A DNA stretch of 64,000 nucleotides from Setoptus koraiensis (GCA_048013815.1 CM106586.1:18538001-18602000), one strand, 5' to 3'. Counted from the first letter of the stretch, positions 1-64,000 are shown. Notes: generated by a model not told the origin, from the letters alone. Numbers and translations: made by a program.

Positions 1-190
1 TGCTCACCTGTCGATGTTGTTTGTGCTCACCTGTCGACGTTGTTTGTGTTCGCCTGTCGCTGTTTGTGCTCGCCTGTGTCGGTCACTGGCTCGCCCGGCC
101 GGCCGGCGACAAGTGCAATGCGCATGCGATGACACACAATGTCATCAAGCGCATGTGTCATGCAATTAAATGTGTCAACTGGCTGTTGTG

Positions 191-252
191 TGACGCAACA
201 ACCAGCTTGACAGCAATCAGCTGACGCAACAACCAGCTTGACAGCAATCAGC
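191..252. repeat. 31-bp direct tandem duplication
   Basis: TGACGCAACAACCAGCTTGACAGCAATCAGC occurs at 191-221 and again at 222-252. Confidence 0.95.
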
Positions 253-637
253 TGGCGAGAGCGTCTCGAGAATGTCGACTCGAGATGGAGACACAACGGC
301 CAGTGTGTTATGTCATCATAATGTGAGTTGTATGTAGATGAGTGAGGCAACTAATGCGACTCGCAACACGACCAATCAAACGCGGCCAACATCAGCATAA
401 AAACACAACAGCAACAACAACAGCGACTGTAATAACAACAACGACAGCACAACAGCGCCGAGGTGCGACGGTGACGTAATAGTAACGTAACAGGTGAGTT
501 GTCGGCTGTTGCAGTGCGCCGATGCGGAAGTGGCGACAACGCTAATGAATAAAGAGAGCGAGCGAAGAAGCGCCGCCGAGTAGTCAGGCGACTAATCACA
601 TTTGCTCGCATCAGTGGCGACATTGAACCGGCCGAGG

Positions 638-736
638 GTTGTCGATGGTTGCCGATGGTTGCCAATGGTTGCCGATGGTTGCCGATTGTTGCCGATTGTT
701 GGCGATTGTTGGCGATTGTTGGCGATTGTTGGCGAT
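638..736. repeat. 10-bp minisatellite (GCCGATGGTT / GGCGATTGTT variants)
   Basis: About 10 units; the unit sequence changes progressively along the array. Confidence 0.9.
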
Positions 737-2225
737 CAGTGGTTGTCGATGGCCGACAATGGCGCCGCATCGGCTGACAGCCGGCGACACGGCGACAAAA
801 CGCCAGCGTCTGGCCGCCGACTCCAGCCTGGCCAGTCGGCGCTGGCCAGTCGGCGATGGCGAGACTCGGGCCAATGGCGACACTCGAGATAATAACCAGC
901 GAGAGAGATGTCAACAAATGTGGCGGGCGTAAACGGCGATTGTTGGCCGCCACCGATCGAGCCGCTGTCCGGTTTGTCCCTGTCTGTAAGTGTGTGAATT
1001 AATTCCAGCCGACCGTCTGTAATCGCCGGCCAGTGTGGTCAATGGTCAATGGTCAGCAGTCGATCGAGCGAGCGCCGTCCATCGATCGGGCATCGCGGCC
1101 GTGCCTCGATCTAGGCCGGCCGAGAAACTGGAGCGGCTGCTCCGGTCTCGTTGCTGCACTCGAGCGCCGTCCGCACTCGGTCCGCACAAACGGACGCCGG
1201 AACACAATGGAGCGGCGCGGCAATTTCGAGCAGGTAGAGTTCACTTTTAAATTAGTGTCACAAATTTAAAGTGGCACCGGCCGAGAGCGCGCTTGCCGCG
1301 ATGCCCGCTCGGCCGTTCCCGAGCGCCTCCACTTCGCTCCAATGTCGGCTCGAATTCGCTCCAATCTTGCCGCGATCTCGCCCGATCGCGCCTCGAAGCC
1401 GCTCCAATCTCGCTTCGGTCTCGGGTCGAGCCTGCCCCGAGCGCAAGCCAGAGCCCCAGCGCGCCACGCCAGGCCTGCAGCCAGCAAAACGGTATAAATA
1501 AATATATAATGTATAACACGCCGGCGACATATCGACGATTTGCACAAGCTGTGATTGAATCGCCAAGCGCCACCGTCATGCGAACACAATTGTTTCTCGA
1601 GTGGCCACCGTCCGGCCGACCCGAATTGTCTCGCCGGCTCACCGGCCGGCGGACGGTCTCGGCGGCCGGCGGACGGTCTCGGCGGCTCACTGGCTCGGCG
1701 GCCAACCGTGCCCTGTCGTGACGCCACGCAAACGCAAATGAGACGACAATCAGCGACAGCCAATCGGGTCCGGCCGGCAACCTGTCGCCGGCCAACTGTG
1801 TGAGCGGGCCGTCGCCGAGCCGACCGCATCGGCCTAATTAGTACTTGTGCGCGCCACACACCATTCCCAGCGGTCGAGACCACTCTGGCAAGGCGCAAAG
1901 CCGCTCGTCTCGAGTGCTCGAACCGTCTCACAATCGCGGAGCGTCGCGCATTTGAATGAAATTCAAAATTAAATGCCCGCTCGGCTTGGCTTGACATTGC
2001 CGCTAATAGCGCCGCACTTGTTACTAACAAGCTGTCAGTACCTGTCGACAGTAATGAATTAAATCTTGCATAACACTAACTAACCCATTCTTGTGTTCTT
2101 TTTGTCGTTCCAATTATCGCCACCGTCTCATTGCAACCGAAACCAAATATTCAAACGAAATTTATATTTGCTATTATCATCATTATTATTATTACTATTA
2201 TATTCATATAAATGCAGAGCTGCTT

Positions 2226-3212
2226 ATGCAAGAATTTCGCGCCGCCCACTCGAGGATGTTCGGCGGTAACGGCGCGCCCGCCGCCGCACAACAAACAAGC
2301 AACCCTGGCAAGCCGGCCAGCAATTGCATAACTTCCGCACCACTGACCGCTGCGGACGATTGCGGTTCCGTGCCGGCCAACGGCAACCCGGCGGCCCACC
2401 AAGATCACCCGTTTGCATCAGCAGCAGCCGCCGATCAGCAGCGACCAGCCTTTGGCCAGCAAATGGCCCAACTCAAACCCACGGCCACAGGCCCGGCCGG
2501 CATTAGGCCGACCAAGCAAACGGGCAACCCGACAGCCGCCACCGGCAACCCGGCGCCCGCACCCGCCCATCCAACCAACTGTTCGATGCAGCAAACAGCC
2601 GCCAGCAACACATTTGTGTGCGCCTCTACCACGGGCACCATCATCAAGACCATACATACGAGACGGGCGGCCGCGGCGGCAGTGGTCAGCGGCGCGGCCG
2701 GAGCCGCGGGCAGCGGCGGCCCGACGGGCGCAATTGGTGTGGCGACGTCGGCAAGCTCCAATCTCACACCGGCCACGAAACTGGTACACAAGAGTCCGCC
2801 TAGCGGCCCGCTCGCCAACTACCGACAAACCGCAAACAACAACAGCGGCAACAACAACGACCCAGGCAATTCAACAACGACAAATACAACAGCAAACACG
2901 AACGACAACACTCACACTGTCGGTCACAACAACAGCTACAACAACAACAACAGCAGCAGCAACAACAACAACAACAACAAGCAAATATTATCATCGCAAA
3001 CAGTGTGCAAGCTTGCCAAACAAATTAATAGTGATAGCTCTAGTCAGAGGCACAGCTCAGGTGCGGCCATTCAGGTGGTGGCGCCATCTATGGAGAGGCA
3101 AAACGCAAAGGGTGGCCAAACTAATCAAATGGTGATGTCGTCGCCACCATTTAACTGCACAACAACGGCCATCAATTCGCCGGCCACTCTATTCAAGGTG
3201 GCCTCAAATTAG
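2226..3212 (+). CDS. Putative low-complexity (Ala/Gln/Asn/Thr-rich) protein or exon, function unknown
   Basis: 1.1-kb open frame. First ATG is at 2226, just after a candidate acceptor (TGCAG ending 2217). Encodes a poly-Asn tract; no recognisable domain. Could be an exon of a larger gene. Confidence 0.45.
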   Translation: MQEFRAAHSRMFGGNGAPAAAQQTSNPGKPASNCITSAPLTAADDCGSVPANGNPAAHQDHPFASAAAADQQRPAFGQQMAQLKPTATGPAGIRPTKQTGNPTAATGNPAPAPAHPTNCSMQQTAASNTFVCASTTGTIIKTIHTRRAAAAAVVSGAAGAAGSGGPTGAIGVATSASSNLTPATKLVHKSPPSGPLANYRQTANNNSGNNNDPGNSTTTNTTANTNDNTHTVGHNNSYNNNNSSSNNNNNNKQILSSQTVCKLAKQINSDSSSQRHSSGAAIQVVAPSMERQNAKGGQTNQMVMSSPPFNCTTTAINSPATLFKVASN

Positions 3213-3406
3213 TAACTGCGACTGTAATTGATTAATCAATTAATTAGTTAATTGACTGTTTTTCATCCTAATTATTAATTTATGTGTAACCGCGACGATA
3301 AAACGAACAAATCAATAAAGCGATCGATCGATTGATTTGATCCAAGGCAAACATCAGCTCGTATGTCAATTCGAAATCAATTTGCGTTGATTTACTCCGC
3401 TCGGCT

Positions 3407-3407
<1 letters not shown>

Positions 3408-3445
<38 letters not shown>
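3408..3445. repeat. (CT)n microsatellite, about 19 units
   Basis: Read directly from sequence. Confidence 0.95.
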
Positions 3446-3447
<2 letters not shown>

Positions 3448-4327
3448 CCGCGAGCAAAGGTCACACAAATAGTTTATAAACTATTTACATTTACTATTTG
3501 TTTGTGTCGACTGTTTGCAGGCTGGGGCGCCAGTGGCACCACAGTGGCCGACACGCCGAGGGTGCTTGCAAATAACGCCGAGCCTATTAACTGGGCACAA
3601 GATGAATGAGATGACCATCTATCACCGGGCGTCATGAGCAAGTGCAAACAAGTGATCCGTTGAATCAAAGGTCAGGCCAGTGCGCATTTCCGGGGCATGA
3701 ATGACATTAGATCATGATGAGACTCGCATGAATGAACGCAACTAAAATCCATTCATTCATTTGAGCCGCGATATATTCAGCGAGTGCCGCCGAATATATT
3801 AATATTCGGGATAATATTATTAATATATTACGCAATCAGTCAGTTGTTGTGATTTTTTTGTTGCCATTACGACACACACACACAATTGCAATTGCGAATG
3901 CGCACATTTTTCAATTGCAAACTCACTGGCGGACTTGAGATTTTCAATAGTCGACTATCTAGCCAGACATACCTGGCTATTGTGGCCTGTTGGCGTGATG
4001 TCATTTTCAAATATCATCTGGTCACATGATCACGCGCTGGCACGATGATCACGTAACGACGCCACCATGACGTCATCACCGGATACCGGCCATACCGGAT
4101 AGCCATGATGAGCACACTAATTTATTACTATTTACTGCCATTTACTTGATTGCTACATGATTGTGATATCACGCGGAATTATGTTAACTGTCAGCTGGAT
4201 GAACTTCTCAAACGATTTAGCGCCCTGATAATGCCCTCCGTGATACCCTTTGTGAACCCCTTGTGATCCCTTTGTGTAGGCTCGCTGTCCAACATTGTGC
4301 CAGTCGTTGTTTCTGCTGGCAAGACAC

Positions 4328-4372
4328 ATGACACTATCATGAATGACACTATCATGAATGACACTATCATGA
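4328..4372. repeat. 15-bp tandem repeat x3
   Basis: ATGACACTATCATGA three times. Confidence 0.95.
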
Positions 4373-7090
4373 TGATACTGTCGTGATGACACAACCTTGC
4401 AGATGGGCGCCCCGACGAAATCAGATTTTTCACTTGTAACTTGTTATACTTGCATCGCATGCGGCTGGCTCGCCAGAGAATGATGGCGCGCAACCGATGA
4501 GCGAAAACCGATTGTGGGGCGCATCGATGTCATCGGCCGGCAAAACGAAGTGTCGATCCCATTTCAAATGTTGAATTTCTGATCCCACTCCGACAAAACG
4601 CTCACTGTTCAATGGGCAGCATGACAAGAGCAATTATGACTGATACACTGCTGGAAAATTAAAAAGATTAATTAAAAAGTAAGTGCCTGAATATGGATGC
4701 ATCTGACGGTGTGATCGATGGGCAACTAATGAGACTCTGCAATGTTGCTCTGCCTATATATTCACTAGGTGTCGATTTCAATTGATCAGCTGACTGTCAT
4801 GAGCTGCTTGTTTGCGCCTATGTAACTGGTGATACACGAATGTGATGTAATCATTCAATAACGATCCGACGATCAAGCAATCAAGGGCGTCACGCGCTCG
4901 TGACGATCAATTTATATCGACGTTCATTCGCGACGTTGTTGCTGTGTGATAGCCACAAGGTGAGTGAGGCCACATTTATTTAAAATATTTATCTCAAATA
5001 AATTACAAGATTTGTCGTGCGCTCGCGACTGTCACCCAGCCAGCACACACGTCACCTAATGACACGTTACGTCAATGAGTGAGCTTAACCTAGTTTTGGC
5101 CACCAGTGACAATTGGACCAGTGTCAATGGTGCTTGAAGAAAGGGGCCCACTTTTTTGCACTGGCCTCTAGGAGCGCTCTATCGGCGCGCGCTGCGTTTA
5201 TTTAACGTGCAACTTAAATGTGCATGCATTGTCGATGGTCGGGATTGGGGCCGGCCAATGGGGCCAATGGACCAAGGGGGCCAATGTGTCAATATCGAGC
5301 TACAGCGACACTGCAGCAGCAACAGCAGCGCCAATAACAAGCAACGGCCGACAGCAAACAACAAGAGCGGCACAGAGCGGCCAATGATAACAAATAGCCG
5401 CTATTATCCAGTGACCAGATAGCGCCAAATGGCAAATAAATCTAATGGGGCTTGTCCCGGTCATGGCTCGACAACGGGCTAACAGCTAATAGCTTTGCGA
5501 TCGATCCACTAATGGCTCTCAATCAAGCGGGCCGGCTTTCGGGCCGGCAGCGGACGGGCCGAGCGGGCCGCTAAGAGGGCGCGCTGGCGGGTCAGGTTTA
5601 ATTTAGGTGTCACTTTTGGTAATTCATTTTCATTGTTTGATTGTTTAATGAACTGAACGGACGGCTCAGTGGTCTTGAAGGTCTCAATTGATCGCTTGTC
5701 GCTGGTATCGCACGATCGGCGATCACGCGAGCTCGGCGATCACGCGGGCCAGACGATAGCTGGCGATGCGATGATAGAGAAACGAGCGAGCGAGCACAAC
5801 GACATTTCTTTCAAGATTTCATCTCTCGACCGCGCCTCCAGATATTGTGGGCCCTCTCGTGGGGCCAACAAGCAAGCGCCAAATGTCGCCTTGCTCCCGT
5901 TAGAGGGGCCGCTTGCGCTGTCCAGAAGGGGGCCCCTCTTGATTCGATAAGAGCTGGCTAGTGGCCGACAGCAAACAACGACAACAACGACAGAAACAAA
6001 CAAACCTCGCAACTCTGGCGCCGTGTGAAGTGAGGCGAATTGAAGTGTAGCTGTCTGGCCGCTGTCTAATCTGGCTGCTCGGTATGGGCGCGTCTTTATT
6101 GTTTGTCGAGCCGTCTTTGTCTTATCTCGTTATCTTTAAACTTCTGGCTGTTTGCTCTGGCTGTTTTTGCGAGCGCTCGCAACCGTTTGCGCGCCAGCCG
6201 CTCGGCGCCCCCTGGAAATTGTCTTGAAATTGAAAGTAAAAGTAAAACAAGTAAAACAACGAATGCAGACGAGCCAACAACAATTGTAAGATGGGCTCAT
6301 TGTGTCATTATTTCGCATGTATAACAACGCAGCATGTAGACAGCGACGGCCGGCGAGGCTGTGGCAAAACCAATCAGCAACAATGATAATCTAAGCCCAT
6401 CTAGAGCAACACAAACAACGGAGATAACACTTGTAACAAGGGCCAAACAAAGCGAGCACGTGGTCGCCCTCTCAGCGGGCCGCCACGTCTCGCCGTCTCA
6501 CTCAGACGTTTTTCTCATTCTTTATTTTGTTATTATTTTATTTTTATCCCTTGTTTGCCCACTGCGCCCTGGCGGCACGTTGCGCAACGACACGATGCCA
6601 GCTTGCAGCAAGCAAAAGTTGCAGCGAGCCAAAGTGGCAGCAAGCCAAAGTTGCAGATTGCACGCAGATTGCGTAAAATAGTGATGCTGCTAATAAAATA
6701 ACTAATTTATTCGGGCCGCCCGACAGAGGGCGCCCGCCAATGATTGATTGTCGGCTCTGGGCCCGCTCTCCCGCGCTCACCTAGCGATTTGCTTTTGACC
6801 CACAATGGGCCCCAGAACCCATTGTGGGCCGTTTGGCGCAAACCAAAACGCAATGGCATCTTTCTAATGGCGGGCGCTCGTTGTGGCGTCGGCCCGCCAC
6901 TGAACGGTGTAAATGGTGGCGCTAAATTAATTGATTGGATTGCAGTGGAACGGCCGCGATGAAAGAACCATTTTGATCAATCATTATTCATGATGCTCTA
7001 ATGATAACGGTCGCCGATGTGTTGCCATTTATGCGTTGCCGGCCAACTGAATCTTTTCGTGGCCAGAAATCGCTGCCAGACTCTGGCGGT

Positions 7091-7190
7091 CGCTGTTGTT
7101 GCTGTTGTCGTCGCTGTTGTTGTTGTTGTCGGCGTTGTTGTCGTTGTTGTTGTCGTTGTTGTTGTCGTTGTTGTCGGCGTTGTTGTTGCG
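7091..7190. repeat. Compound (GTT/GTC)n trinucleotide repeat
   Basis: Read directly; it generates spurious poly-C/V/Q ORFs in the track. Confidence 0.9.
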
Positions 7191-7907
7191 CCGAGAGAGC
7201 AAAAGTTTTACGAAATTTGCCTGCAAATGGCCCGTGGGCGCCCATTGTGCGCGCACTGTGCGTACTGAAGCAAACGCAAAAGAATCAATCTTCGTCTTGT
7301 CGTCCTTTATTTGGCAACCGCCGGCGCCATGTTGAATTACATAATCATGGCATCGTGCGCGCATTGTGCGCATCATGTGCACGTCATTGTGTGCATTATG
7401 TAACATGTGCACGACGCCCACGTATTTGCGCACGTGTTTGTATAATGCAGCAGCAACACTGATTTCCTGTCTGGAGCGTCGCGCGCCGTTGCCATTGTTG
7501 TGCGCGCTGCACAAACGGCGCCCTCGACACACTCGCTGGGCCGCTCAATACACTCGCTGGGCCCCTCGATGTGGCCCCTCTTTGGGGCCCATATCAGCGT
7601 GTGATTGCAGCCATTGATCCGCTGTCTAGTCGGCTGCTTGGTCGGCTGGCGGGCGTTAATTATCTATGCCATTACCATCCATCTATCACTATTATCTTCA
7701 TCATCTGCGCACTGCGCGCACTACTGTGCACTGTCGGCCTGCGTGTCGGCGTGCGTGTCGGTGTGCGTGTCGGTGTGCGCTCGCTGGTGCGGCCAGATTG
7801 GCCCAGAGATTAGCCATTGATGGCCGCGTGAAGAGTGTCGCCGAAAGAGTTACGCAATAACAGCCGCGTTAAAACTCTGGCATCAATTTGGAGTGAGCCA
7901 GCCGAGG

Positions 7908-10900
7908 CTAGTTGTTATGCAATGTTGTTGTCGCTGTTAATCTGGCATAAAGTGTCACCATTAGGCTTGCTGCCTGCAGCGCGAGCGCCCCAAGCCCAAC
8001 GTTGCAAATCTGCACTCCAGGGGCGCCACTGTTGCCCACCAGCACTGACAATGCGGCGTTTGTTGGTCGGTTGTTTTGTGTCAATGGCGATGATCGGATA
8101 ATCGCAGCGCCACCAAGCAGCAGATACACACAAATAGATACAAGCGGACAGTTAGTGCGAGTTGGCGGGAGTTGGTGGGAGTTGGCGGGAGTTGGCGGGA
8201 GTTGGTGGGAGTTGGCGAAAGTTGGCGAGAGTTGGTTGGTGGCAGTTAGTTGGCGCCAGTGGGCGACAGTTAGCGCCACTGTGACAGCCAGAGTGGCCGC
8301 CAAGACAGGTGGCGCGCCGTCTAGAGAGCGAGCAAAAGTTACAAACAAAAGTCATTAGGCGCTGGTGACAGGTGCCGGCCGACGGCTGGCGGCCGACGCC
8401 AGCAACAATAAATGGCCCGCTGAAAAGTGTCACCCGGGCGCCGCTAAACGGGGGGCGCCAATACCAATACTCACATATGTGGCCCATATTCGATTGTTTT
8501 GCCTGCTGCTGCTGGCGCCGATGGTTGGCAGCGACCAAAACAATATTATTATTGCCGTTATTATTGCTGTTGTTGTTGTTGTTGTGATTGCTGCTGGCTG
8601 ATTTCGTCATTGTTTGCCTGTCACCGGCGCTGTTATGTAATGCGGGCGCGGGCGGGTAAGCGCGCGAAAATTTGGTCGTTGCGGTGGCCGCTGTTATCTT
8701 GGCGCTGGTGGCATCGGCGGCGCTGCCATTTGGCGCCCTCGCCCAACCTGTGTCGTGTTTGAGCTGGGCCCCGTTGCTGGTATCACCGATTGGGGCGCCG
8801 TTATCGCCGTCCAAATCAACGCCGTTATCTTCATCAGCTAAGCGCTGCCTGTGCTCATTAGGGCCCCAATCGGGCTCCAGATAGCGCCCCCTGGTCTCTG
8901 GCGACACAAAGCGGATATGCGCGCCACGTATGAATGAAGGTATTACGTATGGGGTGAGCGAGACAAAAAGAGGCGCCGCGACAGATTAGTGTTTGCCAAT
9001 TATGCCGTTGCTCACACTGGCTACTTTTGTGTATGGGTACGTTTGTCTATGGGTACGTTTGTGTATGGGTACGTTTGTGTATGGGTACGTTTGTGTATGG
9101 GTACGTTTGTGTTTGGGTACGTTTGTCTATGGGTATGTTTGTGGGCAGCGGATCGCCGACGAGACGATGATGTCTCGCTGGATATCCGCACATATGCATT
9201 CATGTGTGGATATGCGATGTATGCGATATATGATACATGTGATATATGGGATATAGGCCTGGGGCCCCACTTACCGTGCAGCCTGATGTGCGCGTCGCGG
9301 TTGGTCAGGTTGTTGGAGGCCAGACATTGATAAGAGCCGTAGTCTTGCTGCTGCACGTTGAATATAATCAATTTACTGGTTGTCATAGATACCTCGTGGT
9401 GATAATGGCGCGTCAATTGTCGGCTAGTCACCGACTTGATGCTGTATTTGGCCAGATTGTCCGCCAGGTTGCCGTTGCCGCTGTCGGCCAGCTCGGCCTG
9501 GTCCTGGCTCCTGATCCACCTGACGTCCAGCACGGGCGGATAGGCCTCGATTTGGCACTCGAGCTCGACCTGTTCGCCGGGCGCGCTCTCCACCGTCTTG
9601 TCGAGCACGTTCACGATGGGCCCGTCTGCGGCGCCAGAGTTGCCATTGATGCCATTTATGCCATTGGTGCCATTGGTGCCATTGGTGCCATTGGTGCCAG
9701 AGATGCGGATAATTGGGGAAAATCGCGACGCGATTGATCGCGCGCGACACGAGCGATGACAAACAACGGTTGCGGTCAGTTGCGGCCCAAGCGAGCCGAT
9801 AATGCGATATACGATGTTGTGATATGTGAATGAATCACATAATGCGATGCGATTGACAGTGGCGTCTACTCACAATTAACTCTCACGGTGATCCGGTGAC
9901 TGACGGCCGGCGGCACCTTGTTGTTGGCTATGCACTGTGCATTGTTGCAATCGGTAGTTTCAGACAGTTATTTATATTTAATATAATCACGTTATTACGT
10001 TATTATCAAACGTAATTAGCAGTGGTCGAGCTTACTCACCAGATAAACGCCCGCCTCAAATCGCGTCACCCTGTCTATGACATAGGTGTCGCCCCTGGTT
10101 AGACTGATCAGCGACTTGGCGCTTCCTGTTTGGCCCGCTCGGTTGTCGCTGTCGTTGTCGTTGTTGGTAAAGTTGTTGTTGTTGTTGTTGGCGCCCGCGT
10201 ACCCAATTGCCGCCGGCCCGTGGCTCTCCTTTCTCCACTCGATCTCTGGCCTGGGGTGCCCCTGAGCGTGACACCTGAGCTCGAGTCGCTGAAACTCGTC
10301 CACTTGCACCAAATTGCCGCTCGTTTGTGCGTCTATAATCGTGGGCGGTATTTGCACGTCGAGGAAGGCCGATTGGTACTTGATGGGCTTGGTGCTCAAT
10401 TGGCACATATAGTGGCCCTTATCGCTCAATTGGACATTGTTTATTATGAGGCGCCAGTTTCTGTTTTGATACATTTTGAGTATTTTGAATTTGTTGTCGG
10501 TGTCGCCAATGATGAGTTTATCGTCCAAGCTCAACAGTGTCGTGTCGTTGCTCAGCGCGTCCCTCTTCAGCCAGGCCACCTAGCGTCCGTGTTGGTCAGC
10601 ATCAGTCGGTATTGGTCAATGTCAGCCGATATCAGTCGATATTGGATGAAAGTGATTAGTGCGAGTGATCGGATGCTGGCCGTTAGCGACCGATTCGCCA
10701 TTGACCGTCCAATGGTGAGTCAATTGTGGCCGACAGGTGATTGCAGTTAGTTACCTTGTAGTTGGCCACGTTGTCGATGGAACAATCGAAAACGGCCTGC
10801 CGCCTGATGGGCACCGTCTGGTTCTCGATCCTATTGCTGAAGCGCGTTTCCAGTTTGGTGCGCGCCGTCGGGCTCGGCGTGTCGCCCGCAATCGTGTCAA

Positions 10901-13083
10901 CGGAGGCCCCTGTAAGCGGAATATTTAACCCGGCGTTAGTATTTGTGATCGAGTTTGTATCGGCCAACCTGACGCTGGCACGCCAGCCGAAGAGCCGGCC
11001 AAAGTTAGCTAAGGTTGGCGCAGAGAGAGCGAGCTAGAATATAAATAAAAAATGGCGACATTTGATTAAATCTCGCAGCCGCTAATCCCCGTGCGCAAGC
11101 TCGCCCCCGCACATCGCTGGCAAGATGCGACTTACATAGACAACATCGATGCAGCGCGACATAGACAGGCTATAGGAAAATTGAAACGGAAATTGAAAGT
11201 GGATGACGGTGCCAGTGTATCGATAAGTCACCAGCGGCTCGTGTTTGCAATGAACGAATGCACCGAATGCAATGAATCATGCGCCACCTGATCGGAACAC
11301 ACACACACACTTGTCAGATTGTTATCATTGTGACGCAATAATATGTAAATGGACAGCGACAATAGAGGTCAACAATGTTGCCGCTCGAATTTGATTAACC
11401 GCGGCACCTTGAGGCGAGTCACTCAAACTGATCATTACTATTATATTGGCTTGTCACTGTTGTCGTTGTCGGCTGTTGGCGGTTGTTGTCGGTCGTTGTC
11501 GGTCGTTGGCGGCCGTTGGCGTGGTTACTGTTGTTGAGTTGCGACAGAGCGGACAACAACCGTGCGCCGCGAAAAACAAACCTAAACAAACCTTGGCGCT
11601 GCCAGTGGCGGCCATCGCGACGGAAATACGATTGTATCAGGCCACTGGCAACAACAGATTGAGATGGCGCCATAATTGAGTGATACGTGCTCAGAATACA
11701 GGGCCCCCAAATAGTCGCCCGTCAGCGATGACGCTCAAGCTCAAGTGTTTCTCTAATAATCGCTGCGAGTGCAGCGATCGCCTGGCGGCCAAATCTCAAA
11801 CAAACGGCCCCCTATAACATGCAAACATCGAGAGTACATCGACGGAAACAGTGTCTTGCTGCGCCGTCCGCAGCACGCCGCCTCCGTCGCTATTCACAGG
11901 GCAAGTGGCCAGTATTCGCAAGCCAAGTGGCCAGTATTCACAGACTATTCACGCGCACTATTTGCCACATCGGGCGCGGGCTTGCCAAAACCGGCCCGGT
12001 GCCGCCAGACGGAGGCAACAAGATCATTAGTGGTGGCGGCGTGCATACGCAACAACACCGACATGAGCAACACCATTAAGCGTGTGTGTGTGTGTCCCAT
12101 TGACATCATTTGATAACGGTGCGAATTGTTTGATTGCGTCATTCAGGTATATGCCAGCTCTCACAAGAACTGAATTGAGGCTTGTCATTTTGTGGCATGG
12201 CCGCCATGGTTGCGTAACAGTTGCCATTGTGCAACATGACATGACACGGTAATGGGTGTTTGTGTTGGCGACAAACAGCAAACAACAAACAACAAACAAC
12301 AAACGTCGCGAGATTGGAGGCGACATTTTTTGAGATTGAAAACACAAAAGATTGAATTGATTTGCGTTGTTGTCACAAGTTGTCTCTTGGGCACGCGTCC
12401 GTTATTTTCGCGACTCTCAGCTAACAAATTCACAAATATAACGGATGCGTCTCGCAGGGGCCGCTGTTTGCATTGGCCGGGCGTTTATTTTCGTTCGTCT
12501 GGTTGGCAAAGCGACTGCTAATGATTGTCGCGCAACGACCGATAACCGAGCTCCAGTTGGTCGACAGTCGGCCGACCACTTGTCGGCCGGCCAATTGAAC
12601 GGGATTGAATCGGACGCACCGGCACGCCGAGCCAAGTGTCCAGAGGAGTGCAAGTGAATTTTAGAATGATGATAAATTGTGCAAACTGGTGACATTCCAT
12701 TAGAGTTGGCGTCGCCGTCGAGATGGCCCAGCGATAGTGGCGACGACACTGCAAATGGCGCGCACTCATTGAATATATTCGTCGTCGTAATATATATTGG
12801 TCATGTTTGGCGATGTCGTAACAGTGTGACAACGGTCGCAATAATCGCGCAATATCAATGGAGAAATATCACTGGAGAAATATCACTGAAATCACTGAAA
12901 CCAATGGCCGGCCGGGCTAATGATGCGCCGACCCAAGCGCCATCGATGACTAATGGACTCACCTGTGCTGGCTGGCTCAATTGTTGCTGTCAGGCATAGA
13001 CAAATGAAAATAAACGACCACAATTTAATGATGACGCACACAACTAATGATAATGATGATGCAACTTGAAATTGCTGCTGCAT
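7908..13083 (-). CDS. Three-Ig-domain cell adhesion protein, DIP/Lachesin (IgLON-like) family, about 687 aa, 7 exons
   Basis: complement(join(7908..8320,8475..8897,9275..9625,9874..9934,10040..10579,10755..10909,12963..13083)). All introns are GT-AG and phase-consistent (2064 nt). Exon 1 encodes a signal peptide (MQQQFQVASSLSLVVCVIIKLWSFIFICLCLTA). Ig motifs: FDCSIDNVANYK|VAW, WRLIINNVQLSDKGHYMCQ, LRCHAQGHPRPEIEW, GVYL|CIANNKVPPAVSHRITVRVNY, LECQIEAYP, DYGSYQCLASN. The last two exons are less certain. Confidence 0.85.
8157..8235. repeat. 10-bp minisatellite (GGCGGGAGTT variants)
   Basis: Read directly; lies inside the predicted last exon of the Ig gene. Confidence 0.85.
9031..9142. repeat. 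16-bp minisatellite x7 (GTATGGGTACGTTTGT), intronic
   Basis: Units start at 9031, 9047, 9063, 9079, 9095, 9111 and 9127. Confidence 0.92.
11465..11522. repeat. 10-bp degenerate minisatellite (GTTGTCGGTC / GTTGGCGGCC)
   Basis: Read directly; in intron 1 of the Ig gene. Confidence 0.75.
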
Positions 13084-13170
13084 CTTTTGCCTAAATCTGT
13101 TTGCCGATTTGGTATTGCGATTATGAGTGGTGCAACTCTGAATGCGCTATTATCGACTATTATGCACCGA

Positions 13171-13248
13171 CTGAATTATGCGCACTGAATTAGGCGAACT
13201 GAATTATCCGGACTGAATTATCCGGACTGAATCATCCGGACTGAATTA
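13171..13248. repeat. 14-bp tandem repeat x6 (CTGAATTATCCGGA variants)
   Basis: CTGAAT(T/C)A recurs every 14 bp, about 90-165 bp upstream of the Ig gene ATG. Confidence 0.85.
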
Positions 13249-13787
13249 GCGGCGAATGGCGGATAACGGCAGCCAATAACGGTTGCCCGATGAACAAACA
13301 GTCGGTTGCAAGCGGCGTTCGGATCGCGCAAACAATGCCCTAATTTCGTAATGTGTGTCGCACTTGCTAAGGCGTCTTGGTGTGCAATGGTGGCTTTTGG
13401 GGCGCCCCGGCAATGATATCCTGCGCAGTGTTGTTTGTATGACATTCGATGATTATTTGCTGATCATTTGCTGATTATTACATCAATTGCGCACTCATTA
13501 ACACTGTTGATGCTGACAAATTTTCAATGTGCTGCCGCCGTGTGGGCCCGCCAACAAGCCGACTTGAGAGAGCGAGTTGTCGCCGGCTAACAGCTGGCTG
13601 ATAGTTGGCTGATGGGCCAAAAGTTGCGCTAATTTGTGGCTATTCACTACGAATGTAATTGCGTGATTTGTTAATTGTTAATTGCTGCCGATGCTTGCCG
13701 TTGCATAATGACCAATGACGAGCCCATAATGTGCCCGCTACTCGCTGGCACTGCGACTCGGTAAACCGTTGCGAGTTGGTTGGTTGT

Positions 13788-13789
13788 GT

Positions 13790-13823
<34 letters not shown>

Positions 13824-13858
13824 CGCTGTTGTCGCTGTTGTTGCTGTTGTTGCTGCTG
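13788..13858. repeat. (GTT)n/(GCT)n microsatellite
   Basis: Read directly from sequence. Confidence 0.92.
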
Positions 13859-15680
13859 ATGATCACTAACTAATGGCTGCACTCAACTTATTCATCCATT
13901 TACGGCGGATATTGGCCAACAGTTGACTCACTCACTGTTCGCCCACTCACTCGCGTGTCCGTGGCACACTCACTGGGGCCCCATTCACTCCGGACAGTTA
14001 ATATCGGATTGGCTGTCGGATGATAAGATGCTGTGCACTGTTCGAGAGCTATATGTGTCTATGCCATATACATAAACAGATATATGTGTGCGCTGGCCTG
14101 GGTACACAAGCAAGTATAAATTGCAAGCGGGGGCTAGATGTTGCTTGATGCTCGAGAACAAAATTGAATCAACCGTTGGCTCGCTGAGTGGCGCACAAAG
14201 TCAATTTTGCGTGTGCGCAACTACGTGCAGCATGCAAGCGGCCGAGCCGGCCGCCGCTGGGGCCCCTTCAGCGCGCCACCGGGCCCCAATTGATATGTAG
14301 TGATGCCACGCAATGATGCCACGCACCAATACTGGCCGTGGCATCTCATAGTGCCACTACATGAAACAAACACACGAACCGTTACACAGACCCCAACACA
14401 CAGAGCGCGTAGACAGCCGATAGACGGGACAGAGACAAGTGCGATAGTGTGCAAAATGAACGGGGGTGGGCCCATCAATTGTTTGCAGCGTATAATGGGC
14501 AGCGTATTTGGAGTTGCCGGCCAGCAAGTGTCACAAGCTCGCTGGTTGGCAAGCTAGCGTGTGACAGGAATAAGACAACGGAGAGCGCGGGTAAGACAGG
14601 CGCGCGGATAAGACAGTGTCCGCGCGCGCGGCCGGTCAAACGGTCAGCAATCCCGAAAAGCGGTGCGCCCAAACGACACGAGACAACTTGTAAATGCAAG
14701 CAGTCGCTTCTATTAGCTTGCATTAGCTTGCTGCTGTAAATAGCAGTGTTGTGGTCATGTTGTTCATTAGCAGCTATAACACACACACGCAAACACACAC
14801 ACAAACTGGCCAACGGGCCCCAATTCGGGCCCCACTTTTTGTCGGCTGTGTGCAGCTTATATTATCCCTGTGTCTGTCCGATAAACTGGGCGCCAATGAG
14901 CGATCGCCCGTTTTAGCGGCAAATGTTTTAAAACGACACCCATTTATTTACAGTAGCGGCAGCTAATGGTTTTGCTTGTCGGTTGGCAAACGGTTCACTG
15001 TTGCTCACTGGCCGCTTTATCATTATTATTACTATTATCATTATCAACAACACAAACAACAACAATATAAAACAATGGCGCAAATCTGTATCGGCGCACA
15101 GTACGTTGACAGTCGGTCACACATTTGTTAATCTAGGCGTTAGTTAGTGCGCCACGTCCACGCGCCAACAACAACACACAAAATCTGGCATTTCAATGGC
15201 ATTTCGAATGGCCGTCGTCAGTGTTGGCGCCACAAAAAGAATTGGCAAAGAAAAACTGGCATTGTTGTTGTCTCGCTGTATTGCATTGCGTAACTGTGCC
15301 ACTTTGCAAACAATACGTCCAAACAATACACGTTTGTGCGAATTGTAAACACACGCCACTTAATGGCGATTTTGTGTCTCGCTTCCTGTTCTGTCTCGTC
15401 GTTGCTCACGTCGGACATAAAATATTCTGTTATCTATCTACTCTTCCTGTGTGTAGCTGCCACTGCCGGCATACATTGCATAATAACAAACAAATAATGA
15501 GCGTTTATAGAGACGGCATGCTGACAATTGTCAGCGGTCGTTAGTGGCGCCAACAATGAGCATTTACAAACAATTTCTCTCTTTAATCAATTGAAAACAC
15601 GCTGTTGCAAAATATCAATTCATCGTGGCATCTGTTAATAATTAAGCTGGTCGCCGCTGTTGTTGTCTCGTCGCTTGCTG

Positions 15681-15750
15681 TTGCAATCAGTTGCAATCAG
15701 TTGCAATCAGTTGCAATCAGTTGCAATCAGTTGCAATCAGTTGCAATCAG
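15681..15750. repeat. Perfect 10-bp tandem repeat x7 (TTGCAATCAG)
   Basis: Read directly from sequence. Confidence 0.97.
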
Positions 15751-15995
15751 TTGCGTGATTTCTGGCAGTAGTAGTCGCGCGCACGAGGATTAAGTAATCC
15801 AATAGTAAGTCAGTTTGTGAGTGAGTGTGCACTTTATCAATCGCAGCTGACATAATCCCTCGACAGGATCGATTAACTGCCAATTGTATCACAGTTAATC
15901 AGTTCAGTAGGCGAGCCATTAATTGATTAAATTATCATGCTACCAAAAATAAGTGTAATCTAGCAATATTCCGCTGTGGCCAATGCGCCGGCCAC

Positions 15996-18900
15996 TCAGA
16001 ATCCCTCCTCGTACGGCTCGTCGGCCCTCCTTGGCTCTGTGACAAATTCAGGTATGGCGATATTGTAATAGGTGACATCGAAACCGACACGATTCTGAGC
16101 GCTGCTTGTCTGCTGCAATTGATTTATTACATCTGACACCTGATCCACTAATTGAGCAAACGTGGGCCTGTAGCGCGAATTTTCCGCCCAACAACTCAGC
16201 ATTATATTGTATAGTAGATCGGGACAATACGATGGCTTTAGCATTCGTCGGCCAGATTTTAGATAATTGAATATGTCCCAATTGTCCACATCGGGGTACG
16301 GCGTCACTCCACGCGTCAACAATTCCCACAGTAGCACACCGTATGACCAAACGTCCGTTTTTGAGCTATAGTGACCCTTCTCTAAACTCTCGATGGCCAT
16401 CCATTTAACGGGTAGTTTAGTATTCTTGTTGTCGCTACTGTAGTAGTCGCGTTCGTAAATATCACGCGATAAACCAAAATCGGCCACCTTAACTGTCAGA
16501 TCACGGTCAAGCATACAATTTCTTGCCGCCAGATCGCGGTGTATAAATTTCGATTGTGCCAAATAGGCCATACCCTGGGCAACTTGAATACCAAACGTAA
16601 TCAAGTCCTTCACTGTGGGACAATTGGCATCGTCTCTGATGTAAGTTAATAGGTCTCCGTTCTTCATAAATGGTATGACCACCATAGGCAAACCAGTTGG
16701 ATCGAACGAAACTCCCAATAAGGTCAGCACATTTTTGTGCTCGAAATCTTTCATCATGAGGCCCTCTTCAAGGAAGGCTCGGTTGGTTCCAACGTAACCG
16801 GAGGTACCTATTAGTTGCGACATAATGCGTTAGTGACCGGTTAGTTATTGTCATCATTTACAAGTCATACATAAAAATGTTTTACATGAGGCCAAGATGG
16901 CAAAAATCACTTACGACTATTGAGTGTCTTCACTGCCACATCTATGTAGGAATTGTCGTCGAGTTTCAAATGTCCTTTGTACACTATGCCAAATTGACCC
17001 TCGCCTAGATTATGGAACAGAGTCAAACGTTTTCTCTCAATGAATATGCGCTCCTCTTTTAATAAGGTCATGAGTTCGTCATCTATGACATTTTTTGGCA
17101 TTGTGGGCAATTTGTTCACGTTGGACAATATTAGAGGCTCGCGTTGATCTAACTCGCCCTTGGGGTTTGTGAAATATTCTGTTTTCACGACGATGAAGGA
17201 GATTTCAGGGCGATAGAGATTTTGTCGTGTCAGATTCGGTTGAAAAAACTCAGAGTTCCATTAGAGCAATGCTTTTACGGAGTATCTCATTTTACTTACC
17301 ATTCTGACCTAACGGATTGGTTGTTATAGTGGCGGTCAGGTCGTCACGACCTGCGATATTAGTAAAACTTAAATGATTCGTTGGTAGCCTATAGGCTACA
17401 CTCATACCATTGCCATCTATTGTCTCTCGATCTGCGTTATTTGATGTTTTCAGCTTGAACATTTTCATATTGAATTCCGGAATCTTGAGCTTTTCCGGTA
17501 TCAAGGTGTAAGTCACAACAATAAAGATTGTCAGCACGAGTACAGTCAGTATCACCAGAATTCTCCACATTAACGATGCTGGCGCTTCTTTAAGTTCTTC
17601 AGTTTCGCTTTGTTTTGTGAATACATTGACATTATAAGTTTTACTGCCCAATGAAATCATTATTTTACTTCCCATCAAAAGTGCCTCACTATCCTTTGCT
17701 ACCAAACAATTCATGCTATTTGTAGTGATCACATTGATATCACGGCACAATATCTCTTGTCCATTCTCCGAGAGCAACTTCACTGGATAACCAGGCATAA
17801 TATTACTGCCGCTGATAGTGATCAATGAACTCATGTCTTTTTTCGTAATGGTTAGCTCGCGGAATTCAGGATCCTTGTGATAAGTTAGATAAGACGCTTC
17901 GGGATGTGTGACTAAATAATCAGCCAGAGGACTAGATCCATCCATCTTTAAAGTTAATTTGGCTCGAACAGGCCTACGGTAACTGGTGGCCGCCGTTGGC
18001 AACGGTGGACAAACACAGGTCAAAATGCCACGGTTAGCCCTTTCGGAGCTGTATTTGCAGAGTGTTTCTTTTTTGTCAATAGTGTCTCCAAAGTTAAGTA
18101 TCATTAGTGGTTTCACTACACTATTCAGATTGATTCCGGTAAAGTTGATTGTTGTGTTACCCGAGTCTATTGTCGCCAAAAAATTAATATTATCCACTCT
18201 CGGATCGGGCTTATATTTGAAAGTTTGCGAAAGTTGGCTAGGACGAGGTGAAATCATGGGAGACTCAGTTATGGGAACATTAATACCGTCCGCATCTCTT
18301 GTAGTGCCTGTTCCGTAACTATAAGTAGACTGATTATATTTGTTGTAATCAAACGATTGAAAATTGTCGTCAACAAGCAATCTTATTGGTTGAGCCTCAG
18401 AAATTTCTTGTGCGTTTCCGGCAGAATTCATGTATGGATCAGATGTACATTTCAACTGCTTTGGTGTAGCAGCAAACACTCGACATTCTTGTGATTTTCC
18501 AATCAATAATCGTCTAGTCGATCCAATGTTGAGGTTGTGTCCATACACGGTGACATTTGTACCGCCTGAGTAAGGTCCATAGTCGGGATATATTCCGTCT
18601 ACGTACACGGGTTTAAAATCAAATTGTTTCGCACTGGTGGTGTTCCCTTTGATATCTAGCACTCCAACATGGGATGTAACATTGATGGAAATAGAAGCGG
18701 CAATTGGTTGCTGCACCGGCTTGGTCGTGCATGTTATTTCTGAATCAGTCCACTTATTGTTTTCCATTACACATTCCTGTTGACCCAAATGAATCTTTAT
18801 CCAATTGTCGTCCCCACTTGCATCGGCGCTGGCTGAACCGAAATTCTGACCCCGTATAGAGATCTTTGTGCCACCGGTCAGAGGTCCACTTTCTGGCACA

Positions 18901-20900
18901 AAGCCGTGAATGATTGGAGGACACGATTTTGTTGAAAACTTTTCTGATGAACTACATTCCTCCCTCATCGTACAACGTCCGGAACACCAGCCACACTTCA
19001 GAGGATCCCTCTTGGATAGACACGAATGGCATGTTGTAAAGTAAGAGCAAGAATTTAAATTCAATCTAAAAAGTTTCTGATCACTAGTTGCAATGTAGAG
19101 AGATTGATTGCCTAAATATTCCCTCAAACTTGACGCGGGTAATATGCTTATACCGGATGACGATAACTTGCTTGAATGCCTCTCAGATATGAAGGATTTT
19201 CCCAAATTATTGAGTATTTGGCCAGTATTGAAATCAATGGCGTACATAGGAGGTTCATATTCGTCTTCGGTGCCAATTTTAAGTAGAATTCCGTCATCAC
19301 TGCCAACAAACACCACAGACTTGTCGTATTGCATGATCGAGGCCAAAAAATTCACCCTAAGCGATCCAAGACTGTAAAGAAATTTTTGGTTGATGTCATA
19401 ATATCGAGTCGCGTCGATAAATTCATTTATATTAGATTGGCACAACTGAGTTTCGTCCATTGGGCTCCTGGTGCATAGAGTCTTCTTGTCGTCATGGAAT
19501 TTAGCTAACAGTTGAACCTGAGGTCCGCCCTTGTAACACTCTCTCATCATGGAGGTGAATATATCATTAATTATCGCCATATTGTATGAACAAAGACGAG
19601 TTTCTACATGATTGGAATCAGTTTCTATTTCAAATATGGCATGGAAGTTTTCCGTAGATCCCAAAGACTCTTTTGCCTGGTCTGATGGCTGGTAATAAGC
19701 CTTAACAACCTTGCCAGTATAGATCGTGCCGGCACGTCCACAGTTTAACCTGACCTCAGTGTAAGAAGATAGATGGCTAACACCGTTGCAGACGCGAGCA
19801 AGTCGAGCTTTGATCTCTTGTTGGTACGGTTGATCAGTCGACCTACGAGATTCTGATATTAACTCGTCATTTAAAACAAAGTATGTGTAGTTTCCGTACT
19901 CGAAGGTATAAATGTATTCGGTGGCCAAATATTGCTGGCCGTTACGATTAGTAACATTGAGACGATCCGACAAGCTGGCACTCGAGTCCAAGACCATCTC
20001 TAAGGAGCGTGAATTCGCCATTGACTCTATTCTATATTTGCCTATCACAGGTAAGTAAGGATAATTTGGCTTCAAATTGTTGTTGATAGATTTACGATTT
20101 GTGCTTATGAAAATAGATCGTGCATTGCCACTTCCATCTAATACGGCCTTAACTCCGGTATATTCAGTGAGATACTTTAAATTAATAGCCGGGGTGGATC
20201 TATGATCTACAATTGGTAGTTCCCTTGTGCTTAGATCAAGAATCCTGTGTAGAAGACATTTGAATGTAGCCTGATTTGTGTAACATGCCAATAAAAGATC
20301 ACTGGCAGGATGTTGTTGAATGATCAATAATAGTTGATTTTTGATAGAGGCATCATGGCGCTGGTTGTTTTGGTTGTTTGCTAATGCATCGTCTTGAGTC
20401 ACCATGGGTTGAAAGAATTTGTTGTAATCATAATATGTGTTTGAGATTGCGAAATTCTTGGAAAGCTTGAGAAGTTTCGAATTTTGCGTAAATATAAAAA
20501 TTGTGTCATCTACATTGTTTACAAGTAGATTGTCTATTTGTTGTTCCAATTTAATAGAGCTAACACCCAATGTCTCTAGGGTTATAGTTGGGTTAGCTAG
20601 GCTTTGTTGGGTGCTAGAGTTGCATTCAACAGGTTGTATGGCACAACTATTTATCACAATCAACAACAACAATAATGGTAATAGAAATAGAAAATTTGCG
20701 TGGGTTATTTTTGCACAATTTATCACATGATAATCAATAATTGTGATTGTCTGCCTCTGCCTATGAGGGGTGGTGATGGTGGTGGTGTTGGTCCATTGAC
20801 CCTTGGGGTGGTCGTGTATCGTCGCTTGCTTAAATAATCTCTTCCTCGAGTGGTTGACTAGGGGTTTGGGTCCAGCCCAGTGTGTCTCAAATTGTGTCAT
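15996..20900 (-). CDS. MET/RON (HGF receptor)-like receptor tyrosine kinase, about 1558 aa, 3 exons
   Basis: complement(join(15996..16807,16915..17178,17300..20900)); introns of 121 and 107 nt, both phase 1 with GTAAGT donors. Sema-like region, PSI (CSYFTTCHSCLSKRDPLKCGWCSGRC), IPT repeats (PESGPLTGGTKISIRGQNFG; PDYGPYSGGTNVTVYGHNL), TM (ILVILTVLVLTIFIVVTYTLI). Kinase motifs GEGQFGIVY, VAVK, HRDLAARNC, DFGLSRDIYERDYY and KLPVKWMAIESL match the MET family. Confidence 0.92.
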
Positions 20901-22445
20901 GTCTGATACTGTTGTTTATAGCAGCCGATTGTATAAGTGTTTCCAATGTATAAGATGCGATGATTCTATGCCTAATTAAAGATGATATATTCATGTTTGT
21001 AGAATTGCCGTCTCGCCAGCATGGGTCAGTTAAAATTGCGATCCGTTTGCTGTCTAATAATTGATGCAAATAAATACATTTAAGTAAATAAATCAATCTT
21101 CATTCATTTTGTTGGCCATTCCTGAGAATCATAATGAGTGTGTGTGTGTAAGCGTTTGTTTCTAGTGGTGGTGATGATGATTAATTAAGACGACGTTCAA
21201 GAGTCACATATAAACGTGTGTGAGTCAATCAGATATAATTCATTACAGCTGGTTGGAACAATGTGTGCAAATATACAGTAGCAATGTAACAAGCGTCAGA
21301 CACCGCCGAAAATGTGTGATAATAATGGCATAGAAATAATAATGAAATGTGCGTAAATAAATGCAAAAGCTGATCTTGTTCAGATATTTCTGTATTGCCA
21401 GTGTTGTTGTGAATGACGTCGTGGTTGTTGTTAGTTGAAACAAGTGTCGCTAGTAATTGTCTGCGATTAATGGTGCGAGCCAACAGCATCGGCATGCCAC
21501 AACCGATTTGTTGTTCTTGTCGTGGTCGTCGTCGTCTAATAACCTTGAATATCAATCTGTGTATCGTGGCCGCTGGATATTGTTGTGTTATTATATTATT
21601 ATGCTCCTAATATTATTACTACGTGTCGCCCGTGATTTATATCAATAATATCAAACGGCTGGGGCTGGGATCCGGCGCCGGCACTTGTGACAGGCACTGA
21701 CAGGAATTTGGGATTTTGTCCTGAGGAATTTATGCAACAACAAAATGGGCAACAAAAGACGTTTAATGCATTGAAACAATTCAATTTCACGCTGTGTGGG
21801 CACTTTATGTCACACTAATCTAGTAATATCACTATTTTGTTATAATTGGTGCCAAATTGGCATTGATGGGAGATGGAATTATTTTTATTATTATTATTGG
21901 CGTACATCTGCTTGTGTGTTGTGCAGTATTTTGCCCATGATGGGAATACGCCCTTGTTCTTATTGGTGTGCATATACAAAATCACAGAGCGAGTTCACCA
22001 CCAATGATGCTGTGATCTGTGATGATACTGTAACAGTACACTCTCTCTCTCTCTCTCTCTCACTCTTGTTATAGCAACATAGCATTTTTGCCCGTTGAAG
22101 CCAAGTTGAATGAGTGAAAATTCCGCGAATTTTCATCAACCATGCTCATGCGTTTATTATATACGCTTCGACTATGCTGTTTGAGCACACACACTGCCGC
22201 TCTCTTGGCCACTACCAATGGAATGCCAAGTGTCTATGATCGCCGCCGGTTCATTGCCCCCAACAAACAACAACATATACGCGGCCAATCTTGCCTCTAA
22301 CGACCATCGGGCCAACAAATGAAGCCGAGCCTTTTCTTTTTACCCACCATATTCTGTTTCTTTGCGCAACCCCCTATGAAGTGGCTCATCAATCGTGGCG
22401 ATTGCTTTGAGTTACTTTGAACTTGCATTTGCAAACTTTCGCGAA

Positions 22446-23061
22446 TCACAAGTTACGATTCGCGATGAAATTCGTTCGGTGCCCAATGCCCGCCCGATCA
22501 ATACCCGTAAGCAGACGGATCGCGTTACAACGGGCAGCGATACTCCGAATGTTTCGAATCTGTGAATATCTTGACCGTCGCTGCAACCAACCGTTATTGA
22601 TTGACGGGTCAGCATGCATGGAGTCACACGGACAAACATACGTCTGACAATTGTGAGATGATCAGTCTGAGCAGTTCAGCTCTCGATAAATATGAGTTGG
22701 CCAGACATACTTCATTCACAGTCTGGCCCGCACACAAAAGATTGTCGCCCCTGTGGCACTGTGCGGTTCCCTCTGAATCAGACGACGATCATCGGCGCCC
22801 TCGAAAGTTCTGCTTCCTGTCTCGCTTACCTACCGAACTTAATCTGGCATTGATCCACTTTTTCTGAATGAAACGATGGACGAAAAATTGAATACATCGT
22901 ATGAATGGCCGCAGTCTGGCAGCTCGCCATCCAATTCCAATGACCGACTCCTTCGAGACGCCATTCTAGAGGTACTCGGTTGCTCGTCAGGTCAAGCGGA
23001 ATGACGATGTGCCTGTCTGGTTGATCATTCTCTTGAGTTAGACACAACAAAAGTGAGACAT
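22446..23061 (-). CDS. Candidate partial spliced gene of unknown function (5' exon not identified)
   Basis: Open, phase-compatible exons 22834..23061, 22642..22772 and 22446..22580, separated by two 61-nt GT-AG introns. Peptide ...RHIVIPLDLTSNRVPLEWRLEGVGHWNW...CQIKFEGTAQCHRGDNLLC... No family recognised. Confidence 0.35.
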
Positions 23062-23893
23062 CTAACGGAACCGTTGACACACATTGACATATGCCCGCAC
23101 AGCTAACAATGGTGTGCTATACTGATTTTTATCAAGTTTTTTCACAACGTGCACTTCTGCACTCGGGGTACAAATGAAGTGTGAATTGAGTTCAAACTAT
23201 ATGCTGGATCGCGGTTTCTGTCGCGCCAATTGGGCTGTTCCGCGTCGTCGCCGCACCCTCCGCGATTCTTCGGCGCGCAACATCGCTCAAGCGGCATAGA
23301 CACCTCAAATCACTATTAATTGATGACATAACTTTGATTTAATCAACTCTCAACACATTCGCTCAATTAGAGGCACCCGTTCCGCTTCAGTGGGGACGCC
23401 GCGGGATGAGCACCCCTAGGGAGTTTCTACCGCGGCGGTTTGCGCGGACTTCCGCGCGATACTTCAGCGTACTCCAAACTATTGGTGCATTTGTCAAACG
23501 ACGTAATTATCGGAGGATTTTATATTTGTGTGCAGCCATTGACAATTATAGACAAACGCTCGGCAGCGTGACGATAAACGTGTATCCCTCGTCGTCAAGA
23601 TGTGCACGCAACTGTTGCTACCTCACATAACAATCACACATATTGCCAGCCAGGCAAGTATGCCACATGACAAGTCACCAAAGCTACTTAAGCTGCCAAT
23701 ATAACCTTGAATGTTATCGTTATGGAGTGGAAAAATACAAACAATTGCTACAATATATAAACGATTGTGAATCTTACAATTGTTAGTATAGTGATAATGA
23801 TGAGCCTACTCAAACGATTGATATCTTACAGTTTTAATCTCAAGCTAGAGAAGTTACAGTGTATTCATTTTTTAAATTCATAACCCGACGACA

Positions 23894-26800
23894 ATGGCTC
23901 AAATCAGTGCACCCTCCTATGTGTATGCTCGCTCCAAAGTGTGGTCAACGAGAAGAAAGAAAAACAAGAGACAAAATCGCTTCGATGTGTACGAGGTTGA
24001 TCCAGCAATAACAATACCCAGCCAAAATGGGTTACTGTCTTCGCCTACCGATTGGTATATGGCCACTCCAAATCTTAAACGTGACGAGAACATACTTCTT
24101 GTGGGATCGAGCACTTGGGGCTCCAGTGTGAGCTTGAAAATAAAATGGAGACCAAACGAACAACTAAATCTGTATACTATGCTGACAAGTTTTACAATAG
24201 AGTGCGGCAAAGACAAACCAACCTACGACTACGACGAAGTGTGGACTCAGTCTGTGAGGCCGCCCGACGACCAACAGCAACGTGCCGGATCATACATAGA
24301 GAAATATTGCGGCCAAAATATCAGTTTAGAAGTTTTAATTCCATACTCAAAATATCGTTTGTTTTTTAGTGGTTACATGAGAGATCGTCAGAACGACAAC
24401 AAGTTGTTGTATGTGCGATTTCGCGCACTTGTGTCGGGCCTTGGCAAAATATTTGATTTTAAAGAACAGTACGACAGTGAATTTGTGGCGCGTCAGTTAG
24501 CTAAAACAAGACAACAAACGAAAGATATCGACTGTATCGACGCATTGAATCAGTTATTTCTGCAAGATAGACACGAACACAACGTTCAATTTAGATGTGT
24601 CTACACATTGGGCAAGGACGACTCAACGACCAGCGAGCACGCAGAGGAACAAAAATTGTTTTGTTGGGGCTTTCATGCGAGACATTTCATTCAGCCTAGC
24701 GATGCCTCGACGAGATTCACCAGAGTGTTGGGGTACTTTTCATCGGGAACATGGTTCCACTTGGGCTCCGTCGAGAGGGCTCCTCTCGAGAGCAATCTCG
24801 ACAGCAAGCAAGACAGCAAGCAAGACAACAGGATACAAATGGACTTTGGTTACGCTTGTCCCCAGAATCAAGTGTCATATCCAATTCAACGACTCGATCC
24901 CGTCGATTGGGATCAGATATCAGCGAGTGGCGGCAAGCAGTTTCAATTCAAATTTAAGTGTAACAATATACCCATTGAAGTGCAATCATCGCCCGACAGC
25001 AACAACGTGAATGGCGATTTTATCGATGTTGTATCAAATGAAAAAAGGAAAGGCCGCGCTCTCATACTCACCGATGAAATTGTCAAGCAAGATCAAATTG
25101 TCGTTGACAAGAGCGTGTCCGATTATGTGTCGTCGGTGCACACGAAGCCATGTCGCGTAATTGACTTGACATATCTCGAAACGCAGTGGGCCACCACCAA
25201 ACTGCTTGACTCTTATCGGCCGCTAGTCGTGGGTCTGGGCCAACCAGACGCCCAATACAGTTCGTTGTGCGGCGCCAAAGCGGCCTCTCTGGCTCAATTG
25301 CTTCGTTACAGGAGCGACGTGAGACCCGACAGTGAATTTGAGGTGCCCAACGGGGTAGTTTTGACCCGCTACGCTTGGGACTTGATTCTCGAGCTGAATG
25401 CAAACGTTCAACAGGCGCAACAGCGTCTCGCCCAAGCTGTCAATCAGGACAACAAAGAGGACGTGAGACAGCTCAGTGAACAAATTCGCGGTATGTTCTC
25501 TCGAGCCTCTGGCAACAATGACCAAGAAAACGCGCAAAAAGTCAATGTTCCCGATCAGTTGGTGACGGAACTCAAGCAGGCCATGCTGACCACCTATGGC
25601 ATCGGAGATTTGGCCAAGTCCGACAAACCGTTTGCCGTTCGTTCGTCGTCGTGGGGCGAAGATGACCAAGATATGAGCGCCGCGGGCCAACTGACAACAT
25701 TGCTGTCCATCAGAGGGCTGGATCAATTGTGTGACGCCATATTGATTTGTTTCGCTTCGAAATATTCGCTCACCAATCTGGAATACAAACACCAGCGCGG
25801 ACTGCCCATTGATATGCCGATGGGCATTGTTATTCAGGAAATGATTGAATGCGACAAAGCTGGCGTCTTGTTCACCTGTGATCCCATCAACGGCGACCAC
25901 AGACGAATGGTCATTACGGCCAACTACGGTCTGGGCGAGTCCGTTGTGAGTGCAGCCGCGGATCCGGACACCGTGGTGGTGGGCGTCGTTGTTGACCCAC
26001 AGGAACCGAACGATTTTTCGAAGCGTCGCTTGGATTCGTGGCGCGAAGTTAAAATTGGAAAAAAGACAGTCATAATGACAGGCGATTCCATTGAATCGAA
26101 GCAATCGCAAGAGTATGGTTTATCTAAGAACGACACAGCAGCAGCAGCCGAATCGCAGCAACAGTTGCCACAGCACGACGGTTTGGATCTGAGCAAATGT
26201 TGCCTGAGCCAGGACGAGATCACCAAATTGGCCGATTGTGCGCTCAAATTGGTGGGCTATTTTCGTTGCGCTCGCGATATCGAATGGGGCCTAAAAGATG
26301 GTCAATTGTACCTGTTTCAATCTCGCCCATTGACCGGACTTGACGCCATGAATGAGTTTGAGGTGGCGCACGAGTTCAGCGACGGCGTAGCAGCCGAAAA
26401 GGAATGGCTGTCGCGTGCCAATGTTGGCGAGGTGATGCCAATGCCCATTAGGCCTCTCACGTTGACCTATTTGTTTCGTTTTTGGAATATAGCCATGGAG
26501 TGTCACCTGCGAAGGTTGGGCATGATGAAACGAGAAAACTGGTTCCCCAATAGACCGGGAGAAATGGTTTACAATGGATATTATGGCTTTTTTAATTTAC
26601 GCCAGAGCAGATTGTTTCGGTTTGCTGGCGGCGAAAAGCGCCCAATAATAGCGCGAGCTGCGGAAATCGCTTTCTTCGGGCACGAGGTTGAGGAACCCGA
26701 ACTGGCCGAAGCTTGCGCCAAAGTGGCCAGGCCCGTCTCTGGGTATGCCCAATTGAGAAACACAATGGACTCTTGGCCTCTAAAGTATGCGCCCGACAAA

Positions 26801-28171
26801 AAAATTGCGAGGGACAAAAATAAGGTCAAGGGCATGCAAGAGGATATTCTTGAGCGCAAGTTCGCTGAGAGTTCGTCACTGGCGGACTTGTTTCGACAAA
26901 TGAATGTTATTCTGCCCCGTTTAGTTAATGGTGTCGTTGATCACATAGGCGCCACCATGTTGTCGTCCGAATATAATTATCAACCTTTACAGCTGCTAGC
27001 CAAGTTTATTGACGATCCCACAAAATTGTTCGCCTGTTGGTCCAGGCTATTGTCCACTGTTAATTCTGATGTGTTTAGTGCCCGGGTGCCCCGTTTGATA
27101 AACGAGATGAGTGAGGTGCTTGCCGCCAGAGGCCTCGACCAACTGAAAACGTTTGTTGCCCTGAGTGACGCCGATTCACTCAATTACATAAATGACGACA
27201 AGCCAGAGGATGGGCTAAAAAAGATGTTCGATAAATTCTTGCGCGAATACGGCCACAGGGCCTACAACGAATTCGATCTTGGCACGCAAAGGTGGGGCGA
27301 AGATCCAACTATAGTGATAAAGATGATCAAGCAGTCGTGCCAGAAACAGTTACGCGCCATGGAGGACGATGCGCCGAAAGTGGCCGCTGCTCGAAATGAG
27401 GAGACCCCCGGTGGTCAGTTGTTAGAGGATGTTATGAAATCGAAATTTAGTTTTGTCGACAGGCTCAGAATGAATCGTTTTATTTTGCCCAATTGCCATA
27501 AATTTGTTGGTGTTCGCGAACGAACAAAAGATCTAATTGTGTATCAGGCTAATTGTTTGAGATGCGCCGCTAGTGTTTTGGCGAACGAGATGCGCAATCA
27601 GGGTCGCTTGCCCGACGCCGATCTCATCTTTTATCTGACCCTTGGCGAGGTTGAGCGATTAACTGAGCGCCCACAGCCAGCAATTGTGATGCATGCTCAA
27701 CGAAGAAGACGCTACATACAAAAGGTAGAGGGCTGGAAATTTGACGAGGTGCTAACAGGTTACGATTTTCAGCCTCGCCATATGTCCGCGGGCAGCGACG
27801 AAGCTATCAAATTAGCCAACGACCTGAAAAATTTGCCCAAAATTATTGGCACGCCAGCCAGTTCCGGCATAGCGGAGGGCCGAGTGTGCGTTGTCAACGA
27901 GTACAAGCAATTGGACAAGGTGAAACCTGGCGACATCCTTGTGACCTATGCCACAGACATTAGTTTCAGTCCGGTGTTTCCATTGTTGGCCGGCATAATT
28001 ACCGAAATCGGAGGCATGATCAGTCACGGGGCTGTCATAGCCAGAGAATATGGATTGCCTACGCTGATTGGTGTGTCGGGCGCTTGTTCAATCTTCGAGG
28101 ATGGCGAAAGGGTGATGATTGACGCCAATCAGGGTCACGTGTTGCGTCTCGATCTGGCAGCCGACAATTAA
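23894..28171 (+). CDS. PEP-utilising / ATP-dependent phosphotransferase of RPH-PigC-YvkC type with a long N-terminal extension, 1425 aa, intronless
   Basis: PPDK_N/ATP-grasp motifs GAKAASL, AVRSSSWGEDDQDMSAAGQ, QEMI..AGVLFTCDP, GLGESVVS, DIEW and QSRPLT. Central-domain motifs ANVGEVMPMPIRPL and FLREYGHRAYNEFD. C-terminal His-swivel domain TEIGGMISHGAVIAREYGLP (His about aa 1378). Confidence 0.92.
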   Translation: MAQISAPSYVYARSKVWSTRRKKNKRQNRFDVYEVDPAITIPSQNGLLSSPTDWYMATPNLKRDENILLVGSSTWGSSVSLKIKWRPNEQLNLYTMLTSFTIECGKDKPTYDYDEVWTQSVRPPDDQQQRAGSYIEKYCGQNISLEVLIPYSKYRLFFSGYMRDRQNDNKLLYVRFRALVSGLGKIFDFKEQYDSEFVARQLAKTRQQTKDIDCIDALNQLFLQDRHEHNVQFRCVYTLGKDDSTTSEHAEEQKLFCWGFHARHFIQPSDASTRFTRVLGYFSSGTWFHLGSVERAPLESNLDSKQDSKQDNRIQMDFGYACPQNQVSYPIQRLDPVDWDQISASGGKQFQFKFKCNNIPIEVQSSPDSNNVNGDFIDVVSNEKRKGRALILTDEIVKQDQIVVDKSVSDYVSSVHTKPCRVIDLTYLETQWATTKLLDSYRPLVVGLGQPDAQYSSLCGAKAASLAQLLRYRSDVRPDSEFEVPNGVVLTRYAWDLILELNANVQQAQQRLAQAVNQDNKEDVRQLSEQIRGMFSRASGNNDQENAQKVNVPDQLVTELKQAMLTTYGIGDLAKSDKPFAVRSSSWGEDDQDMSAAGQLTTLLSIRGLDQLCDAILICFASKYSLTNLEYKHQRGLPIDMPMGIVIQEMIECDKAGVLFTCDPINGDHRRMVITANYGLGESVVSAAADPDTVVVGVVVDPQEPNDFSKRRLDSWREVKIGKKTVIMTGDSIESKQSQEYGLSKNDTAAAAESQQQLPQHDGLDLSKCCLSQDEITKLADCALKLVGYFRCARDIEWGLKDGQLYLFQSRPLTGLDAMNEFEVAHEFSDGVAAEKEWLSRANVGEVMPMPIRPLTLTYLFRFWNIAMECHLRRLGMMKRENWFPNRPGEMVYNGYYGFFNLRQSRLFRFAGGEKRPIIARAAEIAFFGHEVEEPELAEACAKVARPVSGYAQLRNTMDSWPLKYAPDKKIARDKNKVKGMQEDILERKFAESSSLADLFRQMNVILPRLVNGVVDHIGATMLSSEYNYQPLQLLAKFIDDPTKLFACWSRLLSTVNSDVFSARVPRLINEMSEVLAARGLDQLKTFVALSDADSLNYINDDKPEDGLKKMFDKFLREYGHRAYNEFDLGTQRWGEDPTIVIKMIKQSCQKQLRAMEDDAPKVAAARNEETPGGQLLEDVMKSKFSFVDRLRMNRFILPNCHKFVGVRERTKDLIVYQANCLRCAASVLANEMRNQGRLPDADLIFYLTLGEVERLTERPQPAIVMHAQRRRRYIQKVEGWKFDEVLTGYDFQPRHMSAGSDEAIKLANDLKNLPKIIGTPASSGIAEGRVCVVNEYKQLDKVKPGDILVTYATDISFSPVFPLLAGIITEIGGMISHGAVIAREYGLPTLIGVSGACSIFEDGERVMIDANQGHVLRLDLAADN

Positions 28172-28650
28172 AGGAATTACTTTGGGACCGAACTGCTTTT
28201 AACCGACTGAAATTGTTTTGATTGAGCCACTTAGACGGCCTCTGTTATTTGTATAAAATCAATTTCTATACTCTGAATATAGTGAAAAATTGTTGACTGT
28301 TGTAGCCGGGGAACAGATAGAAATTCTTGATTAAAAAAATTTAGAACAATGCTGCAATAAACTGAAAAAGAAACAAGTGAGATGTCGAATGTTAGTTTTG
28401 TCAGTGAATAGCACACTCAACATGTCGTACTTGTCGTTACAATTATCGGGCCCACTGCTTCTATTGCACATTTTCACTTCTCTTGCAATCCGAGAAATCA
28501 GAGATTCCATACAAATATCACAGCGCAGTATTTCGGCTCAATTTACTATACTATTGACGCCCCGATTGGATCGTTTTCATAACAATAGGAATGAAGCGAA
28601 CACAAAAAATGGGTACACTGTCGAGAGACGGCCATTTATAACAAGCCCTA

Positions 28651-28660
28651 TCGTGCGTGC
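28651..28660 (+). promoter_or_regulatory. Motif A (TCGTGCGTGC) upstream of GR-like copy 1
   Basis: Same core as upstream of the other copies; motif B is not evident here. Confidence 0.45.
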
Positions 28661-28880
28661 CGAGGGATATTAGTCTGCATGGAGTTGCAGAGGCATACTC
28701 TTATATGCAAGATTCAGTGTGTCCTGTAAAGTGCACAGTTGGACGGTCGAAAGGAAAATCCACTATGTTATTGGCAGATAAAATTGAAACAAGCGAAAAG
28801 ATAGAAACACACTATCGAAATGTAAAACGATTTGCATTATTTTCTTCAACGCTTATACTATAGAGACGTGGATATTATTG

Positions 28881-30945
28881 ATGGACTCCATCAAATTTAA
28901 TCTCTTTTGGGTGACAATTTTCATTGTCACATACATCAACGGTTCAGCAAATTTCCTGCAGCCTCATGATGAAGAAGAAGGAATAACACATGTGAACCAG
29001 TCAGAAATTTGTCATGCGAAGAAGTGTCGACTGCTCGATGGAATAAGGACTCGCTTGAAGTTATATTTAAAAAATAGACAAAAAAAACCGAGCTATCTTA
29101 TATGGGTAGTAGTCCACAATCTTTCTGGTTTCTATTTTATATTTGATTATATGGTGTGCGGTTTTGGAAGTGAAAGTCTCATCGCTGAATTAAAAGAGAA
29201 ATATATTATCGTCGACATGTTTGCTACGTATGGCTTCTCTCGGATGTTCAACAAAGTTGCGGCTATACTTTTCTTAGAAATCTTCACGTTTCGTATTAAG
29301 AACATAGTCGCTAACATGAGCAGACAGACTGGATGCCAAAGATGCGATCTGCGAGTGACATATATGAATTGTCTCGTGTTAAATCTCAGAGCTTGGATGC
29401 ATATTCTTGGTCTCAGAGATAGAGTTCAATGCAAAGATAGGGTGCATTGTGAGAGAATGATTCACTGCAAGATCCAATGTCAAGCTGCCGCTTCGTCAGA
29501 TAAAAAGTATCGAGGTGAGTCTCTTCGTGCAAACTATAATAAACGTGGTCACTTTGATGTTCGTGGTTCTGAATTATCAGAAAATTCCGCACAAGCGAAC
29601 CACAAACAAGAGGCGTTCGATTTTGACAATGACTTTCGAGAAATCAATTACCAGCTAAAATTCCCAAAACAACTCTTGGTAAACGGGTCCACCCATATAA
29701 TGGATTTGGCTTCGCTGAGGTTCTTATCTTATTTGTTTTTATTGGGAGGGACGTTCTTAATACTGGTCGGAATGGCAGCTGTAAGATATTCTTTATTGAT
29801 GGAAATCCACAATTGTGGCGGAACGATGAAATTATTCATCAAGCTGCGTCTCTTCACCTATTCGCTCACAATCATTGCTCTCAATGACGTAATTTGGCAA
29901 TTTAATGAGATTACACTCTTTATTCTTCACTGTGCAGTCTGTTACAGCAAGGCCAGGCATACACTCGACCAGACCGTACAGTTAATTGAAATGTATCGTT
30001 CCAGCGGAAAACATACTTCAAGCTTTTGCATAGCGAACATAGGAAAGTACAGCATAAAGGAAAACCATCATCTATCCGAGAGAATTGACAGACTCGTCAG
30101 AATGATCATAGAGCTACGCTCAGACGTTGATCATCTAAAGCGACGTTTCACAATCGATTTAAACTTGGAACTTCTTTTCAAAATGCCATGTGTTATATTA
30201 ACTTTGTCAACGCTCGTCGGCACGCCAAACCTTAGCGTTACGGAAACTCGACTACTTTATCTTCTTTTGCAAGGATATTGGCTTCCCATATTTGTCCTCA
30301 GTTTATCAGCTGCTCTTATTCATTCTAGGGTAATCGTCATGACACGAGTCGGCGAGAGGAAAGTTCTCACCAGTGCTCACCCCATCCCATTCTCTCACAT
30401 CTGCCCCTTTTTTCTCAAATCTCATCACTAGTTGAACTACAACTTTGAAATAGGAATGTAACATTCCTCAAAAAATAACCTGTAGATTAGACTGGAGCGA
30501 GACAACAGCAAATGTTGGCCTCATTCTGCCCAATTTTCTTAACTCCCAATAGCCATTACTAATAACGGACGCTTCATCCATATTATATATCCATTCAATC
30601 ATGTTTCCAGTTCAAGGCTATCTATTATGCACTGCAGAATCTCATGACCTACAATTGCTTTATGACTAGTTGGAACCAGCAGCGATTGTCTTCGATAGAA
30701 GAGGATCTCAATGATATCAGGAATGTGGCACTTTTTATCTTCGAAACAGACCCGCTGACTCTTGTTAACTTGCTAATGGTTAGTATATCATGAGAGATTA
30801 AGAACCTCAAAATGTGAATCCTGGAGTTTATATTCTACGATATTCTCGTCATATTGTTTCATATCGCATAATTTCTTTTTATATTCTATAGCTAATTGGA
30901 TGGATCGCATCGGGCATAACATTGTTGCTGAAATATGCATTGTGA
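28881..30945 (+). CDS. Divergent gustatory-receptor-like 7TM protein, copy 1 (556 aa)
   Basis: join(28881..30329,30611..30778,30892..30945); phase-0 GT-AG introns; ends LIGWIASGITLLLKYAL*. Confidence 0.82.
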
Positions 30946-32592
30946 AATTCCTGTTTTTCTGTCTAGCATTCTAGCTGGCGAATGGTGAGGAGTAAAAGCT
31001 GATTTGAATTTTGTCCATGTATTCGATACCTTGATATTCACGCTTGTAATCTGATTGTTCTTTGTTGGGTGCATTGGTGTTTGAGACGTCTTTTTGAGCA
31101 ATATTAGAAATATTGAAAGTTTCGTCCATTATCAGCATATGTGAATCTCAGAGTCGAGTCATCTTGCTGAGAGATGAGAATATATTGAACTAGACTCGAA
31201 TATTCATCCATCTTCTTCTATTGCCAATACGAAAGACTCAATGATGTACTTTCCAAGCTATCCTCTGGACTCATAGGCTCTCTCATCAAAGCTAAAGCGT
31301 TTCGTCTAGCTCCAGTGGCAGTTTGCGGCTGGAGTGATTCCACCGCCGGAGTTCAAGACGCCTAGATGGGATCGGAACGCATGACTAGTGGCGATTTGGG
31401 CAGTCTTACATGATGTCTTTTTATTCGTATAAGATCGTATTTGTACAATTTGAAATATGGATAGATGATTGAAGAGTGGTGTTTTCGGATAAATTGAAAA
31501 TCCCTTATCTTAAATTAGAAAGACACCGCAAAAACCATTTTGTCAATATTGTGAACCGTAACACGAGAGGAACTTCTTACAAATATCACAGTGCAATATA
31601 TATCTGAGCCTCTTAGATGCATTGTGGTATTATGGTCTAGATGAGATATTGCTCGATCAGGTTTGTCTGAAAAGAACGAAAAACGTGGATATACTGAAAA
31701 TAGGCAGCCAGTAATAAGTTCTGTTTTGCGTGCATAGGAAGCATAAGCGAGATGAGTTTTTTAGGTATCGAAGGATCATAAATTACTGCTTATATTGTTG
31801 TGCTTGTTGAGAAGTAACCGAGATTGATGATAACATCTTCAAGATATACACTGTAGATCATTCAAAGCAATTGTGCGGTCAAAAATGATTTTGCCCCGGC
31901 GCAAATTCTGCTCTCAAGTTCAAGTCAGAATGGCGTGAACGGCGAAAATTGAAAGTGTGGCTGATTTTGACTATTGATGTGCAAATTCAGTTCAAAATGG
32001 TTGAAAATTTATAATTATGCACTGGACTTTCCAGATGGGTCGGTGACAATTCTTCGAACGACGATTCTTCGAATAGAAGATTTGAGTTTCAAAAATGCAT
32101 ACTTATCTGTTACAATGCTATTAACCTGATCAACACTGTGCAATACCCTACCCAAAAATACCCAAAATACCCAAATTAGGCGTGGTCGCTGTTCGATGGA
32201 ACAACCCAAATTTTCACTGATTGTCACGAGAATGTGATCTCACTCGATCGGTTGATCATTCGTTGTAGATCAATAACATCACATCCTTGTGACAATAAAT
32301 TGAAAGCTACGAAGGGCAGCAAACTAGTTCACTTCTTGATCATTGTGATCACTACTGACCAGATCATTTCATTTTGAACATTTGATATCGATTGATCATT
32401 TCCGGTAATATGTAACAACGGTAAACATGAAAGAATTTGAATAAGGGTAACATGAACAACAGTTTCCATCTAACAAATAAAGACAAAAGAGCCTCATTTT
32501 CTAGTTCAGAGAATAGTATTTTCTTTTTTCAAGCATGCTCAACTTATTTTATTATATTTCTTAGATCGTTGCAGTCATAACCAGTATGCTAT

Positions 32593-33141
32593 TTAGTTAG
32601 CTTGAACAGCACCCTTTTTATGATTGACCAATTCAGGTAGGTCGCCGCGTTTCAATTCTTTTCTAAACTGCTGTCGCTTCAGTATTTCGGAATCGATTTG
32701 TTGTTGTAGTGAGGTTACATCGCCCTCCACTTCACTAGCGTTAATTCTATTGATTAAGGTCATCCTCTTGTTAACGATTTTTATGTATTTGAAATCCGGT
32801 TTATAGTCACCAATATCTTGCCACTCTACTGGCTCGACTTTGATTATTTTATTCTTTATGCAGGCAAGCATTCCTTCTTCTGCAGCCAACACATCCAGAT
32901 AGTACTCTCTGTCGGTAAAATAATCAACGTTAGTTGGTTCTTTCTTTAATAGTTTCTGGACTCTTCGCAACTCCTCATTGTAAGATCTGATGTTACGCAT
33001 ATGTTCGATAACATAACTTTGCTCTTCCTTTTCTAAACCCTCAAACTCGGGATCAAGTTTACCTGCAAAGGCCGGAAAGACCGAAACACAAACCAGCATC
33101 GACGAACACAGTATAATCGCTAATAAGTTAATTTTTTGCAT
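32593..33141 (-). CDS. Small secreted helical protein, orphan (182 aa)
   Basis: ATG start, signal peptide MQKINLLAIILCSSMLVCVSVFPAFAG, charged helical-looking body, single exon; a decayed paralog lies next to it. Confidence 0.75.
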   Translation of the reverse strand: MQKINLLAIILCSSMLVCVSVFPAFAGKLDPEFEGLEKEEQSYVIEHMRNIRSYNEELRRVQKLLKKEPTNVDYFTDREYYLDVLAAEEGMLACIKNKIIKVEPVEWQDIGDYKPDFKYIKIVNKRMTLINRINASEVEGDVTSLQQQIDSEILKRQQFRKELKRGDLPELVNHKKGAVQAN

Positions 33142-33576
33142 TCGAAGATCTTTTATCTTTTTAGATGAAAGTCTACAAATAATAGCACAACCAGCTTGTT
33201 TGTTAATCGATTGAGTTCTCTCTCTCTCTCTCTCTCTGATATGTTTTTTGGTGAATGACTCGATTCACAAAGACGCGAAAGCATACTATTGCATCAATGG
33301 GCCACAATAAGCAAGCATATATAACAACCATAACATAAAGCTATTTTTGGTTCAAAATCGAGTGCACTCCTTAGATGACTTGACATTGACAAAACAACTT
33401 GTGAAAGTAGTGTGAATTATTGACATCACTATTCATCATATTTCAATCATTGGATTGGACTAACAGATCACAGATAAAGCCTTGTGTTGACTAAACGTGT
33501 AGCCATTACAATGATAAACTGTTTTCTACATTCAATTTATTAGTTACTACTTGGTAATTAGTACAGTCTAGTGACT

Positions 33577-34045
33577 CTAACTGAGCTCATCAAACAGCTC
33601 ACCGGATCTGACGCTATCCCCATACTTGTGTCTCTCTTCTCGCTACGAATTGATTTTCTGCATCAATTCTTCTGTATCCTCAACTTGCCCATTTGCGTCT
33701 TGAGCTTTGATATGTTGTTACATAATTATTAAGCACATCCATTTCTATCGGCTTATTACTGTTGACTTTATTCTTTATGCAAGTGAGGAGCCCTTCTTCG
33801 GCGGCCAATACATCAAAGAAGTATTCTTCGTCTGCTAAGGCATCAACGTCTTTTTGGATTCCTTATCAAATGTATATTCAATATCATCAATTCACTATGG
33901 AAGGCATCGATATTTCGCAGGTGACCCACGACAAAATTCTGCTCTATGCTTTTTAGTTTTTCGGTGGTGATCCACACGTAGGGCTCTGCGAGGACGATTC
34001 GTATATCATGCTAGACGAACAAAAAATAGCAGAGATTCCGTTCAA
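33577..34045 (-). pseudogene. Disrupted paralog of the 182-aa secreted protein
   Basis: EQNFVVGHLRNIDAFHSEL matches EQSYVIEHMRNIRSYNEEL, and DVDALADEEYFFDVLAAEEGLLTCIKNK matches NVDYFTDREYYLDVLAAEEGMLACIKNK. Frameshifts are present (one in the T-run near 33850), plus a TAG at 33645-33643. Confidence 0.82.
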
Positions 34046-34173
34046 TTATCACAGTACATTACACCGGCGCACATTACATGCACATCGGCTTCTCAATCGG
34101 CCATTTTTCAATAATGAGAGGTATACATAACATGATAAGAATGTCAAGACATGGTCATCAATATAAAGTTTCG

Positions 34174-34313
34174 TTGTGCGTGCATAGAGACTTTCATCGA
34201 CATGTTCAAGTGAGGCATTAAAAGGCTCATACATAACGAAGACAGCGACCAAGATAACTCCGATACACCGAATTAGCAAGATTAGAGTACAGGTAATTTA
34301 TGGTCCGTGAAGC
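34174..34313 (+). promoter_or_regulatory. Conserved motif pair A+B upstream of copy 2
   Basis: TTGTGCGTGCATAG ... AATTTATGGTCCGTGAAGC. Confidence 0.6.
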
Positions 34314-34553
34314 ACAATTCCAGAATTCAGAGATTTATTTATATGTGTGATTTAAGTGACATAATATTTCGAGTAAACGGTTACGTGGAATTGAGACAGC
34401 TACACAACTAAAGAAGTTACAAAGAAGTCACAAAGTTAATTGAAAATAAGACGAAAACAATTGAAGAGAAGGGATCAAACGGTACAACAATGTTGGGCAG
34501 ATTCGCACCATTTTCTTGATCATTTATATTGTATGGAAGTGGATATTATTGAG

Positions 34554-36625
34554 ATGGATTCGATCAAAATCAATATATTTAGGCATTTAATTTTCATCGT
34601 CATATTATTTAACGGTTCAGCAAATTTTATCCGGTCTCATGAGGACGAAGATGAAGCAACACATGTAAATCAGTCGGAATTTTGTTACGAACCGAATTCG
34701 AAGAGGCGAACACTGCTTGATCGATGGAAGTCACGTGTGGCCTTATTTCTGAGAAATAAACAACGAAAACCGACCTATCTCATATGGGTAGTACTCGACC
34801 TTTTTTTTGGACTCTACATTATATTCGATACTATGGTGCGTGGTTTCGGCAGCGAAAGTCTCATCGCTGCATTAGAAGAAAAATGTTTAATTGTCGACAT
34901 GTTTGCTCCTTACAGCCTCGGTTACAACATAATGATGAACAAAGTGGTGGCGATACTTTTTATTGAAGTCTACTTGTTTCGTATGAGGAACATCATCGCA
35001 AACATGAGGATGAACAGCGAACGCCAACTGGGCGATTTGGAAGTGACATACATGAACTGTCTCGAATTGACCCCCAGAGCCTGGATGTATATTCTAGGTC
35101 TAACGGATACAGTTCAAAGTAGAGATGAGGCGTATAATAAGAGAATCATGCACAGCACTATGCATTGCCAGCCTCGGTGTCAAGCTGCCCCATCGTTAGA
35201 TAAAGAGTATCGAGATCGGTTTCTGGACCAGAACAATGACCAATATGGCCATGCTGACGTCAGTGGTTGTGAATTAGCTAATATGGATATCAAGAAATGC
35301 TCGGCTCAGACGAATTGCAAAAAAAAGACGTTTGATTTTGACGATGACTTTCAAGAGATCAATTATCAGCTGAAATTTCCGGAGCAACTTTTAGTAAACG
35401 GGTCTCCCCATATAATGGGTTTGATGTCGATGAGGTTTGCGGCTTATATGCTTCTAATAATCGGCCCTGTGCTAATAATTCTCGCCATAGCTGTTACACA
35501 AGCTTCTTTATCGATTGAGTTTCATTACTGTGGCGATTCGATGTTATTGTTCGCCAAGCAGCGCCTTTTACCATATTTGTCGTTAGCTATCGTTTGCCTC
35601 AACATACTATTTCATCTCGAAGAGAATGCACTCTTTATTCTTCACTGTGGAATCTGCTACAGCAAGGCCAAACATACGCTAGATTTGGTCTCAAGCTTAA
35701 TTGAACTGCATCGATCCAAAGGAAAACGTGCCCAGAAATTCCGCTTACCGCACTTAAGCAAGAGCAACTATCAAGCTACTCGCGACTACGAGATCAGCAA
35801 AGGGGGGTGCACACTCCAGAATCACTATCGATCGATATTCGCCAATGCAATCATCGATAAAGATGCCATGGATTCGATAAGGATATCCGAAGAAATAGAT
35901 AGACTCGTCGCGATGATTATGGAGCTACGCTCAGACTTTGATCGTCTGAGGCGACGTTCTACATTTGACATAAATTTGGACCTTTGTTTCAAGATGCCAT
36001 GTGTTATATTACCTCTGACAAGGCTCATATCGGCAGATCTTGGCACCCTGGAAGCTCAAATACTTTGTATTGTGCAAGGATATCTGGCTCCCATTCTAGT
36101 CATTAGTTATTTTTCCGCCCTTGTCCATTCTAAGGTGATTATCATGATACAAACATTTTCACCTACAGTATCTCGCTATTCTCCTTATCACCCGATGACC
36201 ACAACACATTTCGGCCGCAATTTCGAACTAAGGTCAGATTTTTCATCCACATTTTACATCCATCCCATTATATTTCCAGTTCAGGGCCATCTATCATGCC
36301 TTACAGAATCTCATGACCTATCATTCCCTCATGACTAGCTGGAACCTTCAGCGATTGTCGTACATTGCAGAGGATCTAGGTGATATCCGCAATGTGGCGC
36401 TCTTTATCTTCACTGTAAACCCGGTGACACTTGGTAACTTACCTATGGTTAGTATATCGTGAAAGAGGAAGAATCTTACTCTGTGAATCCTTCAATGTGA
36501 ATTCTCTGTAGTCATATCTATTTACTTTATATTGCAAAAACATATTCTATTCCAATATATGTATTCTATAGCTAATCGGCTGGACCGCATCAGGCATAAT
36601 ATTGTTGTTACAATATGCAGTTTAA
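34554..36625 (+). CDS. GR-like 7TM protein, copy 2 (600 aa)
   Basis: join(34554..36134,36280..36447,36572..36625); ends LIGWTASGIILLLQYAV*. Confidence 0.85.
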
Positions 36626-37040
36626 AATTTTATGATATAATTTGTTTGAAATGAATATTTTGCATGAATACTGCGCTGTCAAGTTCTTCGCTTAAAAATT
36701 GGGGTTTTCAACCTCTGTGTTCCCAGCCTAGTACAATGGAGCTCGGATGGCGTCTATAAGGTCTGAAGATTTGGTGGATCTTTTCAAAAAAAAAAAAAAC
36801 AGATGTAAACCACCGAAATCATCGATCGAATAGATTTGTGCTGGTTTATGTATGTATGATGTATTTTCGGTCAGAAACTTGGTAGCTAAGTCAGTCAATT
36901 CAGCTGTTTTGATTGACAAATATAGATGAAACTGGCTCCTATTGTTATTCTCCGCCAAATAAACCTTGAACCGATAGAAAAGTTGAGAACATGATCTAAC
37001 TTGGCGACAATGTGCAGTGTTGTGCAGTTAAACTTCAAGT

Positions 37041-37505
37041 TATTGTTAAATTGTGCCTTTTTTAGTATTTGTAGATATAGACATCATAAGCCTTTCAGGT
37101 TCGGGCACGGGTTAATTGCAATGAATCCGGGAGATGACTTCCAACAAATCAATTATCAGCCAAATGTTCTATCACTTGAACTTAAACAGGTCCCCTCATA
37201 TTGTTGATTTGTAGGCGCTGAGATTAGTGTTCTATCTATTTCTTGTGGGAGGTTTGCTGATACTATTGCCCGCAGCAGCAGCTATAAAACTCTCTTCTTC
37301 GATTGAGTATTACAATTGTGCTAGTTCGTTGATACTATTGTCAAACGACGTCTTCAATTGGTCATTGTCAATGACAATTTGTCATCGCTATTACTGTTTA
37401 AATTCACAGAAGTCACTCATGCTCTGCACTGCGCAATCTGCTGCAGCAAAGCTGAGCTTACAATCGATTTGACCTCACAGTTAATTGAACTGCATCCGTC
37501 CAGTG
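37041..37505 (+). pseudogene. Degenerate internal fragment of a GR-like gene
   Basis: Remnants of DDFQQINYQ, GPLI.., TM3 (LFLVGGLLILL..AAAIK.SSSIEY) and LHCAICCSKA..IDLTSQLIELH, with stops and indels. Confidence 0.8.
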
Positions 37506-37973
37506 GGGACAGTACTTCGAGCTCCTGATTGACCCGGCTGGCGTTATGATTTTTGGCCTTATGATTGGGCGTTCTGATCACTCGGCCTTTCGACAGTTTA
37601 CCCATATGGCGTAGATGGGCTAGTAAGGGCAGTCAATAGACATTAGCGATCGATGCTGTTTCTTGTTGTGGCGCAACGAACCGCCCGTCGAGAAATTGTA
37701 TGGACATCTTTGTTGCGAGCCTAAAGTGGCCTTTATGGCTTTTATCCTCTAGTAAAGGCCGCCACACTACGCACTCATGGCCGGGACAGTTTCGATTTGC
37801 GGAATGCGAAAACTCGTCCCATCTATTGGTGTGCAGACCTCAACCCAGCACTACATGTTCTACATGCATTTTTTGTACCCAATGAAATATTTTTAGTATG
37901 ATAGAAATAAGAAGTGCACAAAATATGTCTGGAAAGTCACAAAATAAGGATTAATAATTGATAAGGAGTTCTA

Positions 37974-38092
37974 TCGTGCGTGCATGGCTCAGCGACACTT
38001 TTTTTGGGCTGTCAACCGCTTATACATGACGGTGGGACACACAAAACACATAAACAAAAATATCGAGACTCGAGACTGATGGTCCATGAAGC
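37974..38092 (+). promoter_or_regulatory. Conserved motif pair A+B upstream of copy 3
   Basis: TCGTGCGTGCATGG ... ATGGTCCATGAAGC. Confidence 0.6.
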
Positions 38093-38351
38093 CCGATTCC
38101 GACATTTATCTGGATTTTCATTTTTTTTTTTTAGATTTCAACTCTTATGTGAGCAGTCGAAAAGGTAAAATCCGTCGAGTGAAGTGTAACTCGGACAGAG
38201 GCAGTTAAACAACTTGAAGAGTAAAATTTACAAATTGATTGGAAATAAAATAGAAAAAAAAAACCAAATGGATGGATTCAAGATCAGAATGTGAAACGAT
38301 TTGTATCCTTCTCTTCATAGCTTATATTGTATAGAAGTGGATATTAGTGAG

Positions 38352-40568
38352 ATGGATTCGATCAAATTCAATATATTTAGGCATTTTATCTCAGTTCTTA
38401 TACTCTGCAACGAGTCAGCAAATTTTGCTTCGTCCTATAATGAAGGAGAAGAAGAAGTAACACATAAGAACCAGCCGAAAATTTGCCACAAGCTGAGTTG
38501 GAATAAGAGAGCACCACTCGATGGAATGAGAGCTCGCGTAATCTTGTTCCTTGAAAATAGGCAACAAAAACCGACCTATCTTATTTGGGTAATCCTCGAC
38601 TATCTGTGTAGGCTCTATTTTATATTCAACATGATGGTGTATGGTTTTGGCAGCAAAAGTCTTATCGCTAAATTAGAGGATAAACATTTGATCGTTGACG
38701 TGTATACCTCTTATGGCTTCGCTCGGGTGGTCAACAAAATTTTGGCCATACTTTTTATAGAGGCCTACTTATTACGTACGAAGAACATCGCGGCAAACAT
38801 GAGGATGGAAACCGGACGCCAACGTGGTGATTTGGCAATGACATACATGAACTGTCTCGAATTGACCCCCAGAGCCTGGATGTATGTTCTAGGTCTAACG
38901 GATGCAGTTCAAAGTAGAGATAAGGCACACCTTGAGAGGATGACCCACAGCACTCAGCAATGCAAGCGTCAGTGTCAAGATGCCGCATCCTCAGAAAAAG
39001 AGCATCGAGGTCAATTTCTTCGTGCATATTATAATCGACGTGGCCATACTGCTTTCATCGTCTCTGGATTGTCGGATACGCAGCGAGCGAACTACAAGAA
39101 AAAATTCAATTTCGACGATGACTTCCGAGAAATCAATTATCAGCTAAAGTTTCCAGAGCATCTTCTTCAAAATGGGTCCCCCCATATAATGGATTTAGTA
39201 TCACTGAGAATATTGTCTTATATGACCGCAACAGGAGTGTTGTTTTTATTATTCTGCGCGATAGTAATTATAAGAAGTTTTTTATTGATGGAGTCGAACA
39301 ACTATGGCAATTCGATCTCATTATTCATGAAGCAGCGGTTTATTCCTTATTTGTTCATACTCATCTCTTCCATAATCGTACTGTTTCAATTTATAGAGCA
39401 CAGCCTCTTTATTCTTCACAGTACAGTCTGTTATTGCAAAGCTAAGCAGACGCTCGATTTTTCACTACAGTTGGTTGAACTGTATCGGTCCAACAGAAAT
39501 CGGACCTCGATAGCAAACTTAATAAGGCATAGCACAAAAGGAAACTCTAAAAATATTCAAGTTAATGAGATCAGCAAAGAGGAGCCCACTGCCACAAATC
39601 ATTGCCGATTGGTCGATTCAATTATCGACAAAGAAACAAATACAATATGGATCGATTTATCCAAAGAAATAGACAGGCTCTTCAGTATGATTGTAGAGCT
39701 ACGCTCGGACATCGACCATCTGAAGCGACGTTTTACACTCGATTTAAACTTGGAACTTCTTTTCAAGATACCATGTGTTATATTAACTCTGTCAACGCTA
39801 ATTGCGAGGGCAGACCTGAGCGTTTTGGAGGTTCAAATACTTTGTGTTCTTTTGCAAGGATATTGGGTTCCCATCTTACTCCTCAGTCTTTATGCTGCTT
39901 GTGTACATTCAAAGGTGATCATCCTGATACGCGTCATTTGTTGATGAGTAATTAGCAGAAAGCTAGTTCTTACGCTCCCGGATCATATTCATTCACGAAC
40001 CCCACATAATCTCATTTGCTTCACGCTTTTTTCGTGGTCTCATCGCCAGTTGACGACTGAGCAAGAACATAAGGGGGCCCGAGAAACAACCTGTAGATTA
40101 AACTAGAGCGAGATGAGAGCGAATGGGGGGCTTATGCTGTTCACTCTTCTAACCTCCCGATAACAATAAATAATATCGGACTCTTCATCCCATTCATATA
40201 TCCATTTATATATCTATTCAATGATATTTCCAGTTCAAGGCTATCTATCATGCCCTGCAGAATCTCATGGCCTACCATTCCCTTATGAATTCTTGGAACC
40301 GTCAACGATTGTTGTCCATAGAAGAGGATCTTAATGATGTCAAAAATGTGGCGATTTTTATTTTCGGAACAAACCCGCTGACTTTTGGTAACGTGCCAAT
40401 GGTTAGTATACCATGGAAGAGAATGAATCTCTAGCAGTGAATCCTTGAATTTTTAACCTTCAATATTCACGTCATCCTATTTCGTATTGCATCATTTAAT
40501 TGTATTTTCTATAGCTAATTGGATGGATGGCATCAGGCATAATATTGTTGTTACAGTATGCAGTGTGA
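38352..40568 (+). CDS. GR-like 7TM protein, copy 3 (594 aa)
   Basis: join(38352..39914,40234..40401,40515..40568); ends LIGWMASGIILLLQYAV*. Confidence 0.85.
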
Positions 40569-40821
40569 AATTTCGATCATTCCATCCATCATCCTAGATG
40601 AATGGGTAGAGGCATACTGAGAGTATAAATTCTATTGAGTACAAGCTCAGACAATGTAAGGCATGAGCGATCCCAAACAAATTTCATATGATGGTAAGCG
40701 GGCTCAATATACAAGAAGTATTTTTGTCCTCAATAAGGTGCTTTCTAATGGGATAGAAACGAGAAGCACACATAACATGGTAATATTGTCGAGAGATGGC
40801 CACCAATAGTACCGGTAAGTT

Positions 40822-40960
40822 ACCGGTTACCTTGCGGTTTAAAATAAGTAAAAATCAATTTGATCTTACTAAATCAAAAAAACCATTAAAGCCGTGATTT
40901 AAATCACATTTTTTTATTGATTTAAATCATTTGATTTAAATCAAAAAAATCTCCACTCTA
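40822..40960. mobile_element. Probable short transposon remnant with TGATTTAAATCA palindromes
   Basis: AT-rich ~140-bp insert absent at the homologous position before copies 5 and 7. Flanked by an imperfect 10-bp direct repeat (CCGGTAAGTT / CAGGTAAGTT). No paired TIRs. Confidence 0.5.
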
Positions 40961-40973
40961 CAGGTAAGTTTCA

Positions 40974-41101
40974 TTGTGCGTGCATAGAGACTTTCATCGA
41001 CATGTGGTTAAATGAGCCACGATAACTCAATAGCTCAAAAACAGAGCTATTGAGTTATAGCTCTGTTTATTATGAGACAGTTGATTTATGTTCCGTGAAA
41101 C
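40974..41101 (+). promoter_or_regulatory. Conserved motif pair A+B upstream of copy 4
   Basis: TTGTGCGTGCATAG ... ATTTATGTTCCGTGAAAC. Confidence 0.55.
41022..41068. repeat. Two overlapping perfect inverted repeats
   Basis: 41022-41036 pairs with 41044-41058 (15 bp); 41039-41050 pairs with 41057-41068 (12 bp). Confidence 0.92.
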
Positions 41102-41596
41102 ACGATTCTGACATAGACCCCCTGAGGTTCTGAAGGCATATTCTTATGTGCCCACTGAAATTAGTAGAATGTATCGAGTAAAGAATAACTCGACCAGAGA
41201 CAGTTAAAGAGTGGAGAAGTAAATTTACGAAATTGGTCGGAAATGAAAAGTAGAAGTGAAGAGATAGAACAGGCTTACACTCAAAAATGTCTGCACCATT
41301 TTCTTGATCGTTCGTTTTATGTGATCAACCACAATATATTTAACCCTCGCTATTTTAATTGTCATGGTCCATTGATCCTCATGAGGTTTTCGAGGTATGC
41401 TCCTCTGTGTCTGATTCAAGCGATATAATATGTCGGGCAAAGTGTAACCGAAATGAAGACAGTCGAACAACTGGAGGTAGAAATTCACAAAGCTAATGAA
41501 AACAGAGTGACGAGAAAAGTTCAAACGTTATTGAAATTTGAAAATTCGCATCATTTTCTTGGTCGTTCATATTGTGTGGAAGAGGATAGTATTGAG

Positions 41597-43858
41597 ATGG
41601 ATACGATCAAATTCAACATATATCGGCTGGGAATTTCGGTCATCACATACATCAACGGTTCAGCAAATGTTATGCGGTTCGACAATGAAGAAGAAGGAGC
41701 AGCACAACTAAACCAGTTGGGTATTCTTCACGAGTTGAAGGCGAAGAAGGGCTCACTGCTCGATAAAATTAAGGCTCGCGTGGTCTTATTTCTGGCAAAT
41801 AGACAAAAAGAACCGAGCTACCTTGTATGGATAGTGCTCGACTCCCTCTGTGGACTCTATATTCTATACAATATGAGCGTTTACGGCTTTGGCAGCAAAG
41901 GTCTCATCGCGAAATTAGAAGAGCAACACCTGACCCTCAATATGATCGCACCGTATAAGGCCGCTAGAATGCTCAACAGAGTTGGTGCCATACTTATTAC
42001 AGAAACATACGTTTTTCGAATGAAGAACATCGCAGTGAACATGAGGACAGAGACTGGGCGCCAACACTTTGATCAGGAATTGACGTACTTACACAATATT
42101 GTGTTAACTCCCAGAGCTTGGATGTTCATCGTGGGTCTCACAAATAGAGTTCGAAGCAAAGACACTGCATATCACGAGAGAATCACTGGCAGCACTCAAC
42201 AATGCAAGCTTCAGTGTCAAGCTGCCTCATTGTCAGATAGAGAGTATCCAAGTCGATCTCTCAGTGCAAATCATACTAAACGTAGTGACACCGATGCCGG
42301 GGGTTCTAAATTATCTGAATTGGCCCCGAAATATTCGGCACAGGCGAGTCACAAAAGAAAAGCGTTCAATTTCGACGATGACTTTCGAGAGATCGATTAT
42401 CAGCTAAAATTTCCGAGGCAACTTCTGGTAAATGGGTCTCCCCATATCATGGATTTGGAGACACTGAGGTTTGGTACTCATCTTTATTTGTCATGCATTA
42501 TCGGGATAGCAGTGTTTGGCACGGCAGCTATAAGAGCTTCTCTGTTGATTGAGTTTCACTACTGTGGCAATTCGACGTTGGTATTCGTCAAGCAGCGTCT
42601 TGTTGCGTATATTTTTACGGTTATCGCTTGCGCACACGTAATGTTCCATTTTGTAGACGTTTGTGTCTCTAGCACAGAGTGTGCAATCTGCTACAGTAAG
42701 GCCAAGCGGGTGCTAGACTTGGCCTCTCAATTAATTGAACTGTATCGGCGCAACCGAAAACGTATTTCGAACTTCCGCCTACCGAACTCAGGAAAGTGCG
42801 ACACGAAGGGAGAGCGCCAAATCATCCGAGAGAATCGGAACGACAAACACGAGGCCGTCATCCGAAATCATTGTCGATTGGTCGAAACGATTGTCCATAA
42901 CGAGGAAACAAATCCAATATGCAGTGATCTATCAGGAGAAATAGACAGACTCGTCGCGATGATCATGGAGATACGCTCGGACCTAGACCAACTGAAGCGA
43001 CGTTATACACTTGACATAAACATGGAACTTTTTTTCAAGATGCCATGTGTTATAATAACTCTATCAGCACTCATTGCGACGCCAGATATGAGCAACAAGG
43101 AGGCTCAAATACTTTTTCTTATTTTGCAAGGATATTTGGTTCCCGCCATTTACCTATGCATGTTTGCCGCTCTTGTTCATTCTAAGGTGATCATCATGCT
43201 ATAGATTATCTGTTTACCTTTTATTATTTTAATCCTCTCTTATATGACCCAGCGATTAGTGTAATGTTATCACCGTTACTCACTTCCCTCATTTAACCCC
43301 AGATGCTGTCTTGAATCTTTTTTGTTTCTCTAGTCTCACTGCAAGTCGATTTATAACTTTCTTCAGACAGTAATGAAAGATTCTACGAAAGCTAACTTGT
43401 TGCTCGAGCTGGTGTGAGATGTGAGCTAATGTGAGGACGTCTGGTATTGTGTCGACCCGTCTATGTTATCGCTCATCACATAACTAACAGATATCCCATC
43501 TTTATTTTACACCCATCGATCACGTTTCCAGTTCGAAGCCATCTATTTTGCCCTACAGAATCTCATGACCTATAATTCTCTCATGGCTACCTGGGATTTT
43601 CAACGATTGTCGTCGATAGAAGACGATCTAACTGATATCGAAAATGTTGCGCTCTTTATCTTCACTGTTAACCCAGTGACTTTTGGTAATCTGCCGATGG
43701 TTAGTATGTTACTACGGACAAAAAATCTCGAACTGTGACTTCTAGAATGTGTATTCTTCTATATTTACGTCTTGCCGTTTCAAACTGACCAATATATTCT
43801 ATAGCTGGCTGGATGGATCGCATCGGGTATAGCATTGTTGTTGCAATATGCAGTGTGA
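41597..43858 (+). CDS. GR-like 7TM protein, copy 4 (603 aa)
   Basis: join(41597..43186,43532..43699,43805..43858); ends LAGWIASGIALLLQYAV*. Confidence 0.85.
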
Positions 43859-44160
43859 AATTTCGATCATTCTATCCAACATGCTAAATGGATGGGTCGA
43901 AGCATACTAAGAATATAAATTCTATTGAATATCGTGCGGTCTTTCGCATGCACGATGTGAGAGACCGTCAATACTTTCATGACAAGTTACGACAATGTAA
44001 GGCATGAGCGATTCCAAACAAATTTCATATGATGGTAAGCGGGCTCAATATACAAGAAGTATTTTTGTCCTCAATAAGGTGCTTTCTAATGGGATAGAAA
44101 CGAGAAGCACACATAATATGGTAATATTGCCGAGAGATGGCCACCAATAATGATTTTCAT

Positions 44161-44310
44161 TTGTGCGTGCATAGAGACTTTCATCGACATGTGGTTAAAT
44201 GAGCCATCGAGGGCCCACACATGAAAAAGAGGGGATAATGATAACTTCGACGCTGATAAAATGGCCGAACTAACAAGACTATGCGGCAGCTAATTCATGG
44301 TCCGTGAAAC
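44161..44310 (+). promoter_or_regulatory. Conserved motif pair A+B upstream of copy 5
   Basis: TTGTGCGTGCATAG ... AATTCATGGTCCGTGAAAC. Confidence 0.6.
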
Positions 44311-44848
44311 ACGATTCTGACATGGGCCCCCATGAGATTCTAAAGGTATATTCTCATATGCCCACTGAAATTGGTAGAATGTATCGAGTAAAGAATAACT
44401 CGACCAGAGACAGTTAAAGAGTGGAGAAGTAAATTTACGAAATTGGTCGGAAATGAAAAGTAGAAGTGAAGAGATAGAACAGGCTTAAAATCAAAAATAT
44501 CTGCGACATTTTCTCGATCGTTCATCCTATGCGAAAGTGGATATTATTGAGAAGCATACGATCAAACACAATATATTTAGTCTCGCGATTTTAATTGTCA
44601 TTTGAGAGGGATTTAAGGCCCATTTATCCTCATGAGGTTTTCGGGGTATATTCTTATATGTATGATTCAAGCGATAGAATCAGTCGGGTAAATTGTAACT
44701 GAAATGATGACAGTCGAACAAATGGAGGGAGGAATTGACAAAACTAATGGGAACAAAGTGACGAGAAAAATTCAAACGTTATTAAAACTTGAAAAATTCG
44801 CATCATTTTCTTGGTCGTTCATATCGTGTGGAAGAGGATAGTATTGAG

Positions 44849-47117
44849 ATGGATACGATCAAATTCAACTTGTTTCGGCTCTCACTTTTTATCACCATAT
44901 ACATCAACGGTTCAGCTGAAATTATTTCGCTCAAAGATGAAGAAGAGAAAGCAGCAGCACATGCAAACCATCCAGAGATTTTTTGCGAGCTGAAAGCGGA
45001 GAAAAGGCGGCCACCCTATGAAAAGAAGGCCTGTGTTGCCCTTTTCATGAGACATGGACAACGAAAACCGATATATCTTGTATACATAGTGCTCGAATTC
45101 ATCGGTGGATTCTATATTCTATGCAACCTGATCGTTTACGGCTTTGGAAGCAAAGGTCTCATCGCGAAATTAGAAGAGGGACACCTGACCGTCAACATAC
45201 TCGCAAATTATGGGATCTCTAGAACGCTCAACAGAGTTGGTGCCATACTCATTATAGAAACCTACGTTTTTCGAATAAGGAACATTGCAGCAAACATGAA
45301 GATAAAGACTGGGCGCCAACACTCCGATCAGCAAATGACGTACTTATACAATCTTGAGTTAACTCCCAGAGCTTGGATCTATATTTTGGGTCTGACAGAT
45401 AGAGTTCGAAGCAAAGACACTGCATATCACGAGAGAATCACTGGCAGCACTCAACAATGCAAGCTTCAGTGTCAAGCTGTCTCATCGTCAGATATGGAGC
45501 ATCCGAGTCGATCTCTCAGTGCAAATCATGATGAACGTAGTCACATTGATGCCGAGGGTTCTGAATTATCTGAATTGGCCCCGAAAGATCCGGCACAGGC
45601 GAGTCGCAAAAGGAAGGCGTTCAATTTCGACGATGACTTTCGAGAAATCGATTATCAGATCAAATTTCCGGGGCAACTTCTGGTAAACGGGTCTCCCCAT
45701 ATCATGTATTTGGAGACACTGAGGTTTGGAGCTTATCTTTATCTGTTAGTCGTCCTTGGGATAGCAGTGTTCGGCATAGCAGCAATAAGAGCTTCTCTGT
45801 TGATTGAGTTTCACCACTGTGGCGATTCGATGTTAATTTTCGTCAAGCAGCGTCTTCTAGCATATATATTGGCGGTTATCACTTGCGTACTCATAATGTT
45901 CCATTTTGTCGACCTTGGTGTCTCTTGCACAGATTGTGCAATCTGCTACAGCAAGGCCAGGCATACGCTCGATTTGGCCCATCAATTAATTGAACTGCAT
46001 CGATCGAATGCAAAACGTATTTCGAACCTCTGCATACCGAACTCAGGAACGAGCGACACGAACGGAGAACACCAAAGTGCTCGGCGCAATGAGATCAGCA
46101 AAGAAGAGGTTGCCCTCCTGAATCACTGTCGATTGGTCGAAACAATTATCCATAACGATGAAACAAATTCAATATGCAGTGATCTATCAGAAGAAATAGA
46201 CAGACTCGTCGCGATGATCATGGAGATACGCTCGGACATTGATCATATAAGGCGCCGTAATACACTTGACGTAGATTTGGAACTTTTTTTCAAGATGCCA
46301 TGTGTTATAATAACTCTATCAGCACTCATTGCAACGCCAGATCTGAGTTCTACGGAAGTTCAAATACTTGGTCTTGTTTTGCAAGGATATTTGGCTCCCA
46401 TACTCCTCCTATGCCTTTTTGCCGCTCTTGTTCATTCTAAGGTGATCATCATGCTATAGATAATTTGTTTACCCTTTATTATTTTGATTCTCTCTCATAA
46501 GACCTAACGATTAGTGTAATGTTATCACCGTTGCTCACTCCCCTCATTTAATCCCAGACGCTATCTCGCATCCTTTTCGTTTTCTCTAGTCTCACTCCGA
46601 ATCGACCTATAGCTTTCCTCAGACAGTCATGAAATATCCTACGAAAGCTAACTTGTTGCTCGAGCTGATGTGAGATGTGAGCTAATGTGAGAACGTCTGG
46701 TATCGTGTCGATCCAGCTCTGTTATCGCTCAAGGCATAACTAACGTCAGATATTTCATCTTTATTTTACGTCCATCGATCATATTTCCAGTTCAAGGCCA
46801 TCTATTATGCCCTACAGAATCTTATAACCTATAATTCTCTCATGACTAGTTGGAATCTCCATCGATTGACGTCAATCGAAGACGATCTCAATGATATAAA
46901 AAGTGTTGCGCTTTTTATTTTCACTGTAAACCCGGTGACTTTTGGTAATATGCCGATGGTTAGTATGTTATGATGGACAAAAAATCTCAAATTGTGACCT
47001 CTAAAATCTTTGCTTCTCCATATTTACTTCTCCTTGTTTCATACTGTTCAATATATTCTATAGATAATTGGATGGATTGCATCGGGTATAGTATTGTTAT
47101 TGCAATATGCAGTTTGA
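44849..47117 (+). CDS. GR-like 7TM protein, copy 5 (604 aa)
   Basis: join(44849..46441,46791..46958,47064..47117); ends IIGWIASGIVLLLQYAV*. Confidence 0.85.
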
Positions 47118-48225
47118 AATTTCGATCATTCTATCAGACATGGGTAGAAGCATACTCAGAGTATAAATTCTATTGAGTAACGTGTATGTGAAAAAGCCTA
47201 AATAAAGTGTATAAAGTCCATCTATGTATGCCGATTCATCGCAGCTTTTGCCCGCAATCTAATCGATTTCAATTGATTGCATCGGTTCGTGAAACGAATG
47301 AGAAGCCGATATTAACATCACTGATTCCCATGTTTCCCTCGTGATTGGAATTCTCCGTCAAGATGAAAAGTAGTATGCTGCGTAGACGCATATTATACTT
47401 ACGAGATTACACGGATGGAGATTAGAGTGCCTGTCTTAACATCAAATTCATGATTTCAACCACGGCCGATGATTAATTCATTTCAGGCTTTTATGAATAT
47501 AGATTGTTTTTCATCTAAACCATGATTAAAATAGGCGCTAAAATCCTTGATGATGGAAAACTAAAGACCCCCACTCTAGTGGAGATACTGTACATGGAGC
47601 AAACGTCCTTGTCCTTCCTTAGAGATGGACATCAAAAGCCGAGACATCTTTTATGTATAACAGGCGACTCTCTTCATGGATTCACAATAATGAACAACTG
47701 TATGTAGTGATTGCGATCCATTATTGATATCCAAAACTCTGGGTGTGGCGGCACCTAGGCTGCTGACAATCACTTTACCGTAACAATATGAATATAATAC
47801 TGGGCCTGTGCGACTGTGCAGAGTTTCATCCTCTATATCAACAATGTTCTACTCCAAACTTCTCTATCTATTTGAGTGACTGCTTTTTTCATCACCAAGT
47901 GGTCTGCAATAAGATCAGAGAAGGTCGGCAGTGCCCAAAGTGACGCTAACTCGCTAGCTCGAAATGCCAACCATGAAGTAACAGCTATCATGTACCCTCA
48001 CGATCACATACGTAAACGGGCCCACAGTTGCCAATGCAATCTCCCACTCCCCGATTCGGGACACAAGAGAAACATCGTGCGTATATAACCGAACAGTATG
48101 CGGGCAAAGTGTATTATTAATACTTATGTTCTTCATATTTTTCAACATCACAAATGTTTGTAGGAACCCTAAGTACACAAAACATGGCTAGACTGTCAAA
48201 ACTTAGCTATTAATCATTGGTATTA

Positions 48226-48355
48226 TTGTGCGTGCTTCGGAAATTACCACAACATGTTTATTCGCGGCATCTAAGACAGATTAGGATAACTGCAGTGCAC
48301 AAACGCTCAAAGTAACAGATTTCAGGTCAATGAGGAAATTCATGGTCCATGAAGC
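48226..48355 (+). promoter_or_regulatory. Conserved motif pair A+B upstream of copy 6
   Basis: TTGTGCGTGC ... AATTCATGGTCCATGAAGC. Confidence 0.6.
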
Positions 48356-48572
48356 GAAACTCTAACATTCATCTCCATGGGGTAACTAAGTTTCCGATTC
48401 AGTTGGTAGAATGAGCTACAATGAAGAGTGTTGAATAATCGGAAGAGAAAATTCACCAAGTTAATTAGAAATAGAATGGAATCAAGAGATAAAATCAAAC
48501 AGTAGTAAAATGTAAAACAAATTGTATCATTCCTTTCATCGTTTACGGTATATGGAAGTGGGCATTATTGCG

Positions 48573-50846
48573 ATGGATTCGATCAAATTCAATATATTTC
48601 AGTATTTTATTTCGATTGTCACTTTTTGCAACGGTTCGATTAATATTGAGCAGTTCTACGATGAAGAAGGAAGAGCAACAAATGTGAACCCGTCGGAAAT
48701 GCAGCACGAGACGAGTTCGAGGAAGCCACCATCGTTCCAAGGAGTGAGGTCTCTCGTTGCATTATTTCTTAGAAATAGGCAACGAGAATCGAGCTATCTT
48801 GTGTGGATGATATTTGATTTTTTGTATGGTCTGTACCTTATATTCAATACAACGGTGTACGGTTTTGGAAGCTCAAGTCTTATAGCTAAATTAGGAGAGA
48901 AGTACTTAATCGTTGACATGTATGCTCCTTATGGGCTTGCGCTTTCGCGAATGTTCAGCAGAGTTGTGGCAATACTGCTCACAGAGATCTACATATTTCG
49001 TATAAGGAACATCATAGTAAACTTGAGGATAGAGACTGGACGCCAACACTGTGATCGGAAGTGGACGTACATAAGCTTCCTCGAATTAACACCCAGAGCC
49101 TGGATTTATATTTTAGGTCTCACAGATAGAGTTCAATGCGAAGATAAGACGCATCTTAGAAAAATCACTAGCATCACTGGGCAGTGCAAGATTGAATGTC
49201 GAGATGTCGCCTCGTCGGATAGGGAGTCTAGAACCCAATTATTTGGTGTAAATTGTAATCAGCATCGCCAATTTGATGTCGATAGATCCTCATTATCTGA
49301 TATGGCCCCGGAAGATTCGGCACAGGCGAGTCGCAAAAAAAAGGCGTTTGATTTCGACGATGACTTTCGAGAAATCAATTATCAGTTGAAATTTCCAAAT
49401 CAACTCCTGGCAAACGGTTCGCCCCATATACTGGATATGGCGTCGTTGAGGTTGATGTCGTATCTGAATTTAGGAATAAGGCTGCTCTTATTATTGAGTA
49501 TAATAATAGCTTTATGGACCACTTTATTGGTAGAGTTCAATAAATGTGGCGATTCGATCTTCTTATTCATGAGGCATCGTTTTTTGCCTTATACGTTCGT
49601 GTTGAGCGTTTCGATACTCATACTGTTCCAACTTACAGAGAGTGGCCTCTTGATTCTCGAATGTGTTGTCTGCTATAACAAGGCAAAGCGTATTCTCGAT
49701 TTAACCTTACAGTTAATTAAACTTTATTGGTCCAACAGAAAACGTTCACCGAGCTACTGCATACTGAACACAAGGGAGAGCAAAACGAAAAGAAACTATC
49801 AAACTAACCGATACAATGAGATTAGCAACGAAGAGCTCCCTGCCAAGAATCATTGCCGATTGGTGGATTCAATTATTGATAAAGATGTAACGAATACGAT
49901 ATGGAGCGATTTATCTAAAGAAATAGACAGACTCGTCGCGATGATTATGGAGCTACGCTCAGACTTTAACCATCTAAAGCGACGTTTCACACTTGACATA
50001 AACTTGGAACTTCTTTTCAAGATGCCATGTGTTATATTAACTCTGACAACGCTCATCCAAACGCCAGACCTGACCGTTATGGAAATTCGGCTGATTTATC
50101 TTTTTCTGCAAGGATATTGGGTTCCCATCTTATTCCTCAGTTTTTCAGCATCTCTTGTCCATTCTAAGGTAATCACTGTTGTACGAGCTATTTGTTAAGA
50201 AGTGACGAGCGGAAACTTATCATCTATATCCCCACCCTCACTCCAGTCACTCACAACTCCCACATAGTCCCATATGCCTCAATTTATTTCGCATTCACTT
50301 TTTTTCTCTGGTCTCATCACTCTCTGAACGGCAAATATTGATATGACAGGCCCAGAGAAATAACCTGTTGATTGAACTGGTGCGAGATGAGAGCGAATGT
50401 GTGCTGGCAAGATATTCGGCTTATGTTCCTCGCCACCCTTTCCCCTGTTTCCTCATAACTAATGTCGAGCACTTCCTACAAATTATATATCCATTCATAT
50501 ATCTATTCAATCATATTTCCAGTTCAAGGCGATCTATCACGCCCTACAGAATCTTATGACCTGTAGTTCCCTTATGACTAGTTGGAACCAGCAGCGATTA
50601 ACTTCCATAGGAGACGATCTCAATGATATGGAAAATGTGGCGCTCTTCGTCTTCAAGACAAGCCCGCTAACTTTTGGTAACTTGCCAATGGTGAGTATAG
50701 CATGAAAGAGGAAACTTACTATGTGAAATTTTGAATTTGTATAGATTCTTAGACGTAAATGTCACCTTGTTCTATCCCAACAATAAATTCTATAGCTGTT
50801 TGGATGGATCGCATCAGGCATAATATTGTTGCTGCAATATGTTTGA
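48573..50846 (+). CDS. GR-like 7TM protein, copy 6 (604 aa)
   Basis: join(48573..50168,50523..50690,50796..50846); ends LFGWIASGIILLLQYV*. Confidence 0.85.
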
Positions 50847-51119
50847 ATTTTGATACTTCGGTCCAGCGTGCTGGCTTGCAAATGGTGAGAGGAATGACCA
50901 TGGTATCATTTCCGCTGGAGATCGATGCTTCGTTGAGCATACAGATATCGCTTAGCTCGTAATTGATTTCCTGTCGTTGACCAATTCCACGATTACTCGA
51001 TTGGTCATCATCGCAGTAACTTTCTTATTTTCTTGCATCAGCAAAACTAATTTATGTCAGGACTTTTGGTCAGGAATTTCTATGTAAAGTTGGGGCTATG
51101 TCAGGGGTTCCTTCCGACT

Positions 51120-51258
51120 TAGTGTGGCGGCCTTTATTCTTGAATAAAGGCCATGAAGGCCACTTTAGGCCCGGTGGTTCAAACCCAAAAGGGCCTAAAG
51201 TGGCTTTTATTCATCACAATAAAAGCCATGGGTTTAAACCATTTAGGCCGCCTCACTA
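51120..51258. mobile_element. 139-bp non-autonomous hAT-type MITE
   Basis: 14-bp TIRs TAGTGTGGCGGCCT / AGGCCGCCTCACTA (1 mismatch). Perfect 8-bp TSD TTCCGACT at 51112-51119 and 51259-51266. Internal 14-bp IR GCCACTTTAGGCCC / GGGCCTAAAGTGGC. A paralogous empty site lies near 59585-59670. Confidence 0.9.
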
Positions 51259-51454
51259 TTCCGACTTTTACTTGCGGAACAGGCCGTTCCTTTTTTCTCG
51301 AAATCATGCGATCCGAGACATATGAATGATCCTCCACATATATCACGGTACAGTTTGCCGACAAAATATTCTACCTAAATTTTCGGCCCCGATGAGATAT
51401 TTCCAGACTAGACATTCTAGACTGTCAAGAGATGGCCATCAATACTAAGTTTTA

Positions 51455-51605
51455 TCGTGCGTGCATTGAGACATTCATCGACATGTTGCCAATTGAGGTA
51501 TCAAGGGTTCATATGTGTCTGGAATCAAGATCAAGTTAGCTTCAACCCACACAAAATCCTTTAACTAACGAGATTATGAGTCAGGAAATTTATGGTCCGT
51601 GAAGC
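51455..51605 (+). promoter_or_regulatory. Conserved motif pair A+B upstream of copy 7
   Basis: TCGTGCGTGCATTG ... AATTTATGGTCCGTGAAGC. Confidence 0.6.
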
Positions 51606-51849
51606 GCGATGCGAACATTTATCTCCATGTGGTTTTTAAGGTATAGTCTGATGTGTCTGATTCAAGCGAAAGAATATGTCGAGTGAAGCGACACTAGAAT
51701 ACAGACAGTCAACATATGGAGAGGGGAGATCACGAAACTAATGGAAAAAAGATTGAAAAAAGTGAAAAGGTAGATTCAAACAGTGTTAGAACGTGAAAAA
51801 ATGCGTCTTTTTTGAACATTCTTATTGTGTGGAAGAGGGTAGTATTGAT

Positions 51850-54119
51850 ATGGATACGATCAAATTCAATATATTTCTGATCCCACTTATAATTATCAAA
51901 TACATCAACGGTTCTGCAAATTATGTGCGGCCGAAAGATGAAGAAGAAAAAGCAGCACTTGTAAAGATTCGTCACAAGTTGAAAGCGGAGAAAAAAACAC
52001 TGCTTGATGGATTGAAGGCGCGCGTTGCCTTATATCTGGCAAATAAACAACGAAAACCGAGCTATCTTATATGGATTGTGCTCTACTTCCTTTTTGGACT
52101 CTATTTTCTATATAATGGGACTGTCTTCGGCTTTGGCAGCGAAAGTCTCATCGCTGAATTAGAAAAGAAATACCTGACCGTCAACATTCTCGCACCGTAT
52201 AACGTGAAGGTCTCTCAAATGCTTTATAGAGTGGCTATCATACTCATTATAGAAGTCTACGTGTTTCGGATAATGAACATTGCAGAAAACATGAGGATAG
52301 AGACTAGGCGCCAACACTTCGACCAGGAATTCACGTACATGTACAATCTGGAATTGACTCCCCGAGCTTGGATCTATATTTTAGGTCTCACAGATAGAGT
52401 TAAATGCAAAGATAATGCTCATGTTAGACGAATCAATAGCAAAAATCGGCAGTGCACGATTCAGTGTCAAGCTGTCTCATGGTCAGATAGAGAGCATCCG
52501 GGCCGATATCTCAGTGCAAATCATAATGAACGTAGTCATATCGATGCCCGTGGTTCTCAATTATCCGATGTGGCCCCGAAAGATCCGGTACAGGCGAGTC
52601 GCAAAAGAAAAGCGTTCAATTTTGACGATGACTTTCGAGAAATCGATTATCAGCTAAAATTTCAAAGGCGATCTCAATCACATGGGTCCCCTCATATAAT
52701 GGATTTGGGGTCACTGAGGGTGCTGGCGTTCCTTGCTCTTGCATTATACATTGTTTTCCCATTTATCGCCATAGCAAATACACGAAATATTGCAGCGATG
52801 GAGTTTCACTACTGTGGCGATTCGGTTTTACTATTCGTCAAGCAGCGTCTCTTCCCTTTTTTGTGCATGATCAGCGCTTGCGGACTTATAATGTTTCAAT
52901 TTACAGAGATGGCCTTGTTTTGTGTTCATAGTATGGCCTGCTACGGCAAGGCTAAGCTTACGCTTAATTTGATCTCGCAGATAATTGAACTGTGTCGGTT
53001 CAACGGAAAACGCATTTCGAGCATCTGCTTAAACAATCTAAGAAGCAACAGCACGAACGGAAACTATGAAATTACCCGAGACAATGAGACCAGCAAAGAA
53101 AAGGTTGCCGTACAGAATAACTGCCGATTGGTCGATACAATCATTGAAAAGGATGAAGCAACGTCGATTTGGAGTCATATATCAGAAGAAATAGACAAAC
53201 TCGTCGCGATGATCATGGAGATACGCTCGGACATTGCCCAAATAAGGCGACGTTATACACTTGACATAAACATGGAACTTTTTTTCAAGATGCCATGTGT
53301 CATACTAACTCTATCAACACTTATTACGACGGAAGACCTGAGCGATTTGGAAGCTCGAATAATTTATTTTATTTTGCAAGGATACTTGATTCCTATCTTT
53401 TTCCTAAGCTTTTTTGCTGCCCTTATCTATTCTAAGGTGATCAACATGATATAGATTATTTGTTTACTGTTAATAATTTCGACCCCCTCTTCTATAACCT
53501 AGCGAGCAATGGAATGTTATCAGCGTTGCTCAACTTCTTTCATGTCACCCCAGATGCTGAACGCTATTTCGCATCCTTCTCGTTTTCTCTAGTCTCACTC
53601 CAAGTCGACTTATAGCTTTCCTCGGACAGTAATGAAAGATCCTACGAAAGTTAACTTGTTGCTCGAGCTGGTGTGAGATGTGAGCTAATGTGAGGGTGTG
53701 AGGACGTCCGGTATCGTGTATACCCAGTTCTCTTATCGCTCATCACATAACTAATATCATCCATATTTTACATCCACCGATCATGTTTCCAGTTCAAGGC
53801 CATCTATCATGCCCTACAGAATCTCATGACCTATAATTCTTTAATGGCTACCAGGGATTTTCAGCGATTGTCGTCGATAGAAGATGATCTCCATGATATA
53901 AAAAATGTTGCGCTTTTTATCTTCACTGTGAATCCGATGACTTTTGGTAATCTGCCGATGGTTAGTATGTTATGATGGAGGAGAAATCTCAGACTGTTCC
54001 TTCTAGGATGTTCATTCTTCTATATTTACGTCTCATCGTTCCAAATTGACCAATACATTCGATAGCTGGTTGGATGGATCGCATCGGGTATAACATTGTT
54101 GTTGCAATATGCACAATGA
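51850..54119 (+). CDS. GR-like 7TM protein, copy 7 (602 aa)
   Basis: join(51850..53436,53793..53960,54066..54119); ends LVGWIASGITLLLQYAQ*. Confidence 0.85.
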
Positions 54120-54129
54120 GAGGCACACA

Positions 54130-54603
54130 TAACATGGCCATCAATAACAAGTTTTGTCGTCCATGCATGGGGAACAGCAAAGCTAAGCCTTTTGTTAACG
54201 CTTGTTTTTCTCTCCAGTTGATTGAACTGCACAGGTCCATTAGCCAACCTATTCCGAACTGATGCTTACCGAACATAGGAAAGAGCAACACGAACGGAAA
54301 CTACCGAACTCTCAGAGAAAACGAGATCAGCAAACAGGAGCCCACCGTTCAGAATCACTTTTGATTGGTCGATACGTTCATCGACAAAAATAGATCAACG
54401 TCGACCTTCAGTGATCTATCCGAAGAAATAGCCAGATTACGGATGATCAGGGAGCTACGCGCTGACATTGATCATCTAAACGGACTTTTTACACTCGATT
54501 TAAACTTGGAACTTTCTTCCAAGATGCCATGTGTTATATTTACTCTGACAATTAACTCTGGATCGCTTCGGCTATACTATAGGTGTTATATTATGCAGTG
54601 TGA
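54130..54603 (+). pseudogene. Internally deleted GR-like pseudogene
   Basis: A decayed motif A is joined to the 3' third of exon 1 (SKAK..QLIELH.. NEISKQEPTVQNH.. DLSEEIARL.MIRELR.DIDHL..FTLDLNLELSSKMPCVI). This is fused directly to an exon-3 remnant (GGATCGCTTCGG...TATGCAGTGTGA). Confidence 0.85.
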
Positions 54604-55035
54604 AATTTTGATCTTTTGAAATGTGCTAACTTCATAAATTAAACTTGATATCATGCATGTATTGGATAGGAAATCCTTCCCCTGGCAGTCAATGAAGCAC
54701 AATTTCAACATTCATATCGCTGAGGTTCGACAGGTATATTCTTATGTGTTCGATATAAGTGATGGAATATGTCGATAAAAGTGCAACTGGAATCAAGACA
54801 GTTAAACAATAGGGAAATTCACTCGGATTAGTTCATCGGAATTGAAATGAAAACGAGTGCGGAGATAAAATCAAGCAATATCAAAAGGTAGAAAGTTTTG
54901 CACACTATCTCGTATTTTCCGCGTGTTCTCTAATCTCATCCGGCTTAAAGATCAACCATAACTCATAACTGCACATAACAGTGTAGCCATGGGTAGTGAT
55001 GGTCTCTTATCATTCATTTCAATAATCTCAGTACT

Positions 55036-55506
55036 TTATTTGTGCGACACCATTTTGTCGAAATTGTCGAGAATCATTTTTGACATCGTCGATTGTACAG
55101 CGGTATAGAATCCAATTAAACGCTCATGATGCAAAATCTTTGTCCTGAATCGTTCGATCTCTTCTTTATGACTGTCTTTGCCATCGAGTTCTAGAAAGTA
55201 TATTCTGTCATAGCAGGTTCGTTGTTGCATCCTCATTTGTTTGATAACTTCTCTAGCATCGTCCATTTCCTGGTTCCGAGCAATATCTTTGTACATATGC
55301 ACGTATTCGATTGCCTCATTTGCCGGTTTGGCCATTAGTTTTTCATCATCCCAAAGATTCTTCGCCGAAATTTCCTCCCTCATTTCATCCAAGCCCTTCT
55401 GGACAAATTCCTCGAAAGCGTATGGCTCCCGCTTCTTTCGGGCACTAACAACCTCCCTAATGAAAATTGCGCAAAATATCAACAATATTAATTTGCATGC
55501 CGCCAT
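55036..55506 (-). CDS. Small secreted helical protein, orphan (156 aa from the ATG at 55506)
   Basis: Signal peptide MAACKLILLIFCAIFIREVVSA, immediately followed by a basic RKKR motif; charged helical-looking body; single exon. Confidence 0.72.
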   Translation of the reverse strand: MAACKLILLIFCAIFIREVVSARKKREPYAFEEFVQKGLDEMREEISAKNLWDDEKLMAKPANEAIEYVHMYKDIARNQEMDDAREVIKQMRMQQRTCYDRIYFLELDGKDSHKEEIERFRTKILHHERLIGFYTAVQSTMSKMILDNFDKMVSHK

Positions 55507-56215
55507 TCTTTCTTTTATCTTGGATCGCAATAGATATCTGTAACTCTCGAGCACTCAGAGTTTTCACTACAATCTCTGATTATTTTTCCAATTACCAATT
55601 ATTATCAAACAGCAATCCTTTGATGCTTCTTAGATCTATTTTTATGCTGGAATTCAGTTGCCCACAATCATGCGTTCTATTTATGTTAAAACCGAGATGT
55701 TTCCAGACACTGGCAAATGTCGCCTTGTTTAGAATAGATTTTATTCCAAAATATTATCCAATGCCATCGCATGAGACTGTCTGGGACGGTTGTGACGTCT
55801 ACACAAGCGACAAACTTATGTAGTCTAACACACTCTCCGCTGCGGGCACCCTTGATGAATATATATTCTCTTCCCATCATCAAGACTGCCTACCAAGTCT
55901 CACGATAGGTCTTACCTTGATACATGCGAATGGAATCGAATGGAAAAGTGGAGCCAACAAAATAAAAAATTATCTCATAAATTTCTCTCTTCTGTCGAAG
56001 AAAGAATTGATTGTTTCAATCTTTTTTCTTCACAGATTTTAGAAAAGAGCTGCTGCAATGATTCCAGAAAATCCTGAATTAATCATGTTTCGGTCCTCGC
56101 CGTTCTATCATCAGTGGAGCGCAGGGTCATCTTACTGACAATTGTGAGCGATGAGAATATGATGGACTGTAATTGAACTCCAACGGTAGCAACACCCGAG
56201 CAACTAACAATCTTC

Positions 56216-56280
56216 TTTTCGTTCATTACTGGGCATATCAACCATGTTCCATGGTTGATATGCCCAGTAATGAACGAAAA
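56216..56280. repeat. Perfect 31-bp inverted repeat with a 3-nt loop
   Basis: TTTTCGTTCATTACTGGGCATATCAACCATG-TTC-CATGGTTGATATGCCCAGTAATGAACGAAAA. Confidence 0.97.
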
Positions 56281-56676
56281 CTGACAAACTTCAGAGTTTT
56301 TGTTCCAGTGAATGTCTTTTTCAACACTGAAATGTCTTCAATACGATGAGAGAAGGCTGGCGGTGGCTGAAGTGAAGCCTCCATCACAGTCCAAAATGCC
56401 AACAATGTACTAACAAATGCTAACCGATAACACAGGTAATCAAGCCCACTGTTCCTATGCGATCCCTACGTCTCAAACCCTTGTATATAGCACAAATTTC
56501 TAAACTTGAGGCGATCCAAGACACAAAATAGGCTCCGTAGCTATGTCAAAGCCCAGTATGCAGGCAAAGCATACCACCCATACTTTTCCAATGAGATATT
56601 TCTCTATAAGTTAGTAATGAGAAGTAAACAAAAGATGGATAGACTATCAGATCATAGCCATTAGTTGAGAGTTCTT

Positions 56677-56819
56677 CTGTGCGTGCATAGCATAATGACA
56701 TGTTTTTTGAGGCATCCAGGGCTCATCTATGTCAAAGAGGCAGATTAACAAGACTCATGCACAAAACAAACGCTCGAACTAACAGAATTAAGCGACAGGT
56801 AATTCATGGTCCATGAAGC
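56677..56819 (+). promoter_or_regulatory. Conserved motif pair A+B upstream of copy 8
   Basis: CTGTGCGTGCATAG ... AATTCATGGTCCATGAAGC. Confidence 0.6.
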
Positions 56820-57039
56820 GCAAATATAACATTCATGTTCACAAGGTTTCTAAGGTATGTTCTTATATGTCCGATTCAGTTTATAATTTGGATTCGAATA
56901 GGGAGCGTTAAACGGCTGGATAAAGTTCAAAAGTAAAATATAATCGAGTGAGTAGATGGAATGAAACAGTGGCTAAATGTAAAGCGATCCGTGCCACTCT
57001 CCTCTTCGCCTATGATATATGGAAGTAGATATCAGTGAG

Positions 57040-59178
57040 ATGGATTCGTTCAAATTTAATATTTTTAGGCATTTAATTTTAATCATTAGATTAATCAACG
57101 GTTCAGCAAATTATGTGCCATCCTACTATGAAGAAGAAGGAGCATCATATGTGTACCAGCCTGAAATCCGCCACGAGCTAGATTCGAGGAAGCGGACACT
57201 GCTTGATGGAATGAAAGCTCGCGTAGCCTTATTTCTGAAGAATAGACAACTAAAACAGAGCTATCTTATATGGATAGCGTTCGACTTTCTTTGCGGACTC
57301 TACTTTATATTCGATACTATGGTGCGCGGTTTTGGAAGCAAAAATCTTATTGCTAAATTGGAAGACAAAAATTTAATCGTCGACATGTTTGCTCCTTATA
57401 ACATCTCTCGAATGATGAACAGAATAGCGGCGATACTTTTTACAGAAGTCTACGTATTCCGTATCAGGAACATTGTCGCAAATATGAGGAAGGAGACTGA
57501 ACGCCAATACTTGGGATATACATACATGAGCTGCCTCGATTTGACTCCCAGAGCGTGGATCTATATTCTGGGTCTAACAAAAAGAGTTCAAAGTAGAGAT
57601 AAGGCGCATCGTGAGAGAATTACTGCTAGCACCCAGCAATGCAAACTTCAGTGTCAAGCTGCCATGAGGCCATCGTCAGATAAAGAGTGTCGAGGTGTAT
57701 TGGATATGGTTTCGAAAGATTCGGCGAAAGCGAACTACAAACAAAATTTCAATTACCACGATGACTTCCGAGAAATCAATTATCAGCTGAAATTTCCAAA
57801 GCACCTTCTTCTGAACGGGTCCCCCCACATAATGGATTTAGCATCACTGAGATTGGTGTCCAATATGGTCGTTGAAGGAGGGCTGCTTATCTTCATTTTT
57901 GTGATAGGAATTATAAGAGCCGCCCTATTGATGGAGCTTAGCATCTGTAGCCATTCAATCTTATTATTCATGAGACAGCGTTTTTTTCATGATTTGTTTT
58001 TGGCCATCGCTTGCACGATAATAATGTTTCAATTCGCAGAGGTCACACTTTTTATTCTTCACAGTACAGTCTGTTATAGCAAAGCTAAGCGCACACTCGG
58101 TCTGACCCTGCAGTTAATTGAACTATATCGGTCCAATATAATGCACACACCTAGCTTTTGCAGACCGAACGTAAGAAAGTGCAGCACAAGAGAAAACCTT
58201 CAAACTATCAGAGAAAGCCAGATTAGCAGCGAAGTGCCGACGGTCCAGAATCATTGCCAATTGATCGAATCAATTGTCGATAAGTCTGACACAAATTCGA
58301 TATGGGATGATTTATCAAAGGAAATAGATAGACTAGTCGTGATGATTAGGGAGCTACGTTCGGACTTCAACCATTTAAAGCGACGTTTTACACTTGACAT
58401 AAACTTAGAACTTTTTTTCAAGATGCCATGTGTTACATTAACTCTGTCAACGCTCATTGCGACGCCAGACCTAAGCGTCACGGAAGTTCGAATAATTTTT
58501 TTTCTTTTGCAAGGATATCTGGTGCCCGTTGTGGTCCTCATTTATTTTTCCGCTCGTGTCCATTCTAAGGTGATCATCACGACCCATGCTCTACCCATTC
58601 CATTCTCCCGGACCTCCACCCGACCTCAAATGCCTGGCTTTCCCTCCTTTTTTACGAATGACTGAATAATACTATAACATGCCCCAAGAAATAACCTGTA
58701 GATTTAAGTGGAGCGAGATGAGAGGAAATGTGCTGTTGTGGGGACGCCCAGGCTCATGCTGCTCATTCTTCCTATCTCCCAATACTCATAACTAATACCG
58801 GATATTCCATCCACATTATATATCCATTCAATCATGTTTCCAGTTCAAGGCTATCTATCATGCCATACAGAATCTCATGGCCTATCATTCCTTTATGACT
58901 ACTTGGAACCATCAACGATTGTTGTCCATAGAAGAGGATCTTAATGATGTCAAAAATGTGGCGCTCTTCGTCTTCAATACAAACCCGCTGACTTTTGGTA
59001 AAGTGCCAATGGTTAGTATACCAAAGAGGAGGATGAATCTCTAGCAGCGAATTCTTCAATTGGTATTCTTCGAGATTCACGTCATCTTATTTCTTATTGC
59101 ATCATTTTATTGTATATTCTATAGCTAATTGGATGGATCGCATCAGGCATAATATTGTTGTTGGACTATGCAATGTGA
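57040..59178 (+). CDS. GR-like 7TM protein, copy 8 (583 aa)
   Basis: join(57040..58569,58844..59011,59125..59178); ends LIGWIASGIILLLDYAM*. Confidence 0.85.
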
Positions 59179-59817
59179 AATTTCAATCATTTTATCCAAC
59201 ATGCCAGCTAACGGATGGGCAGATGCATATTGAGAGTATAAATTCCATTGAGTTACTCGAATTGAGTACCGTGTATGTGAGAAACCGCTGATATTTTGCT
59301 GACTTGATTATTTTAAAATGTATAAAGTTTATCAATCTGTTCAGATCTGTCGCTATTTTTACTTGTAATTTGATTGTTTTTATACTTGATTGCATCAGAT
59401 TGTAAAACGAATGAGAAGCCTATACTGACATCACTGATTCTCATGTTCCGCTCATCATTAGAATTCTCCGTCGAGATAAGAAGTAATATACCGTATGGAA
59501 GGGATCCCTAACTTTTTTTTTTGTGGAGGGATAGGTCGCACATCGCTTAGCTCTTAATCGATTTGCTATAACACAAGGCGTAATTATGGTCAGAAATTCC
59601 AGAGCCATGTCAGTGGTTTCGTTACTACTTGCGGATTAAGCCGCCTCTGTTCTTCTCGAAATCATGCGATCTGAGACATCTGAGTGATTTTTTACATATA
59701 TCACAGTACAGTTTTACCGACCAAATATTCTACCTGAATTTTCGGCCCCAATGAGAAATTTCCATTAGGATAGAAATGAGGAGTGCACAAAACATGGCTA
59801 TCGATATAGGCGTTTTA

Positions 59818-59963
59818 TCGTGCGTGCATGGGGAATTTCGACATGTTTTTCGGCGGCATCAAGGTCCCGCACCTGGCGAAGAGGCTTATTGACACAACTT
59901 CAACACTCACAAAACGCTCGAGATAACAAAATTATGAGGAAAGGAATTTATGGTCCACGAAGC
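59818..59963 (+). promoter_or_regulatory. Conserved motif pair A+B upstream of copy 9
   Basis: TCGTGCGTGCATGG ... AATTTATGGTCCACGAAGC. Confidence 0.6.
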
Positions 59964-60197
59964 ACAACGCTAACATTTACCCGATGAGTTTTCTAGGTAC
60001 GTTCTCATGTATATTCTCGTGTGTCTTATTGACGAGGTAAAGTGCGCCGATTACAGTGCAACTCGAATGGAGACATCGAAAACACTGGACTCCAGTGACT
60101 GGAGGATGAAATCCACAAAGTTAACTGAAAATAAAATGGAAGTTGATTCGAATGGTATCCTGATCTCTTATATTATAGAGAGGTGCATATCATAAGA

Positions 60198-62451
60198 ATG
60201 GATTCCATCAAATTCAATATATTTCGGCATTTAATACTCATTGTCAGATTCTACAATGGTTCAGCAAATTTTGTGCGATCCTACGATGAAGAAGAAGGAG
60301 CATCATACGTGTGCCAGTCTGAAATCCATCACGAGCTAAATTCGAGCAAGCGAACATTGCTTGTTGGAATAAAAGCTCGCGTTGCCTTATTTCTGGCAAA
60401 TAGACAAAGAAAACCGAGCTACCTCATATGGATAGTGCTCGACTTTCTTTGCGGACTCTATTTTCTATATAGTGTGATTGTCTTTGGCTTTGGCAGCGAA
60501 AGTCTCATCGCTGAATTAAAAGATAAACACTTGATCATCGACCTGTTTGCCCCTTATGGCTTCGTTCGGATGGTCAACAGAGTTGGGGCCATACTTTTTA
60601 CAGAAGTATACTTATTTCGTACGAAAAGCCTCGTCGCAGACATGAGAGTGAAGACTGGACGCCAACGACGCGATCGGGAGGGAACATACATGAACTATCT
60701 CGTATTGACCCCCAGAGCCTGGATCTATATCTTGGGTCTCACGGATAAAGTTCAGTGCAAAGATAAGGCTCATCGTGGGAAAATCTTCCACAACACTCAG
60801 CAATTCAAGCTTCAGTGTCAAGCCACCTCATCGTTGGATAAAGAATATCGTGCAAGTTACAATGATGGTCATGTCGATGCAGGTGGTTCCGAATTATCGG
60901 ATACAGTTCAGAAAAATTCGGGCCAGGAGAATCGCAAGGGAAAGCCGTTCGATTTCGACGATGAATTTCGAGAAATCAACTATCAGCTGCAATTTCCGAA
61001 GCACCTTCTCGTGAACGGGACCGTCCATATAATGGATCTGATGCTGCTAAGAATGGTGTCTTATTGTGTTTTAGTAGGAGGGGTACTTATACTAGTGGTC
61101 GCAACTGCAGCTATAAGAATCTCGTTATTGATTGAGATTCATTATTGTGACGATTCCTTAACATTATTCATCAGGCAGCGCCTCTTACCTTATTTAATGT
61201 TAGCCAGCGCAGTCATTATCATAATGTTTCAATTTACCGAGATAACACTCTTCATTCTTCACTGCGCAGTCTGCTACAGCAAAGCTAAGCGTACGCTCGA
61301 TTTTTCTCTACGGTTGATTGAACTGTATCGGTCCAACAGAACACATTCACCGAGCCGCTGCATACAAAACTTAGATAGGTGCAATACAAAAGGAAACTTT
61401 CATACTGTCCGAGACGATGAGATCAGCCAAGAGGGGCCCACCGCCCATAATCGATGTCTATTGGTCGATACAATTATCGAAAAGCACGAAGAAACGTCGA
61501 TTCGGAGTGATCTATCCGAAGATATAGAGAGACTCGTCGCGATGATCAGGGAGCTACGCTTGGACTTCGACCATCTAAAGCAACGTTTTACACTCGATTT
61601 AAACTTGGAACTTTTTTCCAAGATACCATGTGTCATAATAACTCTGTCAACGATTATCGTGAGACCAGACCTGAGCGGTATGGAAATTCGATTGATTTAC
61701 CTCTTTTTGCAAGCATATTGGACGCCGATCTTATTCCTAAGTTTTTGTGCTGCTTTTGTTCATTCTAAGGTGATCAACGTGATACAAGTGATTTGTTTAC
61801 CTGCTAGTGTAACCCTAGCTTTGGTCATTGATCGAAGAGTAGGAGTTTATCACCGTTTGTCGCCCCCGCACATGATCTCGTATGCTACACGCTATGTTGC
61901 ATCCTTCTCATCCTGATTCGGCTCGCAACTCCTCCTCCTATGATGATGAAACATGCCCCGAAACGCAACTTGTGAGAGCAACTTGTGAGAGCGAGAGTAA
62001 GATGTGGCTAACTGTGATGCGGTGAGGATGTCTGGGGTTGTGCCCCTCAATTCTTTTATCACTCATTCCATAACTGATCTCAGATATTCCATCCACATTT
62101 TTCATCCATCCGACCCTATTACCAGTTCAAGGCCATTTATCGCGCCTTGCAAAATCTCATGACCTACAATTCTCTCATGACTAGCTGGGATCTTCAACGA
62201 CTGTTGTCAATAGGAGAGGATCTCGAAGATATCAAAAATGTGGCGCTTTTTATCTTCATTACTAACCCCCTGACATTTGGTGACTTGCCAATGGTAAGTA
62301 TATCATGGAAGAGGAGCAACCTCAAACTGTTAATTCTTGAATGCATAAAGATTCCCCGACGTTCACGTTATCTTCTTTGTACCAATATATTCTATAGCTG
62401 ATTGGATGGATTGTTTCGGGCATAACGTTATTGTTACAATATGCAGTGTGA
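60198..62451 (+). CDS. GR-like 7TM protein, copy 9 (597 aa)
   Basis: join(60198..61769,62126..62293,62398..62451); ends LIGWIVSGITLLLQYAV*. Confidence 0.85.
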
Positions 62452-62765
62452 AATTTTAACCTTGTCAGGTCATAAGTATGGAATCGAGTCCAGAAGTTCC
62501 GTTCGACAGATTTAGGTGAAATCTTCTCCTCTTATTTCCCCGGCCAACTGAACTTTCGACCGATAGAAAAGTTGAGAACATGGTAAAGCATTCCTCGGGG
62601 CGTAATCAAACTCGGCCAAATTTCGCAGTATTATGCAATCTTAACCTTGTGCTTAAATGACTACCCAATGTACAAAATGTATTTACGTCCTCAATGAGGC
62701 ACTTTTTAATGGAATAGTCATGAGAAGTAACCATAACATGGGCACTTTGACAATGATGAGTTTTA

Positions 62766-62880
62766 TCGTGCGTGCATAGAGACTTTCATCGACATGTGGT
62801 TAAATGAGCCAGCAAGAGGGCGACCACAAAATGCCCAAACTAAGAGGATCATGAGGCAGAAAATTTATGGTCCGTGAAGC
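62766..62880 (+). promoter_or_regulatory. Conserved motif pair A+B upstream of copy 10
   Basis: TCGTGCGTGCATAG ... AATTTATGGTCCGTGAAGC. Confidence 0.6.
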
Positions 62881-63096
62881 ACGATTCTAATAAGTGTCTA
62901 TTTAAAGTGGTAGAATGAATCCATCACAGTATAACTAGATCAGACACAGTCCAAAAACTGGAAAAAGCAAATTTGTGGAGTTTATTAGAAATAAAAGGGA
63001 AAGAAGTGAAAATATAGATTCAAACGGACTGAAAATCAAAAATATCTGCACCAGTTTCTTGGTCGTTCACATTGTATGGAAGCGGACACTATTGGG

Positions 63097-64000
63097 ATGG
63101 ATACTATCAAATTCAACATATTTCGCATTGCAATTTCAATTGTCACATTCATCAACGGTTCAGCAAATGTTTTGCGGCCCAACAACGAAGAAGAAGGAGC
63201 AGCACAATTAAAACAGTCGGATAATCGCTACCAGTCGAAGGCGAAAAAGAGAGCGCTGGTCGATGAAATGAAGGCTCGCGTTGCCTTATATCTGGCAAAT
63301 AGACAAAGAAAAATGAGCTACCTCATATGGATGGTGCTCGACTTCATCGGAGGACTCTATATTCTATGCAATTTTATTGTTTGCGGCTTTGGTAGCGAGA
63401 GTCTCATCTCCAAATTAGAAGAGAAATACCTAACCGTCAACCCGTTCGGGCCGTATAGAGTCTCTAGAATGCTCAACAGACAAGGTGCTATACTCTTTAT
63501 AGAAGTCTACGTGCTTCGAATAATGAACATTGCAGCAAACCTGAGGAAAGAGTCTGGGCGCCAGCACTTCGATCAGGAGTTGACGTACTTGCACAGTCTT
63601 GAATTAACTCCCAGAGCTTGGATCTATATTTTGGGTCTCACAAATAAAGTTCAATGCAAAGATGATGCACATCAGGAGAGAATCATGCACAGCACTCAGC
63701 GATGCAAGCCTCAGTGTCCAAGTGCAAATCGCGACGAATGCAGTCATGTTGATGCCCGTGGTTCTGAATTATCTGAATTGCTCCCGAAAGATTCCGTACA
63801 GACGAGTCACAGAAAAAAGACGTTCGATTTCGATGATGACTTTCGAGAAATCAATTATCAGCTACAATTTCCGGAGCAACTTTTAACAAACGGGTCTCCC
63901 CATGTCTTTGATTTGATGTCGCTGAGGGTGCTGGTATTTCTATATTTATTCGCTTACCTGGTGGTAACATTGGTCGGCGTAGCAACTATACGAGCTTCTG
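63097..64000 (+). CDS. GR-like 7TM protein, copy 10 (3'-truncated by the window end; absent from the ORF track)
   Basis: Open from ATG GAT ACT ATC AAA TTC to the window edge. Carries family motifs MDTIKFN, GFGSESLI, LTPRAWIYILGLT, FDFDDDFREINYQL and NGSPH. Confidence 0.88.
   Translation, partial: MDTIKFNIFRIAISIVTFINGSANVLRPNNEEEGAAQLKQSDNRYQSKAKKRALVDEMKARVALYLANRQRKMSYLIWMVLDFIGGLYILCNFIVCGFGSESLISKLEEKYLTVNPFGPYRVSRMLNRQGAILFIEVYVLRIMNIAANLRKESGRQHFDQELTYLHSLELTPRAWIYILGLTNKVQCKDDAHQERIMHSTQRCKPQCPSANRDECSHVDARGSELSELLPKDSVQTSHRKKTFDFDDDFREINYQLQFPEQLLTNGSPHVFDLMSLRVLVFLYLFAYLVVTLVGVATIRAS

Follow-up and report, generated by a model that had tools for sequence, protein, structure and literature searches.

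We identified, in a window of DNA from Setoptus koraiensis (GCA_048013815.1 CM106586.1:18538001-18602000; the whole stretch of 64,000 nucleotides that was analysed), a tandem array of genes whose products are probably subunits of very divergent 7TMICs of the gustatory-receptor (GR) lineage, forming a tandem chemoreceptor repertoire. We place the probability of this reading at roughly 0.7. An earlier note on this DNA had proposed an unrecognised, lineage-specific and oversized expansion of 7TMIC/GR-like proteins, and the gene structure, the motif at the end of the protein and the predicted fold of a relative, P0024, all supported this proposal.

Between positions 28881 and 64000 of the window, we observed nine complete head-to-tail genes on the + strand with three exons each, a tenth gene that runs off the end of the window, plus two decayed fragments. 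Behind each of the nine long + strand ORFs, tblastn located two further exons, of 168 nt and of 51-54 nt, which complete the gene models. The features are as follows.

28881..30945, + strand, G1, 556 aa, exons 28881-30329, 30611-30778, 30892-30945
34554..36625, + strand, G2, 600 aa, exons 34554-36134, 36280-36447, 36572-36625
37079..37495, + strand, decayed family fragment running from the IL1c motif to S4
38352..40568, + strand, G3, 594 aa, exons 38352-39914, 40234-40401, 40515-40568
41597..43858, + strand, G4, 603 aa, exons 41597-43186, 43532-43699, 43805-43858
44849..47117, + strand, G5, 604 aa, exons 44849-46441, 46791-46958, 47064-47117
48573..50846, + strand, G6, 604 aa, exons 48573-50168, 50523-50690, 50796-50846
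51850..54119, + strand, G7, 602 aa, exons 51850-53436, 53793-53960, 54066-54119
~54150..54600, + strand, decayed partial duplicate directly behind G7, in which a piece from the S4 extension to S5 is joined to an exon-3-like remnant with a stop
57040..59178, + strand, G8, 583 aa, exons 57040-58569, 58844-59011, 59125-59178
60198..62451, + strand, G9, 597 aa, exons 60198-61769, 62126-62293, 62398-62451
63097..64000, + strand, tenth copy, first 301 codons open, cut by the window end inside S3

The earlier count of at least ten head-to-tail genes encoding 556-604 aa was borne out by these models (nine complete, with lengths of 556-604 aa, and one partial). Its figure of one gene every 3-4 kb held for most start-to-start distances, which were 3.2-3.8 kb, but the full range was wider (2.9-5.7 kb). 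The frames of the nine complete copies had also been described as intact, and internal stops were indeed absent from all the spliced models (0/9), while both decayed fragments carried stops and frameshifts. The shortest copy, G1, lacks about 38 residues of the loop IL2. Protein identity among the nine copies was 52-70%, with G4 and G5 being the closest paralogs (70%); G4 was taken as the reference for residue numbering. The nine window copies form a single clade (support 99/100), which points to a local tandem expansion. The neighbours of the array in the window encode Sema/PSI/TIG plus kinase and Ig domains, and the host genome is that of an animal and is intron-poor.

Two introns of phase 0 close to the C terminus, as reported before, were present in every spliced model (9/9). 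Both have GT..AG boundaries and lie near the 3' end of the gene (intron 1, 145-356 nt; intron 2, 104-124 nt). The same two positions, again with canonical splice sites, were found in all four genes of a related species, whose proteins are only 31-41% identical to the window copies. The last intron falls between codons, exactly six codons (e.g. L-I-G-W-I-A, at the start of exon 3) before the motif SGhhhhhQ[YF], and this was so in 9/9 window copies and 4/4 genes of the related species. It matches the published intron position of the Gr family before TYhhhhhQF (PMC2680840; PMC5203786). The further phase-0 intron follows ...HSK, in the cytoplasmic extension of S6, with S7a encoded by the next exon. 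Judging by protein ends, other subfamilies appear to keep the HSK position: directly behind the aligned site, the ORFs of P0014, P0020 and P0023 close with V-S, which is what translation of a GTAAGT-type donor would give.

Exons 2 and 3 had equal lengths in all copies, except for exon 3 of one copy (a codon shorter). At the nucleotide level they were 79-82% identical, as against 64-68% (with 9-30% gaps) for the introns, and the exons of the array genes were colinear with intronless homologs. These observations support a coding role for exons 2 and 3, with exon joining predicted from the splice sites, the indel-free exons, dN/dS and the colinearity. A search of sequencing runs for the array genes returned only runs of DNA or of unknown kind. 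Four genomic runs mapped on 41400-47200 covered introns and spacers evenly and had no GT..AG joints at the predicted introns.

When we examined the end of TM7, the nine residues read SG, five hydrophobic residues, Q and Y in 7/9 window copies. The terminal LLLQY of the earlier note was therefore confirmed for these seven, but not for G1 (LLLKY, with the pore-motif Q replaced by K) or G8 (LLLDY, with Q replaced by D). In the related species, TM7 ended in SG-hhhhh-QF in three of four genes and in QN in the fourth. Compared with the TYhhhhhQF of the Gr family, the Q[FY] half is retained and the TY half is replaced by SG. Among the 7TMICs, it is the Gr branch that the Gr-type last intron and the Q[FY] motif indicate.

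The seven hydrophobic segments noted previously correspond to S1-S7, although a short hydrophobic N-terminal helix, S0, is present in addition. The residues in G4 are S0 10-19, S1 ~75-98, S2 123-152, IL1 153-286, S3 287-323, S4 327-~385, S5 442-494, S6 500-545 and S7a/b 550-600. The extra length over typical GRs (~150-200 residues) comes mainly from the 134-residue IL1, an S0-S1 linker of ~50 residues and the variable IL2. IL1 is conserved and contains the motifs TY..L.LTPRAW.YILGLTD and F.FDDDFREINYQLKFP..PH. The motifs MD[ST]IKFN, GFGS.SLI, LTPRAW.YILGLT and FKMPCV had been described as shared by the family; this was true of most copies, but each motif had one or two variant copies. Among the five cytoplasmic flanks assigned, three had a K+R density of 0.13-0.26 per residue and two had 0.04 and 0.09, as compared with 0.02-0.09 for the assigned outer loops; this bias fits an N-in topology. 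In the model of P0024 (below), the alignment with ORs and GRs of known orientation extends from S0 at the N-terminus to the last residue of the C-terminus, and the helices superpose in order. The assigned C-terminus is 2-3 residues long. A topology of the opposite sense would follow if the N-terminal hydrophobic segment with its conserved N-G-S were a signal peptide; we rejected this, as the segment aligns with the S0 helix that superposes on residues ~5-20 of the solved receptors. Likewise, LTPRAW.YILGLT was considered as an eighth membrane helix and was rejected, as it maps to short helices of the loop IL1 in the model.

To the sequence searches the family was almost invisible. With Pfam hmmscan at E <= 1, no 7tm_7, Trehalose_recp or 7tm_6 match was seen for the exon-1 proteins of G4, G6 and G8, nor for the (near) full-length relatives P0019, P0021, P0024 and P0013. 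The Phtf profile likewise did not match the exon-1 window proteins or the relatives at E <= 1, and Pfam on the exon-1 proteins and ten relatives gave only noise. The family profile and P0024, when searched against PDB sequences, likewise gave noise. From the word-based homolog searches no more than 3, 3 and 2 proteins were recovered. An exhaustive search of 1.84 billion proteins with the family profile yielded 24 relatives, all of them unnamed Logan ORFs from raw-read assemblies, and none of these 1.84 billion representatives matched by the profile was an annotated GR. The earlier note had recognised no known family in the N-terminal and loop motifs, and Pfam, the PDB and the exhaustive profile search name none for the proteins. 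In the literature searched, we found no paper linking 7TMICs with mites or reporting such a family in Eriophyoidea.

The fold evidence came from the relative P0024. AF2 with a 31-sequence family alignment gave a model with a pLDDT of 70.2 and a pTM of 0.72, the core helices being near 90. The model has S0 and seven helices, long cytoplasmic extensions of S4-S6 and a split S7a/S7b, i.e. the 7TMIC fold. With Foldseek, the top 21 matches in the PDB were all OR, GR or Orco, and the top 27 in the Swiss-Prot AFDB were all GR, OR, Orco, GUR-3, LITE-1 or EGL-47. A fold unrelated to 7TMICs was one of three outcomes that the earlier note had named as evidence against its own proposal, beside a topology lacking an intracellular N terminus and exons 2 and 3 that are not spliced on; none of the three was encountered. 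In the Atlas shape search, clusters of 7tm_7 and 7tm_6 reached a TM of 0.66-0.76 by target. By language-model features, the nearest named clusters were 7tm_7, DUF267 and DUF3537 (0.91 for G4 exon 1, 0.96 for P0024). For the window proteins themselves, modelling of exon 1 by itself with 13 sequences had a poor outcome (pLDDT 45.8, pTM 0.26), and the fold matches of that model are meaningless. We infer the 7TMIC fold of the window proteins by transfer from a homolog that is ~17-21% identical to them overall.

The dN/dS comparison suggested in the earlier note gave 0.40 overall and 0.22 for exons 2 and 3 (dS ~0.75), and the array genes are under purifying selection. Helices S3, S4 and S6 were the most variable, and S5 and S7 the least. 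S3 and S4 were 37-39% identical (omega ~0.6) and S6 was 53% identical (omega 0.56); S5 (74%), the S6 extension (80%) and S7b (76%) had omega values of 0.19-0.34. Across the conserved modules omega was 0.18-0.26, with the IL1 motifs at 75% identity and 0.18.

If the fold is as modelled, the N-terminus of each protein, with the short S0 helix, would be intracellular and be followed by S1-S7, and the protein would most likely assemble as a tetramer, as in the solved ORs and GRs. A central cation pore would be lined by S7 in its C-terminal half, with SGhhhhhQ[YF] as the family version of the gate motif TYhhhhhQF, and the anchor domain would be built from the cytoplasmic extensions of S4-S7. Small ligands may bind in a pocket that S2-S4 and S6 enclose with their outer halves. 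Tandem duplication, with divergence focused in S3, S4 and S6, could then give each copy a different ligand range, and the array is proposed to be a chemoreceptor repertoire for this reason. Both the channel activity and the chemoreceptor role are inferred for the array proteins.

The same data can be read differently. The proteins might be true 7TMICs derived from GRs that are not chemosensory, acting as internal or housekeeping channels or scaffolds in which the IL1 module is what functions, a role of the kind suggested for GrlHz or PHTF; we consider this unlikely. The most conserved family-specific motifs are indeed those of the intracellular IL1, which distant homologs in at least three other runs share, and a 7TMIC fold does not imply chemosensation, since GrlHz and PHTF are broadly expressed (PMC9998090). 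However, the divergence among the copies is concentrated on those helices which, in solved ORs and GRs, make up the ligand pocket. A housekeeping 7TMIC is conserved and present as a single copy, whereas this family occurs in tandem arrays of copies 52-70% identical, with pseudogene debris and species-specific clades. Arrays, debris and pocket divergence together are the birth-and-death pattern of chemoreceptor families.

We see little chance that this is an unrelated multi-pass membrane family, its OR/GR match being due to convergence or to AlphaFold fitting a long helical protein onto a learned fold. Even less probable is that the genes are unexpressed or dying duplicates, or repeat passengers, with no present function. 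The two decayed fragments inside the array, the transcripts that were not found (the run search gave only runs of DNA or of unknown kind) and the fairly high omega (~0.6) in several segments would agree with such decay. Yet all nine complete copies keep frames of ~600 codons and both splice-site pairs at a dS of ~0.75, the exon lengths are near-invariant, omega is low overall and lower still in the conserved modules, and homologs are retained in several other species.

If the array is a chemoreceptor repertoire of the GR lineage, standard searches would probably undercount the chemoreceptors of this animal. For the one published eriophyoid genome, that of A. lycopersici, the reported conclusion is a reduction of GRs to two genes, with no expansions of chemoreceptors (PMC7738191). 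Arguments on the shaping of genomes by host range and miniaturisation draw on such counts, which would be altered by a GR-derived family that is invisible to BLAST and Pfam and present in intact, selected arrays. A more tentative suggestion, which we hold to be less likely than not, is that the picture of near-total GR loss is here an artefact of sequence-based search, that the animal (possibly of the same mite group as A. lycopersici) has a large hidden GR-derived family, and that the added IL1 module of ~130 residues provides a mode of regulation or assembly absent from described ORs and GRs. The array genes would then be candidates for host-plant sensing in these animals. The family would widen the known 7TMIC sequence space by a variant in which the intracellular insertion is large and conserved and the TM7 signature is altered, and the replacement of TY by SG, and of the gate Q by K or D in two copies, offers testable variants for gating and ion selectivity. 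As the pore helix is divided between two small exons, prokaryote-style or ab initio gene callers will yield exon 1 alone (a '6TM orphan'), which is a warning for annotation.

The array family resembles the arthropod Gr family (7tm_7 PF08395 / Trehalose_recp PF06151; solved BmGr9, DmGr43a, DmGr64a) in the order of helices S0-S7, in a short extracellular C-terminus (predicted for the array) ending two residues past the TM7 motif, in the retained hhhhhQ[FY], in tandem arrays with pseudogene debris, and in having the pocket helices most variable and the pore and anchor helices most conserved. It differs in lacking HMM-level similarity, in having SG for the TY of the motif, in length (556-604 aa as against ~380-480), and in its 134-residue IL1 with motifs of its own, long S0-S1 linker and long IL2.

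Among cryptic relatives, the Gr-like proteins of Drosophila (Grl36a, Grl43a, Grl62a-c and others; Benton & Himmel 2023, PMC9998090) are of normal GR length and few (10 genes), whereas the members of the array family are oversized, carry a conserved intracellular module of their own and occur in arrays of at least ten; the arthropod lineage is another one, and the sequences showed no relation to the fly proteins. The mite GR clades TuGR-A/B of Tetranychus urticae (Ngoc et al. 2016, PMC5203786) have a mostly unrecognisable TYhhhhhQF, with diagnostic C-terminal phase-0 introns, short introns and large tandem expansions. These TuGRs are of normal length and were found by BLAST from known GRs, while the array family was not reached by any sequence search from the GR side. 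Long insertions in a 7TMIC fold are likewise seen in PHTF and GrlHz, and among the distant homologs of the array proteins, P0019, P0021 and P0024 total ~700-800 aa. The published Z of PHTF to Orco, 12-13, is below that obtained here. PHTF and GrlHz are single-copy and conserved, but the array family is multi-copy and fast-evolving.

We observed nine long ORFs of 517-632 codons on the + strand of window 28881-64000, at intervals mostly of 3.2-3.8 kb. A tblastn search with the putative exons 2 and 3 of one copy as the query found a 168-nt and then a 51-54-nt coding piece downstream of every ORF, always in that order. When spliced at canonical sites, these gave nine proteins (G1-G9) of 556, 600, 594, 603, 604, 604, 602, 583 and 597 aa with no internal stops, so that the gene counts and lengths in the earlier note (556-604 aa) were right. 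Intron 1 (145-356 nt) directly follows the codons for H/Y-S-K/R, and intron 2 (104-124 nt) directly follows ...P-M; both fall between codons, with GT..AG ends and a pyrimidine-rich acceptor. The copies are 52-70% identical as proteins, and the N-terminal and loop motifs quoted earlier were present in most of them, with one or two variant copies for each motif. The array also holds an incomplete copy and two decayed pieces:

63097 to the window end, + strand: tenth copy, 301 codons, open to the window end
37079-37495, + strand: decayed piece with stops and frameshifts
about 54150-54600, + strand: decayed piece with stops and frameshifts

About 70 nt before every ATG (e.g. 41527-41596, 44779-44848) form a conserved block, and the sequence farther upstream diverges; the block may be a 5' UTR or core promoter common to the copies. 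The block is in frame with the coding sequence in several copies, and ORF callers lengthen the protein there by 7-50 residues. The two larger gaps in the array contain minus-strand ORFs (32593-33141, 182 aa; 55036-55554, 172 aa) with no Pfam match. Directly upstream of the array, 23894-28171 (+) is an intronless ORF of 1425 aa that carries PPDK_N (E 3e-55) and, at its C-terminus, a PEP-utilizers mobile domain (E 3e-19), a bacterial-type PEP-synthase/phosphotransferase architecture within an animal genome. At 15996-20900 (-), a 1202-aa ORF with Sema, PSI and TIG domains has as its close neighbour a 275-aa ORF with a tyrosine-kinase domain (E 4e-80); the pair resembles a single Met/Ron- or plexin-like receptor kinase gene interrupted by an intron. 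The immunoglobulin-domain ORFs (Ig_3, I-set, V-set) at 9021-10579 (-) are probably exons of a single cell-adhesion gene; G+C is 52-54% there, against 37-43% in the receptor array. The window genes are those of an intron-poor animal genome.

Exons 2 and 3 are probably spliced to exon 1, and the case for this is evolutionary. Exon 2 does not vary in length among the nine copies, and exon 3 does so in only one of them. Nucleotide identity was 79-82% in exons 2/3, 64-68% in the introns (with 9-30% gapped positions) and 48% in the 3' flanks, while dN/dS was 0.22 for exons 2 and 3 versus 0.42 for exon 1 and 0.40 overall (dS about 0.75). A related species (Logan run SRR33593474, loci L001-L003) has four such genes, 31-41% identical in protein, with both introns at matching codons and with GT..AG ends; these genes end in SG-hhhhh-QF. 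Five distant homologs of 693-814 aa (P0019, P0021, P0024, P0025, P0027) are intronless and continuous through the equivalents of all three exons. In three homologs from other subfamilies (P0014, P0020, P0023) the called ORF ends with V-S right past the position of intron 1, which is what translation of a GTAAGT-type donor would give. All sequencing runs retrieved for the genes were of unknown or DNA kind; across 41400-47200, four of them covered introns and spacers as they did exons, with no joint at the predicted introns.

By sequence, the family is an orphan. Pfam at E <= 1 gave no match for the exon-1 proteins or for ten relatives, full-length ones included, and a PDB sequence search gave none. 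An exhaustive HMMER search (13-sequence profile, 1.84 billion cluster representatives) found 24 proteins, all from Logan raw-read assemblies and none with a name or Pfam domain. The relatives looked up came from four runs, on contigs with intron-poor animal genes (NRF, laminin G, iGluR-type, profilin). On the contig of P0021 (L005 13917-19452, Logan SRR33927515), ORFs had weak Lig_chan and ANF_receptor matches, an ionotropic glutamate-type receptor. That of P0024 carries a second ORF upstream (L004 3-2111, 702 aa), which may be another family member.

For G4, the reference copy, a model of exon 1 alone from 13 sequences was poor (pLDDT 45.8, pTM 0.26), and its fold matches were meaningless. 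P0024 (693 aa), which is the shortest of the intronless full-length homologs, was modelled instead from an alignment of 31 family sequences; this model had pLDDT 70.2 and pTM 0.72, with membrane helices near 90. A local HMM of 13 spliced full-length models linked P0024 to the window family (E 4.5e-19 at database size 1.84e9), and its positions 286-597 align with P0024 residues 366-689, from S3 to the end of S7. The N-terminal motifs are also colinear: a hydrophobic start and after it I/V-N-x-S/T, then [TS]Y..L..T...W, then P-H-x-x-D. Foldseek with the P0024 model placed OR/GR/Orco in the top 21 against PDB, and GR, OR, Orco, GUR-3, LITE-1 and EGL-47 in the top 27 against Swiss-Prot. An Atlas shape search matched 7tm_7 and 7tm_6 clusters at TM 0.66-0.76 by target. 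Independently, by language-model features, G4 exon 1 (0.91) and P0024 (0.96) adjoin the 7tm_7, DUF267 and DUF3537 clusters, all families of the seven-transmembrane ion channel superfamily (7TMIC). The helix map carried over from P0024, in G4 residues, is as follows:

10-19: S0
about 75-98: S1
99-122: EL1
123-152: S2
153-286: IL1
287-323: S3
327 to about 385: S4 and its cytoplasmic extension
to 441: IL2, variable
442-494: S5
495-499: EL3
500-545: S6
550-600: S7a/S7b

The mapped model puts intron 1 where S6 extends into the cytoplasm and intron 2 within S7b, after which two or three residues stand outside the membrane. The excess over ordinary GRs comes from three sites, the S0-S1 linker, IL1 and IL2; IL1 (134 residues) holds both conserved motif blocks of the earlier note. 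Of the five flanks assigned to the inside, three had 0.13-0.26 K+R per residue and two had 0.04 and 0.09, against 0.02-0.09 in outer loops, a distribution that fits a predicted N-in topology. Because of this fit, the N-terminal hydrophobic stretch was assigned to S0 and rejected as a signal peptide. The LTPRAW segment was considered as an eighth membrane span and rejected, as it maps to IL1. In genomic runs, summed word depth at window 42952-43145 and 46250-46443 was 3- to 9-fold above adjacent bins, exactly over the S5-S6 coding part, a rise that numerous further paralogs with those words at other places in the genome would explain.

The Gr family profile test failed. Two independent Gr hallmarks were seen, the place of the last intron and, in its Q[FY] half, the TM7 motif TYhhhhhQF. 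In all nine window genes and all four related-species genes, exon 3 opens with six codons, runs on through S-G-hhhhh-Q-Y (h, hydrophobic; final F in the related species) and stops two residues later, apart from K, D and N replacements. The intron thus keeps its place and the motif its Q[FY] half, with TY changed to SG. In mite GR clades, the recognisable motif can be lost while the diagnostic C-terminal phase-0 introns stay (PMC5203786). We take the family to be an offshoot of the Gr lineage that has diverged very far.

The terminal LLLQY of the earlier note holds for seven of the nine copies. In hhhhhQ[YF], the motif that ends TM7, G1 has lysine for Q (LLLKY; 30934-30936) and G8 has aspartate (LLLDY; 59167-59169); all other window copies keep Q. 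The related-species genes keep it too, three of four with the full motif and the fourth with N for the aromatic residue. Because K or D replaces the putative gate glutamine in them, G1 and G8 may differ in ion handling or act only within heteromers.

Among the nine paralogs, the least conserved parts were EL2, EL3 and the membrane spans S3 (37% identity, omega 0.60), S4 (39%, 0.58) and S6 (53%, 0.56). Conservation was highest, at omega 0.18-0.35, in S5 (74%), the S6 extension (80%), S7a (69%), S7b (76%) and the IL1c motif (75%). In solved ORs and GRs, the outer halves of S2-S4 and S6 make up the pocket, and S5-S7 make up the pore and anchor domain. Taken together, the pattern fits a putative channel, in which the ligand pocket would diversify while pore and assembly surfaces would be held; channel and pocket are putative throughout. 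Compared with twelve related-species representatives, the nine copies group as a single clade (99/100), with G4/G5/G7 as a recent sub-cluster, which indicates that the array probably grew by local tandem birth and death.

In the literature searched, we found no report of such a family in mites. In the eriophyoid Aculops lycopersici, a BLAST and InterPro search gave two GRs only and no chemoreceptor expansions (PMC7738191); if the source animal is an eriophyoid-type mite, the array bears on that statement. The fly Grls are comparable to the window family in detectability. With GRs, the family has its predicted fold and its gene plan in common, but its sequences, size and conserved IL1 module are undescribed.
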